Below are positions 1 through 18,875 of a stretch of DNA of 18,875 bases, piece after piece; within the stretch, counting starts at the first letter, position 1, and the number at the start of each line of letters is the position of its first letter. The translations under genes and the position numbers were made by a program. Below the pieces are notes generated by a model. The model had not been told where the DNA came from. It ran no database searches and worked only from the letters and a program-made list of their open reading frames with translations. This stretch comes from Escherichia coli (GTDB lineage: Bacteria; Pseudomonadota; Gammaproteobacteria; Enterobacterales; Enterobacteriaceae): NCBI RefSeq assembly GCF_003334335.1, contig NZ_QOWQ01000056.1. The stretch is one strand, 5' to 3'.

Positions 1-77
1 TCCATAAATTAACCTTCATTTGATGCTGGATTGAACATATCAAAATCAGGCAATTACACAAATCTATGTACAGGCTC
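1..77. repeat. Left copy of a perfect 77-bp terminal inverted repeat (partner at 18799-18875)
   Basis: Reverse complement of 18799-18875 is identical to 1-77 base for base (checked by hand); identity stops at 77/78 (c vs a). AT-rich. Outward extent beyond the window edge cannot be seen. Confidence 0.9.
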
Positions 78-423
78 CTTGCGAACATTGTTCATCAACT
101 GTGACACTGGCTCGCGGGTGACAAATACTCGCCTGGCTGAGCAGCAACAGGCATCGTATTGTTGCTCCTCCATGTTGTTCCCGCAACCAGCGTAATACCA
201 CAGGCAGTGCTGGACTGGCAGTGTGATTGCTCTCAGTAATACGTTCGTGCACCTGTCGGAAAAAGGAAGTACAGAATGCATGAATCTGTTGCCCGTTGAT
301 ATTTCCTTCTGCCGAATGGAGTGTGAAGTAAAATGCCAGCAAATGCGGCCAGTGGTCCACCGCCTGCTGAACAAAACGCCGGATGTCTCCCGGCTCTGAA
401 ATTAAGGCTTCGGTTATTTGCAC
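64..423 (-). CDS. Hypothetical ORF, possibly a gene remnant in the GC-richer left flank; no family recognised
   Basis: 119-aa ORF in the track; the first codon is GTG (plus-strand cac at 421-423) and there is no in-frame ATG near the start. Stop TAG lies inside the left inverted repeat (64-66). A second overlapping minus-strand frame (54-374) is also open, so coding status is uncertain. Confidence 0.2.
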   Translation of the reverse strand: MQITEALISEPGDIRRFVQQAVDHWPHLLAFYFTLHSAEGNINGQQIHAFCTSFFRQVHERITESNHTASPALPVVLRWLREQHGGATIRCLLLLSQASICHPRASVTVDEQCSQGACT

Positions 424-430
424 GAAATGT
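398..430. repeat. Left copy of an imperfect direct repeat bracketing the microcin island (candidate att-like boundary)
   Basis: Core cttcggttatttgcacgaaatgt (408-430) matches cttcggttatttgctcggaatgt (14083-14105) at 21/23; with 10 flanking bases about 27/33. Same orientation. It sits at the switch from GC-richer flank to the AT-rich microcin block. Confidence 0.45.
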
Positions 431-758
431 TCCTTTTCAAACCCTGTTGGATTTTGTCAAGACGGTACAGACACAGTAAAGCGCGCATCAACACCTGAAA
501 GGTACGATACAAACACAAGTTACAAACAATAAGAACGGAAGGACAATTAATCAGTGAGGAATAATAACTAAATTAACCAAAAGAATGTTACTGACAATAC
601 CACCAATACTTAAATAGCAATATATTAATTAATGTAAGAACAGATGCCCGGTAAGACATATACACAATACATCCACAAACACACTCTTTTCATTAAATAA
701 ATCACCTGATTAAACCATGAAAGTGTGATGTAAGTCAAAATTACTGACACAATCAATT

Positions 759-783
759 GATAATGATTATCTCTATCATTATC
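759..783. promoter_or_regulatory. Fur-box-like operator (iron-responsive) upstream of the 869-2125 operon
   Basis: gataatgattatctctatcattatc: the first 13 nt match the Fur consensus GATAATGATAATC with one mismatch and the last 9 nt (ATCATTATC) match the consensus 3' half exactly. It lies about 85 bp upstream of the ATG at 869. Confidence 0.45.
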
Positions 784-868
784 GTGAAATTCGAGAATGA
801 AAGGAGAAGTAGTCATTATAAGCCTTTTATAAATCGTCATCATCATAGTAAAGTAGAACACTTTTTAT

Positions 869-1339
869 ATGAGTTACTATATGAAAATATACTGGACAAG
901 AAAAAACATTCCTGAACTTTCAGCACTTCCACCTTCATTAAGAAAGAAAAATTTTACTGACGCATATAATGCTGCATCTTCCCATATCGAATACTGGATA
1001 GGTGCTGGCGTCTCATTTATCTCGATGATGATTTTATTCAAAGTATATGACTTTCTTTTACCCGCCCAAGATACTTTCCCGGGTGATATCATAAGAAGTT
1101 TATGTGTTGTGTGTCCATCCATATTAATCTGGTTTCAGTTTTCGGTATATGTCATGAGGAAATATTACAGACATATTCTGGAACGAGGTAAGGAAACCGA
1201 AACCATTTCAGAAAGGTTGATACGTGAGGCTGATACACGAGAATATGAACTATGGCGTCCGGCCCATCGCTTTTTCTCCATTATTTTTCTCATTATTCTA
1301 TTAGTTTGCATTCATTCACTGATAACAACTATAAAATAA
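869..1339 (+). CDS. Putative polytopic membrane protein (156 aa), function unknown; possible microcin immunity or accessory protein
   Basis: ATG start at 869 (second ATG at 881); hydrophobic segments (WIGAGVSFISMMILF, LCVVCPSILIWFQFSVYV, FFSIIFLIILLVCIHSLI); very AT-rich like neighbouring microcin genes; co-directional and 100 bp upstream of the CPBP gene. No obvious Shine-Dalgarno. Confidence 0.45.
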   Translation: MSYYMKIYWTRKNIPELSALPPSLRKKNFTDAYNAASSHIEYWIGAGVSFISMMILFKVYDFLLPAQDTFPGDIIRSLCVVCPSILIWFQFSVYVMRKYYRHILERGKETETISERLIREADTREYELWRPAHRFFSIIFLIILLVCIHSLITTIK

Positions 1340-1438
1340 AAGTTATGGCTGTTCTGATACAGGAAAATAAACGTTCATTCTATGGTTACCTCTTCCTGTT
1401 ATATAAAAGAATTTTAAACAACAAGTAAGGGAATATAA

Positions 1439-2125
1439 ATGGAAATAACAAAAAATAAAAATGCAACTATAAAAAAACAGTCATCAGCCGGCTGCTTTTC
1501 AATGTTTACTTTATCATTTTCCATTACCTTTATTCCTGCATTTCTTACAAACAGGCAGGAACTTATATCCAGGGGGCTTCTTGTTCCAGCATTATTTCTT
1601 GCTGAATTTCTAATTCTTGTTCCACTGTATTTTATTTTCTTCCGAAAAAGAGAAGGATTAGGAAGAGGTTCTTTTCGACTGGATGTTTTTTTTACTCTTT
1701 TCTCTTTAATAATGATTATTCAGTTATTTGTCCCTTATCTGCTGGCAGTGAGGAAAACGGAAGAATGGATGATCTCGCAAATGTCTTTTTCCGGGGCCAT
1801 TTTATGGATTAATATATTTTCTTCCGTACTTCTTGTTCCTGTATATGAAGAGATTGTATTTCGAGGGTGTCTTTTTAACTCTTTTAAATTCTGGTTTAAT
1901 GACAATATTTACATCTCTGCTATTGTAACATCAGTCATATTTTCTGCATTACATCTACAATATACTGACTTTCGTACATTTTTGATGCTCTTTCTGATAT
2001 CGTTAGTTCTTATCAGTGCAAAAATAAAGTCGAATGGCCTGTTAATGCCCATATTACTTCACATGGCGATGAATGCAGTCATAACAGGAATACAATATAC
2101 GTTACAATATCACATAACAGTCTGA
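1439..2125 (+). CDS. CPBP-family (CAAX protease / bacteriocin-processing, Abi PF02517-type) intramembrane metalloprotease, McmM/MceF-like
   Basis: 228 aa; ATG at 1439 preceded by taaggga (1426-1432). Family motifs in order: EExxxR (VYEEIVFRG), FxxxH (FSALH), HxxxN (HMAMN), within a multi-helix hydrophobic protein. Homologues (mceF, mcmM) are known in siderophore-microcin clusters. Confidence 0.8.
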   Translation: MEITKNKNATIKKQSSAGCFSMFTLSFSITFIPAFLTNRQELISRGLLVPALFLAEFLILVPLYFIFFRKREGLGRGSFRLDVFFTLFSLIMIIQLFVPYLLAVRKTEEWMISQMSFSGAILWINIFSSVLLVPVYEEIVFRGCLFNSFKFWFNDNIYISAIVTSVIFSALHLQYTDFRTFLMLFLISLVLISAKIKSNGLLMPILLHMAMNAVITGIQYTLQYHITV

Positions 2126-2377
2126 AATTGTTATTATGAGATATCTATAACACCTGAAGTTGGAAAAAGAAGCAAATAATTCCTTATAAGGAATCGTTTA
2201 CTAATATATTTAGATAATCTCATATTTGTTTATGATATACATCTGATTAAGATATAATGGATTATAAATTACTCAAAGGTGAACAAATATCTTCGCCTTT
2301 TCTCGTAGAAAGAGACTTGAAACTTATAATACATCTATATAAACGTGATTTAAATCACGGTTTGCAGTAAAAGCAAT

Positions 2378-2386
2378 TGGTATAAT
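2378..2386 (+). promoter_or_regulatory. Candidate extended -10 promoter element (TGgTATAAT) for the immunity-like/microcin-like pair
   Basis: tggtataat at 2378-2386 fits the TGnTATAAT extended -10 pattern; the nearest -35-like hexamer (ttgcag, 2362-2367) has a short 13-nt spacer. Sequence-only prediction. Confidence 0.25.
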
Positions 2387-2570
2387 TCATTGGTATTACT
2401 ATTATTTCATCTATTGCACGAACTATTTTACAACAATAAAAAAGATATACAAACAGCAAGAAGTAAAAATATTCGGATAAATAAAAATTTTTGCTACCTT
2501 GGTTTCTATAGTCTTTATTTCTAAGTTTTTCATAAGCACTCAAAGACTCATGTATAGGGACGGTTTAATA

Positions 2571-2735
2571 ATGAAACTATTTTTTTATTTCTCGTTGTTC
2601 TTTATAATACAACTTATAAATTCAGACTTAGACACATTAACCCTTTATCTTTTCATAAAGAAAATAATTCTTTCGTTACTTGCGAGTGTACTGTTTTTAT
2701 TTGTTTTATCTTTCTTTAATAAAAAGAGGAAATAA
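2571..2735 (+). CDS. Candidate microcin immunity protein (small two-helix hydrophobic peptide, about 54 aa)
   Basis: The track ORF 2499-2735 starts at TTG; in-frame ATGs occur at 2550 and 2571, and the 2571 one has aggga 11 nt upstream. Product MKLFFYFSLFFIIQLI...IILSLLASVLFLFVLSFF NKKRK has two hydrophobic helices and a basic tail. Stop TAA (2733-2735) is 1 nt before the microcin-like ATG, and the precursor's RBS lies inside its last codons. Confidence 0.4.
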   Translation: MKLFFYFSLFFIIQLINSDLDTLTLYLFIKKIILSLLASVLFLFVLSFFNKKRK

Positions 2736-2736
2736 C

Positions 2737-3060
2737 ATGAGAAATATAACAACCGATGAACTTGCTTTAATACATGGTGCAGGATTAGATAAAGATGCAT
2801 CCGTTGCAATAGGTACTGCGGCTGGTGGTTTTTTAGGTAAAGCAACAAAAATCCCTGGTGCGGATATAGCAGGAAGTGCAATTGGAGGATATATTGGAGG
2901 AGTTATTGCTGATGGTTCAAATAGGACAATAACAATACCATCAAACGGTATTAACTATAATCCGGGTATAGGACTTGGAAGTTTTAATCCAAACTACAAT
3001 GGAGGTTTATTAAACTCAGGATTTAACTCATCAACATCCTCTTCTAGTAGTGGAAGTTGA
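2737..3060 (+). CDS. Class IIb (siderophore-type) microcin-like precursor, 107 aa: 15-aa double-glycine-type leader plus 92-aa Gly/Ser-rich core
   Basis: ATG at 2737 with strong SD aagagga (2724-2730). Leader MRNITTDELALIHGA|G parallels MchB MREITESQLRYISGA|G and the MRxI(S/T)xxEL pattern. Core is cysteine-free, 20/92 Gly, and ends NSSTSSSSSGS like the Ser-rich tails of H47 and E492 that receive the salmochelin-type moiety. The track's 126-aa version starts at TTG (2680) with no RBS and overlaps the upstream ORF. Confidence 0.7.
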   Translation: MRNITTDELALIHGAGLDKDASVAIGTAAGGFLGKATKIPGADIAGSAIGGYIGGVIADGSNRTITIPSNGINYNPGIGLGSFNPNYNGGLLNSGFNSSTSSSSSGS

Positions 3061-3069
3061 TTAATTTCT

Positions 3070-3105
3070 AAAGCAGCATAGCTTATTATGCAGCAATGCT
3101 GCTTT
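3070..3105. terminator. Candidate bidirectional rho-independent terminator between the convergent microcin-like gene and mchF
   Basis: aaagcagcat (3070-3079) pairs with atgctgcttt (3096-3105); an alternative tighter hairpin gcagc-aat-gctgc is followed by tttt. Located between the stop at 3060 (+) and the stop at 3121 (-). Confidence 0.45.
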
Positions 3106-3120
3106 TAGTGATATATTATC

Positions 3121-5223
3121 CTAATTTGTAATTCTAAAAATCCGATCAACTGTTCTTAAAGTTGTCTCTCTATGTGCAATAATCACCCGGGTGATATTCA
3201 TCTTTTTTATAGCAGCATTCACGAAACGTTCACTTTCTGTATCAAGAGAACTTGTAGCCTCATCCATAAATAATATTCCAGGTTTCCGGTATAAAGCTCG
3301 GGCAATGAATATACGCTGTTTTTGACCGCCGGAAAGACCTTCCCCCAGTTCACCTATTAACGTTTCATACCCCATTGGCATTTTCATTATCACATCATGA
3401 ATATGACTTGCTCTGGCACATTCTGTCATCCATTCGTCGTCTGTTTCTTCTGCAAACCCACAGATATTTTCACGAATTGATCCTGAAAATAGCCGGTCGT
3501 CCTGCATAACACAGGCTATCATACGGTGATAATTATTTATTCCAAGTTGACGTATATCCGTGCCATTAACCAGTACTTTTCCACTATCTGGTTCAAACAG
3601 TCCACATAATACTTTCATTAATGTGGTTTTTCCGGCACCGGAGGCACCAGTTATAGCCACACTTTCTCCCGGAGCCACAGACAAATTCAGACCACTGAAT
3701 ACCTGTGCTGACTGGCTGTCATACCGGTAGCTTAAATCAGTGGTTTCCAGTGAAACCGGGCTCATGTCAGCAACGATTTCAATTTCCGGTTTCTTTTCTT
3801 CCTTTTCATGTAGTGCAATATCTGCAATGCGCTCATTATGCAGACTCATTATTCTCAGTTGAAGAAGAAAACTGGTCAGCGAAGCAACCCGATCCGAAAA
3901 CTGCCCACGAAAAGAACCAAATGCCACAAACATCCCTATTGTCATCTGATTATCGATCACAAGGCTTGCACCCAGCCATAAAATCGCCACCTGATCACAG
4001 GCGGCAACAAAAGTATTTATCCCCCCGAAGAGCAAATCCATCCTGGTTAACTTAATACCTGAATTGATCGCATCTATTTTCAGGTTAAGCCAGTGTGTTC
4101 CCCGAATCCCAGCCATACCCTGGATTTTTACCGTGGCAATACCATACAGGCTTTCCATAAAATAGGAGCTGGCCCGGGCCCCCCTGACAAGAGTTTCTTC
4201 CGATATTTGCCGGTAATAGCCGTATGTCACCAGACGAATAAGAACGTAAACCATGGTAAAACCGAGCACTATCCAGGTAAGATATCCTCCATATAACAGC
4301 ATCATCACAAAAACACCCACAACCATAATACTGTCCATGATTGCCCCAACAACACAGGTGGTAAAGGTGGCCCTCAAAGTGTCAAGGGAGCCAAAACGCG
4401 ACTGGATATCACCTAATTTACGGCGTTCAAAAAACGCCAGCGGCAGTCTGAGAAGATGGTTAAACAGACCCGACTGCCACTGTATATTGATGAGCGTGCT
4501 CATAACCAGTGAGGACCATGCACGCAGCATACTCACCGCGGCCCTGAGCAATATAAAGAACATCAGGCCAGCAGAAATAAGCGTCAGCAGCCCTCTGTCC
4601 CCCGCCGGAATCGCATGATCCATAACCAGCTGAGTTCCCACCGGCATTACCAGATTGATTGCTTCAATTACAACTGACAGACAGAAAATTTTCGCCAGTG
4701 TTCTTTTAATACCGTAAATACTGTTAATCAGTGAACGGAGACTTATGCGGGTCTGCTGGGTTTCCGCCAGGAATTCACTTCCGGGCCAGACCTCAAGTGC
4801 AATGCCCGTAAAATACCGGCTCATTTCCTCCCGACCGAGATATCTTCTGCCTCTGGCCGGATCATGCAGTACATAACGGTTACGCTTTACGCTGACCAGC
4901 ACGACGAAGTGACTGAAATCCCAGTGGAGAATACACGGCATTTTGAGGGCACCAAGTTCATCCAGCTCCAGTGAAAGAGCCCGGGTGACCATCCCCAGCT
5001 GCTCCGCTATTCCATTGATTCCTGCAAGGTTTGCTCCACGGGCCGAGAGATTAAACTTCCGGCGAAGAGATATCAGGTCAATATTCTTACCAAAATGACC
5101 GCATATCATTGCCAGGCAGGCCAGTCCACATTCAGCGGTCTCCGTCTGATGAATAACCGGAACACGACGTCGCCAGCGCATATCAAGCTGATTTATAATT
5201 TGTCTGAAATTCCCGTTAGTCAT
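3121..5223 (-). CDS. mchF: Microcin export ABC transporter with N-terminal C39 peptidase domain (CvaB/MchF family)
   Basis: About 700 aa. C39 catalytic Cys context [14 protein letters not shown]; Walker [10 protein letters not shown]; ABC signature LSGGQKQR; Walker [10 protein letters not shown]. The track ORF (to 5241) begins at GTG; the ATG at 5223 ([10 protein letters not shown]) has AGGA 9 nt upstream and overlaps the mchE stop by 8 nt, as in cvaA/cvaB. Confidence 0.93.
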
Positions 5224-6457
5224 TGAGCGGTCCTGTTGCACTGTGTTTCATGTCATAGAAAGGAGAAAGCATCCACTGGTAAATACGCCTTTTTTCCAGA
5301 AATAGTGTACTTTCGGCTTTCATTCCATTTTCCAGAGGGAGGTATTTTTCGTCATATCTGATAATCTGCTTTTCAGGCATCGCAATGACTTTATACCAGG
5401 GAACAGAGTCGCCCGGCGTATTCTGTGGTGCTCCCTTATAGGTCAACATTTCCTGTGTTGACGCAGGAGTCCTGGATATAGTTTTAACCGTAGCAGAGAA
5501 CTGCCCAAATTTTTCTGCCGGAAAGGCTTCATAACGAATATTCACTTTGTCACCAGCCGAAATATAAGGAACAGCATCATTCGGGACCCAGAGAATAAGA
5601 TAATAGTTTTCAATGTTCTCAGGAATAACCTGCAGAAGGCTGTCTCCGGTATTGACCATTTGCCCGACAGTGACACTCAGGGAGTCAACTTTCCCGTCAG
5701 TCAACGCCCGGATAATGATTTCGCCCTCCACATCAGTGTTAACCAGTTCTTTCTGTAACTCATACCGTTGCAGTTCCATCTGGTAGATACGGTTATCAAA
5801 ATCTGCAGCCTGAGTCTGAATCTGACTCTCCAGAGTGGTTATCTGCAGGGCATTCTGTTCGTTCTGTCCGCTCAGGCTGAGAAGATTGTTTTGTTGCTGA
5901 TAATATAATGCCACCTGGTTAGTTAACTGATCTTTATTAATCAGCCCTTTTGCCTGATAGTTTCTGTAATTCTCCATATTGTTTTTCATTATTTTTATCC
6001 CTTCCTCTGCACGCTGTATAATATCTGATGAGCGACGAAACGCATCTGTGTATTGCAGGCGTTGTTTTTCCAGGGTATCTAGCGTTATTTTTTTACTTTC
6101 TTCCAGACGGGAAATAATGTTGTCCACACGAACCAACTGGTTTTCTATATCCCGACGATGATTATCAGTGACAATACCACTACGTGTACTTTTACTGATG
6201 TCAATCAGATAAACAGGATCCCCTTTTTTTATCAACTGTCCTTCATGAACAAACTGCCTGACAACAAATCCCTGTACACCTGAATATATATTGACAGCTC
6301 TTGGCCAGGTTGTGACCTCACCACTGACATTAACACGGCGGCTATAGGTACCAACAATAATGAACATCAGAAATGCCGTAATAAACACTATGCTTCCCAG
6401 CATGATTAACCATAGTGGTATTCCGGGAAGTAATATTGCCCGTCCCTGCCACTTCAT
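5216..6457 (-). CDS. mchE: HlyD-family membrane fusion / secretion protein (CvaA/MchE family)
   Basis: N-terminal TM segment ([28 protein letters not shown]) followed by a long coiled-coil region and C-terminal beta domain typical of HlyD-type partners. The track ORF starts at TTG (6490); the first ATG is at 6457 ([12 protein letters not shown]), giving 413 aa. Confidence 0.92.
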
Positions 6458-6642
6458 TTTTCTGTTTTCTAAAGCATCCTGACGAAACAAAATAGCTCCT
6501 CTTACTCACACTTTTCCTGTAATATCTTCACTGGTTAACCGAAATGCTATAATCAAAGCCAGAAAATACAGAGTCCTGTCAAAATAGTATCAGCGATGCA
6601 TTTACCCCGTAATTTACAATTATCTCTGTATCTTCAGAGGTA

Positions 6643-7095
6643 CTACGTTTTATGCAGCCGCTCAGGGATGTATGTCACAATTTTCTTTCGCCTGCTTAAC
6701 CATCGTACTTCTCCTTCTCCCCATGGCTGAAGCTGTATGAGATAGTCAATAACTTTTCGACCAAAGCCTGGTTTACAACAGAAATCCAGAATCCAAATCC
6801 TTCCATCTTCATTCCATTCAGACGGATGCAACCTGAATTCTGGATCCCTGAGCAGGCGCGCTTCTGTATCAGCCTCAAGATATGCCCAGGTAATATACGC
6901 CAGTGGAAAACCTCGTGAATCAAACAGGAATTTAATCTGATTATGCTGTATCGCATATTCAGTCCAGTATTGAATGGTTAACACCGGATACAGACTGTAA
7001 TTACGATTGTAGAGCATACAACTGACCGCAAAACCGATCTGTTCATAAACAGTCCATTCATCTTTTCCTCTGATGGTTTCCCTTATATAAGACAT
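6643..7095 (-). CDS. mchD: MchD/MceI-like microcin maturation protein (HlyC-like acyltransferase family), 150 aa
   Basis: ATG start at 7095; 150 aa; located between mchC and mchE in the conserved mchBCDEF order. In the E492 system the MceI/MceJ pair links glycosylated enterobactin to the C-terminal Ser of the precursor. Confidence 0.8.
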   Translation of the reverse strand: MSYIRETIRGKDEWTVYEQIGFAVSCMLYNRNYSLYPVLTIQYWTEYAIQHNQIKFLFDSRGFPLAYITWAYLEADTEARLLRDPEFRLHPSEWNEDGRIWILDFCCKPGFGRKVIDYLIQLQPWGEGEVRWLSRRKKIVTYIPERLHKT

Positions 7096-7120
7096 GATTA
7101 CTATTTCCCTTATATATTTT

Positions 7121-8671
7121 TTACACTGTGTTTCTTATCGGTTCAAGATATCCAAATGCATCTCTGGAAAACTTAAGCATAAAATTTTTCATATCAGAAA
7201 TTGCTTCTTGTAAAAAAAGGGGATCATCGCCATGATTATCCAGCAGGATGGCAATTTTTTCGCACATATTCTCTTTCCTCAGCTCTTCCCTGGGTTGCAG
7301 CCTTTTCATGGTATGATGTTCAATTTCTTTCAGGAGTAATGAGGCATTTATCTGACGTCTGGTACTGCCTTGCGTCAGCCAGTGGATGGCCTGGGAAAAA
7401 CACTGTTGTGCAACGGTGAAATAAACATCATTCTTGATGCTACTATTCAGTGCCTGCTTTTGATTATGCCTATGATGGATTAGCGTCACAACCAACTTTT
7501 GCAATGGTGAACCATCCTGATTGACAATATCTTGGGCATGTGATTTCTCGCAGTATTGATTGAGTAATGCAACAAAACTGTTAACCAGTTCTTTCAATAT
7601 ATCAGGTATCTCTTTTTGTGTTATAAATTCTCCAGGAATACCCAACAGTTCTAGATAACAGTAATAACATGCTTCATGAAAAGTTTTCTGAAATATCTCC
7701 TCAACCTTCAAACGGGCTGCAAGAGTGAAGTCAGGGTCAAACATATATTTTCCGATATACAAGCAGAGATCAGACAGCCCTTGCATAAGTACCATCGGTT
7801 CTTTTGCCAGTTCAGCTAATCTTAGTTTATACCCAAAATCAGCTGGGGAATCTCCCGGAAACAGACAACTGAGTCCGCTAAAATCCATTAATCTGCCATC
7901 CATTGCAATATTAGAAGGAGAAGTTGTCAATCTCAGGAAACGTGTTCGACAAAATGCCATTTGCCAGGCCTCACGACGTGCCAGTTCACATAACCCCTCA
8001 ATGCAATAAATCCGGGGATCAGTTCGTGCTTCAGCATCAATTTCTTCCGGTGGTACAGGTAGATATCCTGGCAGCTTGTGGATCACAGATCTAACCCGAC
8101 AGGCATCGTGAATTAACAGACTGGAATACTCCGGTTTTACTTGGAAGTAAGGTGCCCGTTCAAAATGCGCCGGACGAACAACAGGCTCACGTACCAACAG
8201 GGCTCTTCGTGATTTCCTACCGGAGCGCTCAAATGCCTTTTCAGTATAGAGATCTGTAAGTAAAACCGCCCGAACCCGCACAGCACTATAAGGTAATATT
8301 TGAGCCAGTACTTCTCCCCACAAAGCCTCATATATTGCATGAACAGCGCCGAGTGCACCATTAGAATGACGTTCGTCAGTACCTTCGCCAACCAACGGAT
8401 TACTTCCTATTCCTTTAACCTGGTAGTTACCATCAAACCCACAACGTGCACCACCTCCATTACGCTGAATACCACTGCCACCATAGCGCTCTGCATGGAA
8501 CACTTTGGCAGAAGCTGTACTGCCAGGATCGATAATATAACTGCAGGCATTTTGCAGCTCGTCTGGATTTCTGACATCCTCTGCACACCAGATTAATGAG
8601 GCCTTGATCTGCCTGGCAGTGAAAGGCACCAGGTTTTCATTCAGTTCAGAAAGTGAACACTGATGACTCAT
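7121..8671 (-). CDS. mchC: MchC/MceJ-like microcin maturation protein, 516 aa
   Basis: ATG start at 8671 (MSHQCSLSELNENLV...), GGAG about 12 nt upstream; 516 aa; immediately downstream of mchB on the same strand and upstream of mchD. Confidence 0.85.
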   Translation of the reverse strand: MSHQCSLSELNENLVPFTARQIKASLIWCAEDVRNPDELQNACSYIIDPGSTASAKVFHAERYGGSGIQRNGGGARCGFDGNYQVKGIGSNPLVGEGTDERHSNGALGAVHAIYEALWGEVLAQILPYSAVRVRAVLLTDLYTEKAFERSGRKSRRALLVREPVVRPAHFERAPYFQVKPEYSSLLIHDACRVRSVIHKLPGYLPVPPEEIDAEARTDPRIYCIEGLCELARREAWQMAFCRTRFLRLTTSPSNIAMDGRLMDFSGLSCLFPGDSPADFGYKLRLAELAKEPMVLMQGLSDLCLYIGKYMFDPDFTLAARLKVEEIFQKTFHEACYYCYLELLGIPGEFITQKEIPDILKELVNSFVALLNQYCEKSHAQDIVNQDGSPLQKLVVTLIHHRHNQKQALNSSIKNDVYFTVAQQCFSQAIHWLTQGSTRRQINASLLLKEIEHHTMKRLQPREELRKENMCEKIAILLDNHGDDPLFLQEAISDMKNFMLKFSRDAFGYLEPIRNTV

Positions 8672-8695
8672 CTGGCAGTATTCTCCGTTTCAATT

Positions 8696-8721
8696 TTCAT
8701 AAAAGAGTGTTCATAAAAGAG
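8696..8721. repeat. Tandem 12-bp direct repeat (ttcataaaagag x2, 2-nt spacer) in the mchC upstream region
   Basis: ttcataaaagag at 8696-8707 and again at 8710-8721, 25-50 bp upstream of the mchC start codon (8671, minus strand). Candidate operator or UTR element. Confidence 0.3.
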
Positions 8722-8942
8722 CAAGTAAGTGTCCTGACAGCTTCTTCCTTATTACAGTAAAACTCTATTAATTACACATAAATTAAAAAATTATTTATCA
8801 ACGACTGTAAATCATATCTTCATCAGTAAAGTGTTGAACATAAAAACACACTTATAAATGGATCTTCTATCTGTTTTAAACAAAAAGGATATATTTTACA
8901 GGTACTACCGAAAAAGTGCCTGTAAAATAAATAAAAATATAA

Positions 8943-9170
8943 TTAGCTACCGCCACCAGCAGAAGAACTGGCACTACCACTTCCCACGGTCGAGCCAATT
9001 GCTGTTGTCAAACCGGCAGATACGGCTCCAACTACAACCCCAAGTGGACCACCAGGTATTCCGGCGAGAGCTCCAACAATAGCTGCAGCACCTGCAGCAT
9101 TAGCTGAAGTCGCTGGCGCACCTCCCGCCCCGGAAATATATCTTAACTGTGATTCTGTTATTTCTCGCAT
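8943..9170 (-). CDS. mchB: Microcin H47 precursor (75 aa; 15-aa double-glycine-type leader, Gly/Ala-rich core, Ser-rich C-terminal tail)
   Basis: Translation MREITESQLRYISGAGGAPATSANAAGAAAIVGALAGIPGGPLGVVVGAVSAGLTTAIGSTVGSGSASSSAGGGS matches the microcin H47 precursor as I remember it (length, leader, SASSSAGGGS tail). ATG at 9170. Confidence 0.95.
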   Translation of the reverse strand: MREITESQLRYISGAGGAPATSANAAGAAAIVGALAGIPGGPLGVVVGAVSAGLTTAIGSTVGSGSASSSAGGGS

Positions 9171-9197
9171 ATAAACTGCATATAAACTCCATCATAT

Positions 9198-9407
9198 TTA
9201 ACTTCCGTTTTTCCAGTCTGACCAGACCAGAATCCTTCGAATCCCATGAATCAGCTCAATAAAACCAAGAAATATTATAAAGCTTAGAAAAACGTCAACA
9301 TAAGAATTCCCTTCGCCAACAATCCGAAGGGATGAAAGTGAAACCAATAAGATAGTAATAGGTAAACTGAATATAGCCGTCAATTGGGACAGTTTTTTAT
9401 AACTCAT
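9198..9407 (-). CDS. mchI: Microcin H47 immunity protein (69 aa, membrane peptide)
   Basis: 69-aa hydrophobic peptide (two predicted TM helices) directly upstream of and co-directional with mchB; ATG at 9407. Size and position match MchI. Confidence 0.88.
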   Translation of the reverse strand: MSYKKLSQLTAIFSLPITILLVSLSSLRIVGEGNSYVDVFLSFIIFLGFIELIHGIRRILVWSDWKNGS

Positions 9408-9475
9408 TAATCCCTACCTGTTGCTTTATTTTCATTATGAAAAGTTACCAAATCTTAGCACCTCAGTCAGGAGAG

Positions 9476-9595
9476 TCAGGTCATCGATAAAGAATATTCC
9501 AGTAGAGTGGCGCTCATGATCAAAGATAACAGCAAAGTTGATGACAGTGCTGACCGACTGTCATTTACAGAAACCCTGTTTGTAGCAAATTCCAT
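9476..9595 (-). CDS. mchX: Small 39-aa ORF upstream of mchI (MchX-like regulatory peptide)
   Basis: Not in the track (below 60 aa); found by hand: ATG at 9595 to TGA at 9476-9478, translation MEFATNRVSVNDSRSALSSTLLLSLIMSATLLEYSLSMT (39 aa). Position and length match mchX of the H47 system; I cannot confirm the sequence from memory. Confidence 0.55.
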   Translation of the reverse strand: MEFATNRVSVNDSRSALSSTLLLSLIMSATLLEYSLSMT

Positions 9596-9626
9596 CTTAC
9601 CTGACCTCACCCAGACAAAGACAAAA

Positions 9627-9645
9627 GAGAATGATTGTTATTTAC
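9627..9645. promoter_or_regulatory. Weak Fur-box-like site in the mchX / mchS4 divergent promoter region
   Basis: gagaatgattgttatttac matches the 19-bp Fur consensus at 13/19; it sits about 30-50 bp upstream of the mchX start on the minus strand. Confidence 0.3.
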
Positions 9646-9818
9646 TTTTCAAAAAAAGTGTCATATTGTCCATATAAAGTCAAGAGGTATTTTACGTTAT
9701 GTCACTGATGCAATTGTTAGTCAGGATCTCATGGTTGTCGCTCATGTATAACCTGAGACTTGAACGCACACTAATAGCGCTGACGGTCATACATCGGGAA
9801 ATGTGAGGAGGCATAAGA

Positions 9819-10064
9819 ATGAATTGTGATAATAATCACAGAAATGAAGAATTCATTGTTACCTTTGATAAAGGCAACAAGCAAGACAATTCAAGACGAA
9901 AACACGATAATTTTCCTATAGAGGTAGAATCCTCCGTAGAGCAGGAGACACACTGTATCACAAATAATAAGTCAGCTTCCGGTATAGTAACACATGGCTA
10001 TGATGCCGATTATATTTGTGGTTGTGGTGAAATTATGTGTCCTGGTTGCGGTCATGACCTATAA
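9819..10064 (+). CDS. mchS4: Small 81-aa protein with C-terminal Cys cluster (CxC-x4-CxxC), MchS4-like by position
   Basis: ATG at 9819 with SD gaggagg (9805-9811). C-terminus YICGCGEIMCPGCGHDL. Position between mchX and mchS3 matches the H47 island gene order as I recall it. Confidence 0.55.
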   Translation: MNCDNNHRNEEFIVTFDKGNKQDNSRRKHDNFPIEVESSVEQETHCITNNKSASGIVTHGYDADYICGCGEIMCPGCGHDL

Positions 10065-10084
10065 CAAACATTTTTGCAAACTGA

Positions 10085-10098
10085 TACCTGATCAGGTA
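10085..10098. repeat. Perfect 14-bp palindrome tacctgatcaggta just downstream of mchS4
   Basis: tacctgatcaggta is its own reverse complement; lies 21 bp after the mchS4 stop and about 120 bp upstream of mchS3. No loop, so it looks more like a protein-binding site than a terminator. Confidence 0.3.
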
Positions 10099-10219
10099 CA
10101 AGCCTGTTGATTATTATGCTGAATATTTCATGTTATAAAACCATCGATATAAACATTAACAAGAAAAAACATATATTGTTTATCTGAACATTTATCGATG
10201 GAAAACCAAAGGGGAAAGT

Positions 10220-10654
10220 ATGTATCTTACGAAAAAGATTATAATAAGTATGATGTTTATATTACCATCTGCTGCATTTTCATCAGATCCACCTCCCCTT
10301 CAACAATCGTTAGAAAAAACAACCTATTTTTCTATAGGTATGAATGGGTTTATAGGCTATCAGAGCGAAGGGGAAAAATTATACACACACATTCTTACAT
10401 TAGATAATCCCGAAGAGATATTTAAAAATATAATAGAAAATAGAAAGTCAACTAAGGAGTCTAAAATTTATGCTGCTTGTGGGCTATATTATTTAAACGT
10501 AGAAAATATAGAGTCATTGTTTAATGAAAATGATAAACAAGAATATATGTCTGTCTTAAGAGGGGATATTTTAACAAAAATAAAACTGAATGATATTCTG
10601 AATTCTGTGATAATAAATGGTTGCAACACCAAATTAATATCTGAACATAAATGA
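10220..10654 (+). CDS. mchS3: Putative immunity protein for the downstream microcin (144 aa, N-terminal signal/anchor), MchS3-like
   Basis: ATG at 10220 with SD aaagggga upstream; N-terminal hydrophobic segment KKIIISMMFILPSAAFSS; ends 16 bp before the microcin precursor gene, the classic immunity-then-toxin arrangement. Confidence 0.65.
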   Translation: MYLTKKIIISMMFILPSAAFSSDPPPLQQSLEKTTYFSIGMNGFIGYQSEGEKLYTHILTLDNPEEIFKNIIENRKSTKESKIYAACGLYYLNVENIESLFNENDKQEYMSVLRGDILTKIKLNDILNSVIINGCNTKLISEHK

Positions 10655-10670
10655 GCAGGAGGTTTTTAAA

Positions 10671-10907
10671 ATGAGAGAAATATCAGATCACATGCTTGAT
10701 TTCGTGAAAGGAGGGATGAATCTTAATGGATTACCTAGTTCTACTAATGTAATAGATCTACGAGGAAAAGATATGGGAACATATATTGATGCTAATGGAA
10801 CATGCTGGGCTCCGGGTACTCCATCCATCATCATGTATCCGGGGGGAAGTGGACCTTCTTATAGTATGAGTAGTTCCACATCCAGCGTAAACAGCGGCAC
10901 ATCATAA
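10671..10907 (+). CDS. mchS2: Second siderophore-microcin-type precursor (78 aa; leader MREISDHMLDFVKGG, Ser-rich tail), microcin I47-like
   Basis: ATG at 10671 with SD aggagg (10657-10662). 15-aa leader ending GG, 63-aa core with one Cys, C-terminal SMSSSTSSVNSGTS. Position next to mchS3 and mchS1 matches the H47 island. Confidence 0.8.
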   Translation: MREISDHMLDFVKGGMNLNGLPSSTNVIDLRGKDMGTYIDANGTCWAPGTPSIIMYPGGSGPSYSMSSSTSSVNSGTS

Positions 10908-10940
10908 ATACCCTCCGGCATGGCCGGAGGGTATTTATGA
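10902..10940 (+). terminator. Rho-independent terminator-like hairpin at the end of mchS2
   Basis: 18-nt arms tcataaataccctccggc / gccggagggtatttatga around a 3-nt loop (atg), with a GC-rich core ccctccggc/gccggaggg; overlaps the mchS2 stop codon. Confidence 0.5.
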
Positions 10941-11191
10941 TGTGCCTGTAAGACTCTACTTCTGTCGTCTCTTAACAAAGGCATATGATCTGTCATTTTG
11001 TACCAGACATCTTAACGAGAGCCTTTTCATATATTACTTACACACGTGAAATCTACAGTATAAAGCAAAAATTTTATTAAACCTGTTTTATATTTATCAT
11101 CAATACAACAGATTTAATTCCGGAAAGTCACTCATCATCCCTTGAATGAACGTCATTTGATGTATTATTCTTACACTTGGATTAATTTAAG

Positions 11192-12466
11192 ATGATACCT
11201 ATGAAAAACTATCTTTTCCAGACTCCCGAAGATATTTGTGTACAGTTAAAAAAAATGACACATCCTGTCACAATAAGAACAACAGATATTGCTAATTTCT
11301 GGCACTATCTTGAGTCAGCAACACTTCCAGTGATCACAAAAAGCACCACTACAGAAAATCGGGAGGTTACATTTCTGTGGCGCTCAGAGAAAGCACTGCA
11401 AGGCGTATATCTTCGCCTGAATCGTGTTACAGATAAAAAAGACGTCAAAAAAGGACTAATGACTCATATCCCTTCGACAGATATCTGGATGCTGACACTG
11501 GTGTTACCAGCTTCATATCGGGGCTCATACTCATTTATAGAAATTCCCACAGATATGACACAAAAAGACATATTTCAACTAGGAAGTCGCTTCTCTCCAT
11601 TACCCGGTAAATCTGATCCATTTAACAAAACAGCAGAAATAAATATACGAGGATTCGGAGAATCAGTCCTTTCTCTTGATATGGCTCCTGAACAAAAGGA
11701 ATGGGATGATACTTCCCATAAATGTACAGGTATTCTTTCAACATTACATTCCTTTGTTGCAGGATATCAACGCCGGATTCGTTTATATTTCCCCCTGAAT
11801 CCAACATCAGTACCTCTTGGATTACTTGTGTTACCTGATGCTGAAACATGGTTTGACCGGATAGATATTACCCGGGCATTAGATATGGCCATCACCACTG
11901 GTCGTATCACGCCAATGGCAATTATGGGGATAGACAATATTAATGAATCTGATCGTATGAATATACTGGGAGGCAATAAAGAACTCATCTTTGATATAGC
12001 GGAAAATCTGATACCCCAGTTATACAGAGACTATCCGGATATCGTATGGGCTGGTCGCTCTAATACTGTACTGGCCGGGCAGAGCCTCGGTGGAGTGACA
12101 GCACTGATGGCAGCTATATATGCGTCGACAACATTTGGTACAATCATTAGTCACTCACCTTCAATGTGGTGGAACCCTGACCAGGGCAGCCCGATCTTGT
12201 TTACTGAGAATAATACCTCCTGGGTAAGTGAGCAGATACTTTCAGCGCCTCCGAAAGATGTAAATATCCGACTTGGAGTCGGTTCTTTAGAAGGTACAAC
12301 CGTCTCACATGTTCAGCGATTGCATCATTCGTTAATCGCAGCTGGTTTGGAAAGTAACCTCACTGTCTATACCGGTGGTCACGATTATGCTTGGTGGCGC
12401 GGAGCAATTATTGATGAATTAGCAAATTATAATTGCAGGAAGGTATCAAATAATAACTCTGTGTAA
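11192..12466 (+). CDS. mchS1: IroD-like enterobactin/salmochelin esterase (alpha/beta hydrolase), 424 aa
   Basis: Serine-hydrolase nucleophile motif GQSLGG (AGQSLGGVTALMAA); size close to IroD/Fes-type esterases; convergent with and adjacent to the IroB-like glycosyltransferase. Alternative ATG at 11201. Confidence 0.8.
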   Translation: MIPMKNYLFQTPEDICVQLKKMTHPVTIRTTDIANFWHYLESATLPVITKSTTTENREVTFLWRSEKALQGVYLRLNRVTDKKDVKKGLMTHIPSTDIWMLTLVLPASYRGSYSFIEIPTDMTQKDIFQLGSRFSPLPGKSDPFNKTAEINIRGFGESVLSLDMAPEQKEWDDTSHKCTGILSTLHSFVAGYQRRIRLYFPLNPTSVPLGLLVLPDAETWFDRIDITRALDMAITTGRITPMAIMGIDNINESDRMNILGGNKELIFDIAENLIPQLYRDYPDIVWAGRSNTVLAGQSLGGVTALMAAIYASTTFGTIISHSPSMWWNPDQGSPILFTENNTSWVSEQILSAPPKDVNIRLGVGSLEGTTVSHVQRLHHSLIAAGLESNLTVYTGGHDYAWWRGAIIDELANYNCRKVSNNNSV

Positions 12467-12535
12467 AATATCGTTTTATCGTCCGATAACTCTTTCTGCA
12501 ATATTATTATGGGAGACTGTCTCATTTATTTAGTG

Positions 12536-12564
12536 ATGTCCTTCATTTATGTGATGAAGGACAT
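12536..12564. terminator. Candidate bidirectional terminator hairpin between convergent mchS1 and mchA
   Basis: atgtccttcat (12536-12546) and atgaaggacat (12554-12564) form an 11-bp stem with a 7-nt loop, flanked by T/A-rich runs on both sides. Confidence 0.45.
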
Positions 12565-12607
12565 TATATTACTCATAACATTTCTCGTTGAAAATTTCAG
12601 CAATACG

Positions 12608-13732
12608 CTACAATTGTTTCCCGTTGTTTTTTAATTTTCTCATCAAAACCTCTGCGATCTCTGCAGGAGTGGGTTGTTCAGCCATTTCAGCGGCTACCTG
12701 ATCTGAACAGAAGCGTAGTGAATCATCATAAAGCAGGCGATTTACCAAATCACTGGTCAGTCCATGCTTGTCCGGAATAATCCCACACCCACGCTTCGCA
12801 ACAATTTCTGCATTAACAGAGCGATCTGCACCTTCTCCAAACACAATCTGTGGTATTCCACTATACAGCGCTGTCAGGGTATTACCTGCGCCACCGTGAT
12901 GAATAAATCCATCAGCTCCATTAAGGAATACACCCATAGGTATCCAGTCAACCAGACGTACATTTGATGGTAGTTTTCGTAATCCAGTACGAGCATTTAT
13001 TGCAAGTTGCAAAATGATATCAGCATCAACTTCATTTGCTGAATCCATAACCCATGAAATCAGCTCCAGACCATCAACCATTGGTTTTACAGTGCCAAGG
13101 CTGATGAGTAAACGTTTCCGATCAGAATCCCTGTCCCACCATGTTTCCTTTACAGCACCTCCGTTATAAGGAATATATCGCATTGAGATAATCGGTTCTT
13201 CAGCATTTTTAAGAATGCTCATACTTGGGGGAGCAACATCAATCCATGCTAAATCACATAGTGGACCGCTGACTCCATGCCGCCTGTAAGCATTGCTTAA
13301 AGAACGGTTTAACATCTGAATATGGGCAGATGTATGCGCGAATCCAACAGCCAGCATCACTGAAGGAATTCTATATTTAGCAGCAACCAATGGGCCTGCC
13401 GGACCAAGCGGGGGATAGACTATTAAATCTGGCCTCCATTTTCCTGCAAAATCGATGAGGTTATCTGCCATTTCATCGCTAAAAAAAGAGAAATGACCAA
13501 TAATATTACTTTTTTTCCTCAACTCTTCCTGATGGCGATATCCAGCCTCTGAATCTAAACTTGGAGCTGCATCAAAAACAACCAGTCCAGCTTCTGCTGC
13601 TTTATTCGCGAATTTGCCAGCGCTACTAATTACTACATCATGTCCGATTACACGAAAGGCCTGAGCCAGAGAAATCAATGGGTATAACAAACCGTACAGC
13701 GGAGGGCCAATAAAAAGAATACGTTTTCGCAT
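12608..13732 (-). CDS. mchA: IroB-like C-glycosyltransferase (GT1/MGT family) for enterobactin glucosylation, 374 aa
   Basis: ATG at 13732 (MRKRILFIGPPLYGLLYPLISLA, the IroB-like N-terminus); UDP-sugar-binding signature region FIHHGGAGNTLTAL; length close to IroB. Confidence 0.88.
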   Translation of the reverse strand: MRKRILFIGPPLYGLLYPLISLAQAFRVIGHDVVISSAGKFANKAAEAGLVVFDAAPSLDSEAGYRHQEELRKKSNIIGHFSFFSDEMADNLIDFAGKWRPDLIVYPPLGPAGPLVAAKYRIPSVMLAVGFAHTSAHIQMLNRSLSNAYRRHGVSGPLCDLAWIDVAPPSMSILKNAEEPIISMRYIPYNGGAVKETWWDRDSDRKRLLISLGTVKPMVDGLELISWVMDSANEVDADIILQLAINARTGLRKLPSNVRLVDWIPMGVFLNGADGFIHHGGAGNTLTALYSGIPQIVFGEGADRSVNAEIVAKRGCGIIPDKHGLTSDLVNRLLYDDSLRFCSDQVAAEMAEQPTPAEIAEVLMRKLKNNGKQL

Positions 13733-14072
13733 TAAAAAAGTCCGTCTTCTGCTTACCTGTTTATTTTTCTATCGCTAAGAAAACATAATTAATATTATTT
13801 TTATGTGAGCTTATGCACAAAAATAACAAAGTATCTTATCTTCTGGTAGAGATACAGGATACAGTTTGTAGGAGCTTTCTTTTTTTGAACAATGATTTGC
13901 AGGACAGTTATGCCAACCTAGCAGAATCAGTATCACAACAATAAATGACAGATCATACCTGAAATTTGAATTAACAGGCATCATGAATGTCAATAGTCTA
14001 AGCGGTTACTACTTACATCGCTTGCATAAATACTAAACACTGACTAGAAAAGTATTGGATAACCCCGTCACT

Positions 14073-14105
14073 AAAAGTAACACTTCGGTTATTTGCTCGG
14101 AATGT
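14073..14105. repeat. Right copy of the imperfect direct repeat bracketing the microcin island
   Basis: See the 398-430 entry; the core at 14083-14105 is 21/23 identical to 408-430. It lies in the 675-bp non-coding gap between mchA and the alpA-like gene. Confidence 0.45.
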
Positions 14106-14407
14106 ATCAACGCCAAGATTGTTAGCCGTTACGCCTTATATCACTGGCGCTGACAAATGTTTCTTTTCTAATTTACTGAACCGGCGCAGACTTACAGAAA
14201 AACACTCCGGCACCGGTGTAATGCCAGTTATAATCAATAAGAATAGAATGACGAATCAGTCAGGAATAGCTATAACCTGCAGGCTGACTGGAGAATGTCT
14301 GTAAGAAGATGAACGTAAATGTCGCCAGTACCAGGGGCAGGGCCGGGTTCCACAATACCAGCGCCGGCATTTTGCACATTGCCAGCGTACCGGCATCACA
14401 ACACGTT

Positions 14408-14644
14408 TCATGCAGCTGCTCCTCGTGATTCCTCAATTCGCTGCTGCATCCACTGCTCCACTTCACTTTTGTACCAGCGGCTGCTGCGACCCAGTTTTAT
14501 GGGTTTAGGAAAATGACCTTCACTGATCAGCTTGTAAAACCATTTATCGGTCATACCGGTGAAACTGGTGATGTAGTTCATGTCGATCAGGGGATCGTCG
14601 GCACGCAGCAATACACTGTCGTGGCCTGTTATTGAGGTCAACAT
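14408..14644 (-). CDS. alpA: AlpA-family phage/island transcriptional regulator (excisionase-like DNA-binding protein)
   Basis: MTDKWFYKLISEGHFPKPIKLGRSSRWYKSEVEQWMQQR fits the AlpA-type helix-turn-helix pattern. ATG at 14644 with GAGGA upstream; alternative internal ATG at 14581 would give 57 aa. Confidence 0.75.
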   Translation of the reverse strand: MLTSITGHDSVLLRADDPLIDMNYITSFTGMTDKWFYKLISEGHFPKPIKLGRSSRWYKSEVEQWMQQRIEESRGAAA

Positions 14645-14712
14645 AGTCAGGATGTCCTCTGTGAGATTTATGGAGGTTGGGCAAATGCTGGTGAATCTGC
14701 TGAACTGAGCTT

Positions 14713-15288
14713 TCAGAACAGTCCTGCAGATCCGGGATAGCCGGGATTACCGGCGAGGCAACGGGCTTCCGGATCGCACACACCACGACGATCGCGGGCG
14801 AAATCACTGAACGCCCAGATCAAGTCTTTGAGGATGTCTTCGCAGTCCGGTGAACGACTGTCCAGCACCACATCCCGGGTGATCTGCTTCTGGTACGGTG
14901 CTGCTTCACCCGGTGATGCGAAGCCCAGTACGTTGCTCCAGGCATCCAGAATCAGCCGATCCAGTTCAGGGCCGTCGAAATACTCTTGTCTGACGCATAA
15001 CACCACGTGGTATTCCGGCTTTTCCGGATGACGGGTCAGGAGCCAGCAAAGGTCGCGTCCGGGTTTCGCATTCATCAGCGCACTGACGGTTTCGATAAAA
15101 TCCATACCAAACCAGGTCTGTCTGCTGTTGAAGGCGTTGTCATGTTCCCACGGCAGACGAAGCAGGATCCGCCGTATCCGTGAGCCGGACTGCTCACGCA
15201 GCGCACGCTCAAGGACGCCGATGACTTTGTTCTGATAAGATGGCCAGAAGGGTGCCAGGCTATAGTCGAAATAAGGAATAGCATTCAT
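14713..15288 (-). CDS. Inovirus Gp2-family (YagK/YfjJ-like) protein, about 191 aa
   Basis: The track ORF starts at TTG (15318); first ATG at 15288 (MNAIPYFDYSLAPFW...). Contains a YHVVLCV segment and shares overall pattern with the upstream paralog. This family is typical of P4-like islands next to alpA. Confidence 0.6.
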   Translation of the reverse strand: MNAIPYFDYSLAPFWPSYQNKVIGVLERALREQSGSRIRRILLRLPWEHDNAFNSRQTWFGMDFIETVSALMNAKPGRDLCWLLTRHPEKPEYHVVLCVRQEYFDGPELDRLILDAWSNVLGFASPGEAAPYQKQITRDVVLDSRSPDCEDILKDLIWAFSDFARDRRGVCDPEARCLAGNPGYPGSAGLF

Positions 15289-15535
15289 AAGATATGTTCC
15301 GTTATGCGCAGCCCACAATGCGTCCTGCCCGTGAATGAGCTGACGTGTTATGGCTTGCGGAATGAGATTGATGGAATAAGTGAAGAACCGAAGCAGAACG
15401 GGAAGACAAGGAACAAAACACCGGATGCAGGTTCAGGATGAATGATCTCCGTTGACTTCAGTTCACATCATTAATCAAGGCGGTAAGTTTTTACCGACGG
15501 AGTGTTTCCAGGAGCGAAGGCTCAGGCCTTAAGCT

Positions 15536-16102
15536 TCAGAAGTGAGGCTTACGAGGACGCCCTGCAGCAGGACGTTCAGGAACTTCATTGCAGCCGTAGG
15601 CACACAACCCGTCTTTTTGCTCTTCTTTCGCCAGATAATGCAGAGCACCGCGAATATTATCGATGCTTTCAGGCTCGTTATGACGCACAGGAATGTTGAT
15701 GTTGTATGTATAATGCGGCTGATATGTACAGCAGTGTGCCGAACCGCTGTTATGCGTAATAGACCGCCAGCATTCCGTAATCCGCTCCGCAAAGGGATAT
15801 ATTTTTTTAACCCTCTGACGATCGATCCAGAAAACCACATGCGCATGAAAACCATGATCAACCGTCCATTCAATCACCCAGAAGAAGCCAACCATATTTT
15901 CAAATTGTTCAACCTGCTCCAGCAGCATACGCAACTGCAATTCAAGCCAGCGATGATCAGGTTGTAAGAAATCGGGCGTATCTTTCCTGTAGAAGAAATC
16001 CATCCGTAAGGCCCGCAGGCAGGAATAGCGTGCCATCATTTGATTGATGTGATTGTCAAGTAAAGCGGTAAAAAACCAGTTTGGTGTGTAAGATTTAGGC
16101 AT
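15536..16102 (-). CDS. Inovirus Gp2-family (YagK/YfjJ-like) protein with HUH-like motif (FHAHVVFW), 188 aa
   Basis: ATG at 16102 with AGGAG 8-12 nt upstream. HAHVVF resembles the HUH motif of rolling-circle initiators from which this family derives. Tandem with the 14713-15288 paralog. Confidence 0.65.
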   Translation of the reverse strand: MPKSYTPNWFFTALLDNHINQMMARYSCLRALRMDFFYRKDTPDFLQPDHRWLELQLRMLLEQVEQFENMVGFFWVIEWTVDHGFHAHVVFWIDRQRVKKIYPFAERITECWRSITHNSGSAHCCTYQPHYTYNINIPVRHNEPESIDNIRGALHYLAKEEQKDGLCAYGCNEVPERPAAGRPRKPHF

Positions 16103-17585
16103 GTTGATGACTCCTGAAAGTTAATGATGTTTTAAGCTCTGTGAACGAATTAATGCTTTCGCTCATAATCAGATCTAAAACGGTAATAACTTACAGACGG
16201 TATTTATCAGGCATGCTGTAGCAGAATGGATACGACGGGTTATTAACGATACGCAGCATTATGCAGAAAGAAATGGATTATCTGATGGTATTAGCTAAAG
16301 AGATGAGATAAACGAGGAGTAAAGAAAATACAGACTCAATAAAACATCACGAAATACTGCAAAATACGCGATAAAACACCACGACCAGAAGGTTAAGAAA
16401 CATATTGCGACCAATCACATCATAAACTACAAACTTGCTCTCAGTGGTTGTAAAAACCGAGTACAAGGCCAATGCAATAAACTTATATGTGCTCATTCAA
16501 TCTGTTCTTAAGGACATGAACATTCACGGCTCACGATAGCAGAATAAAAAATACCACTGACATGATTTTCATCCTGCATCTTAGATAATACAACCCAGAA
16601 CAAACATAATCAGGAATCTCTCCTGTCAATTCCATTGTTTATCCAGCTCTGTTAATCGTTACAGAATCATGGATACCTTATCAAAAAGTAAACATTCGGT
16701 TAATCAGTGATGACAGAGGAATTGATGTTCATCAGAATAGTTAAAACACTTCAGGTCAACAACAATCATCGTTAAGCAAATACGATTCATGATGGATAAG
16801 ATTAAAATCAATTGCTGTTGCAGTGAAGACTGATAACAGATGGATATCAGCAACAGCGTAGTAGAGAATAACTTATCTGAATATTATATGAGTTACAGTA
16901 GTTATGATTGAATGAAAGGGAAGTTGATATTGTGATAATGGCGACAAAAAAGATTAGAGAAGGACATGAGTGAGTAAAGACAGAGTGAATAAAGATAGAG
17001 ATTATTTAAAAAGGGAGTGAGTATAGTTGAATGAGAGTAAGAGTAATGGAATGTGTAAAAACAGAGAGTGAATATAATTATAGTAATAAACCTAAATTAA
17101 AGTCATCCATGTTTGATGAGTAAAAATAATGTCAGAAAATGAATTTGTTTGAAAATTTTTCTCAGAGATAACCGTTCTGATGCTCAACGAACTCAATAAA
17201 TTGGCTAAGTCAGGTTACCTCATCCACACTCTATTTATTTTTATAAGAACCAATCATTTTGATCACCTACCGAGACACATCAATTTAGTGATGCGATAGT
17301 ATTGTATTGGTTATATAGATATTTATCGTTGTTGCCAATGCCCGGATTATTGGCCTCCAGGTATTCTCTTTACTTACAAACTAATTTTGAAACAGAGGTC
17401 GCTCCATTTTAGGAGTAGAATCTATGTAAAAGTCTGCTATGAGTGAGGAGCGAAAGTTTGATTGTCCCTCTAGGCTAGCTAATGAAAAAACTGAATTTTG
17501 AGCATTATTGCACGATAATCTTAGAGGTTGGTTACAGAATGTTGTGATATGATCCTCGATCACTTTAACTCATTGAATTTAAATT

Positions 17586-18800
17586 ATGGACAGTGGATTC
17601 GTAGATCTCGATATACTTCTTACACGAATTAGGCATGCCCAGTCGAAAACATACTTTCTTGATGCCGTTAAGGCCTACAAAGCGGGCGCGTTGAGGGGGG
17701 CACTAACTTCCGCTTGGGTTGCTCTCGTCTACGATCTGATAGCCAAATATCGTGAGCTTAGTGCCATGGGCGATGCAGCAGCGACTGCATTTCTTAATAC
17801 TTGGGACAACGCGACTAAATCAGGTGACATCCCTAAACTTCTCCAACTTGAGGGGGGCATTCTTGAAGACGCAACGGCCAATGCTCAGGTAGTCAACCGG
17901 TTAGCCCGAACTCACTTAGACCGTCTTCGCGAGGATAGGCATCTTTGCGCGCATCCAGCATTCTCAGCAGAAGCAGATCTATTCGAACCTTCTCATGAGT
18001 TAGTGCGACTTCATTTAGTAAATGCTGTGGAATTCGTCCTATCGCAAGAACCTTTACAGGGAAAAGCAATATTCGAGTTATATGACGTTGATGTTCAATC
18101 GCCCGGTTTTCCTACGGACAGTAAACGCATTCTTGATTATGTAGAACAACGTTATCTTACTCGCGTACGCGCTCAGAATATCAGTAACTTCGGCACGATT
18201 CTCGCCAAATCACTTCTCAAAGGTGTGCCAGAACAATGGGAAACGCTTTATCACCAGATTATTACATCATTAGTCGCCGTACGAGACCGCGCCAGCATTG
18301 CTTGGCCAAACGTTTCACTGTCAATTGTTAGGCTTATTGATAATCTAGAACCACGACATCGGCCTAGAGCGATCGCATTTATTGCCGCATTTAATGAGTT
18401 TTGGATGCAGCTTCAGGAGCCAACGCGAACAGTCTTGCTAGAGACTATTGAAAATGCCAATCCAGAAAATATCACTGATTACCGTATTTTGACTGGTGTA
18501 ACTTTCGTACCGTTTCAAGCCTCGCTGCAAAGGCTAATAACGGGACTAACTCAACAGCAGTTGGCCTCAGCGATCATCTTTAACCCACTTGCTGAACTTT
18601 GGGATAAGGCAATAGAATACTATGCAGAATCAGGTAGCTGGCGTGGATCTGAGGGGAACTTTATTTCTCTCGTCATACCGTTTTCTGGCCGCCTTAGTCA
18701 GCAACAGTTCGACCAACTTCTAGATGCTATCATTTCCAATACGCAGAATTGGGATGCCGCTGAGACGCCTAAGCTTCTCCTAGGAATGCTCCGCAATTGA
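17586..18800 (+). CDS. Hypothetical protein, 404 aa, no family recognised; N-terminal region has a HEPN-like R-x5-H motif (RLREDRH)
   Basis: Long clean ORF with ATG at 17586 and stop TGA at 18798-18800 abutting the right inverted repeat; balanced, non-repetitive composition typical of a globular protein. No convincing Shine-Dalgarno. The HEPN suggestion rests on one short motif. Confidence 0.55.
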   Translation: MDSGFVDLDILLTRIRHAQSKTYFLDAVKAYKAGALRGALTSAWVALVYDLIAKYRELSAMGDAAATAFLNTWDNATKSGDIPKLLQLEGGILEDATANAQVVNRLARTHLDRLREDRHLCAHPAFSAEADLFEPSHELVRLHLVNAVEFVLSQEPLQGKAIFELYDVDVQSPGFPTDSKRILDYVEQRYLTRVRAQNISNFGTILAKSLLKGVPEQWETLYHQIITSLVAVRDRASIAWPNVSLSIVRLIDNLEPRHRPRAIAFIAAFNEFWMQLQEPTRTVLLETIENANPENITDYRILTGVTFVPFQASLQRLITGLTQQQLASAIIFNPLAELWDKAIEYYAESGSWRGSEGNFISLVIPFSGRLSQQQFDQLLDAIISNTQNWDAAETPKLLLGMLRN

Positions 18801-18875
18801 GCCTGTACATAGATTTGTGTAATTGCCTGATTTTGATATGTTCAATCCAGCATCAAATGAAGGTTAATTTATGGA
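18799..18875. repeat. Right copy of the perfect 77-bp terminal inverted repeat (partner at 1-77)
   Basis: Exact reverse complement of 1-77; its inner boundary overlaps the last 2 nt of the stop codon of the 404-aa ORF. Confidence 0.9.

Follow-up and report, generated by a model that had tools for sequence, protein, structure and literature searches.

The window analysed here, 18,875 nt of Escherichia coli DNA, is the complete record QOWQ01000056.1 (18,875 bp) of the draft assembly GCA_003334335.1. It is thus a whole contig, and it very probably represents a stretch of a chromosomal island that is bracketed by two inverted copies of IS1414 and was cut by short-read assembly one k-mer (77 nt) into each IS copy.

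IS1414 termini at both ends of the contig

An earlier reading of the window, made from its letters alone (hereafter, the sequence-only reading), had described positions 1-77 as the exact reverse complement of 18799-18875, and both a repeat search and direct reading bear this out (arms of 77 nt, 100% identity, spacing of 18,721 nt). Exactly two copies of the 77-mer occur in the window when up to three mismatches are allowed, and none of 200 dinucleotide shuffles gave any such match. The inner limits of the identity, at 77/78 and 18798/18799, are indeed as abrupt as had been noticed; the bases next inward of the repeat, CTTGCGAA on the left versus AATTGCGG on the right, mismatch from the first base. 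The two 8-mers, of which the right one is CCGCAATT reverse-complemented, have no more than a TTGCG pentamer in common, at unequal offsets, and we treated this as a chance match. Since the window is the entire record, the repeat stops outward where the contig itself stops.

The sequence-only reading further proposed a longer element, such as an IS, that continues outward and flanks the segment in two inverted copies. This is supported: the 77-mer is the start of an intact IS1414 of 1,315 bp. Both 18799-18875 and the reverse complement of 1-77 are identical to IS1414 positions 1-77 (77/77), and the places matching them carry the RefSeq label “IS256-like element IS1414 family transposase.” The reference used is an intact copy (L002 2504-3818, in which the 77-mer occupies 2504-2580) that is flanked by an 8-bp target duplication, GAAGGATT, and carries the astA/EAST1 toxin ORF; its transposase starts with ATG at IS position 73 and has a CDS of 1,209 nt. 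The terminal inverted repeats of this reference are imperfect, with approximately 21 of the first 29 positions agreeing between the two ends, and its last 77 nt read ...CATTTACACAGAATCCTAAACAGGCTC. The 77-mer thus represents the IS1414 end upstream of the transposase and reaches 5 nt (ATGGA) into the transposase gene. At 1-77 (minus strand), the IRL end, the transposase leader, and ATGGA are reverse-complemented, and the transposase reads leftward, i.e., outward; at 18799-18875 (plus strand), a second copy is present in the opposite orientation, and its transposase reads rightward, which is again outward. The inner boundaries are true IS1414 termini, and two oppositely oriented copies bracket a segment of 18,721 bp with the IRL of each facing inward.

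The window resembles what has been described for IS1414 of the IS256 family (McVeigh et al. 2000; PMC12585946) in its 77/77 terminus, in the boundary placed at IS position 1, and in the multicopy nature of this element in E. coli, but neither copy is represented in it by more than its initial 77 nt; the transposase, astA, IRR, and the target duplications lie outside. Indeed, full-length IS1414 is present in 474 of the 5,426 complete E. coli genomes, at up to 23 places per genome, and its amplification to 11 copies has been published (PMC12585946). Because just 77 nt of each copy is in the contig, either one could be a fragment; both are nonetheless presumed to be full length. From the 8-bp duplication at the reference copy, the presumed target sites are CTTGCGAA at 78-85 for the left IS1414 and CCGCAATT at 18791-18798 for the right one, and a duplicate of CTTGCGAA should be found past the left IS, outside the contig.

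Interrupted island genes and the microcin cargo

At both inner boundaries, an ORF runs from the segment into the IS. On the left, a truncated gene of the UCP030791 family (YagK/YfjJ neighbourhood) occupies 64-423 on the minus strand and consists of 115 native codons followed by four IS codons (GACT) and a stop, so that the stop lies inside the left copy as the sequence-only reading had stated. Its intact form of 170 aa (Pfam PF27752 on record) is found in strain N10 (L001 7834-8346) and also in many other genomes, and the alignment of the intact product with that of the window breaks exactly at the IS boundary; the part of the gene missing from the window corresponds to N10 sequence left of L001 8008. 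On the right, a truncated gene related to the PD-T7-3 candidate anti-phage protein occupies 17586-18800 on the plus strand with 404 native codons; the overlap of its stop with the right copy, also claimed before, is real in that the TGA at 18798-18800 is made of one native base (18798) and two IS bases. The intact form in strain ZYB39 (L003 6187-7539) has 450 aa, is 99.9% identical up to window position 18798, and from L003 7392 onward reads CTTTACCCGCCAACC... The right gene matched the PADLOC PD-T7-3 profile with an E value of 1.7e-36 over profile positions 5-399 of 432, and no match to it was found in Pfam or NCBIfam.

Close relatives of the region are available without either IS1414 insertion. 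Every match of a complete genome to the window begins at base 78. Over 78-17826 (17.7 kb), the identity is 100% for both N10 and 23CRST038, in which the left gene is intact (170 aa). The N10 counterpart of 78-17826 is an internal chromosomal region that continues on both sides. ZYB39 matches 17400-18798 at 99.9%, and its right gene is intact. A search of 5,426 complete E. coli genomes and 72,556 plasmid records (PLSDB) recovered neither junction between IS1414 and the segment. The exact truncated protein of 404 aa was found on only five short contigs, on which the neighbours are alike where readable. Exact-protein look-ups gave no record for the truncated left ORF of 119 aa or for the two remnant ORFs of the left gene predicted by assuming an 8-bp duplication, and the predicted remnant of the right gene contains no callable in-frame ORF; for an adjacent ECs1377-family protein, which is common (368 indexed blocks), the places listed do not include the source assembly. 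Most parsimoniously, we infer that the two IS1414 copies were inserted independently in situ. Each would probably have entered a pre-existing island gene by the ordinary copy-out/paste-in transposition of the IS256 type, and the insertions truncated the UCP030791-family gene on the left and the PD-T7-3-like gene on the right.

Between the two copies, the cargo consists of the known microcin H47 island, which encodes microcins H47 and Ec W and a variant of I47, and of genes of an island backbone. The genes were called from the RefSeq annotation of N10 (100% identical in this region), NCBIfam matches (which include those of the MchS3 and enterochelin-esterase types), a repeat alignment, and published descriptions (PMC3191183, PMC12999681). 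The first part, the microcin H47 small genomic island, extends over 382-14252 between imperfect attL/attR-like direct repeats (about 382-545 and 14057-14252), which the alignment places approximately 13.7 kb apart with a 42-nt core of 81% identity; the published repeats of the microcin H47 island are 148 and 144 bp with 76% identity (PMC3191183). This part begins with genes for a membrane protein of 152 aa (881-1339) and a CPBP protease (1439-2125), which are followed by Ec W immunity (2571-2735) and the Ec W microcin itself (2737-3060). On the minus strand then lie mchF (3121-5241), mchE (5216-6490), mchD (6643-7095), mchC (7121-8671), mchB (8943-9170), and mchI (9198-9407). Further to the right are mchS4 (9819-10064), mchS3 (10220-10654), an I47-like microcin (10671-10907), an enterochelin-esterase-like gene (11192-12466), and a glycosyltransferase (12608-13732, minus strand). 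The hallmarks of a microcin H47 island, namely mchA-F, mchI/B, and mchS genes within extended imperfect direct repeats, are found here. The second part, the backbone of a larger island (14408-17585), contains, all on the minus strand, an AlpA-type HTH gene (14408-14644), a hypothetical gene of 191 aa (14713-15288), and a YagK/YfjJ (inovirus Gp2-type) gene (15536-16102), followed by an AT-rich stretch of 1.5 kb with no long ORFs (16103-17585).

The gene content, the gene order, and the attL/attR-like repeats approximately 13.7 kb apart agree with the microcin H47 island described by Azpiroz et al. (2011; PMC3191183). Also, the form of the island in which Ec W replaces MccM (PMC12999681) has the same RefSeq protein for Ec W, WP_001390454.1. 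The difference is that the island and approximately 4.5 kb of the adjoining backbone are here also bracketed by IS1414.

Inversion and transposition of the bracketed segment

A known microcin island lying between oppositely oriented IS copies is an ordinary situation, and the arrangement could in principle permit inversion or en-bloc transposition. The sequence-only reading had described the segment as possibly invertible or composite-transposon-like; the architecture does fit this description, but activity of either kind is unsupported, with neither junction recovered from complete genomes or plasmids.

An inversion of the 18.7 kb would come about by RecA-dependent exchange between the oppositely oriented IS copies of 1.3 kb, and the two orientations would coexist or vary between isolates. 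We regard this as unlikely, even though inverted repeats of approximately 1.3 kb are long enough for homologous recombination and short reads presumably leave the orientation of the segment unfixed, since the contig runs into one and the same IS end on either side. The annotation of the window includes no gene for a site-specific invertase or integrase, and the boundaries split no promoter-gene pair, so that flipping would have no obvious regulatory effect. Nor does the segment resemble the invertible segments of the Hin/Gin or Fim type: no recombinase was found among the annotated and NCBIfam-scanned ORFs, in which the AlpA-type HTH gene is the sole DNA-binding gene, and the repeat is an IS end.

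Alternatively, the two IS1414 copies and their cargo of 18.7 kb might constitute a working composite transposon of approximately 21.35 kb, which moves the microcin island as a unit as Tn4001 does; this appears quite improbable. Inverted copies of one IS do stand on either side of a cargo, the 77-mer is 100% identical to that of the intact prototype IS1414, and the IS256 copies of Tn4001 and Tn5281 are likewise inverted. Precedent is offered by the IS256-family composites, such as Tn4001 and Tn5281 (PMC10266640). Compared with these, however, the cargo is much larger here (18.7 kb), its ends are interrupted island genes, and no outer target duplication, second context, or sign of movement as a unit is visible. 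A second genomic context of the IS1414-bracketed unit was found neither among the complete genomes and plasmid records, which lack both junctions, nor on the five short contigs, which have the same neighbours where readable. Furthermore, the gene cut at each inner boundary has an intact, collinear counterpart in related islands, as predicted by in-situ insertion, and the outer ends of the unit would be two IRR ends. That the segment is a mobile, Tn4001-like composite transposon of approximately 21.35 kb carrying the three-microcin siderophore-microcin island is considered very doubtful. If it were so, microcin production could spread between replicons independently of recombination at the att sites of the island, and the unit would carry two astA/EAST1 genes if both IS copies were of the prototype.

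Origin of the 77-nt length

Each end of the contig comprises exactly 77 IS bases, and 77 is a usual k of de Bruijn graphs; for reads of roughly 150 nt, the default k values of SPAdes go up to 77. We infer that k = 77 was used for GCA_003334335.1. Short reads are unable to bridge a multicopy IS of 1.3 kb, and the assembly was thereby broken off inside IS1414; a de Bruijn-graph assembler would stop 77 nt, i.e., one k-mer, into IS1414 on each side. Cutting the contig one k-mer into the IS on both sides then leaves a perfect “terminal inverted repeat” of 77 bp. The SPAdes process is known to yield overlapping sequence at contig ends (PMC5481147), and the contig resembles such overlaps in having a repeat at both extremities, a length of 77 (with k presumed to be the same), and a break at a multicopy IS, within which a different assembler likewise broke off.

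The sequence-only reading had named an assembly artefact as a finding that would refute it. The assembly does account for the 77-bp figure and for the abrupt outer end; the IS termini themselves are real. A pure assembly error, in which both ends would lack an IS and the repeat would stem from, for example, a chimeric or hairpin-like contig end, would agree with the repeat having the length of a typical assembler k and lying exactly at both contig ends, but we hold this to be extremely improbable. The 77-mer is a genuine IS end with the boundary at IS position 1 on both sides, and the right junction was reproduced in a separate run by a separate assembler, in which the sequence (Logan, SRR30938087) is identical over 10541-18825 and ends 27 nt into IS1414. 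Moreover, an identical product of 404 aa is encoded on an 18,875-bp contig of a second NCBI assembly.

Next to no weight is left for the repeats as genuine termini of a linear replicon or phage, or as a structured RNA/DNA element at two loci. Terminal inverted repeats are formally what genome-completeness screens target, but the annotation of the window includes no genes for replication, a terminal protein, or virions, and a linear phage or plasmid is rejected because the content of the window is collinear with complete E. coli chromosomes. The suggestion that a structured element is reused at two loci likewise fails: the 77-mer folds no better than its shuffles (-11.7 kcal/mol versus a shuffle mean of -12.7; z = +0.38), and no Rfam family was matched at the gathering threshold in the whole window or at E ≤ 0.1 in 16050-17650. 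No tRNA was found in the window.

A perfect terminal inverted repeat with the length of the assembler k at both contig ends hence points to inverted copies of a multicopy IS and not to a biological terminal repeat, and screens that read such repeats as a mark of a complete linear element would misclassify QOWQ01000056.1. For E. coli, the contig records two lineage-specific insertions of IS1414 beside the microcin H47/I47/Ec W island, one of which truncates a PD-T7-3-like candidate defence gene.

The IS1414 ends bounding the contig

The window carries an arm of 77 nt at each end (1-77 and 18799-18875), and repeat computation together with direct reading gave a complementarity of 100% between the two arms at a spacing of 18,721 nt. 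The 77-mer was found at exactly two sites in the window even at a tolerance of 3 mismatches, and 200 dinucleotide-preserving shuffles yielded no match; the inverted repeat is real and far beyond chance. As the sequence-only reading had described, the repeat is perfect and its identity stops sharply at the inner boundaries: namely, the first inward base is already non-complementary on both sides (left, CTTGCGAA; right, AATTGCGG; each read inward). The overlaps with reading frames described there are also present; the TGA stop of the 404-aa ORF at 17586-18800 ends in two bases of the right arm, and the minus-strand ORF at 64-423 is supplied by the left arm with its final four codons as well as its stop. 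A search for exact copies of the 404-aa product led to the record QOWQ01000056.1 (GCA_003334335.1, 18,875 bp), in which the part compared was identical to window 7586-18875. The window is thus an entire draft-genome contig of E. coli, whose two ends coincide with the outer ends of the repeat.

When the right end was searched by BLAST in 5,426 complete E. coli genomes, window 18796/18799-18875 matched features annotated as “IS256-like element IS1414 family transposase”. As the reference, we took one intact copy in strain 13KWH46 (L002 2504-3818), which is 1,315 bp long with an 8-bp direct duplication (GAAGGATT) on both sides, has imperfect inverted repeats as termini (GAGCCTGTACATAGATTTGTGTAATTGCC versus GAGCCTGTTTAGGATTCTGTGTAAATGCC), and begins its transposase CDS at IS position 73. 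Positions 1-77 of this copy are exactly window 18799-18875, and window 1-77 is the reverse complement of the same sequence; therefore, the same IS end, upstream of the transposase, stands at both contig ends, and the transposase gene begins, reading outward, with the final bases of the arm, ATGGA. The flanking copies are hence inverted, with their IRL ends (upstream of the transposase) facing the segment, so that the suspected location between two inverted copies of a longer repeated element was correct. Both flanking copies would be full length, each with its own 8-bp duplication. The reference copy also contains the prototype 38-aa EAST1 (astA) ORF, MPSTQYIRRPASSYASCIWCATACASCHGRTTKPSLAT, inside the transposase gene in a different frame, as published for IS1414 (PMC12585946).

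The microcin H47 island and its backbone

The cargo is known biology, the microcin H47 small genomic island, with genes assigned from the RefSeq annotation of the identical sequence in strain N10 and from NCBIfam matches. The order is glycosyltransferase and enterochelin-esterase-like genes, an I47-like microcin with mchS3 and mchS4, mchI and mchB, and then mchC, mchD, mchE, and mchF. Imperfect direct repeats at ~382-545 and 14057-14252, ~13.7 kb apart on either side of the microcin genes, are counterparts of the published attL/attR-type repeats that bound the mobile H47 island (148/144 bp at 76% identity; PMC3191183). In strain ZYB39, the same backbone genes are present but the microcin block is missing, which resembles an empty site.

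At the usual place of microcin M, a class IIb (siderophore) microcin of 107 aa is encoded (2737-3060). Its 15-aa leader ends in GA, its C-terminus is Ser-rich, and a 54-codon ORF (2571-2735) stops one base upstream of its gene. This protein is WP_001390454.1, an accession also found at NCTC10444 3367929-3368252, where microcin Ec W and its immunity gene Ec WI were described in 2025 (PMC12999681). Ec W was reported in 29 genomes by blastn (PMC12999681), and we found the exact protein on at least 1,000 contigs; it is still a “hypothetical protein” in most sources. The I47-like precursor (10671-10907), furthermore, has 78 aa and ends in ...SSVNSGTS. Microcin I47 as published ends in ...SSANSGS, so that the precursor here seems to be a variant with a changed C-terminus, where the siderophore is attached. 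The I47-like stop codon is overlapped by a perfect 24-bp palindrome with a 3-nt loop (10896-10946; GGCACATCATAAATACCCTCCGGC atg GCCGGAGGGTATTTATGATGTGCC), probably a terminator-type hairpin.

The island is followed on its right by an AlpA-type HTH gene, a gene for a 191-aa hypothetical protein, a YagK/YfjJ (inovirus Gp2-type) gene, an AT-rich stretch of 1.5 kb (16103-17585, 34-36% GC), and a truncated PD-T7-3-like gene. The AT-rich stretch has no ORF of at least 60 aa except a 60-aa one at 17381-17563, and its Rfam search returned no match even at E<=0.1. The GC content is strongly mosaic, ~30-34% around the genes for Ec W, CPBP, and a 152-aa membrane protein (500-3000) versus 49-52% in the AlpA/191-aa region (14000-15500), which suggests from base composition that the island modules are of different origin.

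Insertion sites and their history

Every complete-genome match to the window starts at base 78, and N10 and 23CRST038 are 100% identical to window 78-17826. The gene at the left arm, assigned to the family UCP030791/PF27752 from other records, is intact in N10 (170-aa CDS, L001 7834-8346) and followed by an ECs1377-family gene and then a two-partner secretion locus; in the window, only its first 115 codons remain. On the right, ZYB39 and CFIAFB20190157 share 99.9% identity with window 17400-18798, and the gene encodes 450 aa in ZYB39 versus an end after codon 404 in the window. Its protein had no match in Pfam and NCBIfam searches and matches the PADLOC model PD-T7-3 (E 1.7e-36). N10 and 23CRST038 have an IS3-family element at window position 17826/17827 within this gene (L001 25749-27005), the distal part of which is missing from the N10 locus examined; different IS elements thus interrupt the 450-aa PD-T7-3-like candidate defence gene (17586-18800) in different strains.

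Neither junction between IS1414 and the segment was found in the 5,426 complete E. coli genomes or in PLSDB plasmids, so the closest complete relatives lack both insertions. Both insertions are specific to this lineage and probably recent. Most simply, IS256-type insertion would have happened twice, independently, in genes of an already existing island; IS256 transposition is copy-paste via circular intermediates (PMC10266640). The outer flanks would then carry on the interrupted left and right genes.

Alternatively, the two inverted copies and the segment might form a composite transposon, which is architecturally possible and has IS256-family precedent in Tn4001/Tn5281 (PMC10266640), but the IS1414-bracketed unit was seen in no second context, and both inner ends interrupt genes with a collinear arrangement in related islands. 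In principle, homologous recombination between the 1.3-kb IS copies could also plausibly invert the segment, the orientation of which short reads do not fix. The RefSeq annotation and NCBIfam scan show no site-specific recombinase gene in the window.

The 77-nt length of the repeat

While the inner boundary of each arm is the true IS1414 terminus, position 1, the outer boundary is the stopping point of the assembler. The largest default k of SPAdes is 77 for reads of ~150 nt, and the number of IS bases is identical at both contig ends (77), matching the prediction of a k-mer-defined cut. Short-read de Bruijn assemblers split contigs at repeats of this kind, and each neighbouring contig retains one shared k-mer; the Unicycler paper notes that SPAdes produces such overlapping contig ends (PMC5481147). 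Indeed, IS1414 is multicopy, being present at full length in 474 of the 5,426 genomes and in up to 23 places per genome, and amplification up to 11 copies is published (PMC12585946). An independent Logan assembly, made from a separate run (SRR30938087), shows full identity with window 10541-18825 and likewise ends inside the IS, 27 nt in. We infer, with k deduced from the repeat length, that the contig extends by one k-mer into each of two inverted copies of this well-known multicopy IS and ends there.

A pure assembly error, i.e., an artefact of assembly or windowing without a real element, which had been named as grounds for refutation, is contradicted by the exact register of the arm boundaries with the IS1414 terminus and by the independent Logan assembly that also runs into the IS. 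A structured element reused at two loci, the other origin considered from sequence alone, is contradicted by an unremarkable fold (z +0.38) and by Rfam and tRNA searches giving no match, and a terminal repeat of phage or plasmid is contradicted by collinearity with chromosomes.

The finding is ordinary and already known, and the main interpretation of the sequence-only reading was right. Its main use is a warning on terminal-inverted-repeat artefacts with a length equal to the assembler k. If the flanking copies are prototype IS1414, furthermore, the strain would have at least two astA genes adjoining its microcin island.

Follow-up and report, generated by a model that had tools for sequence, protein, structure and literature searches.

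The microcin genes in the window, the whole 18,875-nt stretch of Escherichia coli DNA analysed here, are bracketed by two imperfect direct repeats that are very probably the end-repeats (attR and attL) of an island of the microcin H47 family, junction scars of an island that has moved mainly by homologous recombination in its flanks. The left copy (381–562, plus strand), delimited by alignment with the right copy, with strains 042 and EDL933 and with four empty sites, corresponds by orthology to H47 attR, the window running in reverse orientation relative to the published sequence (AJ009631); the right copy (14057–14268, plus strand) is the ortholog of H47 attL. The sequence-only reading had noted that the H47 determinant is described as an island with imperfect direct repeats, and the orthology of the window copies to the published pair (Azpiroz et al. 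2011) bears this out. For this island family, which includes GI-2 of E. coli 042, publications between 2006 and 2017 already describe the repeats, where they lie and what they have been proposed to do (Azpiroz, Bascuas & Laviña 2011, PLoS One 6:e26179, PMC3191183; follow-up in Azpiroz & Laviña 2017, PeerJ 5:e3293, PMC5426353). Their recognition here is a rediscovery and matters little as such; locating microcin Ec W between the repeats adds a minor point.

Every microcin gene, from mcmM/CPBP and Ec W through mchA, falls between the two copies, as had been claimed. The cargo (563–14056) was assigned from the open reading frame list and the RefSeq annotation of E. coli strain N10, whose chromosome is 100% identical to window positions 78–17826 and has its mch genes annotated. 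It comprises a gene for a 156-aa hypothetical protein (869–1339), the CPBP protease gene mcmM (1439–2125), the Ec W microcin pair (2571–3060; the immunity gene ends at 2735 and the precursor gene spans 2737–3060), then mchF, mchE, mchD, mchC, mchB, mchI and mchS3, an MccI47-like ORF (10671–10907), an esterase gene (11192–12466) and the glycosyltransferase gene mchA/mcmL (12608–13732). The proposed new microcin module does lie inside the bracketed segment, in the form of the Ec W pair; the module itself has already been published, as microcin Ec W. No recombinase, integrase or transposase is annotated between the copies in the identical N10 sequence, and the unassigned cargo ORFs have no recombinase-family match in NCBIfam. 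The described shift in composition at the left copy is present (GC 0.47 in 1–500 and 0.30 in 501–1000), with a corresponding change on the right from 0.36 (13751–14250) to 0.50–0.57 (14251–15250). At least three outer contexts are found for the island: N10 has ShlB/CdiA genes there, AVS0967 has ProQ/pgtP and EDL933 has the ter/iha island. No plasmid record covers ≥80% of the whole-island query, the matches being confined to cvaAB-like export genes and remnants of the O157 type.

The most similar stretch of the two copies is a pair of 23-mers, cttcggttatttgcacgaaatgt (408–430, plus strand) and cttcggttatttgctcggaatgt (14083–14105, plus strand), which agree at 21/23 positions in the same orientation and share 14 bp of exact identity (408–421 on the left). 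The figure of 27/33 given for a longer pair is correct once ten bases are added on the left (398–407 and 14073–14082, 6/10), and a repeat search of the window extends the pair to 42 nt (389–430 and 14064–14105; 34/42, 81%) with a start-to-start spacing of 13,675. At up to 3 mismatches the 23-mer occurs at these two places in the window and nowhere else, and two matches were seen in 0/200 dinucleotide shuffles. When the whole window is compared with itself the 408–430/14083–14105 pair is the top direct match (score 44), and collinear with it runs the second-best direct match (518–563 and 14226–14268; score 40). The top scores of 100 composition-preserving block shuffles had a mean of 31.1 and a maximum of 40, short of 44 in every case. 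The window holds further repeats of 30–35 nt at 74–79% identity. These other repeats, the mere 14 bp of perfect identity, and the fact that each copy precedes a minus-strand gene or overlaps its start could suggest that the resemblance is accidental, or that it reflects a regulatory motif common to both places and has no bearing on where the island ends. Such a reading has practically no probability left, being refuted by the shuffle test and by the alignment of both copies with one continuous empty-site sequence (below); the pair is also conserved in 042, EDL933 and NCTC10444.

The repeats are considerably longer than the 33 bp first attributed to them, the left copy measuring about 180 nt and the right copy about 210 nt in a gapped alignment of 265 columns with 57% identity. 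A second collinear segment of similarity (518–563, plus strand) pairs with 14226–14268 and contains a 9-bp identity, CAATAAGAA, at 527–535 and 14235–14243; the 14-bp and 9-bp runs are all that is left of perfect identity between the window copies. The right copy has in addition an extra block of ~45–57 nt (14106–14162, plus strand) with no counterpart in the left copy; EDL933 shares this block, whereas strain 042 and the empty sites lack it. The core of the block (14107–14155) is a 49-nt element with 8-nt inverted ends, and the same 49 nt are found inverted in the UPEC strains MS7163 and N32 beside the same HTH-gene flank and papI. A bracketing of the MS7163 pap operon by both repeat copies was considered and ruled out, only the flank on the HTH side and the inverted block being present there. 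Promoter and terminator scans picked up only a terminator-like hairpin (14207–14227) downstream of the HTH gene, with uninformative counts that stayed within shuffle expectation.

The window resembles the H47 island in its locus, its flanking backbone genes, its microcin maturation and export genes and its out2 and in1 primer sites, as well as in the direct orientation of the repeats, the lack of a recombinase gene and the commonness of empty sites. The sites of the published primers (PMC3191183) out2 (285–307, plus strand) and in1 (13864–13886, plus strand) have 1 mismatch each and point at the left and right copies respectively; primer in2 has its sole match at 1467–1489 with 4 mismatches, and primer out1 is not found at ≤5 mismatches, a diverged version being discernible by eye at ~14296–14317. 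In strain 042, described by the authors as nearly the same as H47 (PMC5426353), the copies align over 146/155 nt with 75% identity, and their stretches of perfect identity measure 17, 20, 11 and 13 bp, just as published. The 23-mer corresponds to published identity segment IV, which is 17 bp long (GCTTCGGTTATTTGCAC) in H47 and 042 and 14 bp long here. The full published set (stretches of 13, 11, 20 and 17 bp within ~146 bp at 76–77%) is missing from the window, which carries a degenerate variant: identity segments I–III are lost, the right copy has the extra ~45–57-nt block, perfect identity amounts to 14 and 9 bp instead of 17/20/11/13 bp, and overall identity is 57% instead of 75–77%. The left copy also reaches ~65 nt further inward than that of 042/H47, where a deletion of an estimated ~480 bp reaches into the first cargo gene, and Ec W is present in the window where H47 has truncated microcin M genes.

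Also among the nearest known systems is the Ec W class IIb microcin cluster of E. coli NCTC10444 (Probiotics Antimicrob Proteins 2025, PMC12999681). The cluster type is the same, the 107-aa precursor WP_001390454.1 is encoded in both NCTC10444 and N10, the immunity ORF likewise ends one nucleotide ahead of the precursor gene, and the left repeat is 99.1% identical in its inner arm. The Ec W paper mentions no genomic island, direct repeats or att sites (PMC12999681).

Island-free alleles, the comparison that had been proposed, are common: the two flanks are contiguous in 1,328 complete E. coli genomes, and the median genome has the flank sequence at 2 places. One such allele is that of strain N1, which has the same neighbouring genes as island-bearing N10. 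The empty site is a ~265-bp spacer between an AlpA/excisionase-like HTH gene of the flanking island backbone (14408–14644, minus strand) and a 170-aa gene of the UCP030791/YagK-YfjJ-domain family, the 5′ part of which lies at 78–423 (minus strand), cut at 77/78 by an IS end. The target is a ~180-bp site in this pathogenicity-island backbone, made up of the spacer downstream of the HTH gene together with the promoter region and first 14 codons of the 170-aa gene, and these 14 codons fall inside the left copy. Neither the 170-aa gene nor the HTH gene has left a remnant inside the island ends by tblastn, such as would indicate a larger ancient duplication; ORF 625–861, which has the same length as the HTH gene, was tried as a remnant of it and rejected, its translation being junk. 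IS1414 ends are present at both ends of the window, and N10 contains an IS3-family element.

Both copies align with one continuous empty-site sequence, and the N1 empty site overlaps both. The left copy matches the AVS0967 empty site at 51/51 positions in 380–430, 39/43 in 431–473 and 45/84 in 474–556, its outer part (380–473) being empty-site-like and its inner part (474–556) island-type. The right copy matches the AVS0967 empty site at 39/51 positions in 14056–14105 and the N1 empty site at 70/72 in 14193–14264, being island-type in its inner part (14056–14162) and empty-site-like outward from about 14163/14193. Compared segment by segment with four empty sites, each copy is composed of empty-site (attC) sequence and island-borne sequence; it is a hybrid of the target site and a diverged homologue of that site brought by the island, and such a structure is probably the footprint of a single homology-guided (Campbell-type) crossover. 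From these alignments we infer a crossover near 463–473 and 14181–14192, outside the 23-mer. The proposal that the short repeats are the island junctions holds insofar as both sequences lie within the left and right junctions; the 23/33-mer itself is only the best-conserved stretch, and it is not the exact junction, the switch between site-type and island-type sequence falling ~50–90 nt from the 14-bp core. The copies are also mosaics, the 'GCGCATCAACACC' stretch being island-type in both copies of 042; one reciprocal crossover thus falls short as an explanation and has to be supplemented by gene conversion or by multiple events. The mechanism of the original insertion is not readable from sequence.

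The direct orientation of the copies resembles a target-site duplication and IS elements are common nearby, as would suit a transposon, yet the copies are too long and too diverged for a target-site duplication (~180–210 nt, 57–81% identity), the island has neither terminal inverted repeats nor a transposase, and two diverged homologues are joined within each copy. We rejected both the target-site duplication and the composite transposon for these copies, and consider an origin of this kind extremely improbable.

The island was said to be able to excise, which overstates the evidence, since the claim has a PCR basis only and the later paper reports no recombinase and no in vivo product and allows for chimeras. 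Excision and integration PCR products were obtained in recA cells (PMC3191183), with crossovers in four different identity stretches, always of perfect identity, the 20-bp segment being the most frequent (PMC3191183, PMC5426353). The PCR signal required none of 16 K-12 site-specific recombinases, including intA, nor RecET or RecA; more than 20 other recombination genes were likewise dispensable, every mutant giving the same pattern, and so were the flanking regions of the clone (PMC5426353). In the original 2011 'parasitic' island model the repeats are sites of site-specific recombination. The products in recA cells, the wide occurrence of empty sites and the AlpA-like HTH gene ~250 bp upstream of the site are compatible with that model, the HTH gene giving a weak match to TIGR01764 'excise' (E=4e-4, below the curated cutoff). 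The dispensability of all 16 recombinases and of the clone's flanks argues against it, and the authors themselves discarded site-specific recombination (PMC5426353); crossovers spread over four identity stretches are atypical of a site-specific enzyme (PMC3191183). The window adds that no cognate tyrosine or serine recombinase is present, that no tRNA, tmRNA or Rfam family is found at the site, and that the core identity is 14 bp only, with the crossover inferred from the empty sites lying elsewhere than in that core. Neither the predicted excision product (attC formed via the 14-bp core) nor the circle junction (attI) occurs in 5,426 complete genomes; matches to the circle junction with 66% coverage proved to be 042-type right copies without the extra block and were set aside. 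Dedicated recombination sites are, on this evidence, improbable.

The island shares direct end repeats, low-GC cargo and presence/absence polymorphism with tRNA-linked pathogenicity islands, but differs from those with P4-type integrases in having no integrase, no tRNA target and long imperfect repeats, and in being nested in a larger backbone. Further parallels are phiSE14 of Salmonella Enteritidis and a Streptococcus pneumoniae transposon (cited in PMC5426353), which also lack their own recombinase, have long direct end repeats and show RecA-independent junction formation by PCR. Their repeats, however, are 308 bp at 98% and ~1,200 bp at >99% identity, and their spontaneous loss has been recovered in vivo, whereas the longest perfect identity here is 14 bp and in vivo loss is not documented for the microcin island.

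It is unlikely, though a little less so than dedicated sites, that the repeats are wholly inert scars, with the reported mobility reflecting PCR template switching and the island travelling only within larger recombined segments. The deleted clone was never recovered, no product was seen on gels, and the authors do not completely discard PCR chimeras (PMC5426353); the PCR product classes tracked the length of perfect identity (PMC3191183), as would be expected of template switching, and the pattern was identical in every mutant (PMC5426353). The empty sites may also look like never-occupied sites. On the other side, an FRT control plasmid in the same study gave in vivo RecA-independent deletion (PMC5426353), so that such events are real in E. 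coli, and the presence of the island in at least three outer contexts requires some transfer between backbones. If not artefactual, the published PCR data show excision as well as integration, which would mean that the repeats are recombinationally active; as drivers of mobility they are unproven. The database empty sites appear unable to separate excision from sites that were never occupied, because an outer half joined to an outer half is also expected of a never-occupied site.

The comparison of N10 with N1 points to replacement of the island as a block by flanking homologous recombination. The left flanks differ by 1 mismatch in ~2.8 kb and then by 56 mismatches in 132–486; the right flanks differ by 7–15 mismatches/100 nt for ~600 nt and then by 0.5–3.5/100 nt, so that the flanks appear to have been replaced together with the island, as also expected were the repeats inert. 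This inference is drawn from a single near-isogenic pair, and paralogous island backbones could instead have raised the flank divergence through gene conversion with one another. The pairs AVS0967/200177, AVS0967 with its own second site, and 042/E223 are 5–15% diverged throughout and hence uninformative on the flanks.

Under the favoured reading, that of H47-family end-repeats left as junction scars, natural gains and losses of the island probably affect it en bloc in most cases, through ordinary homologous recombination within the conserved backbone on either side, and the repeats would serve no dedicated integrase and be at most substrates for rare RecA-independent short-homology deletion. 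Deletion of this kind should occur less often in the Ec W variant than in strain H47, since only 14 and 9 bp of perfect identity remain and the extra block interrupts the copies. With its degenerate end-repeats the Ec W island type is one to which the excision results from the H47 clone should not be transferred. A more speculative view, to which we give only slight weight, is that the ~180-bp site is a dedicated cargo-exchange hotspot of E. coli pathogenicity-island backbones, served by a RecA-independent host activity with the 14107–14155 block as its recognition or breakage part; it is suggested by the occurrence of that block in both orientations at the HTH-flank junction with two cargos, the microcin island and UPEC pap.

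The N10/N1 pair indicates that ordinary homologous recombination exchanges the island as a block that takes in a few hundred bases on either side, which bears on the spread of microcin weapons among pathogenic E. coli. ExPEC and APEC widely carry the Ec W island type, and O157:H7 retains a remnant of it.

The window is 100% identical to the E. coli N10 chromosome over 78–17826, and at least 80% of it is present in 63 complete genomes. In the RefSeq annotation of N10 the genes between the repeats are those for a 156-aa hypothetical protein, a CPBP protease (mcmM) and a 107-aa 'hypothetical' protein, followed by mchF, an HlyD-family gene, an acyltransferase gene, an MchC-like gene, mchB, mchI, mchS3, and the esterase and glycosyltransferase genes, with no integrase or transposase among them. 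From the gene order, the window runs in the direction opposite to the published H47 sequence.

The sequence-only reading had proposed two 23-mers as att-like ends of this island, and both are where it placed them: cttcggttatttgcacgaaatgt at 408–430 and cttcggttatttgctcggaatgt at 14083–14105, identical at 21/23 positions in direct orientation, or 27/33 with ten bases added leftward. In a repeat search of the window the match lengthens to 42 nt with 81% identity (389–430 and 14064–14105; spacing 13,675 nt). It is the top direct match in a self-comparison of the window (score 44), and the second-best (518–563 and 14226–14268; score 40) is collinear with it. The best scores in 100 composition-preserving shuffles were 31.1±2.8 with a maximum of 40; allowing up to three mismatches, the 23-mer occurs at only two places in the window, the two copies themselves, and none of the dinucleotide-shuffled windows contained two matches. 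The match exceeds chance, and coincidental similarity is a negligible explanation. The reported composition step is also present at the left end, where GC falls from 0.47 (1–500) to 0.30 (501–1000); at the right end it rises from 0.36 (13751–14250) to 0.50–0.57 (14251–15250).

Island-free alleles (empty sites) were sought with a chimera of the two outer flanks, scored as contiguous if the flanks lie within ~1 kb, and were found in 1,328 complete genomes. In these the site is a ~265-bp spacer between an AlpA/excisionase-like HTH gene and a 170–182-aa gene annotated as 'UCP030791 family putative phage-derived' or 'YagK/YfjJ domain-containing'. The N1 empty site aligns to window positions 78 to ~568 and then 14163 to 14800, and because these alignments overlap, ~116 nt of it match both copies. 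Multiple alignment and segment counts show that the copies are mirror-image hybrids. The outer part of the left copy matches the AVS0967 empty site at 51/51 positions (380–430) and 39/43 (431–473), and its inner part at 45/84 (474–556); the outer part of the right copy matches the N1 empty site at 70/72 (14193–14264), and its inner part matches that of AVS0967 at 39/51 (14056–14105). An extra block of ~45–57 nt (14106–14162) separates the two parts of the right copy. In full, the left repeat measures ~182 nt and the right one ~212 nt. The 23-mers lie within genuine junction repeats but do not mark the crossover point, as site-type sequence gives way to island-type sequence near 463–473 and 14181–14192; they are simply the best-conserved portion of two diverged homologues. 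Duplication of a target site by a transposon, which would also leave direct repeats at both ends, is scarcely credible for copies of this structure.

These repeats are already known: they are the published end-repeats of the microcin H47 island in a degenerate form. The sites of primers out2 (285–307) and in1 (13864–13886) of Azpiroz et al., each with one mismatch, point toward the left and right copies respectively, so the left copy corresponds to the published attR and the right to attL. The H47 att sites share four perfect-identity stretches of 13, 11, 20 and 17 bp, and their authors describe strain 042 as almost identical to H47 (PMC5426353). Aligned with each other, the two 042 copies (locus L006) are 75% identical over 146/155 nt and contain perfect runs of 17, 20, 11 and 13 bp, the lengths published for H47, and the 23-mer pair corresponds to the 17-bp run (GCTTCGGTTATTTGCAC). 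In the island type of the window, also present in EDL933 and NCTC10444 and with its left inner arm also in Nissle 1917, perfect identity between the copies is limited to 14 bp and 9 bp. In contrast, the 042/H47 type lacks the extra block and has a deletion that starts at the left copy's inner end and reaches into the first cargo gene.

We found no recombinase gene in the island, no tRNA, tmRNA or Rfam family at the site, and no remnants of the flanking genes inside the island; nothing in the sequence looks like a dedicated recombination system. The published excision PCR signal was kept in mutants of all 16 K-12 site-specific recombinases, as well as in RecET, RecA and more than 20 other recombination-gene mutants, and the crossovers detected were invariably within perfect-identity stretches (PMC5426353). 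Site-specific recombination acting in trans is an improbable explanation. The opposite view, that the repeats are wholly inert scars and the PCR products artefacts, is helped by the authors' failure to recover a deleted clone or band and by their concession that PCR chimeras are not completely excludable (PMC5426353), although we consider it rather unlikely too. Their database argument for mobility is the existence of empty sites of types II–IV (PMC5426353); empty sites do not discriminate excision, because a never-occupied site would likewise consist of outer half joined to outer half. None of 5,426 genomes contains the product predicted from crossover in the 14-bp core (an empty site with the extra block), the predicted circle junction was likewise absent from the genome search, its partial matches being 042-type right copies, and no plasmid carrying the bracketed island was found. 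The interpretation as island ends is partly supported: the junction repeats are real, but a role for them as att sites is unproven. In what we consider the most likely reading, the island segment carried a diverged copy of its target, and homology-guided insertion left the repeats as footprints; they would not be integrase sites, and at most might support rare RecA-independent short-homology deletion, less so in the window than in strain H47.

One near-isogenic pair was found, N10 with the island and N1 (locus L011) with an empty site, sharing CdiA/ShlB, an ECs1377-family gene and the 170-aa gene as neighbours; other island/empty pairs were too diverged for use. The left flanks differ by 1 mismatch in ~2.8 kb and then by 56 mismatches in 132–486, and the right flanks by 7–15 mismatches per 100 nt over ~600 nt (14163–14760), dropping to 0.5–3.5 further out. 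This single pair suggests gain or loss of the island together with a few hundred flanking bases, as in block replacement by homologous recombination in the backbone, and its flanks do not resemble what a clean att × att event would be expected to leave.

Several variants of the island ends were observed. O157:H7 and other STEC carry an island remnant with both repeat copies (e.g. the EDL933 tellurite/iha island, locus L007, ~5350–9860), from which IS1F removed everything between the start of the CPBP gene and the esterase gene's 3′ end but spared the glycosyltransferase gene. In SCU-308 (locus L010, ~2700–3050), a deletion variant, a truncated mchF adjoins the right copy within the extra block (window position 14117), and right-end rearrangements are therefore not limited to identity stretches. 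A 49-nt block (14107–14155) with 8-nt inverted ends (TCAaCGCC ... GGCGcTGA) is extra in the right copy relative to empty sites and strain 042. It is inverted in the uropathogenic strains N32 (locus L008, 4001–4049) and MS7163 (locus L009, 4001–4049), where it abuts the same HTH-side flank (97% identity) ~40 nt from papI; with about one occurrence per genome, the block is no multi-copy miniature inverted-repeat element. Within its site-type part the right copy contains a terminator-like hairpin and T-run (14207–14227, minus strand) 3′ of the AlpA-like HTH gene, which the equivalent island-type stretch of the left copy does not form.

The 'new microcin module' of the sequence-only reading proved to be a published one. 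The product of the ORF at 2737–3060 is a 107-aa class IIb microcin precursor peptide whose 15-residue leader ends in GA and whose C-terminus is rich in serine. A small membrane-protein ORF comes before this ORF and ends one nucleotide upstream of it (at 2735), the pair spanning 2571–3060 on the plus strand. The peptide is WP_001390454.1 in N10, still a 'hypothetical protein' in RefSeq, and the same accession lies at 3367929–3368252 in NCTC10444, exactly where a 2025 paper places microcin Ec W and its immunity gene Ec WI (PMC12999681). That paper makes no mention of island ends (PMC12999681), and the location of Ec W inside the repeat-bracketed unit is the one small addition made here.

Bases 1–77 of the window recur exactly, as their reverse complement, in its last 77 bases (18799–18875), and 18785–18875 matches the end of IS1414, an IS256-like element; the IS interrupts the flanking 170-aa gene at 77/78. 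A length of 77 nt is a typical k-mer length, and the window resembles a complete short-read contig, each end of which extends 77 nt into the same IS terminus, the two in inverted orientation. Two IS1414 copies may bracket the 18.7-kb segment in the fashion of a composite transposon.

Follow-up and report, generated by a model that had tools for sequence, protein, structure and literature searches.

At the edge of the Escherichia coli island that encodes siderophore-microcins (MccH47/M/I47/Ec W), a small membrane-protein gene and the gene of a CPBP-family protease are preceded by a sequence resembling an operator for the iron regulator Fur, which raises the question of what this operator controls and whether the two genes behind it serve the microcin encoded next to them or a more general function. 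The microcins H47, M, E492 and V have different inner-membrane targets and share their uptake through catecholate receptors and TonB. The locus was studied in a window of 18,875 nucleotides, by which we mean the whole stretch of DNA analysed; its sequence is found with 100% identity in the chromosome of E. coli N10 and represents the chromosomal MccH47/I47 siderophore-microcin island, with mchF, mchE, mchD, mchC, mchB, mchI, mchS3, a MccI47-like gene and genes for an esterase and a glycosyltransferase. Earlier publications already contain the genes discussed here, the microcin next to them and the ChIP peak. The features on which the argument depends are the following.

757 to 785, plus strand: predicted sigma-70 promoter of mcmT (consensus scan, 9/12 match)
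759 to 783, no strand assigned: Fur operator, four tandem NAT(A/T)AT hexamers, 17/19 against the 19-bp Fur consensus on the minus strand
881 to 1339, plus strand: mcmT, 152 aa from ATG 881 or 156 aa from ATG 869
1340 to 1438, plus strand: mcmT-mcmM spacer, 99 nt, with an AAGGGA ribosome-binding site ahead of ATG 1439
1439 to 2125, plus strand: mcmM, 228-aa CPBP/Rce1-like intramembrane glutamic protease by PF02517 and motifs
2344 to 2359, no strand assigned: perfect palindrome CGTGATTTAAATCACG, about 220 nt past mcmM, found by the terminator scan on the minus strand only
2571 to 2735, plus strand: ecwI, 54 aa, Ec W immunity (context, outside the Fur unit)
2737 to 3060, plus strand: ecwA, 107 aa, Ec W microcin (context, outside the Fur unit)

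The string gataatgattatctctatcattatc, which occupies exactly positions 759-783 of the window, reads GATAAT GATTAT CTCTAT CATTAT C, with a hexamer array spanning 759-782. Positions 759-777 agree with the E. coli Fur consensus GATAATGATAATCATTATC at 16 of 19 bases on the plus strand and 17 of 19 on the minus strand, and this is the only site in the 18.9-kb window with three mismatches or fewer, for an expectation of 0.03; in the shuffle control of the consensus scan, two or more such matches occurred in one of 200 shuffles. Furthermore, the 7-1-7 motif TGATAATNATTATCA is matched at 14 of 15 positions at 758-772, and the four contiguous hexamers, three of which are perfect, form the top array of the window with a score of 18/20, equalled in 4 of 300 Markov simulations of window size and in none of 2000 simulations of the local intergenic region. 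The intergenic region around the operator has a GC content of 32%. A Fur operator can be recognised by at least three contiguous NAT(A/T)AT hexamers or by a near match to the consensus, and both are found here; the Fur-box-like operator that a preliminary description of this DNA had placed at 759-783, about 85 bp ahead of a 156-aa gene, is thus confirmed as the sole such site in the window, with its end 85 nt ahead of ATG 869 and 97 nt ahead of ATG 881.

The same box, base for base, is present in strain CFT073 (NC_004431.1:1184914-1184938), for which a Fur ChIP-seq maximum at 1184948 (height 382), assigned to c1234/c1235, is given in Table S5A of Banerjee et al. (2020; PMC7157518). Judging from gene order, in which c1232 is mchF and c1237 is sfaC, c1234 would correspond to mcmT and c1235 to the divergent hypothetical gene. 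Because this summit sits 10 bp from the edge of an identical box, it is effectively shown that Fur occupies an operator of the same sequence in vivo, at the orthologous locus of CFT073 and not in the source strain of the window, and the strength that had been attributed to the operator from the letters alone has found a counterpart in published binding data. The mchX-proximal site serves as a calibration: located at 9627-9645 of the window (14/19) and at 1176358-1176376 in CFT073, it encloses its own Fur summit at 1176371 (height 625).

Fur operators linking microcin functions to iron limitation in this type of island have been described ahead of mchX (Patzer 2003, as cited in PMC7472721) and mceX (Marcoleta 2018; PMC6071977). 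The mcmT box resembles both in this respect and shares with the mchX site its occupancy by Fur in CFT073. It differs from the mchX box in its closer agreement with the consensus in this window (17/19 versus 14/19) and in its target, since the mchX box controls the operon for precursor, immunity and maturation, whereas the mcmT box fronts accessory genes. In the siderophore-microcin reviews consulted no mention of the mcmT box was found, and no effect on expression is reported.

The position of the box suggests how it could act. The predicted promoter consists of TTGATA (757-762), a 17-nt spacer and TATCGT (780-785), and the operator overlaps both its –35 and –10 elements; the prediction is weak at 9/12, and such promoter-like hits are no more frequent in this region than in shuffled sequence. 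An operator lying over both promoter hexamers would have the classical geometry of occlusion. The direct regulon of Banerjee et al. was defined by a ChIP peak together with RNA levels that changed more than 2-fold in the fur mutant during anaerobic growth, and led from 349 Fur peaks to 57 directly regulated operons; mchBCDEF of the same island was up about 11-fold in the mutant, and c1234/c1235 appear among the ChIP peaks and are absent from the direct regulon and the other tables (PMC7157518). Either the promoter is silent or unchanged under anaerobic conditions, or the gene escaped the analysis. Repression of mcmT by Fur is well motivated, with this one negative or missing piece against it, and we infer it rather than observe it because PMC7157518 lists no Fur-dependent RNA change for c1234/c1235. 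No expression data for c1233/c1234 or mcmT were found in the further papers searched (Poey 2006, Vassiliadis 2010 and Patzer 2003 lay outside the search).

Between the two genes, in a gap estimated earlier at about 100 bp and measured at 99 nt, neither a terminator-like hairpin nor a plus-strand promoter is predicted (1340-1438), and mcmT and mcmM are probably co-transcribed. Beyond mcmM, the hairpin of the palindrome at 2344-2359 also appears in the fold of the plus-strand RNA, and it is possibly a weak terminator separating mcmTM from the Ec W cassette.

The first gene of this putative unit had been described as coding for a 156-aa protein of no recognised family. The protein has in fact been named already: its size, its predicted topology and its place upstream of mcmM in the H47/M island are those published for McmT, which was cloned from Nissle 1917 and has 156 aa and three transmembrane (TM) helices (review PMC6795089), the correspondence with Nissle 1917 being by description and the identity established through CFT073 (147/152 residues, 97%, with WP_001528902). 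What stands of the earlier statement is the absence of a family, as McmT has no match in Pfam, NCBIfam or PADLOC. Three hydrophobic segments, identified by hydropathy and the distribution of lysine and arginine, with a conserved charged loop between TM2 and TM3, predict a three-TM inner-membrane protein. Since all homologs open with MK[IL]YWT, the true start is probably ATG 881, also the choice of PGAP, giving 152 aa. The AlphaFold2 model is all-helical (pLDDT 71); it has no match in the PDB at E ≤0.001, and its matches in AFDB50 are uncharacterised Enterobacterales homologs only. A profile search of 1.84 billion representatives returned 78 relatives of McmT, all unannotated and including two-TM proteins of about 105 aa; neither Pfam scans of the 78, whose hits were inconsistent noise, nor the genomic surroundings of these genes were informative. 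These relatives show McmT as the predicted three-TM branch of an unannotated family that includes the ~105-aa two-TM proteins and has MKIYWTxKSIPEL in common.

As to function, the review PMC6795089 cites unpublished thesis data according to which McmT confers broad microcin resistance, with a spectrum comprising H47, M and partly E492 and V. This phenotype could be confounded if the clone carried the strong Fur box on a multicopy plasmid. No relation was found between McmT and the 81-aa ORF located at 9819-10064, possibly MchS4, and Klebsiella MceE is absent from the listed McmT homologs, as judged from the homolog listing and not by direct sequence comparison.

The second gene encodes a protein that matches the Pfam Rce1-like profile PF02517 with E=2.4e-17, the check that had been proposed for it, and that keeps intact the three CPBP motifs noted before: EEIVFR at residue 137 (EExxxR), FSALH at 168 (FxxxH) and HMAMN at 208 (HxxxN). 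Together with the six hydrophobic regions seen in a simple hydropathy scan, profile and motifs place it among the CPBP proteins; NCBIfam CPBP models match it with scores below their cut-offs. It shares 214 of 220 aligned residues (97%) with the CPBP protein encoded beside mcmA and mchF in CFT073, which identifies it as McmM itself, by profile and motifs a predicted protease, and McmM is reported to have 228 aa and 7 TM helices (PMC6795089). The Ec W cassette swap has its junction inside the 3' end of mcmM, and the final 8 residues therefore differ from those of the CFT073 copy. McmT and McmM of Nissle 1917, CA46 and CFT073 have the same sizes and occupy the same place, beside mchF and a microcin cassette. 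McmM resembles MceF of the K. pneumoniae MccE492 system and McsI of microcin S in its CPBP fold, its three catalytic motifs and its location by a C39-ABC exporter, and it holds the same position in UPEC957C and CFT073. McsI is a CAAX-family immunity protein and MceF is reported, from thesis data, to lower immunity, and for mcmM no evidence that it is needed for immunity was found among the thesis data, all as cited in PMC6795089. No protease substrate of McmM or MceF was found in the literature consulted.

The recurrence of CPBP proteins in siderophore-microcin clusters, put forward in the preliminary description as established knowledge, extends to other genera: McmM-like CPBPs with 54% identity adjoin C39-ABC exporters of class IIb microcins in K. 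pneumoniae, where the gene directly follows the exporter, and in Salmonella, where the cluster has its own 96-aa Ser-rich microcin. At these loci there is neither mcmT nor a strong Fur box (upstream of the CPBP gene none in Salmonella and 14/19 at best in Klebsiella), and the CPBP is therefore tied to microcin production and not to mcmT. McmT homologs, in turn, occur intact in at least five genera; those of Salmonella, Klebsiella and Raoultella (50–63% identity) are solitary, often next to an integrase, and lack both a CPBP neighbour and a Fur box, the best match having at least 6 mismatches. The box is thus specific to the E. coli island, and iron control would be an acquisition in that island and not a trait of the family. 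Phylogenetic footprinting was tried on these homologs of other genera, and, lacking the box, they cannot confirm constraint on it. Two Klebsiella McmT-homolog loci have TonB-type neighbours, which is only a lead.

Within E. coli, the box is invariant in all seven loci compared (N10, O157:H7, MP1, UPEC957C, O104:H4, CFT073 and SK6988), with variable bases near it and a synonymous divergence of mcmT reaching about 0.09; such invariance is consistent with constraint and falls short of proof, because there is so little divergence among the loci. Of 5426 complete E. coli genomes, 1030 contain the 59-mer at 742-800, and at a query cover of at least 80% mcmT with its promoter is found in 1029 genomes against 419 for mcmM, counts that are too high because clonal lineages, O157:H7 for one, are oversampled. 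The two genes also differ in their integrity: IS1 interrupts mcmM in O157:H7, and the gene is split in O104:H4, carries a frameshift in SK6988 and is truncated in MP1, and mcmT is intact in all four despite the broken mcmM. The dN/dS of mcmT among E. coli alleles is 0.2–0.5.

This distribution bears directly on the proposal that the operon serves an adjacent new microcin. The microcin is not new: the lengths of ecwI and ecwA, their 1-nt spacing and their place between mchF and mcmM agree with those of Ec W, published in 2025 together with its immunity peptide EcWI, which cells were found to need in order to grow while they express Ec W (PMC12999681). Nor did the dedication of the pair to it hold. 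The mcmT-mcmM module, 97% identical and with the same promoter, flanks an oppositely oriented MccM cassette in CFT073 and UPEC957C, and in O157:H7 and MP1 the mcmT locus has no microcin cluster at all, so the module cannot be dedicated to Ec W. A dedicated immunity gene would be adjacent to one structural gene and co-inherited with it; mcmT is not, and mcmM plus 445 nt stand between it and ecwI-ecwA. MchI, McmI and EcWI are, like McmT, small inner-membrane proteins linked to protection from siderophore-microcins. Each of them is encoded beside one structural gene, is co-expressed with it and is specific to it, whereas mcmT stands separate, has its own Fur-bound promoter and a reported protection against several microcins, and persists where the microcin gene is missing.

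On these grounds we consider it probable, with some confidence but well short of certainty, that 759-783 is the promoter-operator of an accessory mcmT-mcmM unit repressed by Fur, in which McmT would provide broad resistance and McmM would act in export, processing or immunity. When iron is plentiful, Fe-Fur on the 24–25 bp four-hexamer array would cover –35 and –10 and block RNA polymerase; when iron is scarce, Fur would leave and mcmT would be transcribed, probably with mcmM by read-through. The same scarcity would switch on mchXIB-CDEF and the catecholate receptors, the latter being the entry routes of siderophore-microcins. McmT would then most likely be a broad accessory resistance factor against catecholate-receptor-dependent microcins, active at the time of greatest exposure, and McmM most likely a factor acting on microcin export, processing or immunity. 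As the value of McmT would be independent of any one microcin, its survival in non-producers would also be explained.

Other readings of the same data have to be weighed. Fur might occupy the site without appreciable control of mcmT, the AT-rich promoter being silent, for instance through H-NS, or in need of another activator; the box would then belong to the numerous Fur sites that are occupied but do not regulate. The exclusion of c1234/c1235 when 349 CFT073 peaks were reduced to 57 regulated operons, the 32% GC of the intergenic region and the weak promoter prediction all speak for this; it is made unlikely by a box (17/19, four hexamers) that fits the consensus far more closely than the regulatory mchX site does (14/19), and by its location exactly on the predicted –35 and –10 and its invariance in all loci compared, and PMC7157518 covered one growth condition, anaerobic. 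A different target altogether, the divergent 170-aa hypothetical gene on the minus strand (start at about 423; c1235 in CFT073), is suggested by the assignment of the ChIP peak to both flanking genes, but the box lies about 336 bp from the start of that gene, as against 85–97 bp for mcmT, and overlaps a plus-strand promoter prediction, c1235 is absent from the direct regulon, and the 170-aa protein, like the divergent upstream genes in general, has no recognisable domain, so that we give this idea hardly any weight.

Two further explanations concern the proteins rather than the binding site. If the unit were dedicated to Ec W immunity, export or processing, Fur control could reach ecwI-ecwA by read-through: in this island type mcmT, mcmM, ecwI and ecwA are all on the plus strand, the interval 2126-2570 holds no Fur-like site of its own (the best consensus match has 8 mismatches), and only the weak hairpin at 2344-2359 intervenes. 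We regard this as quite improbable given the module beside MccM cassettes and in strains with no microcin cluster, the need of EcWI for growth when only ecwI and ecwA were cloned heterologously (PMC12999681), the retention of ecwA in O104:H4 though mcmM is split, and the several promoter-like sites within 2126-2570. The resistance phenotype of McmT, for its part, might come from the DNA and not from the protein, a multicopy box titrating Fur so that enterobactin synthesis is de-repressed and the surplus of catecholates competes with siderophore-microcins and MccV at FepA, Cir and Fiu. The mcmT box is indeed stronger than boxes positive in the Fur titration assay, those of mceX and mceE being 74% and 68% identical to the consensus (PMC6071977), and the spectrum H47, M and partly E492 and V, as given in PMC6795089, spans microcins with shared uptake. 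Against it, mcmT is intact in every locus compared, non-producers included, under the purifying selection seen in its dN/dS, and its homologs are kept in other genera, so the McmT protein must do something; moreover, the receptors would be de-repressed too, which should raise sensitivity. Titration is therefore an improbable source of the phenotype, and a protein-borne accessory resistance under Fur remains our preferred account.

Siderophore-microcins shape the competition among Enterobacteriaceae of the gut and underlie the probiotic activity of Nissle 1917. The operator described here has so far been an undiscussed row of a ChIP-seq supplement (Patzer 2003 lay outside the search), and, if mcmT is Fur-controlled, it would be the second Fur-wired node of the island, besides mchX. 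More speculatively, and with low confidence, McmT may be an iron-starvation-induced, microcin-agnostic resistance that damps TonB/ExbBD-dependent Trojan-horse entry through catecholate routes, also in non-producers, among them O157:H7 and MP1, a commensal of mice. If so, it would act precisely when the loss of Fur repression leaves the cell most open to such microcins, and an unannotated family of small membrane proteins with an MKIYWTxKSIPEL N-terminus would gain its first characterised member. The gene is carried by about one-fifth of the complete E. coli genomes, in a clonally biased set, including EHEC that make no microcin; if it is a Fur-controlled broad resistance gene, its distribution would help to identify in advance the pathogens that resist probiotics or engineered therapies based on microcins.

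The CPBP protease gene mcmM has been inactivated repeatedly, in four E. coli loci:

L002 8800-9635 (O157:H7), mcmM broken by an IS1 insertion
L005 6800-7485 (O104:H4), mcmM ORF split
L016 2187-2858 (SK6988), mcmM frameshifted
L003 9032-9460 (MP1), mcmM truncated

In all four of these loci mcmT and its Fur box, located 5' of the broken gene, are intact. The 3' end of mcmM is also the place where the MccM cassette was replaced by the Ec W cassette, the left junction lying within the gene (window 2099-2125; cassette side 2126-3060). Of the 687 nt of mcmM only nt 1-660 match MccM-type genomes, and the final eight residues of McmM differ from the MccM-type version. In the Ec W type of island ecwI-ecwA and mcmT-mcmM have the same orientation, whereas in CFT073, which is of the MccM type, mcmA is on the strand opposite mcmT-mcmM. 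A McmM-like CPBP is also found in a class IIb microcin cluster of Salmonella enterica (L021 6001-12696), in plasmid-like surroundings (CcdAB), together with a Gly/Ser-rich microcin of 96 aa ending in ...SSSSANDGS, a C39-ABC exporter, a HlyD-like protein, a HlyC-like acyltransferase and a MchC-like gene.

Further features lie in the part of the window around mchX and mchS3:

9476-9610, minus strand, mchX-like ORF of 44 aa, immediately downstream of the Fur-like site
9627-9645, minus strand, Fur-like site, 14/19 consensus match
9819-10064, plus strand, 81-aa ORF annotated as hypothetical, between mchX/mchI and mchS3
10671-10907, plus strand, MccI47-like precursor of 78 aa (MREISDHMLDFVKGG...SSVNSGTS)

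The Fur-like site is identical in CFT073, and there its counterpart contains a Fur ChIP summit from the literature (1176371, height 625). The site matches the consensus less well than the mcmT box, yet has the taller peak. The 81-aa ORF is unrelated to McmT and could be the mchS4-type gene; its product has a Cys-rich C-terminus (CGCGEIMCPGCGHDL). The MccI47-like precursor gene is immediately 3' of mchS3 and has no PGAP annotation in strain N10. On its upstream side, outside the window, the island adjoins a two-partner-secretion/CdiA-like toxin locus (L001 1-14952), broken by IS421 and provided with a YezG-family immunity gene.

TonB-related genes (L009 1716-6722; L013/L014 7046-7387) occur near two Klebsiella mcmT homologues. 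The first has, some 1.3 kb upstream of it, a cluster for TonB, a TonB-dependent receptor, ExbB and ExbD; the gene located 590 bp downstream of the second encodes a TonB_C protein of 113 aa whose N-terminus is lipobox-like. A profile search with the McmT alignment (retrieving P0038-P0107) placed McmT in a wider, unannotated family including two-TM proteins of about 105-112 aa, which carry the McmT N-terminus MKIYWTxKSIPELxGLP and, after TM2, a common motif Q..(M)R(P/K)(Y/H).R; McmT is longer by a charged loop and one more TM helix, its third.

Follow-up and report, generated by a model that had tools for sequence, protein, structure and literature searches.

Microcin Ec W and related systems

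The closest described system is microcin Ec W, the gene for which was named Ec WA by Bhattarai, Bucci and Mortzfeld in 2025 (PMC12999681). In Escherichia coli NCTC10444 this gene is NCTC10444_03266 (3367929–3368252), which specifies an uncharacterised protein of 107 aa and is situated, reversed in orientation, in the interval from mchF to mcmM; the product contains no Cys, its 15-aa signal peptide terminates in GA, and its C-terminus is rich in Ser, which is also the final residue. Directly upstream is the ORF for a putative immunity peptide, Ec WI (NZ_LR134092, 3367763–3367927), with a one-nucleotide gap to Ec WA (PMC12999681). The pair was cloned on a pBAD plasmid into an E. coli class IIb expression system and assayed under iron limitation, wild-type strains serving as targets in the killing assays. 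Ec W inhibited E. coli, Klebsiella pneumoniae, K. aerogenes, Salmonella Typhimurium and Shigella flexneri, as well as several Brenneria and Gibbsiella strains, that is, some plant-associated Enterobacterales, and cells expressing Ec WA grew only when Ec WI was co-expressed (PMC12999681).

The closest characterised relative, according to the same authors, is the class IIb microcin Gq W of Gibbsiella quercinecans, which has an upstream immunity gene (PMC12999681) and represents the MccW clade of Mortzfeld et al. 2024 (PMC11634061). The Ec W peptide had already been tabulated among putative microcins in the supplement of the 2022 cinful study (PMC9746304), in a 114-aa form which involves TGA read-through and has microcin V as its best BLAST match (26.9% over 104 aa, E = 2.4e-5). 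Full-text literature searches for the peptide, its tail or the accession recovered no paper, the peptide sequence occurring only in that 2022 supplementary table.

Identity of the locus

The window, by which we mean the whole stretch of 18,875 nucleotides of E. coli DNA that was analysed (contig NZ_QOWQ01000056.1), very probably carries at positions 2571–3060 the ecwI–ecwA operon of class IIb microcin Ec W, situated within a microcin H47/I47 island in the slot which elsewhere is occupied by microcin M. Direct translation of both sequences showed that EcwA is identical in 107 of 107 residues to WP_001390454.1 of NCTC10444 (3367929–3368252); its equation with Ec WA is founded upon the published coordinates, locus tag and length rather than upon a printed sequence. 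At the corresponding place in UPEC_U013, where 721 bp match the window with 100% identity, the annotation carries this accession too. The arrangement in NCTC10444 is likewise shared: an immunity ORF of 54 aa is separated by 1 nt from a microcin gene that is convergent with mchF and lies between mchF and the CPBP/mcmM gene, all within an island of the same type containing H47, I47, mchA and mchS1. The difference resides in the immunity peptide, in which two of 54 residues are changed (I16V, F28L).

The initial annotation, made from the sequence alone, had presented the two genes as an apparently new toxin and immunity pair, and had itself named a near-identical characterised pair as a refutation. 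Because Ec W is such a pair, the novelty has to be given up; ecwI and ecwA are a real toxin and immunity pair, known since the publication of 2025. The remainder of that description, namely a class IIb precursor with a coupled immunity gene served by the resident mch machinery, has fared well, in that the identical Ec WA is antibacterial in a class IIb system and mchA, mchS1 and mchCDEF are all intact. The reading of the small hydrophobic upstream ORF as an immunity gene is borne out by the need for Ec WI in the growth of producing cells (PMC12999681). To the account of Ec W in that paper the present analysis adds the bounds of the cassette, its prevalence in 117 genomes, the ecwI alleles, the gap in annotation, a Fur box, and relatives that have no tail.

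General features of the island

The annotated neighbourhood of UPEC_U013 is 99.6% identical to positions 78–11716 of the window and, based upon this annotation together with family scans, the locus can be assigned by its sequence to the microcin H47/I47 islands. All six of the genes mchA, mchS1, mchC, mchD, mchE and mchF are intact in the window.

On the + strand the first genes to be considered are orf156 (869–1339), which specifies a hydrophobic protein of 156 aa (RefSeq WP_001554638.1, hypothetical, 152 aa from a later start) and had no match in the family scan, and the gene for a CPBP-family intramembrane protease (1439–2125) at the position of mcmM in the published cluster map. The - strand carries mchF (3121–5241), the C39-peptidase ABC exporter, for which the RefSeq start gives a protein of 700 aa; mchE (5216–6490), an HlyD-family adaptor; mchD (6643–7095), a member of the HlyC-like acyltransferase family and of the siderophore-attachment pair, which is termed a toxin-activating lysine-acyltransferase in RefSeq and the Salmonella homologue of which contains PF02794; and mchC (7121–8671; 516 aa), a paralogous copy of which RefSeq names "MchC protein." These are followed on the same strand by mchB (8943–9170), encoding the microcin H47 precursor, and the H47 immunity gene mchI (9198–9407).

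Back on the + strand lie a gene of the mchS3 family (10220–10654; I47 immunity), recognized by NF041432 with 137 bits against a cut-off of 100, and the gene for an I47-type microcin precursor of 78 aa (10671–10907) ending in ...SSSTSSVNSGTS. From its position after mchS3, and from its likeness to the I47 sequence, we take this precursor to be that of I47. The intact enterochelin-esterase homologue mchS1 (mcmK) is found at 11192–12466 on the + strand [NF007758, E = 7.5e-57], and the intact glycosyltransferase gene mchA (mcmL) at 12608–13732 on the - strand.

The precursor gene ecwA

Direct reading of the sequence places ecwA on the + strand at 2737–3060; its product, 107 aa in length, is the precursor of the class IIb microcin Ec W. 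Codons 2737–2781 specify the leader (aa 1–15), 2782–3057 the core of 92 aa, and 3058–3060 is the stop codon. The precursor begins with the leader MRNITTDELALIHGA, residues 14 and 15 of which are G and A, continues from the next residue, a G, as GLDKDASVAIG..., and ends in GFNSSTSSSSSGS. Within the 92-aa core there are 20 Gly, 14 Ser and no Cys, and the calculated mass of residues 16–107 is 8,766 Da; its C-terminal end is the Ser-rich tail NSSTSSSSSGS (3025–3057). A Shine-Dalgarno sequence, AAGAGGA (2724–2730), precedes the ATG at 2737 with a spacing of 6 nt. It falls within the 3' end of ecwI, a placement that is indicative of translational coupling of the two genes.

On these points the initial annotation was correct in every detail, including the start codon, the Shine-Dalgarno sequence, the 15-aa leader, the Cys-free core and the tail. 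It had also placed the module "downstream of mchF," which holds for the map position but not for the strand, ecwI and ecwA being opposite to mchF and convergent with it.

Between the convergent stop codons of ecwA and mchF there is a hairpin (3068–3108) which is followed by TTTT on the + strand. It folds with -19.3 kcal/mol (z = -2.8), a value equalled by two of 200 shuffled sequences, and it includes a terminator-like site at 3090–3102. This hairpin is likely the terminator for ecwA, and possibly terminates transcription in both directions.

Class IIb features and proposed maturation

Class IIb microcins are recognized in Mortzfeld et al. 2024 (PMC11634061) by four features of sequence: a C-terminus that is rich in Ser and has serine as its last residue, fewer than two cysteines, a leader within the first 15 aa that ends in GG or GA, and, within 200 bp, an ORF with a predicted transmembrane segment. 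Ec W conforms to all four. EcwA has a Ser-rich C-terminus of which Ser107 is the last residue, no Cys in its 107 aa, and a leader ending in G14–A15; the 54-aa EcwI ORF, with two strongly hydrophobic stretches, lies 1 nt upstream. The genetic context is also that of a class IIb microcin, with the glycosyltransferase, the esterase, the attachment pair, and the C39-ABC exporter with its HlyD adaptor all linked to ecwA and intact. The equivalents in the mch and mce systems are the glycosyltransferases mchA and mceC, the esterases mchS1 and mceD, and the attachment pairs mchC/mchD and mceJ/mceI.

By analogy with the established class IIb pathway, as represented by the MccE492 and MccH47 systems, we infer that Ec W carries a C-terminal siderophore modification. 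MchA would glucosylate enterobactin and MchS1 would linearise the product, after which MchC/MchD would join the glucosylated linear enterobactin derivative by an ester linkage to Ser107 of the Ser-rich tail. MchF, as the C39 peptidase ABC exporter, would then act with MchE and TolC, cutting the leader after G14–A15 and exporting the 92-aa peptide. Import into target cells would presumably proceed through catecholate receptors and TonB.

The W cassette and its proposed exchange with microcin M

The ecwI and ecwA genes are part of a segment, here called the W cassette, which extends over 2099–3135 (1,037 bp) and shows no similarity to the MccM-type cluster. Its GC content is 29.7% versus 43.8% for mchCDEF. 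The bounds were defined by blastn against the first NCTC10444 cluster, which is of the MccM type: homology was found only to window positions 78–2098 and 3136–10917, with the 1,037 bp of the W cassette replacing 742 bp that carry mcmI and mcmA. The left junction falls within the final ~27 nt of the CPBP (mcmM-like) gene, the right one within the final ~15 nt of mchF.

Microcin M, as found in islands of the CA46 and Nissle 1917 type, thus resides in the same slot between mchF and CPBP/mcmM. It likewise belongs to class IIb, has an adjoining immunity gene and relies upon the same mch machinery. It differs from Ec W in having no sequence similarity to it, in the size of the segment (742 bp vs 1,037 bp), and in orientation, mcmI and mcmA being co-directional with mchF whereas ecwI and ecwA are opposite to it.

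The immunity gene ecwI

The immunity gene ecwI (2571–2735, + strand) specifies the 54-aa immunity peptide of Ec W, MKLFFYFSLFFIIQLINSDLDTLTLYLFIKKIILSLLASVLFLFVLSFFNKKRK. Its TAA stop codon (2733–2735) leaves a single base, 2736, before the ATG of ecwA. Three possible starts exist in this frame: TTG at 2499 (78 aa), ATG at 2550 (61 aa) and ATG at 2571 (54 aa). The 78-aa form was rejected, since the alignment with homologues begins at about MKLFF and protection was obtained with the 54-aa form (PMC12999681). A Kyte-Doolittle scan revealed two strongly hydrophobic stretches in EcwI.

The peptide encoded in the window is identical to Ec WI of NCTC10444 in 52 of 54 residues and has the same length and position; it possesses I16 and F28 in place of V16 and L28, both substitutions being conservative. 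It is thus, by sequence, a variant allele of the published Ec WI and a putative immunity peptide. Small ORFs homologous to ecwI are located directly upstream of the microcin gene in two other loci (L003 and L005), and among diverged loci the EcwI homologues share 35–50% identity with 19 invariant columns.

In Gram-positive bacteria proteins of the CPBP/Abi type act as bacteriocin immunity proteins. One might therefore ask whether the CPBP-family protein (1439–2125), rather than the 54-aa EcwI, is the true immunity factor, its gene preceding ecwI by 446 nt in the same orientation and a CPBP (Rce1-like) gene being present near the Salmonella W-type locus also. This we regard as extremely improbable. 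The gene lies outside the W cassette and, being common to the MccM-type cluster, where the copy is 97% identical in DNA sequence, is not specific to W and does not co-vary with the toxin, as the small ORF ecwI does across loci; furthermore, Ec WI restored the growth of cells expressing Ec WA (PMC12999681). The CPBP protein was accordingly rejected as a W-specific immunity factor, a role that is largely refuted by these data, and EcwI is retained as the immunity peptide.

Regulation of the W module

The W cassette contains no Fur box above chance, the best match (13/19) being equalled by 286 of 500 shuffled sequences. Because of this, any iron control might arise by read-through from a promoter-like site, TTGATA-17-TATCGT, at 757–785 on the + strand. 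An overlapping Fur box (759–777) matches the consensus in 17 of 19 positions, a score which none of 300 shuffles of the window attained. This site is located upstream of orf156, the CPBP gene, ecwI and ecwA, all of which are on the same strand, and no + strand terminator is evident between it and ecwI. Promoter-like sites in this region are no commoner than in shuffled sequences, and it is the more tentative part of our proposal that read-through from this candidate promoter may render transcription of the W module iron-regulated.

It could be argued instead that ecwI and ecwA, while conserved, are silent in their native setting, forming a promoterless cargo cassette which has no ecological effect in its carriers. 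The 472-bp region upstream of ecwI within the cassette has neither a Fur box nor a promoter signal above chance, and the reported expression was heterologous, from pBAD only. We consider this quite improbable, given that 117 complete genomes, from a wide range of hosts, carry both ORFs intact in DNA of at least 99% identity, that ecwA has a strong Shine-Dalgarno sequence and is coupled to ecwI, that no + strand terminator is evident between ecwI and the Fur-box promoter situated upstream on its strand, and that a defined terminator is situated 3' of ecwA.

Relatives of EcwA and its toxic core

NCBIfam scans assigned neither EcwA nor EcwI to a family. When 1.84 billion representative proteins were searched with a profile, only 15 clusters were recovered at E ≤ 0.001. 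Two sequences, P0001 and P0006, were set aside as artefacts, produced by TGA read-through and by C-to-T conversion of DNA, rather than natural variants.

Of the relatives that were read, P0007 and P0019 are the nearest. P0007, from a Salmonella plasmid, is 66% identical to EcwA in a MAFFT alignment and 73–74% over the best BLASTP local alignment; its tail reads ...GPGGGS and its gene adjoins mchC/D/E/F-like genes. P0019, from Pantoea multigeneris, has 35% identity to EcwA and is encoded within an mch-like cluster, again with mchC/D/E/F-like genes. Both have extended C-termini rich in Ser, Gly or Asn, of which only that of P0007 ends in Ser. Relatives with no Ser-rich tail include P0005, P0011, P0012, P0014, P0015 and P0017, the sources being Serratia (P0014), Pantoea alhagi/Mixta (P0015) and metagenomic contigs. 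The one tail-less locus that was read, that of Serratia, has genes for HlyD and a C39-ABC exporter only, and no mchA/C/D. It would seem from this that the W core can stand alone as a microcin of the class IIa type, the siderophore tail being an add-on.

Like microcin V, EcwA has a double-glycine leader followed by a Gly-rich N-terminal region with D-x-A-x-A-I-G-T; it differs in having neither the Cys pair nor the C-terminal uptake domain of MccV and in possessing a Ser-rich tail of the siderophore type instead. The profile of the microcin V family, PF17508, was not significant for EcwA (i-E-value 0.057, aa 1–56 only), and none of nine members of the EcwA family reached E ≤ 0.001. We therefore treat the similarity to MccV, as seen in the sequence, as a lead on the toxic module and not as family membership. 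The glycine-zipper profiles PF13488 and PF13441 matched aa 24–58 of EcwA below threshold [E = 0.076], and one of nine relatives at E = 1.4e-4.

AlphaFold2 applied to a nine-sequence alignment of EcwA gave a model of low confidence (pLDDT 53, pTM 0.33) with a leader helix, helices at 19–36 and 42–61, and a disordered C-terminal half. There is a faint indication in these data that the toxic part of EcwA is the Gly-rich N-terminal region, aa ~19–61. The likeness of this region to glycine-zipper segments, and to microcin V in its N-terminal half, would point, again weakly, to probable action of Ec W on the inner membrane.

From the tail-less relatives it might be supposed that Ec W, while functional, is siderophore-independent, that is, an MccV-like toxin of class IIa type having its own uptake route, with a tail that is optional or recent and at most broadens uptake. 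Most members of this small toxin-core family have no Ser-rich tail, tail-less Serratia P0014 (the one locus read) stands beside HlyD and C39-ABC genes only, and the published assays employed full-length Ec W in a class IIb system (PMC12999681). Yet the tail STSSSSSGS fits the C-terminal signature of class IIb and ends in Ser, ecwA is located inside a complete mchA/S1/CDEF island, and both of the relatives found beside mchC/D-like genes (P0007 and P0019) have an extended Ser/Gly/Asn-rich C-terminus. Siderophore independence thus appears unlikely to us, and we continue to prefer a siderophore-modified class IIb microcin.

With slightly more doubt than belief, we might go further and suggest that Ec W is a natural chimera, in which a glycine-zipper core resembling that of MccV was joined to a class IIb tail gained in E. 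coli/Salmonella. Its immunity and toxin genes would form a 1-kb cassette that swaps with that of microcin M by recombination within the 3'-terminal parts of the two flanking genes, mchF and that for the CPBP protein, and that may owe its expression to transcription reading through from a Fur-controlled promoter in front of the CPBP operon. The modular design of microcins from toxin and uptake domains has so far been demonstrated mainly with engineered hybrids, and Ec W, if this suggestion is true, would be a natural case of it. The tail-less relatives and the sharp bounds of the cassette together offer a natural system for the recombination of toxin modules with siderophore tails.

Distribution, alleles and annotation

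By megablast, positions 2400–3120 of the window are present at an identity of at least 99% in 117 of 5,426 complete E. coli genomes, in all cases on the chromosome; tblastn against the plasmids of PLSDB gave no match. The Ec W paper reported the microcin in 29 genomes (PMC12999681). Since mchF was found at an identity of at least 95% in about 363 records, carriers of the W module amount to ~1/3 of these. The pair formed by ecwI and ecwA is more than a chance association, being intact, conserved at the protein level in diverged loci, and present in 117 genomes.

In RefSeq the ecwA gene of the 117 carriers is described as "hypothetical protein" and nothing is annotated at ecwI; microcin surveys which are based upon annotation will consequently miss Ec W, a fourth siderophore-microcin of E. 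coli. The ecwI allele is at least 99% identical to that of the window in 73 of the carriers, while the remaining 44 (95–99%) have other alleles, including the NCTC10444 type. Among the carriers are an O104:H4 strain and many isolates of avian and human origin.

Immunity gene and allelic variation

The experimentally validated immunity gene ecwI (2571–2735), which codes for the 54-aa peptide Ec WI, is annotated in none of the listed RefSeq genomes among the 117 E. coli carriers, and ecwA (2737–3060), specifying the microcin Ec W precursor Ec WA, is still labelled "hypothetical protein" in RefSeq. Two main allele groups of ecwI were found, 73 of these genomes possessing at least 99% identity to the window and 44 possessing 95–99%. 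The ecwI–ecwA pair (W module) is present in E. coli O104:H4 strain FDAARGOS_349, where ecwI lies at NZ_CP027394.1 5120025–5120189 (hit H33); this allele is 98.8% identical to that of the window, which is the identity level of the allele from NCTC10444, the strain of published Ec W (PMC12999681).

Database forms of Ec WA

In database protein P0001 (258 member sequences) the TGA stop codon of Ec WA is read as Trp (...SGSWLISKAA), and we rejected this form as an artefact. P0006 departs from Ec WA by systematic replacement of A with V, T with I, S with L or F, and P with L; since these substitutions match the expectation for C-to-T converted DNA, it too was dismissed as a database artefact. P0004, present on 13 NCBI E. 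coli contigs, is missing a four-residue stretch, GGYI, from the Gly-rich part of Ec WA; it may be a natural deletion allele.

Relatives of the Ec W core

Relatives of the W core include Serratia P0014 (8001–8294 in loci L008–L010) and the metagenomic protein P0005 (L003, 5432–5949), both without the Ser-rich tail. The P0014 gene is situated behind HlyD and C39-ABC exporter genes and adjoins an NRPS cluster; of the three loci, one has a small ORF called upstream of it. A 64-aa homolog of Ec WI is encoded directly 5' of the P0005 gene. P0019 from Pantoea multigeneris (L007, 9795–10312) is part of a full mch-like cluster and terminates in ...SNGQ, the final residue not being Ser.

Other features of the microcin island

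The esterase gene mchS1 is whole in the window but is split by an IS3-family element in UPEC_U013, another W carrier (locus L001, 24793–27403); the intactness of the siderophore-processing machinery therefore varies among carriers.

Within 753–785 (plus strand), a strong Fur box matches GATAATGATAATCATTATC at 17 of 19 positions, with overlapping 14–16/19 matches; a score of 17 was attained in none of 300 shuffles. It coincides with a promoter-like sequence (TTGATA-17-TATCGT) upstream of a 156-aa ORF (869–1339) and a CPBP gene (1439–2125), which points to an iron-regulated operon adjoining the microcin cargo slot.

Canonical MccI47 terminates in ...SSANSGS. The 78-aa I47-type precursor (10671–10907, plus strand) instead ends in ...SSSTSSVNSGTS and would thus represent a variant whose attachment tail is altered. 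RefSeq leaves its ORF unannotated both in UPEC_U013 and in the second of the NCTC10444 clusters; in the first of these it is labelled "hypothetical protein".

Between mchI and mchS3 lies an 81-aa ORF (9819–10064, plus strand; RefSeq hypothetical protein WP_001554633.1) for which an NCBIfam scan returned no family matches. Its C-terminus is Cys-rich (...CGCGEIMCPGCGHDL).

Follow-up and report, generated by a model that had tools for sequence, protein, structure and literature searches.

The question raised by this locus is where translation begins in two adjacent minus-strand genes, mchE and mchF. The region is the export operon within the Escherichia coli microcin H47 island, and the window referred to herein is the whole stretch of E. 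coli DNA that was analyzed, 18,875 nucleotides in length. Its open reading frames (ORFs) were delimited mechanically, each opening at the first ATG, GTG or TTG after a stop codon and encoding at least 50 residues, and an earlier note drew attention to five of them that do not open at ATG, namely at TTG 6490, GTG 5241, TTG 15318 and GTG 423 on the minus strand and at TTG 2499 on the plus strand. These codons are all present, but they are uninformative in themselves because the longest-ORF rule yields GTG or TTG as the first codon in 39 of the 67 such ORFs in the window. The note then moved the starts to the first ATG preceded by a purine-rich ribosome binding site, giving a 413-residue MchE (5216–6457) and a 700-residue MchF (3121–5223), and these coordinates and lengths agree with our reading of the minus strand. 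We consider it very likely that mchE starts at TTG 6490, that mchF starts at ATG 5223, and that the non-ATG first codons come from the longest-ORF rule.

The mchE gene (5216–6490) encodes a CvaA-type membrane fusion protein of 424 residues when initiated at TTG (6488–6490), as in the RefSeq coding sequence of E. coli strain N10, the chromosome of which is 99.97% identical to the window. A Shine-Dalgarno (SD) sequence, AGGAG (6496–6500), precedes the TTG with a 5-nt spacer, and only ~2% of the 20-mers in the window are as strong as its anti-SD duplex of -8.3 kcal/mol. The ATG chosen by the earlier note (6455–6457, encoding Met12) is in frame with the TTG and 11 codons downstream, and the sequence before it, GAAAACAGAAAA, gives a duplex energy of +0.2 kcal/mol, without SD pairing. 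Of the purine-rich sites postulated for the two corrected ATG codons, that of mchF is therefore borne out (-4.0 kcal/mol) while that of mchE is not. An in-frame TGA (6506–6508) lies 6 codons upstream of TTG 6490, and reading the sequence from this TGA to the FR-DAL motif of MchE revealed no canonical start other than TTG 6490. The ATT at 6491–6493 was considered and rejected, as the SD is only 2 nt away from it and initiation at ATT is very rare. It should be noted that TTG is an inefficient initiator, which counts against TTG 6490. Nevertheless, all of the comparative and sequence evidence favors this codon, from which we conclude that mchE is translated from TTG 6490.

The comparative evidence comes from the N-termini of 112 full-length representatives (22–70% identity) recovered in an exhaustive search of representative sequences. 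The 11 codons between TTG 6490 and ATG 6457 encode a family-wide motif, L-F-R-x-E-A-L, with F at the position of MchE residue 2 in 94 of the 112, R at residue 3 in 108, E at residue 5 in 85 and A at residue 6 in 70, and there is no consensus among them at residue 12. Specifically, where MchE has Met12, four distant homologues of 36–70% identity have His (L004), Arg (L006), Lys (L011) and Arg (L012). The codon aligned with TTG 6490 serves as the start in every case listed: cvaA, a Salmonella plasmid and the 70% homologue have TTG there, those of 56% and 47% identity have GTG, and the 36% homologue has ATG. At the DNA level the changes across the 11 codons are mostly synonymous; compared with the 70% homologue, codons 2–11 carry five synonymous changes, two of which involve more than one nucleotide (CGT to AGA and TTA to CTG). 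This pattern of conservation suggests that the N-terminal motif is functionally important. NCBIfam alignments of MchE begin at residue 26 or later and so do not cover the start, and the matches to solved structures, which are to distant HlyD and EmrA relatives only, are uninformative on the N-terminus. The earlier note had suggested aligning the starts to orthologues as a check, and the outcome is divided, with ATG 5223 of mchF being kept and ATG 6457 of mchE being replaced in the distant homologues.

The closest characterized system is cvaA/cvaB of the ColV plasmids, which serves colicin V (microcin V) and has the same gene order as mchE/mchF, adaptor followed by C39-peptidase ABC exporter. 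DNA identity is ~96% over the mchE region queried (5100–6491), and cvaA, like mchE, starts at a TTG preceded by an SD. The megablast similarity ends at window position 6491, one base before the TTG, and the upstream DNA of cvaA, although unrelated to that of mchE, likewise supplies an SD, AAGGAG, at 7 nt from the TTG. Moreover, cvaA is the first gene of its operon, and mchE lies behind mchD, from which 152 nt separate it. More broadly, MchE shares with the HlyD-type adaptors of peptide and bacteriocin type I secretion an N-terminal L-F-R-x-E-A-L/I followed by one transmembrane segment, together with similarity to the NCBIfam families type_I_hlyD and NHLM_micro_HlyD. Its matches to TIGR01843 (1e-29) and TIGR03794 (3e-17) are both below the curated cut-offs, and the RefSeq product name is ‘HlyD family secretion protein’; these, with the identity to cvaA, place it by similarity among the CvaA/HlyD adaptors. 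The motif and the hydrophobic stretch (residues ~21–47 of the translation) are both found in MchE, the motif only if the protein starts at TTG 6490, and mchF lies directly downstream, as does the exporter gene at the homologous loci. In most HlyD-type relatives the motif leucine is internal, with a median of ~4–5 residues before it and a methionine upstream, whereas members of the MchE/CvaA clade have the motif leucine codon, be it TTG, GTG or ATG, as their first codon.

Two forms of the MchE protein coexist in the databases. RefSeq (PGAP), in N10 and in many other genomes (WP_000489615.1 and WP_001554636.1), takes TTG for mchE (5216–6490) and ATG for mchF (3121–5223), the same as here, whereas other or older annotations have an adaptor of 413 residues. 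The 413-residue form of the exact MchE protein is deposited on at least 1000 contigs, one GenBank record naming it ‘colicin V secretion protein CvaA’, and the 424- and 413-residue forms occur side by side among the best 120 matches listed in a word-indexed protein search, all of which are at least 87% identical. Some annotators therefore picked the ATG. That choice, which makes TTG 6490 a longest-ORF artefact, has in its favor that ATG is the commonest start codon and that Met12 is conserved in homologues of at least 88% identity. Nevertheless, initiation at ATG 6457 is very improbable, since the codon has no SD, the 33 nt upstream of it show the evolutionary pattern of coding sequence and specify the family’s most conserved N-terminal motif, and the homologues of 70%, 56%, 47% and 36% identity lack a methionine there and initiate at the codon that corresponds to TTG 6490. 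The 413-residue MchE of the earlier note is thus contradicted by the SD energies, the homologue DNA, the N-terminal motif and the RefSeq annotation. Full-text searches on the cvaA start codon or TTG, the mchE/mchF overlap and N-terminal peptides, which covered literature other than the primary papers on these two gene pairs, found nothing said about the start.

A variant with both starts in use, TTG 6490 and ATG 6457 giving isoforms of 424 and 413 residues besides an internal product from Met168, is improbable too, if a little less so. The close relatives from E. coli and Salmonella still have Met12, so that a minor share of initiation at it is conceivable there, and weak, SD-independent initiation could be permitted by the A-rich sequence that leads up to ATG 6457. 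An in-frame internal product does have a precedent in this gene family, since the title of one reference describes CvaA* as a protein encoded within cvaA. The corresponding codon of mchE would be Met168 (5987–5989, minus strand), an internal in-frame ATG whose SD, GAGGAAGGGA (-8.7 kcal/mol), makes it the only other in-frame mchE start codon with a strong SD and a candidate start for a CvaA*-like product of 29.5 kDa. ATG 6457, in contrast, lacks an SD and encodes a residue whose conservation is confined to the closest relatives; ribosomes that initiate at the strong TTG site, 33 nt upstream, would also be expected to block it as they elongate. We thus retain TTG 6490 as the start of the full-length adaptor.

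The start of mchF was assessed in the same way. The gene (3121–5223, minus strand) encodes a C39-peptidase ABC exporter of 700 residues when initiated at ATG (5221–5223), and RefSeq names the product ‘microcin export peptidase/ABC transporter MchF’. Its assignment to the peptidase-containing CvaB/MchF type (PCAT), in which a single polypeptide combines C39 peptidase, ABC membrane and ATPase domains, follows from matches to the bacteriocin ABC/PCAT families NCBIfam TIGR03796 (7.5e-144) and TIGR01193 (4e-98) over residues ~26–703, and its homologues carry PF03412, PF00664 and PF00005. CvaB has 698 residues, and MchF differs from it in the C-terminal tail. The mechanical ORF opens 6 codons upstream of this ATG, in the same frame, at a GTG (5239–5241) that lies within Ser-Ala codons of mchE. 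Initiation at this GTG would give 706 residues; there is no stop before ATG 5223, and the GTG is retained in cvaB, in the Salmonella system and in L006. It is nonetheless almost certainly not the start. The anti-SD duplex is +0.4 kcal/mol before the GTG versus -4.0 kcal/mol before the ATG, which is preceded by an SD-like AGGA (5231–5234) with a 7-nt spacer, and in L004 an AGT to AGC substitution, silent in the mchE frame, has removed the GTG and left the ATG in place. Indeed, the ATG is kept in homologues of 88%, 70%, 56%, 47% and 36% identity, the lead of 12 residues from it to an ‘LD/LE’ motif is constant across the homologues, and an ACAGGR element upstream of mchF is kept in L002, L003 and L004. 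The start of mchF put forward in the earlier note, ATG 5223, therefore stands, in agreement with RefSeq.

It follows that the 8-nt overlap between mchE and mchF, ATGACTAA (5216–5223), is real, as can be read directly from the sequence, with the mchE stop TAA at 5216–5218 and the mchF start at 5221–5223. The earlier note presented the overlap as a result of correcting the starts, but the start of mchE is irrelevant here because only its stop and the start of mchF define the overlap. The likeness to cvaA/cvaB that it invoked holds, both by annotation and by sequence, as the overlap there is identical. Overlaps of 8 nt are also seen in the Salmonella system (ATGAGTAA), in L006 (ATGCATAA) and in L011 (ATGGCTGA), overlaps of 14 nt in L004 and L012, and a gap of 20 nt instead in L013, so that seven of the eight systems examined overlap, five by 8 nt and two by 14 nt. 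The layout is that of a coupled pair, the downstream start lying in the overlap and its SD inside the upstream coding sequence, and mchE and mchF are probably translationally coupled.

The other three non-ATG codons show how far a rule of preferring the first ATG can be trusted. In the left-flank ORF (64–423, minus strand) the rule is inapplicable, as there is no in-frame ATG; RefSeq keeps GTG 423, which is preceded by an SD, AAGGA, at a distance of 7 nt (-5.6 kcal/mol). The 3′ end of this ORF differs from that in N10, from which the window departs below position 78. For the hypothetical gene at 14713–15288 (minus strand) the rule succeeds. TTG 15318 was initially favored on the strength of its SD (-6.5 kcal/mol versus -3.5 kcal/mol before ATG 15288) and was overruled by comparative DNA: in related plasmid copies the TTG has become TCG and the frame between TTG and ATG is broken by indels of lengths not divisible by three, whereas the alignment of five copies shows almost no variation in ATG 15288 and the 12 nt preceding it, with one A/G difference. 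ATG 15288, the start to which the earlier note’s rule leads, is thereby upheld, and RefSeq has the same start. The same cannot be said of the ‘Gp2-like’ label that it gave to the ORFs at 14713–15318 and 64–423. No significant Pfam match to the Inovirus Gp2 or YagK/YfjJ families was found for 14713–15288 or for the full-length N10 version of the left ORF, and none in NCBIfam; RefSeq gives the name YagK/YfjJ domain protein only to the neighboring gene at 15536–16102, identity to which is 21–24%. NCBIfam and Pfam searches with three small flank ORFs and the microcin-like peptide likewise returned no matches. The small hydrophobic immunity-like ORF (2550–2735, plus strand), unannotated in N10, is unlikely to start at TTG 2499, where the SD energy is +1.6 kcal/mol, and a start at ATG 2550 (61 residues, -0.9 kcal/mol) or at ATG 2571 (54 residues, -8.8 kcal/mol) is possible. 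Forms of 61 and 78 residues are found in a few public annotations and the 54-residue form in none, and the comparison has no power to pick the start, since none of the 117 genomic copies falls below 99% identity. Hence the first codons of the mechanical ORFs match the real starts at TTG 6490 and GTG 423, are 5′ over-extensions at GTG 5241 and TTG 15318, and probably at TTG 2499 as well. Across the five genes the first-ATG rule is right in two, wrong in one, impossible in one and undecided in one, making it unsafe for correcting starts.

The essence of the proposed expression scheme is that ribosomes would begin mchE at TTG 6490, guided by the strong AGGAG 5 nt upstream, on a codon that in most relatives specifies a leucine inside the protein. 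The first residues of MchE would then be (fMet)-F-R-Q-D-A-L-E, a short cytoplasmic N-terminal motif common to the whole adaptor family. Translation of mchF would begin at ATG 5223 within the last codons of mchE, from the SD-like AGGA embedded therein, and the layout suggests that ribosomes finishing mchE re-initiate on mchF. A more speculative possibility, which we consider doubtful at present, is that in the microcin-exporter adaptors the family’s conserved N-terminal leucine codon was turned into the initiator (TTG, GTG or ATG by lineage), and that the weak TTG with its very strong SD, the Met168 start and the mchF overlap form a conserved translational program that sets how much full-length adaptor, short adaptor and ABC exporter is made relative to one another. 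The starts concluded here for mchE and mchF are already those of the RefSeq annotation of N10 and are not new, and the understanding of microcin export is unchanged. In practice, when mchEF or cvaAB are cloned for peptide secretion, or residues are numbered, the 424-residue TTG-initiated adaptor should be used, as a start at ATG 6457 drops 11 residues that include the family’s most conserved N-terminal motif.

We propose, from sequence comparison, that TTG 6490 is the real start of mchE, which encodes the CvaA-type adaptor of the microcin H47 export operon, and that mchF, which encodes its ABC exporter, begins at ATG 5223. The non-ATG first codons listed in the earlier note were all found (TTG 6490, GTG 5241, TTG 15318, TTG 2499 on the + strand, and GTG 423), as were the in-frame ATGs given for mchE (6457) and mchF (5223) and the lengths that follow from them (413 aa for 5216-6457 and 700 aa for 3121-5223). 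The ORF track behind that list consists of mechanical ORFs, each opening at the first ATG, GTG, or TTG after a stop, and GTG or TTG opens 39 of the 67 that are at least 50 aa long; a non-ATG first codon in the track is therefore uninformative by itself. Between positions 78 and 17826 the window matches the chromosome of E. coli strain N10 at 99.97% identity (locus coordinate = window + 10001). This is the microcin H47 island, in which the RefSeq features include mchI, mchB, a ‘HlyD family secretion protein’, mchF, mchS3, an alpha/beta hydrolase, and a glycosyltransferase, with the genes at the mchC and mchD positions labeled ‘hypothetical’ and ‘toxin-activating lysine-acyltransferase’. ATG is the start in 15 of the 17 RefSeq genes on this DNA, the exceptions being mchE (TTG) and the left-flank ORF (GTG). 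The starts are thus already known, since the current RefSeq annotation has exactly these, and this is an ordinary annotation check.

The earlier proposal that mchE starts at ATG 6457 is contradicted by the Shine-Dalgarno (SD) sequence, the frame boundary, the homologues, and RefSeq (5216-6490), all of which favor TTG 6490. AGGAG at 6496-6500, 5 nt before the TTG, pairs with the 16S rRNA 3' end at -8.3 kcal/mol, a value attained by about 2% of 20-mers in the window, while the 20 nt before ATG 6457 score +0.2 kcal/mol; among all in-frame ATG, GTG, and TTG codons of mchE, a strong SD precedes only TTG 6490 and an internal ATG at 5989. Six codons upstream of the TTG the frame is closed by a TGA (6506-6508), and no further canonical start intervenes. 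The 413-aa protein is a second annotation variant that is still circulating: the 413-aa and 424-aa sequences each occur in at least 1000 contigs, and one GenBank plasmid record names the ATG-initiated form ‘colicin V secretion protein CvaA’. The similarity (96%) between mchE and cvaA, its counterpart on ColV plasmids, ends at window position 6491, one base before the TTG, which places the beginning of the shared export module exactly at the initiation codon. In cvaA the TTG is preceded by AAGGAG although the upstream DNA is completely different, and AAGGA lies ahead of the TTG in a Salmonella plasmid copy; by this comparison, the SD and upstream region are supplied separately by the mchEF and cvaAB systems.

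The residues that a start at ATG 6457 would remove are conserved in the family. A set of 1.84 billion representative proteins was searched exhaustively. Most alignments among the matches listed start at query residue 1 or 2, and in the 112 full-length representatives aligned from the best 150 listed (22-70% identity), MchE residues 1-7 coincide with a family-wide L-F-R-x-E-A-L/I motif (F in 94 of the 112 and Y in 12 at the same position, R in 108, E in 85, A in 70). Position 12, the Met encoded by ATG 6457, has no consensus among them; in four distant homologues it is occupied by His, Arg, Lys, and Arg, so an alternative ATG is not available to them at this codon. At the codon aligned with TTG 6490, cvaA, the Salmonella copy, and the 70% homologue have TTG, the homologues at 56% and 47% identity have GTG, and one at 36% has ATG. 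Codons 2-11 of mchE differ from those of the 70% homologue by five synonymous changes, including the multi-nucleotide CGT to AGA and TTA to CTG, and three non-synonymous changes, a pattern that marks the encoded peptide as being under selection. In the 56%-identical system, from a sequencing-run assembly (L006:1501-2765), the adaptor gene lies in two ORFs of 167 and 254 aa, which suggests a frameshift or pseudogene, and an in-frame ATG lies 8 codons upstream of its called GTG start.

For mchF the same first-ATG reasoning gave the right start. ATG 5223 has AGGA 7 nt upstream (-4.0 kcal/mol), is the RefSeq start (3121-5223), and is supported by the homologues, in all of which the Met lies the same 12 residues from the ‘LD/LE’ motif. 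GTG 5241 lacks an SD (+0.4 kcal/mol) and is unused by RefSeq, and in the 70% homologue an AGT to AGC change, synonymous in the adaptor frame, removes this GTG while the ATG is kept. The mchE stop and the mchF ATG, both on the minus strand, share ATGACTAA (5216-5223). This 8-nt overlap recurs in cvaAB, as the earlier note had said, and in the Salmonella copy and two other homologous systems (L006 and L011). In L004 and L012 the two genes overlap by 14 nt, and in L013, the most distant system, a gap of 20 nt separates them. Retention of the overlap across homologues means that the layout is real and conserved. The overlap had been credited to corrected starts in the plural, which is half true, because it is set only by the mchE stop and the mchF start, and the mchE start plays no part.

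Elsewhere, the first-ATG correction succeeds for the gene at 14713 and is inapplicable to the left-flank ORF. TTG 15318 has the better SD score (-6.5 against -3.5 for ATG 15288), but in an alignment of five copies TCG replaces the TTG in one, indels of 2 nt and 1 nt fall between TTG and ATG in two, and identity climbs sharply at a point 12 nt ahead of the ATG and stays high beyond it. ATG 15288, also the RefSeq choice, is therefore the start, and the limits of the SD criterion are exposed. The left-flank ORF (64-423) has no ATG in frame, not even in its 170-codon N10 version; GTG 423, with AAGGA 7 nt upstream (-5.6), is retained by RefSeq. Both window ends (1-77 and 17827-18875) diverge from N10, which is why this ORF stops at 64 (119 aa rather than 170 aa); on the right, the window has a 404-aa ORF (17586-18800, +) with no NCBIfam match, and N10 an IS3 transposase on the opposite strand. 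The ‘Gp2-like’ label given earlier to 14713-15288 (-) and 64-423 (-) found no significant Pfam or NCBIfam match, and the two are only 21-24% identical to the neighboring YagK/YfjJ-domain gene (15536-16102). For the immunity-like ORF ending at 2735 (+), TTG 2499 lacks an SD (+1.6), ATG 2550 (-0.9) is chosen in the few public annotations, and ATG 2571 has the best SD (-8.8, about 10-nt spacing); genomic copies are all at least 99% identical, so comparison gives no choice among the three.

This small ORF, with two hydrophobic segments, lies immediately upstream of a 107-aa ORF (2737-3060, +) that looks, from its sequence features, like a siderophore-type (class IIb) microcin precursor: its leader, MRNITTDELALIHGAG, resembles that of MchB, MREITESQLRYISGAG, and is followed by a Gly-rich core and a Ser-rich C-terminus (SSTSSSSSGS). 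Of 5426 complete E. coli genomes, 117 carry it, O104:H4 strains among them. It is a ‘hypothetical protein’ in every public source, is not recognized by NCBIfam, and text searches for its sequence returned no paper. CPBP-family proteins often serve in bacteriocin immunity or maturation, so the adjoining CPBP-family intramembrane glutamic endopeptidase gene (1439-2125, +) may belong to this unnamed microcin module. Directly after mchS3 lies a 78-aa ORF (10671-10907, +), presumably the structural gene of microcin I47, with a double-glycine leader, MREISDHMLDFVKGG, and a Ser-rich C-terminus; RefSeq annotates no CDS at this place in strain N10.

In the mechanism that we propose, MchE would be made from a weak initiator, TTG, supported by a strong SD, and its first residues would form a conserved cytoplasmic motif ahead of the membrane anchor. 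Within mchE, the in-frame ATG of Met168 (5987-5989, -) follows the strongest SD of the gene (GAGGAAGGGA at about 5998-6007, -8.7 kcal/mol), and initiation there would yield a C-terminal product of 257 aa and 29.5 kDa that probably corresponds to CvaA*, a protein whose existence is recorded in the title of a reference. Translational coupling is a reasonable inference from the mchE/mchF layout: ribosomes ending at TAA 5216-5218 would re-initiate at ATG 5223, tying the output of MchF to that of MchE.

What the first reader, a model, noticed from the sequence alone, without database searches (positions are those of the whole stretch)
8943..10907. Multiple toxin/immunity pairs sharing one maturation and export system
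Seen in sequence: besides the new candidate, the window encodes mchB (75-aa H47 precursor) with mchI, and mchS2 (78 aa, leader MREISDHMLDFVKGG, Ser-rich tail) with the 144-aa mchS3. That makes three double-glycine-leader, Ser-tailed precursors, each with an adjacent putative immunity gene, against one set of mchA, mchS1, mchC, mchD, mchE and mchF. Inference: the island acts as a multi-toxin platform in which cargo pairs are swapped around a conserved machinery. Notably the new precursor sits on the far side of mchF from the others.
Basis: partly seen in the sequence, partly recalled or inferred. Interest (0 to 1): 0.55.

Follow-up and report, generated by a model that had tools for sequence, protein, structure and literature searches.

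The report
Known three-microcin island of E. coli

Summary
A six-frame scan finds exactly three ORFs with a 15-residue M-R-x-[IL]-[ST]…G-[GA] leader and a Ser-rich tail ending in Ser: mchB (8943-9170 −), mchS2 (10671-10907 +) and a 107-aa ORF (2737-3060 +). Each follows a small upstream gene: mchI, mchS3 and a 54-aa ORF (2571-2735). The window holds one copy each of mchA, mchS1, mchC, mchD, mchE and mchF.

A 2020 review states that several siderophore microcins in one cluster share modification and export genes. H47, I47 and Ec W were each produced experimentally with the same mchCDEFA set.

The "new candidate" is not new. It is 100% identical to Ec WA (WP_001390454.1), published in 2025 from E. 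coli NCTC10444 with its immunity peptide Ec WI, in the same slot next to mchF. That slot normally holds microcin M. Here a 1,037-bp cassette replaces the 742-bp mcmI-mcmA cassette, with breakpoints in the last codons of the CPBP gene (mcmM) and of mchF.

In 5,426 complete E. coli genomes:
- mchBI: 292 genomes
- mcmIA: 259
- mchS2: 166
- Ec WIA: 117

Minor points I did not find in the papers read are an I47 allele ending …SGTS, a strong Fur-box-like site upstream of the mcmM-side genes, and further two-cluster strains.

The parts
381..430 (.). Left copy of an imperfect direct repeat. Candidate att-like boundary of the H47 genomic island.
   Evidence: The repeat pairs with 14057-14105 at 39/49 identity, 13.7 kb apart. 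The H47 island is described as about 13 kb flanked by imperfect direct repeats (PMC3191183). I recovered only about 50 bp of repeat, not the published 144-148 bp.
753..783 (.). Fur-box-like array upstream of the + strand genes 869-3060.
   Evidence: Positions 759-777 match GATAATGATAATCATTATC at 17 of 19, with overlapping 13-16/19 matches. This is the best match in the window. Across the window there were 32 hits of at least 13/19, against 9.7 ± 4.2 in shuffles. Function is inferred.
869..1339 (+). Hypothetical membrane protein, 156 aa. It is conserved next to the CPBP gene in both cassette types.
   Evidence: ORF. Three hydrophobic segments. No NCBIfam match. Present in NCTC10444 next to both clusters.
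1439..2125 (+). CPBP-family intramembrane glutamic endopeptidase. This is the gene the Ec W paper calls mcmM.
   Evidence: CPBP NCBIfam models hit residues 127-215 at E 9e-13. PGAP names it a CPBP family protein. The paper's cluster coordinates start at this gene. A homologue sits beside mchCDEF-like genes on a Salmonella plasmid.
2099..3135 (.). Ec W cargo cassette, 1,037 bp, GC 0.30. It replaces the 742-bp microcin M cassette.
   Evidence: Homology to the MccM-type cluster L003 stops at 2098 and resumes at 3136. The C-terminal 8 residues of the CPBP protein and the last 4 of MchF differ between the two types.
2571..2735 (+). Ec WI, the immunity peptide for Ec W, 54 aa.
   Evidence: It is 52/54 identical to the ORF at NCTC10444 3367763-3367927, the published Ec WI. 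One nucleotide separates it from Ec WA, as published. A hydrophobic segment lies at residues 32-50.
2737..3060 (+). Ec WA, a class IIb microcin precursor of 107 aa.
   Evidence: It is 100% identical to WP_001390454.1 at NCTC10444 3367929-3368252. Leader MRNITTDELALIHGA, tail SSTSSSSSGS, no Cys. A GAGG Shine-Dalgarno motif lies 7 nt before the ATG.
3090..3102 (+). Terminator-like hairpin between the convergent Ec WA and mchF genes.
   Evidence: GCAGCAATGCTGC followed by TTTTAG. This is a consensus match only.
3121..5223 (-). mchF, the ABC exporter with a C39 leader peptidase domain, 700 aa.
   Evidence: Pfam Peptidase_C39 at 21-149 (1.5e-39), ABC_membrane, and ABC_tran. PGAP names it 'microcin export peptidase/ABC transporter MchF'.
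5216..6490 (-). mchE, the HlyD-family membrane fusion partner of MchF. It overlaps mchF by 8 nt.
   Evidence: TIGR01843 type_I_hlyD at E 1e-29. PGAP annotation.
6643..7095 (-). mchD, the HlyC-like acyltransferase-family maturation protein (MceI homologue).
   Evidence: Pfam HlyC at 3.3e-11. Its role comes from the literature (PMC7472721).
7121..8671 (-). mchC, a maturation protein (MceJ homologue), 516 aa.
   Evidence: No significant Pfam match (best E 0.012) and no NCBIfam match. PGAP names near-identical copies 'MchC protein'.
8943..9170 (-). mchB, the microcin H47 precursor, 75 aa.
   Evidence: PGAP names it 'microcin H47', WP_001375214.1. Leader MREITESQLRYISGA, tail SASSSAGGGS.
9198..9407 (-). 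mchI, the H47 immunity protein, 69 aa, with two hydrophobic segments.
   Evidence: PGAP annotation. Hydropathy. It lies 27 nt upstream of mchB.
9476..9595 (-). mchX, a small 39-aa ORF at the head of the mchXIB operon.
   Evidence: ORF. Role and Fur control come from the literature (PMC6071977).
9627..9645 (.). Weaker Fur-box-like site in the divergent mchX / mchS4 control region.
   Evidence: 14/19 match. A functional Fur box upstream of mchX is reported (PMC6071977; PMC7472721).
9819..10064 (+). mchS4, 81 aa with a C-terminal Cys cluster. Reported to promote enterobactin production.
   Evidence: It falls in the same 90% cluster as UniRef Q712P8 'MchS4 protein'. Function comes from the literature.
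10220..10654 (+). mchS3 (mciI), the microcin I47 immunity gene, 144 aa.
   Evidence: NF041432 MchS3 family at 137 bits, cut-off 100. mciI is used as the I47 immunity gene in PMC9542533.
10671..10907 (+). mchS2 (mciA), the microcin I47 precursor. This is a 78-aa allele ending …SVNSGTS.
   Evidence: ORF and leader MREISDHMLDFVKGG. An AGGAGG Shine-Dalgarno motif precedes the start. This exact protein occurs on at least 1000 contigs. PGAP does not annotate it.
10908..10934 (+). Perfect 12-bp hairpin directly after the mchS2 stop codon.
   Evidence: ATACCCTCCGGC-ATG-GCCGGAGGGTAT, read. It is conserved in NCTC10444 cluster 2. A terminator role is inferred.
11192..12466 (+). mchS1, an enterobactin esterase homologue (IroD-like), 424 aa.
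   Evidence: NF007758 enterochelin esterase at E 7.5e-57.
12608..13732 (-). mchA, a glycosyltransferase (IroB-like), 374 aa.
   Evidence: TIGR04516 and TIGR01426 glycosyltransferase families. PGAP names it 'glycosyltransferase'.
14057..14105 (.). Right copy of the imperfect direct repeat (att-like).

Best explanation
The window carries the chromosomal siderophore-microcin (class IIb) island of E. coli, in the variant that encodes microcins H47, I47 and Ec W.

Proposed mechanism:
1. Three precursor genes (mchB, mchS2/mciA, Ec WA) are each transcribed after their own immunity gene (mchI, mchS3/mciI, Ec WI).
2. All three precursors carry a 15-residue leader ending in GG or GA and a Ser-rich tail ending in Ser.
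3. The single MchA glycosyltransferase glucosylates enterobactin, and MchS1 linearises it.
4. MchC/MchD ester-link the product to the C-terminal Ser of whichever precursor is present.
5. MchF, through its C39 peptidase domain, cleaves the leader during export together with MchE and TolC.
6. Target cells take up the toxins through catecholate siderophore receptors.

What is shown here: the genes, their integrity, their motifs and their arrangement; the identity of the third pair with the published Ec WI/WA; and the cassette replacement relative to microcin M clusters.

What is taken from the literature: the enzymology, the use of one mchCDEFA set for each of the three toxins, and the immunity functions.

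What is inferred: that all three are made in this particular strain.
For: - Exactly three ORFs in the window have the leader plus tail signature. Leaders and tails align with each other and with McmA.
- All four published class IIb sequence criteria (PMC11634061) were tested on the three precursors.
- Ec WA is 100% identical and Ec WI 52/54 identical to the published genes.
- The window is collinear with NCTC10444 cluster 2 over 79-14994 at 97.9% identity.
- MchF has complete C39, transmembrane and ATPase domains. MchD is HlyC-like. MchS1 matches enterochelin esterase and MchA matches glycosyltransferases. None is flagged as a pseudogene in the 100%-identical strain N10.
- Shared machinery is stated in PMC7472721. 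It was used experimentally for I47 and H47 (PMC9542533) and for Ec W, including the requirement for Ec WI (PMC12999681).
Against: - Nothing in the window contradicts the explanation.
- The mchS2 allele here ends …SGTS, whereas both NCTC10444 alleles end …SGS. It has not been tested.
- No experiment addresses native expression of Ec WIA. The promoter scan was at chance level (43 sites found, 45 expected).
- The parts of the Ec W paper that I read report no mass spectrometry of a siderophore adduct.
Confidence: 0.9

Rival explanations
1. Only some of the three cargo pairs are productive in this strain. In particular, the 78-aa MchS2 allele ending …SGTS may be a poor substrate for MchC/MchD, or may be poorly expressed. 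The island would then deliver fewer than three toxins.
For: - The tail differs from both NCTC10444 alleles through a changed stop codon: GGC AGT TAA becomes GGC ACA TCA TAA.
- MccI47 activity is reported only under iron deprivation (PMC3191183).
- PGAP does not call the gene.
- Other strains carry damaged copies, for example a KRG leader in NCTC10444 cluster 2 and 5'-truncated matches in O104:H4 strains.
Against: - The ORF is intact, with an AGGAGG ribosome-binding site, a KGG leader and a terminal Ser.
- This exact protein is on at least 1000 contigs, more than the 277 contigs of a listed 77-aa member of the same cluster.
- It is present at 99% identity or more in 27 complete genomes.
Confidence: 0.12
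2. Ec W shares only the MchEF exporter and is not siderophore-modified. It would then behave as an unmodified class IIa-like microcin parked next to the exporter.
For: - The Ec W cassette is foreign to the cluster (GC 0.30 against 0.44) and is transcribed convergently to mchF.
- The parts of the Ec W paper I read report no chemical proof of modification.
- One homologue (P0005) lacks the Ser-rich tail.
Against: - The tail SSTSSSSSGS aligns with the tails of H47, I47 and M.
- Ec W meets every published class IIb sequence criterion.
- Activity was obtained in the iron-limited mchCDEFA system.
- A 73%-identical Salmonella homologue with a tail ending in GGGS sits directly after mchCDEF-like genes.
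Confidence: 0.06
3. The CPBP protease (mcmM, 1439-2125), rather than the 54-aa peptide, is the real immunity determinant for the third toxin.
For: - From my own knowledge, CPBP/Abi proteins act as bacteriocin immunity proteins in Gram-positive bacteria.
- The gene is adjacent and co-directional with Ec WIA.
- The EExxxR, FxxxH and HxxxN motifs are readable in the translation.
Against: - The gene lies outside the swapped cassette and is about 97% identical in microcin M clusters. It is therefore not cargo-specific.
- The published experiment shows that Ec WI alone permits growth during Ec WA expression.
Confidence: 0.04

Closest known systems
Ec W cluster of E. coli NCTC10444 (cluster 2; Bhattarai, Bucci and Mortzfeld 2025, PMC12999681)
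   Same: - Gene order and orientation match from the CPBP gene to mchA. DNA identity is 97.9% over window 79-14994.
- Ec WA is 100% identical.
- The 1-nt spacing between Ec WI and Ec WA is the same.
- MchB (H47) is identical.
   Different: - Ec WI differs at 2 of 54 residues.
- mchS2 here has an intact KGG leader and a …SGTS tail. The NCTC10444 cluster 2 copy has KRG and …SGS.
- The window's closest match is strain N10 (100% over 78-17826). N10 showed a single place in each of the two cargo searches in which it was listed.
Classical H47/I47/M island (E. coli H47, CA46, 042; NCTC10444 cluster 1)
   Same: mchXIB, mchS4, mchS3-mchS2, mchCDEF, the CPBP gene and the upstream membrane protein are collinear at about 97% identity. 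Several toxins share one machinery in the same way.
   Different: The slot between the CPBP gene and mchF holds mcmI-mcmA, co-directional with mchF, instead of Ec WI-WA, which is convergent with mchF. The breakpoints are at window 2098/2099 and 3135/3136.
Microcin E492 system of Klebsiella pneumoniae
   Same: It has homologous maturation and export functions (MceC/D/I/J/G/H) and the same leader and Ser-rich tail logic (PMC7472721). MchB gives a weak match to the NCBIfam E492 microcin model (E 4.5e-4, below cut-off).
   Different: Different cargo and a different gene order. mceX is linked to mceIJ rather than to the structural gene (PMC6071977).
W-type microcin locus on a Salmonella enterica plasmid (CP191517.1, locus L004)
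   Same: A 109-aa protein 73% identical to Ec WA, with leader MRNLNVHELNLIMGA and a tail ending in GGGS, lies next to mchC-, mchD-, mchE- and mchF-like genes and a CPBP gene.
   Different: It is plasmid-borne. The precursor is co-directional with mchF. No mchA/mchS1 homologue was called within the 20 kb fetched, and IS elements flank the locus.

Membership tests
Class IIb (siderophore) microcin precursor, criteria of Mortzfeld et al. 2024 (PMC11634061) | Ser-rich C-terminus ending in a final Ser | tested here: met
   The last 10 residues are SASSSAGGGS (H47), STSSVNSGTS (I47 allele) and SSTSSSSSGS (Ec W).
Class IIb (siderophore) microcin precursor, criteria of Mortzfeld et al. 2024 (PMC11634061) | Fewer than two cysteines | tested here: met
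   Cys counts are 0, 1 and 0.
Class IIb (siderophore) microcin precursor, criteria of Mortzfeld et al. 2024 (PMC11634061) | Signal peptide within the first 15 residues, ending in GG or GA | tested here: met
   The leaders are MREITESQLRYISGA, MREISDHMLDFVKGG and MRNITTDELALIHGA. No other ORF in six frames has the motif.
Class IIb (siderophore) microcin precursor, criteria of Mortzfeld et al. 2024 (PMC11634061) | Within 200 bp of an ORF with a predicted transmembrane domain (the immunity gene) | tested here: met
   The gaps are 27, 16 and 1 nt. MchI has two hydrophobic segments and Ec WI has one. MchS3 has only a 14-residue N-terminal hydrophobic stretch below my 19-residue threshold, so that case is marginal.
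Class IIb (siderophore) microcin precursor, criteria of Mortzfeld et al. 2024 (PMC11634061) | Covalent glucosyl-enterobactin adduct on the C-terminal Ser, and uptake through catecholate receptors | not testable with these tools
   This needs mass spectrometry and receptor mutants. The literature supports it for H47 and M.
Ec W microcin (PMC12999681) | 107-aa precursor identical or near-identical to NCTC10444_03266 | tested here: met
   107/107 residues identical. Strain N10, which matches the window at 100%, carries the same accession, WP_001390454.1.
Ec W microcin (PMC12999681) | 54-aa immunity ORF directly upstream, separated by one nucleotide, located between mchF and mcmM | tested here: met
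   The ORF at window 2571-2735 is 52/54 identical. A 1-nt gap precedes position 2737. The pair is flanked by the CPBP gene and mchF.
H47 genomic island (Azpiroz et al. 2011, PMC3191183) | About 13 kb system flanked by extensive imperfect direct repeats (144-148 bp, 76% identity) | tested here: inconclusive
   A direct repeat with the right spacing (13.7 kb) is present, but only about 50 bp align, at 80% identity.
H47 genomic island (Azpiroz et al. 2011, PMC3191183) | No integrase or excisionase gene inside the island | tested here: met
   None is annotated between the repeats in the identical strain N10. An AlpA-like helix-turn-helix gene lies just outside, at 14408-14644.
Peptidase-containing ABC transporter for double-glycine leaders (MchF) | N-terminal C39 peptidase domain plus ABC transmembrane and ATPase domains, all complete | tested here: met
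   Pfam PF03412 covers model positions 2-132 of 133, PF00664 covers 4-272 of 274, and PF00005 covers 2-137 of 137.

The most novel reading that the evidence does not exclude
The slot between mcmM (the CPBP gene) and mchF may be an essentially biallelic cargo locus in E. coli, holding either mcmI-mcmA or Ec WI-WA. The replacement endpoints lie inside the last codons of both flanking genes.

In the Ec W form, the cargo may be read from the strong Fur-box promoter region upstream of 869-1339. That would make a four-gene iron-regulated operon.

Separately, the 78-aa …SGTS form may be the predominant natural MccI47 allele. It could differ in maturation or activity from the 77-aa form that has been tested.
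Probability: 0.3. Interest if true: 0.3.

Novelty: already known. Interest (0 to 1): 0.12.

Why it matters
Siderophore microcins shape competition among gut Enterobacteriaceae and are being engineered into probiotic strains. It is useful to know that one machinery serves several interchangeable toxin/immunity cassettes, but this is already the working model of the field and has already been exploited experimentally. The window adds another natural example of the H47 + I47 + Ec W arrangement. It also adds some population numbers, exact cassette breakpoints, and an untested but very common I47 allele.

Tried and rejected
- NCBIfam gave no family for the Ec W pair, MchS2, MchI, MchX, MchS4, MchC or MchD. 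Pfam gave no significant match for MchC and none at all for the 404-aa flank protein.
- The sigma-70 promoter scan was at chance level (43 found, 45 expected). It cannot say how Ec WIA is transcribed.
- Rfam and tRNA scans of the window found nothing.
- The att repeats could be extended to only about 50 bp with lenient scoring.
- Two primary papers were not held: Azpiroz and Laviña 2004 (PMC375329) and Vassiliadis 2010 (PMC2798501). I therefore relied on reviews for mchS4 and for the biosynthesis steps.
- I considered whether the CPBP gene is cargo-specific immunity. I rejected this because the gene lies outside the swapped segment.
- I did not cross-tabulate which genomes carry which combination of cargos, because the search tool lists at most 60 records.
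Full report
**What is in the window**

The ORF list and a whole-window megablast identify the sequence as the chromosomal microcin H47 island of E. coli. It is 100% identical over 78-17826 to strains N10 and 23CRST038. Sixty-three of 5,426 complete genomes carry at least 80% of the window in one place.

PGAP annotation of strain N10 and my translations give this map:

| Coordinates | Strand | Gene or product |
|---|---|---|
| 869-1339 | + | membrane protein, 156 aa |
| 1439-2125 | + | CPBP endopeptidase (mcmM) |
| 2571-2735 | + | 54-aa ORF |
| 2737-3060 | + | 107-aa ORF |
| 3121-5223 | − | mchF |
| 5216-6490 | − | mchE |
| 6643-7095 | − | mchD |
| 7121-8671 | − | mchC |
| 8943-9170 | − | mchB |
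| 9198-9407 | − | mchI |
| 9476-9595 | − | mchX |
| 9819-10064 | + | mchS4 |
| 10220-10654 | + | mchS3 |
| 10671-10907 | + | mchS2 |
| 11192-12466 | + | mchS1 |
| 12608-13732 | − | mchA |

**Checking the observation**

I scanned all six frames with the pattern M-[RK]-x-[ILVM]-[STN]-x3-[LIFMV]-x2-[IVFLM]-x-G-[GA]. It hit exactly three ORFs: mchB, mchS2 and the 107-aa ORF. All three also have at least five Ser in the last ten residues and a terminal Ser. Only one unrelated ORF end elsewhere in the window has such a tail.

Leader identities between the three are 5 to 8 of 15. The leaders and tails align with each other and with McmA, while the cores are largely unrelated.

I tested the four sequence criteria published for class IIb microcins (PMC11634061):
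- final Ser in a Ser-rich tail;
- fewer than two Cys;
- a 15-residue signal ending in GG or GA;
- an adjacent ORF with a membrane segment.

All are met by all three precursors. One nuance is that MchS3 has only a signal-peptide-like N-terminal hydrophobic stretch.

One copy of each maturation and export gene is present, and each looks intact:
- MchF has complete C39, transmembrane and ATPase domains.
- MchD is HlyC-like.
- MchS1 matches enterochelin esterase and MchA matches glycosyltransferase families.
- None is marked as a pseudogene in the identical strain N10.

**The 'new candidate' is Ec W**

A literature search led to Bhattarai, Bucci and Mortzfeld 2025 (PMC12999681). They describe a 107-aa class IIb microcin, Ec WA, in E. 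coli NCTC10444 at 3367929-3368252. It lies between mchF and mcmM, in reverse orientation relative to the usual microcin M genes. A 165-nt immunity ORF, Ec WI, sits one nucleotide upstream.

I fetched that region. It encodes WP_001390454.1, the same accession as in strain N10. My translation shows 107/107 identity for Ec WA and 52/54 for Ec WI, with the same 1-nt spacing. There are 2 DNA differences in 490 bp.

The paper shows experimentally that Ec WI is needed for growth during Ec WA expression. It also shows that Ec W, made with the authors' standard class IIb expression system, inhibits E. coli, Klebsiella pneumoniae, Salmonella, Shigella and others.

The window is collinear with that cluster at 97.9% identity over 79-14994. 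The three-cargo arrangement itself is therefore already in the literature.

**Shared machinery is established knowledge**

The review PMC7472721 states that when several siderophore microcins are encoded by one cluster, the genes for modification and export can be shared. It also lays out the pathway:
1. MchA/McmL glucosylates enterobactin.
2. MchS1/McmK linearises it.
3. MchC/MchD attaches it to the Ser- and Gly-rich C-terminus.
4. MchF cleaves the 15-19-residue leader during export, together with MchE and TolC.

MccI47 (mciA/mciI, which are mchS2/mchS3) and MccH47 were each produced with the same mchCDEFA block (PMC9542533). The 2011 island paper already notes that the H47 system also carries genes for microcin I47 (PMC3191183).

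**Cargo swapping, tested here**

Against the other NCTC10444 cluster, which carries microcin M, the window aligns at 97% over 78-2098 and 3136-10917. It does not align in between.

The unmatched 1,037 bp (GC 0.30) holds Ec WI-WA. The corresponding 742 bp in the M-type cluster holds mcmI-mcmA on the opposite strand. The breakpoints fall inside the last eight codons of the CPBP gene and the last four of mchF, whose C-termini differ accordingly.

The position 'on the far side of mchF' is therefore the ordinary microcin M slot, filled with an alternative cassette.

Counts in 5,426 complete genomes:

| Element | Genomes | Places |
|---|---|---|
| mchB-mchI | 292 | 301 |
| mcmI-mcmA | 259 | 266 |
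| mchS2 | 166 | 188 |
| Ec WI-WA | 117 | 120 |
| mchF-like, on chromosomes | not given separately | 386 |

The 386 chromosomal mchF-like places equal 266 + 120. That fits a slot holding one or the other cassette, but I did not cross-tabulate genomes, so this is an inference.

A 73%-identical W-type precursor on a Salmonella plasmid also sits directly beside mchCDEF-like genes and a CPBP gene.

**Small points I did not find in the papers read**

*The mchS2 allele.* The allele here is 78 aa and ends …SVNSGTS. Both NCTC10444 alleles are 77 aa and end …SANSGS. The difference arises because GGC AGT TAA is replaced by GGC ACA TCA TAA, so a terminal Ser is kept. This exact protein is on at least 1000 contigs, and a listed 77-aa member of the same cluster is on 277. 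PGAP leaves the gene unannotated in nearly every listed genome. Whether MchC/MchD accept a -G-T-S end is untested.

*Fur-box-like sites.* The best match in the window (17/19, at 759-777) lies about 90 nt upstream of the 156-aa gene. That gene heads the co-directional series 869-1339, CPBP, Ec WI, Ec WA. A weaker 14/19 site lies at 9627-9645 in the mchX/mchS4 divergent region, where a Fur box is published.

*A second two-cluster strain.* Strain MEI005 carries an Ec W-type cluster and also a separate M-type cluster. MEI2A-0323 shows the same pattern of hits. NCTC10444 is therefore not the only strain with two clusters.

**Verdict**

Both describe a system that is already known in detail, including the third toxin. 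Interest is low.

Noticed in passing
window 17586-18800 (+): A 404-aa protein with no Pfam match hits the PADLOC model PD-T7-3 (E 1.3e-36), a candidate anti-phage defence protein. The window stops matching strain N10 at 17826, inside this gene.
   Followed up: partly
window 10890-10907: The MccI47 precursor allele here is 78 aa and ends …SGTS, whereas both NCTC10444 alleles are 77 aa and end …SGS. A changed stop codon causes the difference and a terminal Ser is kept. The exact protein is on at least 1000 contigs, yet PGAP does not annotate it in nearly every listed genome.
   Followed up: partly
L002 (NCTC10444 cluster 2), about 11860-12094: In the published Ec W strain, the mchS2 copy of cluster 2 has leader …FVKRG instead of …FVKGG. 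The −2 Gly of the cleavage site is lost, which might block processing of that copy.
   Followed up: no
window 753-783: The strongest Fur-box-like array in the window (17/19) lies upstream of the 156-aa membrane-protein gene. That gene heads the co-directional genes 869-1339, CPBP, Ec WI and Ec WA. This suggests iron control of this side of the island.
   Followed up: partly
L005 (E. coli MEI005, NZ_CP071259.1, 3042788-3063284): MEI005 has a second, M-type microcin cluster (mcmA, mchF, mchE, mchD, mchC, mchB, mchI, mchS3, mchS2, then an IS3-family element) in addition to its Ec W-type cluster at 4.64 Mb. MEI2A-0323 shows the same hits. The published statement that NCTC10444 is the only two-cluster strain no longer holds.
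   Followed up: yes
window 1439-2125 (+) and L004 221-913: A CPBP (Rce1-like) intramembrane protease gene accompanies the mchCDEF-type machinery in E. coli, with either cargo cassette, and on a Salmonella plasmid. The catalytic EExxxR, FxxxH and HxxxN motifs are present. Its role in microcin production is unclear.
   Followed up: partly
window 10220-10654 (+): MchS3, the I47 immunity protein, has no 19-residue membrane segment. It has only an N-terminal signal-peptide-like stretch (KK-IIISMMFILPSAAF-SS), so it may be periplasmic. MchI and Ec WI, by contrast, are small membrane peptides.
   Followed up: no
window 14408-16102 (−): Just outside the right att-like repeat lie an AlpA-like helix-turn-helix gene (14408-14644), a 201-aa hypothetical gene and a YagK/YfjJ-domain gene (15536-16102). 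These are typical remnants of a larger integrative island.
   Followed up: no

Follow-up and report, generated by a model that had tools for sequence, protein, structure and literature searches.

The divergent mchX/mchS4 region of the Escherichia coli microcin H47 island: a probable Fur-repressed mchX promoter and a small reading frame that looks like a product of chance

Introduction

What controls the two genes that diverge from the short interval between mchX and mchS4, and does this interval encode a small peptide of its own? We addressed this question for positions 9596-9818 of a stretch of E. coli DNA of 18,875 nucleotides (the window), which comprises a complete microcin H47/I47 genomic island and in which the interval forms the divergent mchX/mchS4 intergenic region. 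A sequence-only reading had proposed a weak Fur-like site serving iron-responsive control of mchX-mchI-mchB, and possibly a small open reading frame coupled to the translation of mchS4. We assign a probability of about 0.88 to the reading that the core of the interval is a Fur-repressed sigma-70 promoter of mchX and that the small frame arose by chance.

On the minus strand, mchX (9476-9595, 39 codons, ATG at 9595) opens the mchX-mchI-mchB(-mchCDEF) unit and is followed by mchI (9198-9407), mchB (8943-9170) and mchC (7121-8671), and then by mchD, mchE and mchF. The plus strand carries mchS4 (9819-10064, 81 codons; placed, like mchX, from the listing of open reading frames), mchS3/mciI (10220-10654) and the MccI47 precursor gene (10671-10907), with esterase and glycosyltransferase genes farther along. 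A 701-bp segment around the site is present at 97-100% identity in 292 of 5,426 complete E. coli genomes, on the chromosome in every one, and both mchX and mchS4 are intact in all 11 E. coli alleles that we compared, namely the window and ten others chosen across the identity range. A search with the 44-aa form of MchX returned one near-identical match, and a repeat search of 9560-9840 gave only trivial matches of 9-10 nt. PGAP calls neither mchX nor any 35-codon frame, including in a 100%-identical RefSeq genome; RefSeq/PGAP likewise leaves the MccI47 precursor gene uncalled, and mchS4 is called by PGAP in some genomes only, as a hypothetical protein.

Results

The 19-mer at 9627-9645, gagaatgattgttatttac, matches the 19-bp Fur consensus GATAATGATAATCATTATC at 13 of 19 positions on the plus strand and, in the mchX-sense reading GTAAATAACAATCATTCTC, at 14 of 19. 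We list it as the Fur box (operator) of the mchX promoter, with AATCATT (9631-9637) as its core and with no strand assigned. It lies 32-50 bp upstream of the mchX ATG, and the sequence, the 13/19 match and the distance of about 30-50 bp from the 39-codon frame that had been given for it are all correct. The match had also been described as weak, and we agree: at the same base composition, a match of at least 13/19 is expected in about 6% of random 223-nt sequences, and the window as a whole holds 17 such matches versus 5.6 expected. On its score alone the match is within chance, and the reality of the site rests on external and comparative evidence. Its score of 13-14/19 equals or exceeds that of the ChIP-verified sites at fepA-fes and exbB (12-13/19).

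The external evidence comes from strain CFT073, in which Fur ChIP-seq yielded a summit of height 625 at 1176371, assigned to mchB and c1226 (Banerjee et al. 2020, PMC7157518, Table S5A). This coordinate of NC_004431 maps to window position 9632, inside the Fur box, and the 81 bp of NC_004431 around it are 100% identical to window 9592-9672. ChIP-seq resolves tens of base pairs, and the summit by itself cannot single out one 19-mer; within 80 bp on either side, the best Fur-like 19-mer is the one at 9627-9645, its centre 4 nt from the summit, and the next candidates score at most 11/19 and overlap it. The peak height is comparable to those reported for exbB (676) and feoA (751) (PMC7157518). 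As controls, the summits at fepA-fes and exbB fell 3-21 nt from Fur-like sites, namely those scoring 12-13/19. A third control, the c1249/iroN summit at 1198978, lies about 800 bp inside the iroN coding sequence with no Fur-like site nearby (NC_004431 1198900-1199060); this entry is possibly a coordinate error, and it seems that not every coordinate in the table is reliable.

Expression data point the same way. RNA-seq of a fur mutant relative to the wild type showed mchB, mchC and mchD up 12.1-, 11.3- and 10.6-fold, independently of RyhB, and a 10- to 12-fold rise across mchB-F (PMC7157518), and mchX is described elsewhere as Fur-repressed (PMC6071977). A functional Fur box upstream of mchX is also stated in several papers, PMC2785843 among them, in passages that cite Patzer et al. 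(2003). Iron and Fur control of mchX-mchI-mchB through this site, as the sequence-only reading had suspected, is supported by the summit on the box and by the derepression in the fur mutant, and had already been published.

Two other Fur-like stretches of the island deserve mention. A stronger cluster at 753-783, GATAATGATTATCTCTATC, scores 16/19 and is overlapped by two 14/19 matches; some 100 bp downstream of it comes a frame for a hypothetical membrane protein (881-1339, plus strand), which is followed by a CPBP protease gene (1439-2125). The cluster is 98.8% identical to CFT073 DNA with a Fur ChIP-seq summit at 1184948 (c1234/c1235, height 382), and it represents a second Fur-bound promoter of the island, located before genes without known function. 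Inside the 3' part of mchF, at 3373-3391, a Fur-like site scores 12/19 (CATTGGCATTTTCATTATC), and, provided that the mchX-to-mchF stretches of the window and CFT073 are collinear, a weak Fur ChIP peak listed for mchF in CFT073 (1182622, height 18) would fall at about window position 3381.

The comparative evidence was obtained from plasmids. A distant blastn search of the region against plasmids matched Salmonella plasmids only, at 70.5% identity over window 9474-9649. In one of these, pRM11060-2, an MchC homolog directly follows a mceX-like gene, the order also seen in the microcin E492 cluster, and within the 70.5%-identical match a block of 24 nt that contains the Fur box (window 9626-9649, AGAGAATGATTGTTATTTACTTTT) is identical at all 24 positions. 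Of the primers used in the microcin E492 study, FurX matches pRM11060-2 exactly and PEX with one mismatch; the 233-bp fragment that they bracket is equivalent to the 237-bp mceX fragment that was positive in Fur titration in vivo (Marcoleta et al. 2018, PMC6071977), with pRM11060-2 serving as a proxy for Klebsiella pneumoniae RYC492 that differs in the first mceX codons. The same study places a Fur box with 74% identity to the consensus, which corresponds to 14/19, between the -10 element and the ATG of mceX, and the mceX transcription start at an A 42 bp upstream of the ATG (PMC6071977). Salmonella plasmids also provided two MchC-linked loci that are more distant, and their mceX-like promoters carry different and stronger Fur boxes, of 15/19, at the same position, that is, at the same offset from TTGACTT...TATG. 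An MchC locus from Pantoea was dropped as a comparator, with neither a mchX-like promoter nor a Fur box upstream.

Aligning the four promoters showed four invariant elements: TTGACTT, a TATG located 15 nt downstream of TTGACT, AAT-A-AATCATT within the Fur box, and a Shine-Dalgarno-like GT-AGG. The ATG is kept in three of the four loci, while pRM11060-2 reads ATA. Among the 11 E. coli alleles, 9603-9684 contains no substitution, compared to 7-8% variable sites in the flanks, and the sole variation within it is a length polymorphism of an A/T run at 9650-9651. In these comparisons (pRM11060-2, the four promoters and the E. coli alleles), conservation of the Fur box exceeds that of its surroundings.

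Some features of these plasmid loci fall outside the promoter comparison. The mceX-like gene of pRM11060-2 (3990-4112 of the segment retrieved), with ATA at the position of the ATG start of E. coli and K. pneumoniae, shows no in-frame ATG, GTG or TTG frame of at least 30 codons, and may be decaying or use an unusual start; its Fur box and promoter are perfectly kept. On another Salmonella plasmid, pSA20021456.1, a Gly-rich frame of 85 aa (591-848 of the segment retrieved), called as a hypothetical protein, runs divergently from the mceX-like promoter; it has a Ser-rich C-terminus (MRALTDNEVFSVYGADRG...SSPSNGS) and resembles a class IIb siderophore-microcin precursor.

Could the 19-mer nonetheless be a chance AT-rich match, with Fur binding some other sequence nearby in the intergenic region? 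Its modest score, reached by chance at the rate given above, and the resolution of ChIP-seq leave some room for this, but the 19-mer is the best match close to the summit and belongs to the only block that the E. coli and E492-type promoters share without a mismatch, and two other promoters have independent Fur boxes at the corresponding position. We regard this alternative as very unlikely.

We next place the promoter elements of mchX, whose positions are predicted from the four-way alignment and the homology to mceX. All lie on the minus strand. The predicted -35 element is TTGACT (9678-9683), which is part of the invariant TTGACTT. A spacer of 17 nt, ending in the TG at 9663-9662, separates it from a predicted extended -10 element (9655-9663) with a poor hexamer, CACTTT (9660-9655); its TG corresponds to the TATG found at a fixed N15-TG distance from TTGACT in all four promoters. 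Transcription is predicted to start at 9647-9649, as transferred from the mceX start via the alignment, and a Shine-Dalgarno-like GTGAGG (9605-9610), the local form of GT-AGG, precedes the ATG by 9 nt. In the four homologous promoters the Fur box lies 30-40 nt downstream of TTGACT, and by homology to mceX it would begin 2-4 nt past the predicted start. A standard promoter scan at a threshold of 9/12 returned no site in 9596-9818 and did not pick up the proposed -10 element, and a lenient scan returned many weak candidates that could not be ranked. The literature searched contained no mapped mchX start site in E. coli, and a search for start-site or small-protein data sets from Nissle gave nothing usable.

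Two observations concern the A/T run in this promoter. Between the predicted -10 element and the predicted start, the run at 9650-9657 is one base shorter or longer in three of the ten other alleles, and the 61-mer that covers it differs in 49 of 293 records, a variation that could tune promoter strength. Strain 537-20 carries an annotated 78-aa hypothetical protein that runs antisense to mchX and spans the Fur box (417-653 of its segment, about window 9516-9752, plus strand); this call apparently stems from a one-base change in the length of the A run that fuses two chance frames, and is probably an annotation artefact.

We then examined the small frame upstream of mchS4. As had been noted, an ATG at 9699 on the plus strand opens a 35-codon frame that ends at 9806 in the ribosome-binding region of mchS4, and these coordinates are confirmed. 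Its stop codon TGA (9804-9806) directly adjoins GGAGG (9807-9811, plus strand), the Shine-Dalgarno sequence of mchS4, which lies 7 nt before the ATG at 9819 and is invariant in the 11 alleles. This arrangement is what a translated leader peptide would show if its termination at the mchS4 Shine-Dalgarno sequence coupled or modulated mchS4 translation, and about 80% of the E. coli genomes with the island keep the frame intact; an AAGAGG precedes it at 9682-9687. The allele comparison speaks against such a role. In five of the ten other alleles, including those of ATCC 8739 and an ST131 isolate, codon 2 is changed from TCA to TAA (A at position 9703). Of 293 E. coli records, 46 or more contain the exact TAA-bearing 61-mer (strain 042 among the examples listed), and 58 of 292 records differ from the intact allele in the codon-2 segment; the stop is present in 16-20% of island-carrying genomes, while none of the sampled alleles has a disrupted mchS4. 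Of the nine variable sites within the 108 nt of the frame, seven are nonsynonymous or create a stop and two are synonymous, with no sign of purifying selection, and at 8% they are four times denser than in mchS4 (2%). The AAGAGG, which is the only Shine-Dalgarno-like sequence, is poorly spaced, with 11 nt between it and the ATG, and one allele carries an altered form of it. An ATG frame of at least 35 codons is found by chance in random sequence of the same composition in 15% of cases on the plus strand and in 28% on either strand. Neither did the RNA level lend support to a leader: the fold of 9696-9840, which spans the mchS4 leader, the frame and the ribosome-binding site, is not unusually stable (z = -1.5), and an Rfam scan of the whole window at the gathering threshold matched no family.

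A truncated frame surviving from the second ATG (9708) in the TAA alleles was rejected as well, for it has no Shine-Dalgarno sequence and shows the same neutral substitution pattern. MchS4 has no detectable homologs outside E. coli (a word-indexed search, and HMMER against 1.84 billion representative proteins, matched near-identical E. coli proteins only), and therefore no deeper comparison of the conservation of the frame was available; the literature searched contained no Ribo-seq or proteomic data for the locus. Given the codon-2 stops, the substitution pattern, the Shine-Dalgarno spacing, the lack of an Rfam match and a leader that is not unusually structured, these 35 codons upstream of mchS4 look like a frame that arose by chance and serves no function by itself. 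A translated leader peptide is very unlikely, and the suggestion of a small upstream frame coupled to mchS4 is not supported, given the codon-2 stops beside an intact mchS4 and the lack of a sign of purifying selection.

Whether the Fur operator also acts on the divergent side is a separate matter. The same operator, perhaps with a weak second site at 9710-9728 that matches the Fur consensus at 12/19, may also repress a divergent mchS4 promoter; this would be an addition to the main explanation rather than a replacement of it, and would gate enterobactin overproduction, which mchS4 is reported to cause (PMC10380612, PMC6071977), by iron together with the microcin. Among the plus-strand candidates of the lenient promoter scan, a -35 element TTTACT (9641-9646) overlaps the Fur box and is paired with a -10 of TG-CATATT or TATTGT, but these candidates score 8-9/12, no better than chance. 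[quoted passage not shown] In the divergent mceE/mceX region of the E492 cluster, boxes on both sides were positive in Fur titration, although boxes with matches in the range of 12/19 (63%) failed Fur titration in that same study (PMC6071977). MceE is said in the literature to resemble MchS4 at the C-terminus, but HMMER found no relation between the two. On balance, we consider a Fur effect on mchS4 possible but rather doubtful. The more specific version, in which the one operator at 9627-9645 gates both divergent promoters, with the mchS4 -35 element (TTTACT) inside the Fur box and mchS4 switched on with mchXIB under iron starvation, strikes us as slightly less probable again; were it true, it would feed forward into microcin maturation by supplying the siderophore moiety that this step requires. 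As for MchS4 itself, the protein ends in a Cys-rich motif, CGCGEIMCPGCGHDL, and position 60 is G in the window and D in all ten other alleles.

Discussion

Overall, the Fur-related part of the earlier proposal is real but already known biology, with a Fur box upstream of mchX reported since Patzer et al. (2003). What our analysis adds is the placement of the operator to the base, a promoter model for mchX built by comparison, and the removal of a spurious small-frame candidate. Fur occupancy and Fur-dependent expression rest on published experiments that we mapped onto the window, and we infer the promoter elements and the start from the homology to mceX.

In the model that we favour, of a Fur-repressed sigma-70 promoter of mchX, RNA polymerase would use the predicted TTGACT (9683-9678), the 17-nt spacer with its TG and the CACTTT hexamer to start transcription at about 9647-9649, and the Fur box (9645-9627) would lie immediately downstream of this start. 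When iron is plentiful, Fe2+-Fur on the box would block transcription of mchX-mchI-mchB and of the downstream mchCDEF. When iron is scarce, Fur would leave, and the genes for the microcin, immunity, maturation and export would be switched on together with enterobactin synthesis. Such iron control of siderophore-microcins accounts for the use of MccH47 and MccM by uropathogenic E. coli and Nissle 1917 in the inflamed gut, where iron is scarce.

The closest known system is mceX-mceJI of microcin E492 in K. pneumoniae RYC492 (PMC6071977), where a small X gene likewise follows TTGACT...TATG. The two promoters are alike in carrying a Fur box, apparently the identical one (14/19, or 74%), between the -10 element (a predicted one for mchX) and the ATG, and in their iron- and Fur-dependent repression, and both face a divergent small gene, mceE in the E492 cluster and mchS4 in this island. 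They differ in what they drive: the X gene of E492 comes first in the maturation operon mceX-mceJ-mceI, whereas here mchX leads the immunity and structural unit mchX-mchI-mchB, with mchCD further downstream. The stretch from TATG to the Fur box also differs, with TGTAAT in the E492-type sequence versus a run of T here, which is 2 nt shorter, and the start site is mapped for mceX, while that of mchX is predicted. The shared intergenic Fur sites of fepA-fes and of the two divergent colicin V operons offer a looser parallel, as they too separate divergent siderophore or bacteriocin units; Fur control is documented there in both directions, and here only in the direction of mchX. Finally, the colicin G/H/X (MccH47/MccM) determinants (Patzer et al. 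2003) and CFT073 (PMC2785843; PMC7157518) present the same locus under the same regulator, and, compared at the level of the locus, their mchX Fur box agrees with the site described here in everything of substance.

Follow-up and report, generated by a model that had tools for sequence, protein, structure and literature searches.

A conserved C-terminal Cys4-His motif in MchS4 and its relatives: a candidate metal-binding element encoded near a Fur-box-like site

Introduction

Engineering of probiotics such as E. coli Nissle 1917 now makes use of the siderophore microcins H47, M, I47 and E492, which need a supply of enterobactin for their activity. The described system closest to the one studied here is the Klebsiella pneumoniae microcin E492 cluster, which encodes MceE, a protein of 114 aa described as uncharacterised (PMC6071977). 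The mceE/mceX intergenic region of Klebsiella binds Fur in vivo, mceE is transcribed as a monocistronic mRNA from a promoter whose Fur box titrates Fur in vivo, and this gene is reported to have a proximal box that overlaps the -10 element (PMC6071977).

The E. coli counterpart, mchS4, promotes the overproduction of enterobactin (enterochelin) according to PMC6071977, and PMC10380612 calls it "the single gene responsible" for the overproduction, with an unknown mechanism; both cite Azpiroz & Lavina 2004. A first-pass annotation of the DNA analysed here, made from the letters alone, had tentatively linked mchS4 to enterobactin synthesis, and these two articles show that the link is correct. The C-terminal likeness of MchS4 and MceE has also been reported (PMC6071977). 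The gene, its phenotype and the MceE similarity have thus all been published and are already known. The present analysis concerns the C-terminus of the protein, where the first-pass annotation had pointed to a cluster of cysteines.

Results and discussion

The mchS4 gene in the microcin island

The window, that is, the whole stretch of 18,875 nucleotides of E. coli DNA that was analysed, is the E. coli microcin H47/I47 island. Its minus strand carries mchF (3121-5241), mchE (5216-6490), mchD (6643-7095), mchC (7121-8671), mchB (8943-9170), mchI (9198-9407) and the short ORF mchX (9476-9610 in the ORF list, ending LIMSATLLEYSLSMT), which is divergent from mchS4 and beyond which lie mchI, mchB, mchC and mchD. 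The mchX product has 44 aa if read from a GTG and 39 aa from an internal ATG at 9595. On the plus strand, mchS4 is followed by mchS3 (10220-10654), the MccI47 precursor gene (10671-10907) and an esterase gene (11192-12466), and a glycosyltransferase gene (12608-13732) is found again on the minus strand. The names mchX and mchE and the label MccI47 are those which we take to belong to this island.

The mchS4 coding sequence occupies positions 9819-10064 of the plus strand, from an ATG to a TAA, and encodes 81 aa according to the ORF list and the translation. A strong Shine-Dalgarno sequence, GAGGAGG, is present on the same strand at 9805-9811, 7 nt before the ATG, and a purine-rich stretch of this kind is located at an equal distance in all the homologous loci. 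In RefSeq, the ORF of an identical locus is a hypothetical protein (WP_001554633.1). The first-pass annotation had named the protein by its position; because the 90% cluster of this ORF holds an allele named "MchS4 protein" in UniProt (Q712P8), the ORF is mchS4 itself, beyond a mere positional match. Downstream, the consensus scan alone indicates a weak terminator-like hairpin at 10093-10106 of the plus strand (5 bp stem, T-poor tail), which is consistent with the monocistronic mceE transcript reported in Klebsiella.

A family reached through synteny

When the 81-aa protein was the query, neither the word-indexed search nor the full phmmer search of 1.84 billion representatives reached beyond near-identical E. 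coli sequences, some intact and some frameshifted; tblastn of MchS4 against plasmids produced only noise. Syntenic loci from other genera were retrieved with MchC as the query. In Cedecea colo, Hafnia psychrotolerans and Tenebrionibacter intestinalis, the ORF divergent from the mchX homologue ends in ...YVCGCGCDCCCGCGHDL or ...YICGCGCESCSGCGHDL, and a profile of the sequences found by synteny recovered 43 proteins, including the Klebsiella "protein MceE", with matches also in Salmonella, Raoultella and metagenomes. A profile of the 42-residue tail returned only two proteins. The family is therefore visible because synteny was used, and direct searches alone would suggest an orphan.

The MceE/MchS4 family was defined from 29 aligned sequences. 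It spans several genera, is without a Pfam or NCBIfam profile and is not discussed in the searchable literature. Pfam gave no match for MchS4, and across the 29 members no hit reached E <= 0.001, with E = 0.072 in one of them as the best value for a zinc-ribbon type; NCBIfam gave no match for the MchS4/MceE members, and neither MchS4 nor the tail profile found a match in the PDB sequence search. By motif, position and composition, MchS4 is the E. coli member of this family.

The cysteine cluster and its conservation

MchS4 ends in YICGCGEIMCPGCGHDL, in which the cysteines follow the pattern C67-x-C69-x4-C74-x2-C77, with H79 after them. The CxC-x4-CxxC pattern read in the first pass is exact in the translation; its count of four Cys and one His in a short span also holds, and only the span needs correction, as it is 13 residues instead of 14, the four Cys alone spanning 11. 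Two further cysteines, C3 and C46, are not conserved.

Taken by itself, the cluster is not beyond chance for an arbitrary frame in this AT-rich window, because loose clusters (at least 4 Cys in 11 residues) are common in shuffled windows, at about 3 per window over six frames, and the non-coding frames of the window hold 5 other clusters of this kind. The exact CxCx4CxxC pattern is expected 0.05 times per Markov-shuffled window over six frames. The significance of the MchS4 cluster comes from its conservation among the homologues. The conserved C-terminal motif, as seen in the alignment of 29 sequences and in a codon comparison of 8 loci, runs from Y65 to L81 (10011-10061, plus strand) and contains C67, C69, C74, C77 and H79, the proposed metal ligands. 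G68, C69, G70, C74, G76 and C77 are invariant in the 29 aligned homologues, and C67, G78, H79 and L81 are conserved in at least 90% of them, across several genera. The last 17 residues are near-fixed in the 29 proteins as [YF][IV]CGCG[C/S/E]xxC[C/x]GCGHDL, and the motif ends at the stop codon or one residue before it. Averaged over columns, the entropy of the motif is 0.52 bits, versus 1.86 bits for the N-terminal part, where 60-100 residues are barely alignable across the family.

All the conserved residues of the tail show synonymous codon changes among the 8 loci (TGT/TGC, GGT/GGC/GGA/GGG, CAT/CAC, GAC/GAT and CTA/CTC/TTG). Because these residues vary synonymously, selection acts at the protein level, its target being the tail peptide and not a DNA or RNA element. 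Judging from these comparisons, the Cys4-His arrangement is the defining invariant core of MceE/MchS4, under protein-level selection and not discussed in the searchable literature. In particular, no discussion of the cysteine motif of MchS4/MceE was found in that literature, and the text of PMC6071977 makes no mention of cysteine. The cysteine cluster of the first pass is hence confirmed as an observation and is biologically meaningful. The 17-residue Cys4-His knob is the only strongly conserved element of the family.

The rest of the protein has few features. The N-terminal part of MchS4 has a GRAVY of -1.24, the highest 19-residue hydropathy is 0.56, and hydropathy and sequence reveal no signal peptide, transmembrane segment or double-glycine leader. 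AlphaFold2 reached a pLDDT of 34.5 from the sequence alone and of 50.1 when given the alignment of 29 sequences; both values are low, and the model built with the alignment shows no secondary structure. Structure prediction, which had been put forward in the first pass as a check, has thus given a low-confidence, unfolded model that is uninformative either way. With a GRAVY of about -1, no hydrophobic segment and no secondary structure in AlphaFold2, MchS4 is a hydrophilic chain, probably cytoplasmic and disordered, whose sole conserved element is the C-terminal knob.

Variation within E. coli

Of 5426 complete E. coli genomes, 292 have the 621-bp region around mchS4, in every case on the chromosome. 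An intact ORF was found in 11 of the 12 genomes sampled, Nissle 1917 among them. The common intact alleles each occur on 700 to more than 1000 contigs, and three of these alleles, the exact protein included, on about 900 to more than 1000 each. Alleles that break a cysteine are rare (C74F on 60 contigs, C67F and C69Y on 1 each). Frameshifted or truncated variants occur among E. coli sequences, and PGAP often does not call the gene, for example in Nissle 1917 and ATCC 25922, although it is intact there. In mchS4, the 12 genomes differ by 5 non-synonymous changes, 1 synonymous change and 1 frameshift, a level of variation similar to that of the non-coding DNA on either side; the divergence among these genomes is too shallow for constraint to be visible within E. 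coli.

These data bear on whether mchS4 could be, in E. coli, a decaying remnant without present function. In the alignment of 29 sequences, no member is shorter or more divergent than MchS4 of E. coli. Most relatives have 6-7 Cys in 13 tail residues, and the E. coli protein, with the minimal four and the His, lacks Cys at positions 71 and 75, where most relatives have it. Decay would account for this short form, for the loss of the two semi-conserved cysteines, for within-species changes that are mostly non-synonymous, for the frameshifts and truncations and for the frequent omission of the gene by PGAP. However, the intact 81-aa form dominates, the cysteine-breaking alleles are scarce, the core set of four Cys and one His is kept, and an enterobactin phenotype is on record (PMC10380612, PMC6071977). 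Decay is, hence, a very improbable explanation.

The mchX/mchS4 pair and its neighbourhood

All 14 loci contain exactly one MchX-like and one MchS4-like ORF, in a head-to-head arrangement. The MchX-like ORFs end in ...LLEYSL plus two variable residues, usually M[FT] and once LIS, and their commonest tail is ...LIM[ST]ATLLEYSLSM[FT]. In 13 of the 14 loci the pair belongs to a class IIb microcin cluster, with some or all of the MchC, MchD, MchEF, esterase and glycosyltransferase genes, and maturation genes of the mchC/mchD type adjoin the pair in most loci; in two Salmonella plasmid loci (L017 and L018), most genes for maturation and export have been lost. The remaining locus (L019) is on a metagenomic plasmid-like contig and is not of class IIb: it presents the mchX-like/mchS4-like pair and a Fur-like box next to an AMP-forming ligase, a LysA-like PLP-dependent decarboxylase, an unknown protein and an ABC-exporter fragment, and has no enzymes in common with the class IIb clusters. 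The pairing of mchX and mchS4 is therefore strict, extends to one cluster outside class IIb and is not discussed in the searchable literature. MchX is a probable functional partner of MchS4.

The company that the gene keeps could suggest that MchS4 is a RiPP-like precursor, in which an N-terminal leader would precede a Cys/Gly-rich C-terminal core modified (for instance to thiazolines or thioamides) into a metal chelator, as with methanobactin MbnA or microcin B17. The conserved Gly-Cys dipeptides, a variable N-terminus joined to an invariant C-terminal core, as in precursors of the PqqA, MftA and MbnA type, and the location of the gene within peptide-antibiotic clusters that have ABC exporters would all agree with it. 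Nevertheless, a cyclodehydratase, radical-SAM or MbnB-like gene was found in none of the 14 loci, the conserved neighbours all have assigned roles in microcin maturation, the non-class IIb locus retains the pair although it shares no enzymes with the others, and MchS4 has no double-glycine leader. As no modifying enzyme is common to the loci, this explanation is disfavoured and seems highly unlikely. A precursor of the TOMM or methanobactin type was also considered and rejected, given that no neighbour with an annotation or a Pfam label is a YcaO, McbBCD or MbnBC-type gene, either in the RefSeq locus equivalent to the window or in the other loci.

The downstream side of the gene is relevant to another proposal, namely that the C-terminus of MchS4 is a regulatory nascent peptide acting in cis on what follows by ribosome arrest or attenuation. 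A variable body with an invariant tail of about 17 residues at the stop codon resembles arrest peptides, and in E. coli and Klebsiella an immunity/microcin pair is next downstream of the MchS4-like gene on the same strand. Elsewhere, however, what follows the MchS4-like ORF differs from locus to locus: a transposase gene in L016, an esterase gene in L021, a gene on the opposite strand in L022 and, at a distance of 530 nt, an MFS gene in L023. Since the downstream genes vary, mceE is reported to be monocistronic (PMC6071977) and the reported enterobactin phenotype acts in trans, a role in cis is disfavoured and scarcely credible.

The Fur-box-like site and the enterobactin phenotype

The mchX-mchS4 intergenic region contains a Fur-box-like site, GAGAATGATTGTTATTTAC, at 9627-9645 (14/19 on the minus strand in the consensus scan). 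This putative Fur box adjoins mchX and is 192 nt upstream of the mchS4 start. The site is part of a block between the two ORFs that is conserved among the loci. Klebsiella and Hafnia have this very sequence in the corresponding position; the box scores 15-16/19 in Cedecea, Tenebrionibacter and Raoultella, and close variants are present in the other loci. In E. coli it is the only box upstream of mchS4 that attains 13/19 in the consensus scan, none being near the start of the gene, and upstream of 9819 no sigma-70 promoter for mchS4 was convincing.

Regarding these data, the overproduction of enterobactin could be an effect of DNA: in multicopy, the mchX-mchS4 Fur box would titrate Fur and derepress ent, and the MchS4 protein would be otherwise employed, for example in the regulation of microcin genes together with MchX. 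The position of the site upstream of mchS4 and its conservation in all the loci agree with this, as do the results of the Fur titration assay, positive for the mceE and the mceX promoter fragment in small pACYC184 clones (PMC6071977), the action in trans of MceX on mceBA expression and the strict co-inheritance of the pair. On the other side, the wording "single gene responsible" (PMC10380612) suggests that the phenotype was mapped to the ORF, and the protein-level conservation of the knob shows that the MchS4 protein has an activity of some kind. Titration of Fur would thus account for the phenotype and leave the conserved peptide motif unexplained, and we hold it to be unlikely, though plausible in view of the titration assay.

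A possible mechanism for the knob

The explanation that we find best is that MchS4 is an iron-regulated, disordered, cytoplasmic protein whose Cys4-His knob binds metal and boosts the Fur regulon, to which we give a probability of about 0.4. Under low iron, mchS4 would be expressed from the Fur-controlled divergent mchX/mchS4 region. C67, C69, C74 and C77, with His79, would bind Zn2+, Fe2+ or a small Fe-S centre, and the metal-binding knob could then lower the iron signal that reaches Fur, or antagonise Fur directly. The ent genes would be derepressed as a result, and the supply of enterobactin would become sufficient for the maturation of the siderophore microcins.

Metal binding had been suggested in the first pass, together with a role as a small regulator or adaptor. 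The former idea is strengthened because the four Cys and the His that had been singled out are the residues conserved family-wide; that they bind a metal, which metal it is and the route through Fur are what we infer. The latter role is plausible from the context. From the sequence comparisons, metal binding may be regarded as the best lead to the raised enterobactin output attributed to MchS4, and the presence of the pair in a cluster outside class IIb favours a general role in iron signalling over an enzyme-specific one. Several points count against the metal-binding knob: there is no match to a known metal-binding family and structure prediction is uninformative, the cysteines at positions 71 and 75 are lost in E. 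coli MchS4, frameshifts, truncations and non-synonymous changes occur within E. coli, and E. coli mchS4 has no proximal Fur box. Moreover, we know of no solved mononuclear site to which four ligands within 11 residues could be matched.

As a variant of the metal-binding model, the knob could be a redox-active or Fe-S centre, and would then be a sensor of iron, sulfur or redox state instead of a passive sink. The pairing of a CxC with a CxxC, followed by a conserved His, the iron-regulated genomic context and the 6-7 cysteines of the relatives, which exceed what one mononuclear site needs, are in line with such a sensor. However, no Pfam match to Fer2_BFD or to any Fe-S family was obtained, the spacer has 4 residues versus about 30 in Bfd and Hsp33, and the E. 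coli protein is limited to the minimal four cysteines, so that this variant is considered quite unlikely.

If the metal-binding reading is right, and Fur is antagonised or iron sequestered by the knob, the latter would represent a small-protein input of a new kind into iron regulation and could serve as a simple lever for siderophore and microcin yield. A more speculative extension, which we also think unlikely, is that the mchX-like/mchS4-like pair is a portable two-gene control module, centred on the Fur box, which enterobacteria would join to various export-coupled biosynthetic clusters (of class IIb in 13 loci, with an AMP ligase and a PLP decarboxylase in L019) and in which the knob would represent a new metal-sensing class that feeds back on Fur or iron homeostasis (an "anti-Fur" or labile-iron sink) or the core of an undescribed Cys-derived metallophore.

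Comparison with known systems

Several known types of protein were considered for MchS4 and set aside. A zinc ribbon has two CxxC(G) knuckles, each on its own beta-hairpin and about 10 or more residues apart, and in MchS4 a CxC takes the place of the first pair and the spacer has 4 residues; the CPGCG half alone resembles a rubredoxin-type knuckle, and the low-confidence AlphaFold2 model built with the alignment has no hairpins. The "zinc-ribbon" label of the first pass is consequently abandoned, as there is no Pfam, NCBIfam or PDB match, the CxC and the CxxC are 4 residues apart and AlphaFold2 gives no fold. MchS4 is not a class IIb microcin precursor either, since it has no MRxx...GG/GA leader and no Ser-rich tail, to which the siderophore is attached in this class; the precursors of this class in the same window are MchB (8943-9170) and the MccI47 precursor (10671-10907).

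The combination of CxC and CxxC is also found in the [2Fe-2S] domain of Bfd, a small Fur-regulated protein, and in the zinc centre of the redox switch Hsp33, both with a spacer of about 30 residues and a folded domain. MchS4 has the same two elements, with a spacer of 4 residues in a chain predicted to be disordered. A Bfd-like [2Fe-2S] domain (PF04324), which is helical, was rejected on the basis of this spacer and the lack of a Pfam match, and the likeness to Bfd and Hsp33 is best taken as a functional analogy only. On the other hand, the C-terminal tail of SlyD and the metallothionein SmtA have short stretches rich in Gly, Cys and His, and illustrate that metal binding does not need a fold of its own. 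The GCGH and CGC of MchS4 recall them, whereas its fixed motif length and sequence are unlike low-complexity tails, and the Pfam and PDB searches detected no relationship to either in sequence. Membership in the metallothioneins (SmtA) was likewise rejected: the motif has only 4 Cys and 1 His, where at least 9 Cys/His, arranged in a Zn4 cluster, would be expected, and no Pfam or PDB sequence match was found.

Closer to MchS4 is its obligatory neighbour MchX/MceX, a regulator of class IIb operons with 39-44 aa that is controlled by Fur and acts in trans. Like MchS4, MchX has a variable N-terminus and an invariant C-terminus, but the two sequences are unrelated, and the MchX tail is hydrophobic (LIMSATLLEYSLSMF) and without a Cys cluster.

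Outside E. coli, the closest relative by N-terminus and length is a plasmid-borne MchS4-like protein of 86 aa from Salmonella enterica (P0043), which shares 38% identity with MchS4 and begins with MNSDNNHK versus MNCDNNHR. Its gene belongs to a class IIb cluster and, like mchS4, has an mchX-like ORF head-to-head with it; it lies on a plasmid, adjoining relaxase and PsiAB genes. The tail of the protein, ICGCGSDECCGCGHDLW, differs from that of MchS4 by its five Cys and by an additional Trp at the C-terminus.

MceE of the Klebsiella pneumoniae microcin E492 cluster is, like MchS4, encoded divergently from mceX/mchX and near the maturation genes, and both have a Fur box in the shared control region, although the proximal Fur box reported for the MceE promoter (PMC6071977) has no counterpart of at least 13/19 at E. 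coli mchS4. MchS4 is 33 residues shorter than MceE and lacks two of its six tail Cys, and the N-terminal 64-97 residues of the two proteins are essentially unrelated, the overall identity of 33% being mostly due to the tail. There, MceE ends in YICGCGCESCCGCGHDL and MchS4 in YICGCGEIMCPGCGHDL, which are the same C-terminal motif.

Conservation of the mchX-mchS4 pair

Comparison of the microcin H47/I47 island with 13 loci carrying homologues (L013-L025) showed that a single MchX-like short ORF and a single ORF of the MchS4/MceE family lie head-to-head in all of them (14/14 loci; 9476..10064 in the window, with mchX at 9476..9610 (-) and mchS4 at 9819..10064 (+)), and that a conserved Fur-box block separates the two ORFs in every case. 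Moreover, the MchX-like ORF presents an invariant tail up to its stop codon, mostly ...LIM[ST]ATLLEYSLSM[FT], in the 14 loci. The MchX-like and MchS4/MceE-like ORFs behave as a single module in inheritance.

Three Salmonella enterica contigs (L016, L017 and L018) carry a plasmid-borne class IIb microcin cluster that adjoins genes encoding a relaxase, PsiA/PsiB and ParB. The maturation and export genes are mostly gone from L017 and L018, the latter with a 388-aa remnant at the place occupied by mchC in L016, and the microcin gene, the mchX-like ORF and the mchS4-like ORF are kept in all three. In Tenebrionibacter intestinalis, the mchS4 homologue (L014, 925..1245 (-)) is interrupted in its N-terminal part by an in-frame stop after codon 46; the remainder runs for 52 codons from an ATG and ends in an intact Cys knob, the C-terminal motif of the family (CGCGCDCCCGCGHDF).

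Variation and annotation of mchS4 in E. coli

The stretch coding for the Cys knob (window 10017..10049) is made up of short TGTGGT/TGCGGT repeats. Among the variants of E. coli (alleles P0002-P0008 and locus L010), several carry a frameshift inside this stretch or just 5' of it, for example at codon 74 in locus L010 and in the alleles P0002, P0003 and P0004, and in P0005 residues 30-45 are deleted in frame. This variation may be due to slippage-prone sequence. Furthermore, codon 60 of mchS4 in the window (position 9997) is GGC, the G60 allele, which is recorded on 918 contigs and is also that of strain AVS0967, whereas the remaining sampled genomes, as well as the acidic stretch that precedes the knob in the family, present D60.

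RefSeq/PGAP calls across the island are patchy (window 9476..9610, 9819..10064 and 10671..10907; also loci L001, L002 and L007). In Nissle 1917 and ATCC 25922 mchS4 is intact yet uncalled, and in L001, the RefSeq locus identical to the window, both mchX and the MccI47 structural gene are without annotation.

Regarding Fur boxes elsewhere, the top match of the window is at 759..777 (GATAGAGATAATCATTATC, 17/19), overlapped by further matches of 14-16/19. This predicted box sits about 90 nt upstream of an ORF at 869..1339 (+). RefSeq lists the product of this ORF as hypothetical, and the CPBP-family gene (1439..2125) comes after it.

The pair outside class IIb microcin clusters

In a Logan contig from SRR28555620 (L019, 1..5800), the MchX-like/MchS4-like pair and a Fur-like box adjoin a cluster that is not of the class IIb microcin type. 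Beside the pair lie genes for an AMP-forming ligase and a LysA-like PLP decarboxylase, together with those for an uncharacterised 357-aa protein and an ABC-exporter fragment. The contig is plasmid-like, with ArdC and DUF1281 genes.

Follow-up and report, generated by a model that had tools for sequence, protein, structure and literature searches.

An AlpA and Gp2/YfjJ-type gene module as the probable island backbone that carries the inserted microcin H47 island in Escherichia coli

The K-12 element CP4-57, with the gene order intA - alpA - yfjI - yfjJ, brings together on one strand a P4-family integrase next to a tRNA-type gene, the regulator AlpA and YfjJ, a protein of the Gp2 family. There alpA is the neighbour of the integrase and precedes yfjJ, from which yfjI separates it, and YfjJ retains an HYH and a YMTK motif. 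No member of the YagK/YfjJ family with a tested function was found in the literature. Among AlpA proteins, CP4-57 AlpA, Hef and the AlpA of GIsul2 are described as activating integrase expression or directing excision, each in its own island (PMC9376610). In the tmRNA islands of Pseudomonas that are moved by a jumbo phage, the integrase and alpA occupy opposite ends and enclose defence cargo, and a Gp2-like gene and RadC lie in a conserved region near the alpA end; the Gp2-like gene and the integrase-distal alpA are regarded as likely core functions (PMC12595487).

A further described system is located at the very locus studied here. The microcin H47 island (Azpiroz et al. 2011, PMC3191183; 2017, PMC5426353) carries mchB, mchI and mchF between imperfect flanking repeats, all of which are found in our DNA, and its att repeats have been described (PMC3191183). 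The genes that concern us correspond to the 'right adjacent region' of that work, in which a term search (main text only for PMC5426353) finds no mention of alpA, yfjJ or yagK.

Here we analyze a stretch of 18,875 nucleotides of an E. coli contig (NZ_QOWQ01000056.1), referred to as the window, with a focus on positions 14408-16102. We consider it likely that this segment holds three of the four genes of a conserved backbone module found in tRNA-borne E. coli islands of the CP4/P4-integrase type, with microcin H47 as cargo. On the minus strand the module reads ORF2, ORF1, alpA and gene #3. In the closest complete genomes it shares with CP4-57 the combination of P4-family integrase, AlpA and a Gp2-family protein, and ORF1 is a detectable homologue of YfjJ. 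Unlike in CP4-57, two Gp2-type genes precede alpA, the integrase of those genomes is 45-78 kb off, there is no yfjI, and ORF1 has neither of the two motifs that YfjJ retains. The Pseudomonas islands are similar by description; they differ in genus and attachment site and have one reported Gp2-like gene instead of three or four (PMC12595487). The identities of the module genes are well supported; their functions we infer.

Identity and integrity of the module genes

ORF2, ORF1 and alpA are three ORFs on the minus strand, at the positions at which the preliminary description had placed three genes. They are real genes, because dN/dS against diverged orthologues is 0.03-0.24 at dS 0.09-0.34, indicative of purifying selection on all three. 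All loci examined, which have 85-96% nucleotide identity, keep the reading frames of the module genes intact.

The alpA gene (14408-14644, minus strand) encodes a 78-aa AlpA/Xis-type helix-turn-helix protein and has a dN/dS of 0.04-0.07. Its assignment, made earlier from the letters alone, is borne out by matches to Pfam Phage_AlpA (PF05930, 2.6e-10, residues 23-66) and HTH_17 (2.3e-5), to the PHROG 'excisionase and transcriptional regulator' (6.9e-10) and to K-12 AlpA (25% identity, E 3e-6). The product scores under the cut-off for the NCBIfam model 'excise' (20.6 vs 28.8 bits).

ORF2 (15536-16102, minus strand) encodes a 188-aa Gp2/REP_ORF2-G2P-type protein. Its matches to PF11726 (YagK_YfjJ_C, 8.8e-5) and PF23343 (REP_ORF2-G2P, 1.3e-4) are weak; its homologues carry the same domains, and it aligns end to end (96-100% coverage) with proteins of about 190 aa from many genera. 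The HUH-like HAHVVF motif that had been noticed in one of the Gp2-type ORFs is present at residues 86-91. Across the ORF2 family E78, H86, Y156 and K159 are invariant, and A87 and H88 are almost so. Conservation and structure modelling together show ORF2 to have a predicted HUH-nuclease fold with the full catalytic signature of Glu, HUH and YxxK, the putative site E78, H86-A-H88, Y156-L-A-K159 being intact. Parvovirus NS1/Rep, SIRV1 ORF119 and rolling-circle Rep, all HUH nucleases, are the best specific fold matches of predicted ORF2 and ORF1, and ORF2 shares with them the three elements in the expected order. As differences from these proteins, ORF1 and ORF2 are devoid of a helicase domain, and ORF1 is devoid of the catalytic residues. 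A PDB sequence search with the ORF1 and ORF2 family profiles matched no solved structure. Small rolling-circle plasmids were considered as support for a Rep role. In the plasmid collection, relatives of ORF2 are found on large replicons only, mostly 110-kb Acinetobacter plasmids, and they therefore provide no independent support for such a role.

ORF1 (14713-15288, minus strand) is 191 aa long from its ATG and 201 aa from a TTG at 15318; the RefSeq start and the N-termini of homologues back the ATG. It has no match of its own in Pfam, NCBIfam or PHROGs, and one distant member of its family matches PF11726 at 1.7e-10. The preliminary description had proposed to align the Gp2-like products to YfjJ. 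In hhalign, ORF1 residues 7-160 align with residues 3-185 of the 208-aa K-12 YfjJ (probability 96%, E 4.4e-9). The predicted fold matches more than 100 Gp2/YagK-YfjJ models, and the top non-self Foldseek matches are all family members. On these profile and fold comparisons we accept ORF1 as a divergent YfjJ-type protein belonging, at superfamily level, to the YagK/YfjJ - REP_ORF2-G2P ('inovirus Gp2') family. Its active site is degenerate: the first His of the HUH motif is replaced by E, C or F in the family (EYH here), and the Tyr of YxxK is absent, with an invariant Asp162 in the aligned SDFAR in its place. Because both the first His and the Tyr are lost, ORF1 is probably catalytically dead. 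As judged from a full HMMER scan of 1.84 billion representative proteins, the ORF1 family is narrow, comprising only E. coli relatives and two distant full-length proteins.

Could alpA, ORF1 and ORF2 be decaying relics of an old mobile element with no present function? The remote integrase, the many IS elements and relic fragments around the genes and the lost catalytic residues of ORF1 would all suit such a history, as would a small ORF after alpA whose frame differs between lineages. The selection on all three genes and their intact frames point the other way, as do the presence of part of the region in 2615 genomes and the retention of the same gene set across genera, and we consider decay unlikely.

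Gene #3 and the microcin H47 cargo

Gene #3 (79-423, minus strand) is named 'inovirus-type Gp2' or 'UCP030791 family' in RefSeq and is truncated after residue 115 by IS1414, which bounds the contig at both ends. It has 88% identity to residues 1-115 of a 182-aa protein (tblastn). Compared with the superfamily alignment it gives a collinear hhalign match (probability 39%, E 3e-4), and it has no Pfam match; in other taxa, PF27752 genes come after ORF1-type genes. At sites empty of the microcin island gene #3 directly follows alpA, and the module is found without that island, with alpA then gene #3, in at least 1196 of 5426 complete genomes. Gene #3 is the fourth member of the module, parted from alpA by the microcin island. 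The trio of AlpA and two Gp2-type genes, earlier called characteristic of P4-like islands, stands as far as the pairing of AlpA with Gp2-type genes recurs (K-12 CP4-57, Enterobacter, Klebsiella, metagenomic contigs) and falls short in its count, the unit having a fourth gene.

The attL core (381-430) overlaps the GTG start and the first 14 codons of gene #3. The attR core of the H47 island (14057-14105) forms a direct repeat with it and is derived by decay from the 5′ end of a gene of the #3 (UCP030791) type: translated in register it reads EQITEVLLL, against VQITEALIS in intact gene #3. Unlike the earlier accounts (PMC3191183, PMC5426353), these comparisons show, at the level of sequence, that the published repeats are the 5′ end of a Gp2/UCP030791-named gene, gene #3, at attL and its decayed copy at attR. 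Inserted as cargo, the microcin H47 island lies between alpA and gene #3. Separately, a 19-mer at 16684-16702 may be a third att-like copy (3 mismatches, 0.01 expected by chance); its translation resembles the start of gene #3 only weakly, and we keep it as no more than a possible relic.

With attR only about 300 bp from alpA, the module might be taken for a part of the H47 island that supplies the island's own excision functions. This is very unlikely. The excision signals persist when the right flank is cut to 95 bp, and they arise in K-12 too (PMC3191183); a terminator-like hairpin followed by a T-run (14198-14227, minus strand; kept in four lineages) lies between alpA and attR; and the genomes that carry the module without the microcin island are numerous. 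The earlier view that these genes belong to an island backbone is upheld; they are not microcin genes.

The backbone reading leaves room for a connection in trans, to which we give very little credence. Gp2/YfjJ-family HUH proteins (ORF2, or YfjJ or YagK in K-12) might be the trans-acting function that moves the RecA- and integrase-independent H47 island, at its att repeats, by analogy with Rep proteins that have their origin within or next to the gene encoding them. In the 2017 study, 16 tyrosine and serine recombinases were tested along with RecET (PMC5426353). If ORF2 does nick DNA, it would offer a concrete candidate for the unexplained excision of this island.

Island context and distribution

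The preliminary description had seen neither an integrase nor a tRNA gene in the window, and this agrees with our searches: ARAGORN finds no tRNA in the whole window, where Rfam matches no RNA family either, and no integrase is annotated in the stretch of strain N10 that is 100% identical to the window over 78-17826. It had further suggested looking outward for both genes, which was done in related genomes. In N10, alpA is 45 kb from a tRNA-Phe and a CP4-57-type integrase with 36% identity to IntA; the distance to leuX and an integrase in strain 64.1 is 78 kb. The suggestion that the microcin cluster sits in a larger P4-like tRNA-borne island thus holds in these closest complete genomes. A 76-aa gene near the N10 integrase, checked as a possible second AlpA, is not AlpA. 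The host islands measure about 54 kb or more and about 100 kb, and no conjugation genes are annotated in the island loci examined.

Part of the 3.6-kb module region is present in 2615 of 5426 complete genomes, so that roughly every second complete E. coli genome has some part of a region encoding an unstudied family. In other genera the same families are found beside alpA, at the border between a conserved arm of GTPase, DUF932, antirestriction, RadC and CbtA genes and the defence cargo; alpA comes first there and downstream of the Gp2 genes here. The module is an ordinary, widely shared island backbone. Our analysis assigns the microcin H47/I47 cluster to this common backbone as its cargo and corrects the gene model to four module genes, with ORF1 and ORF2 as ancient relatives. 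It also points to a recurrent arrangement in which an apparently intact, predicted HUH-nuclease-like gene accompanies inactivated relatives and AlpA where conserved island genes meet defence or virulence cargo.

P4-like and PICI satellites have AlpA as a marker gene, and both Pfam and RefSeq names cite inovirus Gp2. Reading the region on these grounds as a P4-like or PICI phage satellite, or as a filamentous (inovirus) prophage, is hardly credible. A tblastn search of 50,697 phage records returns relatives of ORF2 in two Acinetobacter contigs only, at 22% identity; the counterpart of the window has no annotated primase, capsid-redirection, coat or Zot-like genes, and no primase-replicase, capsid-redirection or packaging genes are annotated there or in its flanks; and the host islands are far larger than a compact satellite of 10-20 kb.

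Relationship of ORF1 and ORF2 and noncoding elements of the unit

The preliminary description had called ORF1 and ORF2 tandem paralogs. They do belong to one superfamily, as far as profiles and models tell, and they are adjacent and of like length, as recent tandem duplicates would be. Direct comparison of the two, however, is not significant with either BLASTP (E 0.022 over 40 residues) or hhalign (probability 1%), and we have dropped the wording 'paralog pair'. ORF1 is nearer to canonical YfjJ, ORF2 falls in the REP_ORF2-G2P branch, and both lineages occur separately in other genera, alongside a third type. Recent duplication is thus scarcely tenable. Since the pairwise comparison is null and the membership of ORF1 comes from indirect evidence, we regard the two as deep superfamily relatives and not as tandem duplicates.

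That they are pieces of one longer gene split by a frameshift or deletion, as had been suggested from the gap between these same-strand neighbours, is refuted by the full-length alignments of ORF2 with its homologues and of ORF1 with YfjJ; each is a complete predicted domain alone (pLDDT 84 and 87), both are intact and under purifying selection, ORF1-type and ORF2-type genes are found apart in other taxa, and the gap contains a relic leader and a start region in place of coding sequence. The gap had been given as 218 bp with a TTG start; from the TTG it measures 217 nt, and the better-backed ATG makes it 247 nt. On alignments and models, ORF1 and ORF2 are ancient, very distant relatives, neither recent duplicates nor halves of a pseudogene.

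By blastn, the relic leader in this gap (15432-15494, minus strand) is 75-76% identical to the stretch that, in three genomes, immediately precedes a 243-aa Gp2 gene. It corresponds by homology to the Shine-Dalgarno sequence and start of that canonical gene, with the ATG changed to CTG.

We propose that the unit would be transcribed from the AT-rich (33-38% GC), ORF-poor region upstream of ORF2 (16103-17585, minus strand) and end at the hairpin past alpA. AlpA may then act in trans on the distant integrase or on att sites and promote excision, in analogy to CP4-57 AlpA, Hef and GIsul2 AlpA. ORF2 might nick island DNA and so initiate replication of the excised circle or its transfer, with ORF1 as a putative non-catalytic DNA-binding or partner subunit. 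Nicking by ORF2 would bear on how large islands with no annotated conjugation genes replicate or move. An antitermination model for AlpA is not pressed, the long leader having 3 terminator-like sites vs 2.8 in shuffles.

Within the AT-rich region, a promoter scan finds a promoter-like site at 17106-17077 with 10 of 12 matches. An iteron-like repeat, GAGTGARTAWAG, occurs in four copies at 16968-17077, where 0.34 would be expected and none of 200 shuffles reaches four; the iterons are only partly conserved between E. coli lineages. A TATA..ACTCACTC element is found upstream of ORF2-type genes in Enterobacter, Klebsiella and one metagenomic contig.

A four-gene module split by the microcin H47 island

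The window carries the microcin H47/I47 cluster, and its positions 78-17826 are 100% identical to E. coli strain N10, where RefSeq annotates mchB, mchI, mchF and the maturation genes in the counterpart of the window. We fused the left flank to the right flank as a synthetic 'empty site' query and searched 5426 complete genomes, of which at least 1196 matched it in one piece. The gene order at these empty sites is ORF2, ORF1, alpA and then a 182-aa gene (gene 3), which RefSeq variously names 'inovirus-type Gp2', 'YagK/YfjJ domain' or 'UCP030791 family'. All four have counterparts on the minus strand of the window: ORF2 (15536-16102, 188 aa), ORF1 (14713-15288, 191 aa from its ATG or 201 aa from a TTG at 15318), alpA (14408-14644, 78 aa) and the first 115 residues of gene 3 (79-423, 88% identity), where the gene is cut by IS1414. 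The module is a four-gene unit split by the microcin island. Gene 3 has no Pfam match, and a collinear hhalign alignment (probability 39%, E 3e-4) is only suggestive of its membership in the Gp2/YagK-YfjJ superfamily.

The imperfect repeats published for the H47 island (PMC3191183) are located at 381-430 (attL) and 14057-14105 (attR). Since attL spans the GTG start of gene 3 and its first 14 codons (VQITEALISEPGDI) and attR is a decayed in-register copy that has lost the start codon (EQITEVLLLVTGLS), these 'att' sites are the 5′ ends of a module gene. This makes it conceivable that the HUH proteins of the module provide a trans-acting factor for excision of the H47 island, the signal of which is independent of the flanks, RecA and 16 K-12 site-specific recombinases (PMC3191183, PMC5426353). 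We consider such a role highly improbable: H47 recombination was spread over several segments of identical sequence (PMC3191183), no product of excision was recovered in vivo and the att cores form no hairpin. The main text of the 2017 study (PMC5426353) makes no mention of yfjJ or yagK.

A 19-mer at 16684-16702, in the AT-rich region upstream of ORF2, differs from the attR core at 3 positions (0.01 such matches expected by chance), and its translated similarity to the start of gene 3 is weak. This could be a third copy of the 5′ end of gene 3, now decayed, and, if so, hints at repeated accretion of module copies.

Relationship and predicted activity of ORF1 and ORF2

The locus itself is already known, through its RefSeq annotation, the published island and a UniProt entry that labels an ORF1 orthologue 'Inovirus Gp2 family protein'. 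The refinements offered here are the prediction that ORF1 is a dead paralog, the extension of the unit to four genes, the recognition that the att repeats are the 5′ end of a gene, and a neighbouring defence slot.

ORF2 bears the HAHVVF motif noted in the preliminary description, matches the Pfam families YagK_YfjJ_C (8.8e-5) and REP_ORF2-G2P (1.3e-4) and has full-length homologues of ~190 aa in Escherichia, Salmonella, Citrobacter, Enterobacter, Klebsiella, Serratia and Xenorhabdus. ORF1 has no match of its own in Pfam, NCBIfam or PHROGs and belongs to a narrow family: only E. coli relatives and two distant full-length proteins came up in an exhaustive HMMER scan. Direct comparison of the two is non-significant (BLASTP E 0.022 over 40 residues; hhalign probability 1%). 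Indirect evidence places them in one superfamily: the profile of the ORF1 family aligns with K-12 YfjJ (hhalign probability 96%, E 4.4e-9, 154 columns) and with the canonical 243-aa Gp2 protein (probability 85%), one distant ORF1 relative matches PF11726 at 1.7e-10, and over 100 'Inovirus Gp2 / YagK-YfjJ' models are recovered with the ORF1 AlphaFold model (pLDDT 84) at TM 0.7-0.8. ORF1 and ORF2 are thus ancient relatives from different subfamilies; their earlier designation as paralogs holds for the superfamily and not for the pair directly, and the two are not a tandem duplication.

Each ORF spans a full-length family member and is predicted to fold as a complete domain, which dismisses the suggestion that they are pieces of one disrupted longer gene. 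The TTG start previously assigned to ORF1 is likewise disfavoured, as the RefSeq start and the aligned N-termini of distant homologues point to the ATG. Within the gap between ORF2 and ORF1, 63 nt (15432-15494) match the Shine-Dalgarno/start region of the 243-aa Gp2 gene at 75-76%, with CTG where that gene has ATG; the segment is a relic start site rather than lost coding sequence. Among orthologues of 93-98% nucleotide identity (dS 0.09-0.34), dN/dS is 0.03-0.24 for ORF1, 0.16-0.21 for ORF2 and 0.04-0.07 for alpA, and these low values (0.03-0.24 overall) argue against a reading of the genes as junk.

In a joint alignment, ORF2, YfjJ and the 243-aa Gp2 protein have in common a WVxE glutamate, an HUH triplet (HAH/HYH) and a Y-x-x-K helix (YLAK, YMTK and YLVK, respectively). 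E78, H86, Y156 and K159 are invariant in the ORF2 family, and A87 and H88 nearly so. Judged by these residues, ORF2 has all that an HUH nickase needs and is a putative nuclease. In the ORF1 family the first His is replaced by E, C or F, and an invariant Asp162 (SDFAR / SDMAR) occupies the expected Tyr position, substitutions that predict a catalytically dead member.

Island context in related genomes

The proposal that the module belongs to a larger island, with its tRNA and integrase outside the window, is supported in related genomes. The window contains no tRNA (ARAGORN) and no Rfam family, and the identical stretch of N10 has no annotated integrase. Further outward, N10 has tRNA-Phe and a 421-aa tyrosine integrase 45 kb left of alpA (36% identity to CP4-57 IntA, E 7e-78), and strain 64.1 has leuX and an integrase 78 kb left of alpA. 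The right arm of 64.1 begins with 243-aa Gp2, GTPase, DUF932, antirestriction and RadC genes, continues with CbeA/CbtA, DUF5983 and DUF957, and ends near nanM and fimB. Other strains share this layout with different cargo left of alpA. After alpA, Enterobacter, Klebsiella and two metagenomic contigs carry ORF2-type, YagK-type, ORF1-type and UCP030791-type genes, placed between the conserved arm and defence cargo. K-12 CP4-57 has intA, alpA, yfjI and yfjJ, and Pseudomonas tmRNA islands likewise contain a Gp2-like gene, their alpA lying at the end far from the integrase (PMC12595487). That AlpA pairs with Gp2-type genes is a general feature of these backbones.

In all complete islands examined (loci L002 7879-8610, L006 19857-20588, L007 21461-22192 and L009 21623-22354 of the compared genomes), a canonical 243-aa Gp2 gene (HYH, SYLVK, YGCSRG) lies on the same strand as ORF2, a few kb past it. 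With this further gene, the backbone carries up to four genes that are Gp2-type or so named by RefSeq; two of them retain the catalytic set, which ORF1 has lost, and gene 3 has IRC at the HUH position.

The right arm of N10 has been lost to IS3 and IS1 beside a truncated ghoS: at 23870-28405 of the N10 locus (L001), IS3, a 407-aa hypothetical gene and IS1 abut ghoS and the right arm is missing. K-12 has chromosomal genes between ghoS and pheU, and the N10 arrangement suggests that an IS-mediated deletion removed the island end along with those genes. The window itself terminates in perfect inverted copies (1-77 and 18799-18875) of one end of the IS256-family element IS1414, one cutting gene 3 and the other abutting a PD-T7-3-like gene. 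The 18.7-kb segment holding the microcin cluster, the module and the defence gene is therefore bracketed by inverted IS, which represents either a composite-transposon-like layout or simply assembly breakpoints.

Possible roles, control region and neighbouring genes

The alpA product matches Pfam Phage_AlpA (2.6e-10) and a PHROG of excisionase/regulators, and is 25% identical to K-12 AlpA. AlpA-family proteins activate integrase expression (CP4-57) or serve as excisionase (Hef), and overexpression of the GIsul2 AlpA yields more circular intermediates (PMC9376610). From these roles, a trans effect of the alpA product on the distant integrase or att sites would be expected. The likeliest role of ORF2 would be that of a nickase of island DNA that sets off replication or transfer of the excised circle; ORF1, and perhaps gene 3 too, would be putative non-catalytic partners. 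This model is weakened on several counts. We found no studied member of the YagK/YfjJ-type family in the literature and no solved structure related to the ORF1 and ORF2 families. Plasmid-borne relatives of ORF2 reside on large replicons, not rolling-circle plasmids, and phage genomes are essentially devoid of the family, making 'inovirus Gp2' a misleading name.

Upstream of ORF2, an AT-rich, ORF-poor stretch of 1.5 kb is a candidate control region. The best sigma-70-like promoter site in the region is at 17106-17077 (minus strand), and four iteron-like copies of GAGTGARTAWAG lie within 110 bp at 16968-17077 (minus strand; 0.34 expected by chance). Enterobacter, Klebsiella and a metagenomic contig have an element, TATA..ACTCACTC, resembling the reverse complement of this repeat, ~210-230 bp upstream of their ORF2-type genes. 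In the window the element stands ~900 bp upstream of ORF2, a distance that implies either a long AT-rich leader or intervening genes that have decayed.

Strains differ in what fills the variable slot that separates ORF2 from the 243-aa Gp2 gene: one has a TIR protein there, and another has DUF6530, a recombinase, an HNH endonuclease and a restriction endonuclease. In the window this slot, next to ORF2, is occupied by a plus-strand ORF of 404 aa (17586-18800) whose entire length matches the PADLOC anti-phage model PD-T7-3 (E 1.3e-36, profile 5-398/432) and which has no Pfam, NCBIfam or meaningful PHROG match. Because its last codons enter the IS1414 end, it may be slightly truncated.

On the 3′ side of alpA, a terminator-like hairpin (14227-14198, minus strand) is kept in four lineages. 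A small ORF (14256-14466, minus strand) overlaps the alpA stop codon (ATGA), and its counterparts in other lineages encode a hydrophobic peptide (..LVLATLPFIFLLT.SGQPA..). Whether MKRV is in frame with that peptide depends on indels close to the ORF start, and in the window it is out of frame; the ORF is possibly a gene for a small membrane peptide, degenerating in the window.

Follow-up and report, generated by a model that had tools for sequence, protein, structure and literature searches.

Among the repeat elements bound by HUH Rep proteins are the geminivirus iterons and the pMV158 RepB bind locus. Iteron origins adjoin initiator genes in P4-like satellites and PICIs, where the order is initiator and then ori, and long Rho-sensitive 5′ leaders occur in horizontally acquired and stress genes of E. 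coli and Salmonella. The Rep protein of adeno-associated virus (AAV) binds GAGC/GAGT (GAGY) tetranucleotide repeats, one monomer per repeat, and a Rep site in its own p5 promoter mediates autoregulation (PMC2900306). The AlpA-binding element of Pseudomonas aeruginosa lies between the −35 and −10 sequences, and the leader there contains terminators (PMC7969949). Otherwise, AlpA-type proteins of E. coli have been described as activators of integrase genes (cited in 10.1101/2024.08.29.610337).

YagK/YfjJ genes ('inovirus Gp2-type') are backbone genes of enterobacterial islands that are very common and bring with them cargo for virulence and anti-phage defence. The literature searched mentions the family in annotation tables and lists of genes only, and describes no cis element for it. 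We analysed one such locus in an 18,875-nucleotide stretch of E. coli DNA (the window; contig NZ_QOWQ01000056.1), concentrating on the gene-free positions 16103–17585. The features of the locus are as follows.

14408..14644, minus strand: 78-aa AlpA-family HTH gene (Phage_AlpA PF05930, 2.6e-10)
14713..15318, minus strand: 201-aa hypothetical gene, no Pfam match
15536..16102, minus strand: 188-aa YagK/YfjJ-type HUH Rep-like gene, the first gene apparently served by the region
16103..16225, minus strand: near-invariant proximal 5′ untranslated block, holding an 83-nt imperfect hairpin (16114–16196)
16226..16899, minus strand: leader body, an AT-rich spacer under weak sequence constraint
16900..17075, minus strand: iteron-like array of YACTC cores (TAYTCACTC units); C-rich, G-poor and unstructured; the same DNA as the plus-strand purine tract
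17076..17106, minus strand: promoter-like/operator box, with −35-like ATGACT (17106..17101), an 18-nt spacer containing TTTAGGTTTATTAC, and −10 TATAAT (17082..17077)
17095..17076, minus strand: 20-nt motif TTAGGTTTATTACTATAATT, with a perfect TATAAT inside
17131..17452, no strand assigned: second conserved non-coding segment, distal to the box and common to part of the strains
17453..18800, plus strand: cargo, made up of 133 nt of upstream sequence and a 404-aa PD-T7-3-type defence gene, outside the conserved unit

On balance, and with moderate confidence, we read the region as a cis-acting control region of an enterobacterial-island backbone operon, consisting of a promoter/operator, an iteron-like array and a long leader.

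The gene-free stretch and the operon beside it

The initial annotation described 16103–17585 as AT-rich and devoid of ORFs, and both descriptions hold. The GC content is 34.3% (local range 31–38%), compared with 42–57% in the flanking genes. On the plus strand the ORF list has no entry that reaches 60 aa, and on the minus strand a sole 60-aa ORF, at 17381..17563, which matches the marginal ORF originally reported. Stop codons number 28–47 per approximately 494 codons in each of the six frames. The longest ORF in dinucleotide-matched shuffles was 71 ± 18 aa, and 31% of shuffles gave 60 aa or less. As the longest real ORF is at the level of shuffled sequence, the stretch looks truly non-coding, with ORFs not depleted beyond chance. 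What is unusual about it is the presence of a 1.48-kb gene-free gap within a bacterial genome. Its AT-richness is compatible with H-NS silencing.

It had also been suggested that the stretch might be a degraded gene remnant. This idea was not borne out, since no homology was found in any frame and no counterpart gene in the relatives listed. Six-frame translations with stops masked gave no NCBIfam match even at E ≤ 1, and no CDS or pseudogene lay under the matches listed from 1575 E. coli records, barring copies of IS481 and one 'hypothetical protein'. Stop-free stretches did not exceed 83 codons in any of 14 variants (14/14), all of which are equally stop-ridden.

To collect related loci, the contigs were scanned with the 188-aa protein, which gave only three loci; the others were obtained through homologous proteins and the contigs encoding them. 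Conservation was computed over 14 variants of the E. coli-type unit. Comparison across strains defined a common conserved core from 16103 to approximately 17130, and the matches listed, from 1573 of 5426 E. coli genomes, start at the beginning of the 188-aa gene. On the minus strand the layout runs from the distal box through the array, the leader body and the invariant block to the 188-aa gene. The whole motif-to-gene unit is kept in 13 of 14 E. coli-type loci, the exception (L013) being cut by IS3; in ATCC 11775 only the first 256 nt remain, followed by IS3. In many genomes IS481 has inserted within 17131..17452, approximately 120 bp distal to the motif and just outside the unit. Plasmid matches were island fragments adjoining IS elements and are uninformative.

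The neighbour on the plus-strand side differs by locus (PD-T7-3, TIR, DUF6530, dsdA, IS or YfjI). The distal segment 17131..17452 is 81–100% identical in L002 and L008–L012, whereas L014, L016 and L018 have different sequence in its place. Cross-strain homology breaks at 17452–17458, and only 17453–17585 co-varies with the 404-aa gene. The product of this gene matches PD-T7-3 in PADLOC (1.3e-36) and agrees at all 404 aa with a 450-aa protein of L008, but stops 46 aa short of it. Judged by these comparisons, the 404-aa PD-T7-3 gene is swappable cargo, and the conserved unit belongs not to this defence gene but to the minus-strand operon (15536–16102 onward). The stretch had been proposed as a regulatory or untranslated region for the 404-aa gene. 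The kind of element seems right; the gene and strand do not, as the matches begin where the 188-aa gene starts and the region would serve that gene on the minus strand.

Every E. coli locus fetched keeps the three-gene order of Rep-like, hypothetical and AlpA-family genes. The AlpA-family gene is downstream in loci of the 188-aa type and adjoins the upstream side of the box in most 191-aa-type loci. The motifs H-x-H and Y-x-x-K are invariant across the YagK/YfjJ family. The Foldseek ranking for the 188-aa protein was noisy, and its specific structural neighbours were SIRV1 Rep and the origin-binding nickase domains of parvoviral NS1 and AAV Rep; a PDB sequence search with the family profile gave no match. 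The gene adjoining the region thus combines HUH and catalytic-Tyr motifs with a Rep nickase fold, as expected of an initiator. Islands of the 188-aa subtype alone are found in approximately 29% of complete E. coli genomes.

The promoter-like box and the repeat array

The sequence ATGACT-18-TATAAT scored 10/12 in the promoter scan and is the best sigma-70 match of the region. The scan gave no other minus-strand promoter site between 17106 and the 188-aa gene. Promoter-like sites as a class are not enriched in the region (five found, eight expected). The box lies within a block that is 98% conserved among the 14 variants. A plus-strand promoter at 16912–16939, from which a purine-rich RNA could be transcribed in the direction of the cargo gene, was rejected because it sits in the least conserved part (49–53% identity).

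A degenerate form of the 20-nt motif, TTRGGTTWWTTAMTRTWATT, occurred exactly once per locus in 308 kb searched. In each case the motif preceded the YagK-like gene and shared its orientation, also where the proteins are only 36–58% identical, and this linkage extends over 22 loci in at least six genera (Escherichia, Salmonella, Klebsiella, Enterobacter, Serratia and Budvicia). Independently of the motif scan, nhmmer with a profile of the leader found the box alone in other subfamilies. In the Salmonella locus L025 the promoter call TGAACA-18-TATTAT falls in the same register. Across subfamilies the −10 is conserved and the −35 hexamer is poor and variable; in the Budvicia copy TGTTAT replaces TATAAT. 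The distance from motif to start codon is 128–236 nt in short-leader relatives, which are the majority, and 790–1079 nt in long-leader ones. K-12 yagK and the 243-aa paralogues have neither motif nor array. As a negative control, viral contigs gave 34 exact motif matches, all of which lacked both an array and a neighbouring YagK-like gene. We infer that the box is a minus-strand promoter for the 188-aa gene operon.

The array follows directly. A purine-rich tract with gagtgaata-like words had been noted at 16900–17080, and our counts confirm both: the plus strand contains 81 A, 51 G, 44 T and 5 C (73% purine), and GAGTGARTA occurs four times, always on the plus strand, between 16968 and 17074. 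Only 0.27 copies are expected over the 18.9-kb window, and none of 200 shuffles reached four. The tract ranks second of 1870 windows in strand asymmetry. Tandem Repeats Finder (TRF) detected a 15-nt unit in 2.5 copies, and a repeat search a 12-mer family and a 25-nt pair. The plus-strand reading of the array is (GAGT)(GAGT/GAAT). Over the 220 nt that follow the motif, the core YACTC was found eight times in the sense orientation and never in antisense, compared with 0.26 expected. These are short direct repeats, clustered in a single orientation near an initiator gene, and their offsets in E. coli are irregular (5, 30, 36, 52, 56, 88, 99 and 103). The first copy stands at a fixed offset of +5/+6 in almost all relatives. 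Copy number varies from three to eight between strains, and the first copy is mutated (TTTATTC) in several.

A comparable array was found in Serratia fonticola (L030), at the same offset and with a 23-nt period in 3.3 copies, in a leader that is otherwise unalignable with that of E. coli. Searches with nhmmer and blastn between the long leaders of E. coli, Serratia and Budvicia gave no homology beyond the box, and the two arrays appear to be independent. Short-leader relatives have one repeat copy only, and Budvicia has a leader of approximately 1 kb without array or C-richness.

From these features the array probably binds a protein, most likely the Rep-like protein itself. Transcription would start from the box on the minus strand, near 17070, and the first 170 nt or so would then consist of the YACTC array, presenting binding sites for an island protein, with the Rep-like protein as the prime candidate. 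HUH Reps bind repeats beside or inside their own promoters, and the proposed Rep binding would therefore make the array an operator, and possibly also the Rep-recognition part of an origin.

The box and array could instead be primarily a replication origin, at which the Rep-like protein or the YfjI helicase binds the repeats and nicks or unwinds DNA nearby for rolling-circle or P4-type replication of the island once excised. This reading overlaps with that of a promoter/operator, and the promoter resemblance would be secondary. We regard it as possible but doubtful. The HUH/YxxK Rep-like character of the adjacent gene, the single-orientation direct repeats with their 23-nt period in S. fonticola, and the AT-rich setting are all in keeping with an origin, and GAGY repeats are used by AAV Rep origins (PMC2900306). 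Two loci, L014 and L016, have a YfjI-family gene (annotated in K-12 as DUF3987 domain-containing protein YfjI) on the strand of the box, with its end approximately 0.5 kb upstream, an arrangement resembling the gene order of P4 and PICI elements. However, neither a conserved hairpin nor a recognisable nick motif was found beside the array: an inverted repeat at 17101–17117 is lost in L011 and L016, and the only strong conserved hairpin (16114–16196) is approximately 800 nt away. DnaA boxes and GATC clusters were rejected as candidates, since only partial words such as TTATCCA and ATCCACA occur and a full DnaA box is absent. With this absence, irregular spacing and cores of 5–9 nt, the array does not resemble an iteron-type theta origin, for which only the AT-richness fits. 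The single repeat copy of short-leader relatives and the erosion and variable copy number of the array also count against an origin. In addition, the excess of C over G runs through the spacers between repeats, so that DNA binding alone is an insufficient explanation, and replication of these islands is unreported in the literature searched.

The leader and the proximal hairpin block

Read on the minus strand, the 176-nt array contains 51 C and 5 G. The excess of C over G peaks there at 23 per 80 nt, the maximum of both strands of the window (background s.d. 6.65), and the predicted minimum free energy of the array is 0 kcal/mol. Indels notwithstanding, almost every E. coli variant has far more C than G here. 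The array is therefore C-rich, G-poor and unstructured over more than the approximately 80 nt typical of Rho loading sites. Given this composition of its RNA, we propose that the untranslated leader of approximately 970 nt would be terminated prematurely by default, probably via Rho. Two potential intrinsic terminators in the leader were rejected as conserved elements, as the stem at 16611–16625 is disrupted in other strains and that at 16367–16383 is variable.

The box might be where the AlpA-family protein of the island loads as a processive antiterminator, an activity shown for AlpA of P. aeruginosa, with the Rho-sensitive leader as the barrier that it overrides. This would be a specific version of the promoter/leader explanation, and we think it unlikely to be correct. 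It draws on the AlpA-family gene in the module, on the location of TTRGGTTWWTTA, where the box is most conserved, between its −35 and −10 elements, and on the rut-like tract directly downstream. Yet the box is unlike the Pseudomonas element GGGACGN5GGTA, and AlpA of P. aeruginosa overrides intrinsic terminators (PMC7969949), of which none is conserved here. The integrase-gene activation otherwise ascribed to E. coli AlpA-type proteins also counts against it. Finally, the AlpA-like gene of the 188-aa type ends the same operon, so an outside trigger would be required.

Under the promoter/operator and leader reading that we prefer, the leader body would be a weakly constrained AT-rich spacer. Its pairwise divergence is 0.15–0.18, compared with 0.088 at 4-fold sites of the adjacent 188-aa gene, and it appears to evolve about neutrally; because divergence exceeds that of synonymous sites, most of the leader length may carry no sequence-specific function. 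Indels are present, folding z-scores are approximately 0, and nhmmer detected no homology of the leader body outside the 188-aa subfamily.

These properties raise the question of whether the region is inert apart from the 120–250 nt adjoining the 188-aa gene. It would then be H-NS-coated AT-rich filler or insertion debris, with the purine tract as a decaying minisatellite; such DNA would persist because of its place, with a conserved module on one side and a cargo slot prone to recombination on the other. Divergence at or above the synonymous rate, tolerance of indels and copy-number changes, an ORF content at random expectation, the short remnant in ATCC 11775 and the sufficiency of a 130–240-nt leader in most relatives would all follow. 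We nevertheless give this explanation a low probability. At the far end stands a box with conservation across genera and strict linkage to the gene, the unit between the two is almost always whole in E. coli-type loci, and an array recurs independently at the same offset in S. fonticola. Moreover, the strand bias of the array is the most extreme of the window, and leaders of approximately 1 kb recur in three lineages.

The proximal block contrasts with the leader body. It is invariant in 14 sequences over three runs (16105–16127, 16146–16197 and 16199–16220), although neighbouring 4-fold sites diverge by 0.088. Its folding z-score is −3.7 for the plus strand and −2.0 to −2.7 for the minus strand, and no other part of the region scores below −3. 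The pairs that close the hairpin at 16114–16196 reach into the beginning of the ribosome-binding site CAGGAG (16116..16111). Variation is too low for the pair counts to give covariation support, and the changes are mixed: on the plus strand one strengthens a pair and two break pairs. The last 120 nt or so of the leader would thus fold into a hairpin touching the ribosome-binding site, and this contact by a near-invariant hairpin suggests control of translation or of mRNA stability.

It is very improbable that an independent non-coding RNA or a small protein is encoded here. A hidden small RNA had been raised at the outset and finds no support here: Rfam 15 at gathering thresholds gave no match in the whole window or in loci L006, L016 and L030, relaxation to E ≤ 5 yielded only sub-threshold snoRNA and sRNA models, which we take as noise, and folding z-scores are close to 0 except in the 120 nt adjoining the 188-aa gene. 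The hairpin block is invariant and folds better than shuffles, as an RNA gene might, but its contact with the ribosome-binding site makes it a better fit as a 5′ UTR element. As for a small protein, a 27-aa minus-strand ORF (16704..16790) is present in 10 of 14 variants in a better-conserved zone. Small ORFs recurring at fixed positions are, however, not frame-conserved among variants; this ORF and a plus-strand ORF ending at 17123 were rejected on account of many amino-acid replacements and frame-breaking 1-nt indels. No promoter-like site is listed beside the hairpin block or the small ORF, and the sole terminator-like hairpins (16383..16367 and 16625..16611, minus strand) flank neither element and look unconserved.

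A further proposal goes beyond the control-region reading, and we offer it as speculation with little expectation that it is right. The box and array would be the recognition origin of an unrecognised rolling-circle replicon, and YagK/YfjJ proteins would be active HUH initiators that recognise the repeats, autoregulate their promoter, and replicate or mobilise excised CP4-57-like defence islands. The Rho-sensitive leader would then serve as an off-switch until an AlpA-type signal arrives.

Comparison with known systems

The analysis adds to this island backbone an invariant HUH/YxxK family signature, a strictly linked 20-nt box, a repeat array as candidate binding site, and a defined unit of approximately 1 kb for promoter, attenuator or origin testing. 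With these defined, the switching-on of the islands and their replication after excision become testable. It also explains why more than 1500 complete E. coli genomes share approximately 1 kb of DNA without annotation, and the unit marks the left border of a cargo slot with different defence genes by strain.

The arrangement recalls the Rep-binding elements of HUH initiators, such as the Rep-binding element and p5 promoter of AAV, in that short repeats in one orientation lie beside an initiator gene, within or just after a TATA-type promoter element. The tetranucleotides are of the same GAGT kind, and the nearest specific structural neighbours of the 188-aa protein are nickase domains of the type that bind them. 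In contrast to such elements, no nick site or terminal-resolution-type hairpin was identified beside the E. coli array, the candidate binding sites are irregularly spaced, and the host element is a chromosomal island instead of a viral or plasmid genome. The Rep-like gene is also approximately 970 nt away rather than immediately downstream.

Antitermination by AlpA or lambda Q shares with this locus an AlpA-family gene in the module, a conserved −35/−10 spacer and a putative termination-prone leader (PMC7969949). The site sequence is different, no intrinsic terminator is conserved, and the barrier here would be Rho-dependent. As a candidate Rho-sensitive leader, that of the island is long and untranslated and opens with a C-rich, G-poor, unstructured tract, which differs from those of known leaders in being built of repeats resembling DNA-binding sites. 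The origins of P4-like satellites and PICIs are matched by the succession of a YfjI-family gene and AT-rich non-coding repeats in L014 and L016. Unlike in those elements, the box and array track the YagK-like gene even without a nearby YfjI, and the repeat cores are of 5–9 nt, not 17–22 bp.

The K-12 islands CP4-57 (alpA-yfjI-yfjJ) and CP4-6 (yagK) differ in the gaps upstream of their genes, which are 152 and 271 bp and lack motif and array; in K-12 yfjJ one copy of ACTTACTC is kept, 32 nt upstream of the start codon. In other respects they resemble this locus, with the same protein family and the same invariant residues, the same island backbone, and a defence cargo slot beside the YfjJ-type gene.

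The gene-free stretch and its setting

The region 16103-17585 contains no plus-strand ORF of at least 60 aa and a single minus-strand ORF of 60 aa, at 17381..17563. Each reading frame carries 28-47 stops, and the longest ORF matches that of shuffled sequences of like composition (60 aa versus 71 +/- 18 aa). The region therefore behaves as genuine non-coding DNA, and its oddity is the length of the gene-free gap. At 34%, its GC content is lower than that of the flanking genes (42-57%). The tract at 16900-17080 is 73% purine, with 5 C per 181 nt, and its strand asymmetry ranks second among 1870 windows. The gagtgaata-like words comprise four copies of GAGTGARTA, all on the plus strand at 16968-17074, where 0.27 would be expected for the whole window. 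The feature is real, and its coordinates and description in the initial annotation are accurate; its interpretation needs re-aiming.

The window represents a genomic island of E. coli that carries the microcin H47 cluster, and the region is flanked as follows.

Genes beside the region
15536..16102, minus strand: 188-aa YagK/YfjJ-type protein, left of the region, in a three-gene module
Left of the region, minus strand: 201-aa hypothetical protein, in the three-gene module
Left of the region, minus strand: 78-aa AlpA-family HTH protein (Pfam PF05930, 2.6e-10)
17586-18800, plus strand: 404-aa PD-T7-3 defence protein homologue, right of the region (PADLOC, 1.3e-36)

The 404-aa protein is 100% identical over its full length to a 450-aa protein of other strains and ends 46 aa sooner, so its gene may be a C-terminally truncated copy of the 450-aa form.

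Of 5426 complete E. coli genomes searched by megablast, 1573 contain the region. Among the matches listed, all begin at the 188-aa gene and extend outward for 256 to 1350 nt, and the only genes annotated beneath them are IS481 insertions and a single 'hypothetical protein'. The far neighbour varies by strain (PD-T7-3, TIR protein, DUF6530, dsdA, restriction enzymes, IS elements or a co-directional YfjI-family gene). Sensitive alignment across strains set three zones.

Zones of the region
16103 to ~17130: zone 1, common core
17131-17452: zone 2, present in a subset of strains
17453-17585: zone 3, moves with the PD-T7-3 gene

The anchoring of matches at the 188-aa gene, the variable far neighbour and the three zones together place the region in the minus-strand module, and the alignments indicate that it borders a cargo slot on the inner side. 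In the window (17453 onward) and comparison loci L002, L008-L012, L014-L018 and L033, the cargo distal to the non-coding unit differs, comprising PD-T7-3, TIR, DUF6530, dsdA, restriction enzymes, H-NS-family remnants and a YfjI-family gene. The homology break is sharp, at 17452-17458, and the slot behaves as a defence/cargo hotspot. After the module, downstream of the AlpA-like gene, L010, L012, L014 and L018 carry genes for a third YagK/YfjJ-domain paralogue (182 aa) and a ProQ/FinO-family RNA-binding protein. A second stretch of ~1.48 kb with no ORF >58 aa lies in L002 (12629-14109), upstream of a 243-aa 'inovirus Gp2 family' paralogue in the same island; it has no homology to the region in the window, and the box motif described below is absent from it.

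Of the identities first proposed, a degraded remnant is not borne out: translation in six frames gave no match to any NCBIfam model, and among the relatives examined none has an intact or pseudogene counterpart annotated. Long open frames were absent from all 14 variants compared. Small ORFs that recur were rejected as coding, having many replacements and frame-breaking indels. The proposal of a hidden small RNA likewise finds no support, as the region matches no Rfam family and folding z-scores are ~0 on both strands outside ~150 nt beside the 188-aa gene. A regulatory or UTR role for the 404-aa gene was also suggested; a control region with a long leader does seem to be present, but it belongs to the minus-strand 188-aa module, where the matches are anchored.

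The distal box and the repeat array

Elements of the unit
17095..17076, minus strand: box, a 20-nt motif that holds TATAAT at 17082..17077
16900..17075: array of YACTC repeats
16114-16196: 83-nt imperfect hairpin

The 25-nt block at 17078-17102, conserved at 98%, coincides with the region's best sigma-70-like site, which reads ATGACT-18-TATAAT on the minus strand and is directed at the 188-aa gene. Its -35 element is poor, and promoter-like sites are not enriched across the region as a whole. The same box sequence was found upstream of the genes for relatives of the 188-aa protein in other genera. The fetched DNA, 308 kb in all, has exactly one copy of its degenerate motif TTRGGTTWWTTAMTRTWATT per locus, and each copy lies upstream of a YagK-like gene and points the same way as the gene; the motif was found again in four additional loci. 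Carriers are E. coli, Salmonella, Klebsiella, Enterobacter, Serratia fonticola, Budvicia aquatica and metagenomic or read-assembly contigs, and the linked proteins are just 36-58% identical to the 188-aa protein. An nhmmer search with the E. coli leader profile recovered the box alone in other subfamilies. Among 2.9 million viral contigs, none of the 34 exact matches lay near a YagK-like gene; the signal is the motif-gene linkage, not the word itself.

Box and array are absent from K-12 yagK and the 243-aa paralogues. K-12 yfjJ, also without the box, retains one ACTTACTC word that precedes the start codon by 32 nt and follows GGTAATATATAGG (yfjI-yfjJ spacer, L003 7396-7547); this word may be what is left, in degenerate form, of the control element. 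Many E. coli genomes carry an IS481-family insertion ~120 bp beyond the box on its distal side (L033 3536-4553, equivalent to window ~17210), and the box-to-gene unit is untouched.

Most relatives have 128-236 nt between box and start codon. The E. coli 188-aa type, Budvicia and S. fonticola form a second class, at 790-1079 nt, and their long leaders cannot be aligned with one another. Short leaders of Klebsiella (L024 3919-3940) and Salmonella (L025 ~3945-3965) contain GC-rich hairpins without clear U-tracts, which are possible attenuators.

On the gene strand the purine tract is built of TAYTCACTC units and begins 5 nt past TATAAT. The first 220 nt contain eight YACTC copies, where 0.26 would be expected, and the opposite strand has none. 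Other E. coli variants have 3-8 copies, the indels being whole units, and short-leader relatives have a single copy at the same offset (+5/+6). S. fonticola has eight copies with the identical starting offset, the first five 23-24 nt apart (TRF period 23, 3.3 copies). The occurrence of the same core, oriented alike at the same place, in two leaders that are otherwise unrelated argues that the repeats are functional. The array is eroded in some strains, and is absent in Budvicia despite the box and long leader. The 23-nt array of S. fonticola sits at the start of a leader of ~1.08 kb (L030 1923-3000; 57% GC) with no gene call >67 aa, an absence that chance would produce less readily than in AT-rich DNA.

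The 176-nt tract has 51 C and 5 G on the gene strand. Nowhere in the window, on either strand, does the C-G excess rise above the 23 per 80 nt of the tract, whose predicted folding energy is 0; this composition would be that expected of a Rho loading site.

Constraint along the leader

Substitutions in the 188-aa gene number 358, 214 and 925 by codon position, and the gene is under purifying selection. Divergence at its 4-fold sites is 0.088.

Pairwise divergence of non-coding segments
16103-16400: 0.076
16401-16900: 0.151
16901-17130: 0.182

Set against the 4-fold sites, these values indicate that most of the non-coding length is without sequence-specific constraint, and most of the 970-nt leader may matter as length or composition only, if at all. 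Besides the box, the stretch at 16105-16220 is near-invariant (14 sequences). It contains the hairpin, whose closing pairs take in the first bases of CAGGAG, the 188-aa gene's ribosome-binding site. Within the region, folding z-scores drop below -3 in the hairpin block alone, and this block is invariant whereas nearby synonymous sites vary. Substitutions in it are few and gave no usable covariation. The simplest reading is that the hairpin would act within the 5' UTR to control translation or stability.

The Rep-like protein and a putative control region

Across 27 aligned family members, K-12 YfjJ and YagK among them (17-20% identity), eight residues are invariant (R33, D35, E78, H86, H88, Y156, K159 and K163), among them H-x-H and Y-x-x-K motifs. 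The AlphaFold model of the 188-aa protein is confident (pLDDT 89).

Fold neighbours of the model, with scores
SIRV1 ORF119 Rep: 8.1
MVM NS1: 7.9
AAV5 Rep: 7.7
B19 NS1: 7.6

Generic alpha/beta folds score about as high, so the fold match on its own is modest. Together with the invariant motifs and a Pfam REP_ORF2-G2P match, it makes the predicted HUH Rep-like assignment well supported.

We suggest that the region, which lies beside an HUH initiator gene and carries iteron-type repeats, is a control region of promoter/operator or origin-like type. In controlling the Rep-like/AlpA operon, it would combine a promoter box under regulation, repeats arrayed in one orientation, a long leader with weak constraint and, at the ribosome-binding site, a conserved hairpin. 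The array is probably bound by an island protein, the HUH protein being the most plausible candidate, and as RNA would additionally recruit Rho. AlpA-type antitermination could offer a way past the leader barrier. The literature searched held no description of such a control region for the YagK/YfjJ gene family.

A serious alternative, not exclusive of operon control, is that box and array act as an origin. Bearing on this are the YfjI-family genes that precede the region in some islands, the Gp2-like and AlpA genes that lie at one end of comparable Pseudomonas islands too (10.1101/2024.08.29.610337), and the precedent of P. aeruginosa AlpA, an antiterminator with its binding element in the promoter spacer and terminators within the leader (PMC7969949).

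Nothing here overturns expectations. The region does offer a precise, testable handle on the regulation, and possibly the replication, of very common enterobacterial islands that carry defence and virulence genes. On the plus strand the array reads (GAGT)(GAGT/GAAT), a likeness to AAV Rep sites that is only an analogy and not evidence of binding: AAV Rep recognises arrayed GAGC/GAGT tetranucleotides, and it autoregulates through a site of this kind within its own p5 promoter (PMC2900306).

Follow-up and report, generated by a model that had tools for sequence, protein, structure and literature searches.

A probable anti-phage gene of the PD-T7-3/DARNA family, truncated by IS1414, in a microcin H47 island of Escherichia coli

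The contig and the gene at its right end

The window, that is, the whole stretch of DNA analysed here, is the entire draft contig QOWQ01000056.1 of Escherichia coli (GCA_003334335.1; 18,875 bp). It represents the microcin H47 (mch) genomic island, and positions 78..17826 are found at 100% identity in strains N10 and 23CRST038, where the island carries mchF, mchB, mchI, mchS3, an esterase gene, a glycosyltransferase gene, an AlpA-type HTH gene, a hypothetical gene and a YagK/YfjJ gene. The microcin H47 system lies within 869-13732, and a search with Rfam over the whole window matched no family. The following features were located:

1..77, minus strand: transposase-proximal end of IS1414, 77 nt, inverted, at the left contig end
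78..423, minus strand: 5' part (~115 codons) of the gene for a 170-aa hypothetical protein (WP_001554640.1), intact in N10 and cut here by the left IS1414 end
1439-2125: gene for a CPBP-type protease
3121-5241, minus strand: mchF
5216-6490, minus strand: HlyD-type gene
6643-7095, minus strand: acyltransferase-like gene
7121-8671, minus strand: gene for a 516-aa protein
8943-9170, minus strand: mchB
9198-9407, minus strand: mchI
10220-10654: mchS3
11192-12466: enterochelin-esterase-like gene
12608-13732, minus strand: glycosyltransferase gene
15536..16102, minus strand: YagK/YfjJ (inovirus Gp2-like) island backbone gene, adjoining the cargo slot in 4/4 E. coli genomes that have the gene studied here
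16850..17585, plus strand: upstream region with the presumed promoter, ~735 nt, ~99.7-100% identical to strain ZYB39
17381..17563, minus strand: 60-aa ORF with a GTG start
17586..18798, plus strand: truncated gene assigned to the DARNA/PD-T7-3 family, comprising codons 1-404 and the initial base of codon 405
18798..18800, plus strand: hybrid stop codon TGA, of which T is base 1 of Ser405 (TCT in the intact allele) and GA are bases 1-2 of IS1414
18799..18875, plus strand: transposase-proximal end of IS1414 (IS256 family), 77 nt, with the transposase ATG at 18871-18873, where the contig stops

The right end of the window holds a 404-codon ORF with an ATG start on the plus strand (17586..18800), exactly where an earlier note, made from the sequence, had placed it. 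It is preceded by an AT-rich spacer of 1,483 nt (GC ~0.33-0.38, the ORF itself having 0.43-0.47), which extends from the YagK/YfjJ-type gene to the start codon and in which the 60-aa GTG ORF is the sole one of at least 60 aa, so that the gap of about 1.5 kb described in the same note was also real. Many E. coli genomes have parts of this spacer, 80-88% conserved, beside their YagK/YfjJ genes. The ATG is not preceded by an evident Shine-Dalgarno sequence, and a promoter and terminator scan of 16000-18875 gave a site count not above that of shuffled sequence.

The earlier note had further described a clean ORF with its end at the inverted repeat. Positions 18799..18875 are indeed the exact reverse complement of 1..77 (77/77), and the ORF does reach this repeat, overlapping it by 2 nt of the stop codon. 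The repeat is an IS end, however: 18789..18875 is matched at 95-97% by thousands of annotated IS1414 copies, and an alignment with the IS1414 copy of NRZ14408 puts the transposase ATG at 18871. Because the window is a complete contig, the 77-nt repeats are the points at which the contig ends run into IS1414, at the edges of a draft contig and with no flanks visible, rather than a demonstrated island terminus. Short-read assemblers commonly use 77 nt as their largest k-mer, and the length of the repeat thus probably reflects the overlap of the contig with a collapsed IS1414 node. Each IS1414 end cuts a gene that is found intact in other strains. Two inward-facing IS1414 copies are implied; a composite transposon or an island boundary is unsupported by the contig.

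The bases just outside three independent IS1414 ends are alike (CTCCGCAATT, GTTCGCAAG and CTCCGCTATG; 18789-18798, 78-86 in reverse complement, and ~1592-1601 of another locus), and BLAST matches of the IS1414 end elsewhere also run ~8-10 nt into the flanking stretch. This likeness could mean that IS1414 prefers certain target sites, or that its terminus extends outwards in degenerate form.

E. coli ZYB39 and CFIAFB20190157 carry, in the same slot and adjoining the YagK/YfjJ gene, a 1,353-nt gene for a 450-aa protein (WP_032260914.1), to which the window protein is identical at 404/404 residues over the first 404; at the DNA level, the 1,213 nt of the window gene are 100% identical to the 5' 1,213 nt of the ZYB39 allele. 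The last base of the gene is T18798 and IS1414 begins at G18799: after T18798 the window reads GAGCCTGTACATAG, the IS1414 terminus, and the missing 140 nt of the gene begin with TCTTTACCCGCC in the intact allele. As the stop codon joins one gene base to two IS1414 bases, the ORF is a truncated gene, namely a DARNA-family gene without its last 46 codons, cut by IS1414. It is the removal of these codons by IS1414 that makes the ORF end coincide with the inverted repeat, and the description as a clean ORF does not hold for an incomplete gene with a hybrid stop. The truncated gene shows no substitution when compared with the intact allele, from which it follows that the truncation is recent. Furthermore, the exact 404-aa product (WP_087895153.1) is encoded on five contigs from more than one sample, every one of which ends in an IS, and the recurrence of the same junction shows that it is real. 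Complete members of the family measure ~450-456 aa, a size that the window copy does not reach; of its 475 close homologues, nearly all among the 120 listed have ~450-455 aa (range 428-488).

Family assignment and mapped residues

PD-T7-3, a single-gene abortive-infection system of E. coli, came from a functional screen (Vassallo et al. 2022, PMC9519451) and was renamed DARNA in a recent study (Puteikiene et al. 2026, bioRxiv 10.64898/2026.02.22.705581). According to the latter, DARNA is a protein of 456 aa that begins with a HEPN domain (R117-x4-H122) and ends in a Pds5-like helical domain; it forms a dodecamer, is triggered by ssDNA presented by the phage SSB and cuts host tRNA anticodon loops, leading to abortive infection, and its activity is abolished by the substitutions F368A and W406A (bioRxiv 10.64898/2026.02.22.705581).

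The PADLOC model for PD-T7-3 (PDLC04108) matches the 404-aa protein with an E-value of 1.3e-36 (protein 7-391, profile 5-398 of 432) and the intact 450-aa allele with 1.7e-36 (protein 7-392, profile 5-399), and a protein whose family had been given as unknown is therefore recognisable as PD-T7-3/DARNA. Pfam-A and NCBIfam gave zero matches, permissive thresholds included. Among PDB sequences, the protein matches 9wxf, named ‘Dandelion’ (460 aa, 12 chains), and 9wx2, ‘Dandelion-hepn’, with E-values of 8e-17 as a single sequence and 1.2e-19 as a profile. Nine residues named for DARNA are found in the 9wxf chain at a constant offset of +5, so ‘Dandelion’ would appear to be PD-T7-3/DARNA under a second name; a literature search combining ‘Dandelion’, HEPN and phage returned no relevant paper.

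Aligning our clade with a DARNA-type alignment in hhalign gave a probability of 98.9%, an E-value of 1.8e-17 and 26% identity, over residues 1-194 only. The DARNA-type alignment was thin: a homologue search with the N-terminal 199 aa of Dandelion produced only fragments of up to 346 aa, and the full DARNA sequence that we used is a composite of the PDB alignment and two homologue fragments. The C-terminal mapping was therefore done with a broader local HMM, built from 114 diverse full-length relatives, to which the DARNA-type C-terminal fragments align in a single stretch reaching HMM position 413, indicating that the homology spans both domains. The superfamily as a whole comprises 1,796 clusters at 50% identity (E <= 1e-3), typically of 440-470 aa. 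Judged by these profile comparisons, the gene is a member of the known and mechanistically characterised PD-T7-3/DARNA family, in a distant clade with ~26% identity in the HEPN domain. Its domains and motifs are as follows:

17586..18059, plus strand: N-terminal HEPN RNase domain, ~residues 1-158
17922..17942, plus strand: RLREDRH, residues 113-119, overlapping the true motif
17937..17954, plus strand: catalytic HEPN motif R118-H-L-C-A-H123 (Rx4H), equivalent to DARNA R117/H122
18060..18797, plus strand: C-terminal alpha-helical-repeat (HEAT/Pds5-like) domain, residues 159-404, its end truncated; model pLDDT >90
18639..18653, plus strand: W352..E356, corresponding by residue mapping to the ssDNA-contact residues F368 and D372 of DARNA
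18738..18755, plus strand: N385-T-Q387-N-W389-D390, corresponding to the ssDNA-recognition motif N401-N-Q403-C-Y405-W406 of DARNA

The N-terminal domain has the HEPN fold that had been suspected from the RLREDRH stretch. This heptapeptide does lie in the right helix, but the proposed R-x5-H pairing of R113 with H119 is five residues out of register: R113 is kept in 121/125 diverse relatives and position 119 alternates between H (66 of 125) and N (56 of 125), which makes H119 the wrong partner. The catalytic pair is R118/H123, which aligns with R122/H127 of the 9wxf chain (again +5 with respect to DARNA); both residues, as well as D117, are invariant in 125/125. Structural models were built twice, as the first AF2 model, from 30 close homologues, had an unreliable HEPN domain (pLDDT 45-60) and was replaced by one from 125 sequences. 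Foldseek matches of the first model were alpha-solenoid noise, and the good model gave none at E <= 0.001 against PDB structures up to 2026-04-08, a set evidently without 9wxf and 9wx2.

The C-terminal helical-repeat (Pds5-like) domain is homologous to that of DARNA, whose functional residues map onto the window protein as follows (counts refer to the same 125 relatives):

ssDNA sensor, DARNA F368: W352, aromatic in 123/125
ssDNA sensor, DARNA D372: E356, E in 101/125
ssDNA sensor, DARNA N401: N385, N in 116/125
ssDNA sensor, DARNA Q403: Q387, Q in 108/125
ssDNA sensor, DARNA Y405: W389
ssDNA sensor, DARNA W406: D390, unconserved
RNA contact, DARNA R98, K201, K204: N99, N201, T204, unconserved
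Dodecamer interface, DARNA F6, N33: V6, A33, unconserved

A further residue of the dodecamer interface, E347 of DARNA, lands in an unaligned insertion. The clade thus lacks the RNA-contact and interface residues, which are features of the characterised DARNA and not necessarily of the whole family.

By analogy with the published DARNA work, and across a distance of ~26% HEPN identity, the HEPN domains of the intact 450-aa protein would mediate dimerisation, with further assembly into a higher oligomer, and the protein would stay inactive until, upon phage infection, ssDNA is exposed and presented by the SSB of the phage itself. Once activated, it would cut host tRNAs in the anticodon loop, so that translation stops and the infection is aborted. 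As the RNA-contact and interface residues have diverged, RNA target, oligomeric state and trigger could differ in this clade, and it is conceivable, if somewhat unlikely, that the intact protein, though a defence RNase of the HEPN type with the same architecture, answers to another cue or cuts other RNAs than DARNA does. The low HEPN identity speaks for such a difference, as do the substitutions at R98/K201/K204, at F6/N33 and at W406. Against it, the ssDNA-contact positions at 352, 356, 385 and 387 rank with the most highly conserved positions in the C-terminal domain throughout the superfamily, which argues for a shared ligand-binding site. We favour the DARNA-like mechanism, with the reservation that the trigger or the RNA-target specificity of the clade may not be the same as that of DARNA.

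Effect of losing the last 46 residues

The IS1414 copy after codon 404 exchanges the last 46 codons for a stop made of one gene base and two IS bases. The cut follows N404, at about DARNA residue 422/423. The idea that it removes the equivalent of W406 could be ruled out, since residues 385-390, to which the sensor motif maps, precede the cut. The truncated product thus retains the active site and the mapped sensor residues and has lost a conserved C-terminal cap. An alignment of 30 close relatives has no gap within the missing 46 residues, of which P411, R416, F419, Y432, G443 and W444 are invariant, and across the 125 relatives, down to 23% identity, W/R416, F/L419, Y/F432 and G443 are retained. 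In the model, this tail forms two helices (413-425 and 430-439; pLDDT >90), right after the helix that follows the sensor motif. Given that the lost part is conserved family-wide and confidently modelled as two helices, the 404-aa product is predicted to be, most likely, misfolded or beyond activation, and the copy in the window is probably a recently disabled defence gene.

We consider it unlikely that the 404-aa product still works in defence, the last 46 residues being a dispensable, clade-specific appendage from which the IS has merely trimmed the gene. In favour of this reading, R118/H123 and W352, E356, Q387 and W389 all precede the cut, many superfamily members match the clade profile only as far as about position 403-410, the tail is the most divergent part of the protein, and the allele persists on its five contigs from more than one sample without further decay. 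The pattern of conservation just described, which holds at 23-80% identity and includes six residues invariant within the clade, is difficult to reconcile with an appendage, and so is the packing of the two tail helices directly behind the sensor helix. No full-length relative among those examined has fewer than 24 residues past the cut, in a set that is biased by its preselection for at least 425 aa. In DARNA, moreover, the late helix alpha22 helps to form the inter-hexamer interface, and activity needs the dodecamer (bioRxiv 10.64898/2026.02.22.705581).

Another consequence of the truncation might be a deregulated or dominant-negative HEPN fragment that is toxic or that interferes with an intact paralogue. 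HEPN toxins are often held back by accessory domains, for example in HepT/MNT and Csm6, and the occluding loop of DARNA is a comparable restraint; the truncated protein retains a complete HEPN domain with its dimer interface. A constitutively active tRNase would, however, be counter-selected, and the allele carries no compensating mutations. Nor is there a second copy with which to interfere in any E. coli genome with a match, the gene occupying one place per genome. We regard this outcome as very unlikely.

Taken together, the best explanation of the ORF, to which we assign a probability of roughly 0.8, is that a single-gene anti-phage system from the PD-T7-3/DARNA family has kept its 5' 90%, the rest having been cut off by IS1414, and is probably disabled.

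Distribution, significance and relation to known systems

Any part of the gene is present in just 4 of 5,426 complete E. coli genomes, two with an intact allele and two in which it is cut at nt 241; in the wider collection, the intact allele is found on at least 1,000 contigs. Such rarity is incompatible with a housekeeping role. A housekeeping or otherwise non-defence helical protein, with the HEPN and defence signals coincidental, would fit the lack of Pfam and NCBIfam matches and the fact that every database name is ‘hypothetical protein’; with the PADLOC profile match, the homology, the fold, the invariance of the motif and the mobile-element context all contradicting it, this reading can practically be dismissed.

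The identity to ZYB39 is 75-87% in 16250-16850 and rises to ~99.7-100% from ~16850 through the gene. This sharp boundary suggests that the gene and the ~735 nt upstream of it behave as a cargo module of ~2 kb that was recently exchanged by recombination, inside an AT-rich spacer that has otherwise diverged. Relatives of the gene occupy a variety of places. A 97%-identical homologue (representative named Enterobacter hormaechei) lies in the order AlpA, hypothetical gene, Gp2-like gene, type I R-M cluster (HsdM, HsdS, AAA_13, HsdR), the homologue, hypothetical gene and integrase, so that here, too, a YagK/YfjJ-type gene is near, across the R-M cluster. A homologue in Klebsiella is carried by a CP4-44/57-type island beside AbiEii and IS3, one in P. 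aeruginosa adjoins Vsr, Ea47 and DUF5677 at that end of an element where the integrase lies, and one in Variovorax has HNH and reverse-transcriptase genes nearby. No neighbour is common to the contexts in E. coli, Enterobacter, Klebsiella, Pseudomonas and Variovorax, as would be expected of a single-gene system. The relatives thus reside on integrase-bounded elements, with other defence genes adjoining in several cases, and the earlier, cautious guess at a defence or abortive-infection gene has proved well founded: the family is experimentally validated, the fold is HEPN, and the gene is cargo of mobile elements.

Within the R-M cluster next to the 97%-identical homologue (2553-9615 of its locus), and likewise in five further loci, the AAA_13 gene sits between hsdS and hsdR, an arrangement that we take to be that of the classical prr locus, in which the PrrC anticodon nuclease lies within EcoprrI. 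If so, two different phage-triggered tRNases would stand side by side.

The E. coli protein is 66-76% identical to members of the clade from Variovorax, Paraburkholderia, Bradyrhizobium, Brevundimonas, Sphingomonas and Rhizobium, some of them on plasmids. Such high identity across distant hosts implies, on sequence grounds, that the clade has spread horizontally and recently across alpha-, beta- and gamma-proteobacteria.

The window allele is not the only disrupted one. In N10 and 23CRST038 an independent event has left the first 241 nt, followed by an IS3-family element (N10 locus 23749-25005), and the remainder of the gene is absent from the N10 genome. The same 90% cluster contains alleles shortened at the N-terminus: those of 390 aa begin at M61 (Klebsiella, Enterobacter) and that of 311 aa begins at residue 140 (E. 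coli). They are without some or all of the region around the HEPN active site, and one of them occurs on 40 contigs, including one of 5.25 Mb. It is tempting, if doubtful, to conclude that the DARNA-like clade is costly to its hosts and has been knocked out repeatedly; ordinary island decay would be an alternative to selection. Should there be selection against autoimmunity towards the cell's own or plasmid ssDNA, the clade would lend itself, as a natural system, to work on what ssDNA-sensing Abi nucleases cost their hosts in fitness.

The main value of the analysis lies in annotation, as a ‘hypothetical’ protein is now assigned to DARNA/PD-T7-3 with its catalytic and sensor residues mapped. 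The case also serves as a reminder that an apparently clean ORF which stops at an inverted repeat can turn out to be a gene cut by an IS where a draft contig ends. Furthermore, a distant clade that keeps the ssDNA-binding residues but not the RNA-contact and interface residues provides a comparison from which the general features of the mechanism may be recognised.

Among known systems, PrrC and RloC offer a functional analogy only, in that they too cleave host tRNA anticodon loops upon a phage trigger as a form of abortive infection. They have an ABC-ATPase N-domain and are restrained by a type I R-M enzyme, and they are related to the present protein neither in sequence nor in architecture. 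Stand-alone HEPN proteins and HEPN toxins, such as AF0298 (2hsb), TT1696 (1ufb), the HepT/HepN toxins (5yep, 7ae2, 8xdj) and Csm6 (6tug), are controlled by MNT antitoxins, by AMPylation or by a CARF domain that binds cyclic oligoadenylate, whereas the present protein has a fused helical-repeat sensor domain of 290 residues and no adjoining antitoxin gene. The closest likeness is to DARNA itself, with which the clade shares the two-domain architecture and the size (450 aa for the intact protein and 456 aa for DARNA), the single-gene organisation without a conserved partner and the carriage as cargo of mobile islands; the copy in the window differs from it by the loss of its last 46 residues, which correspond to roughly the last 33 of DARNA.
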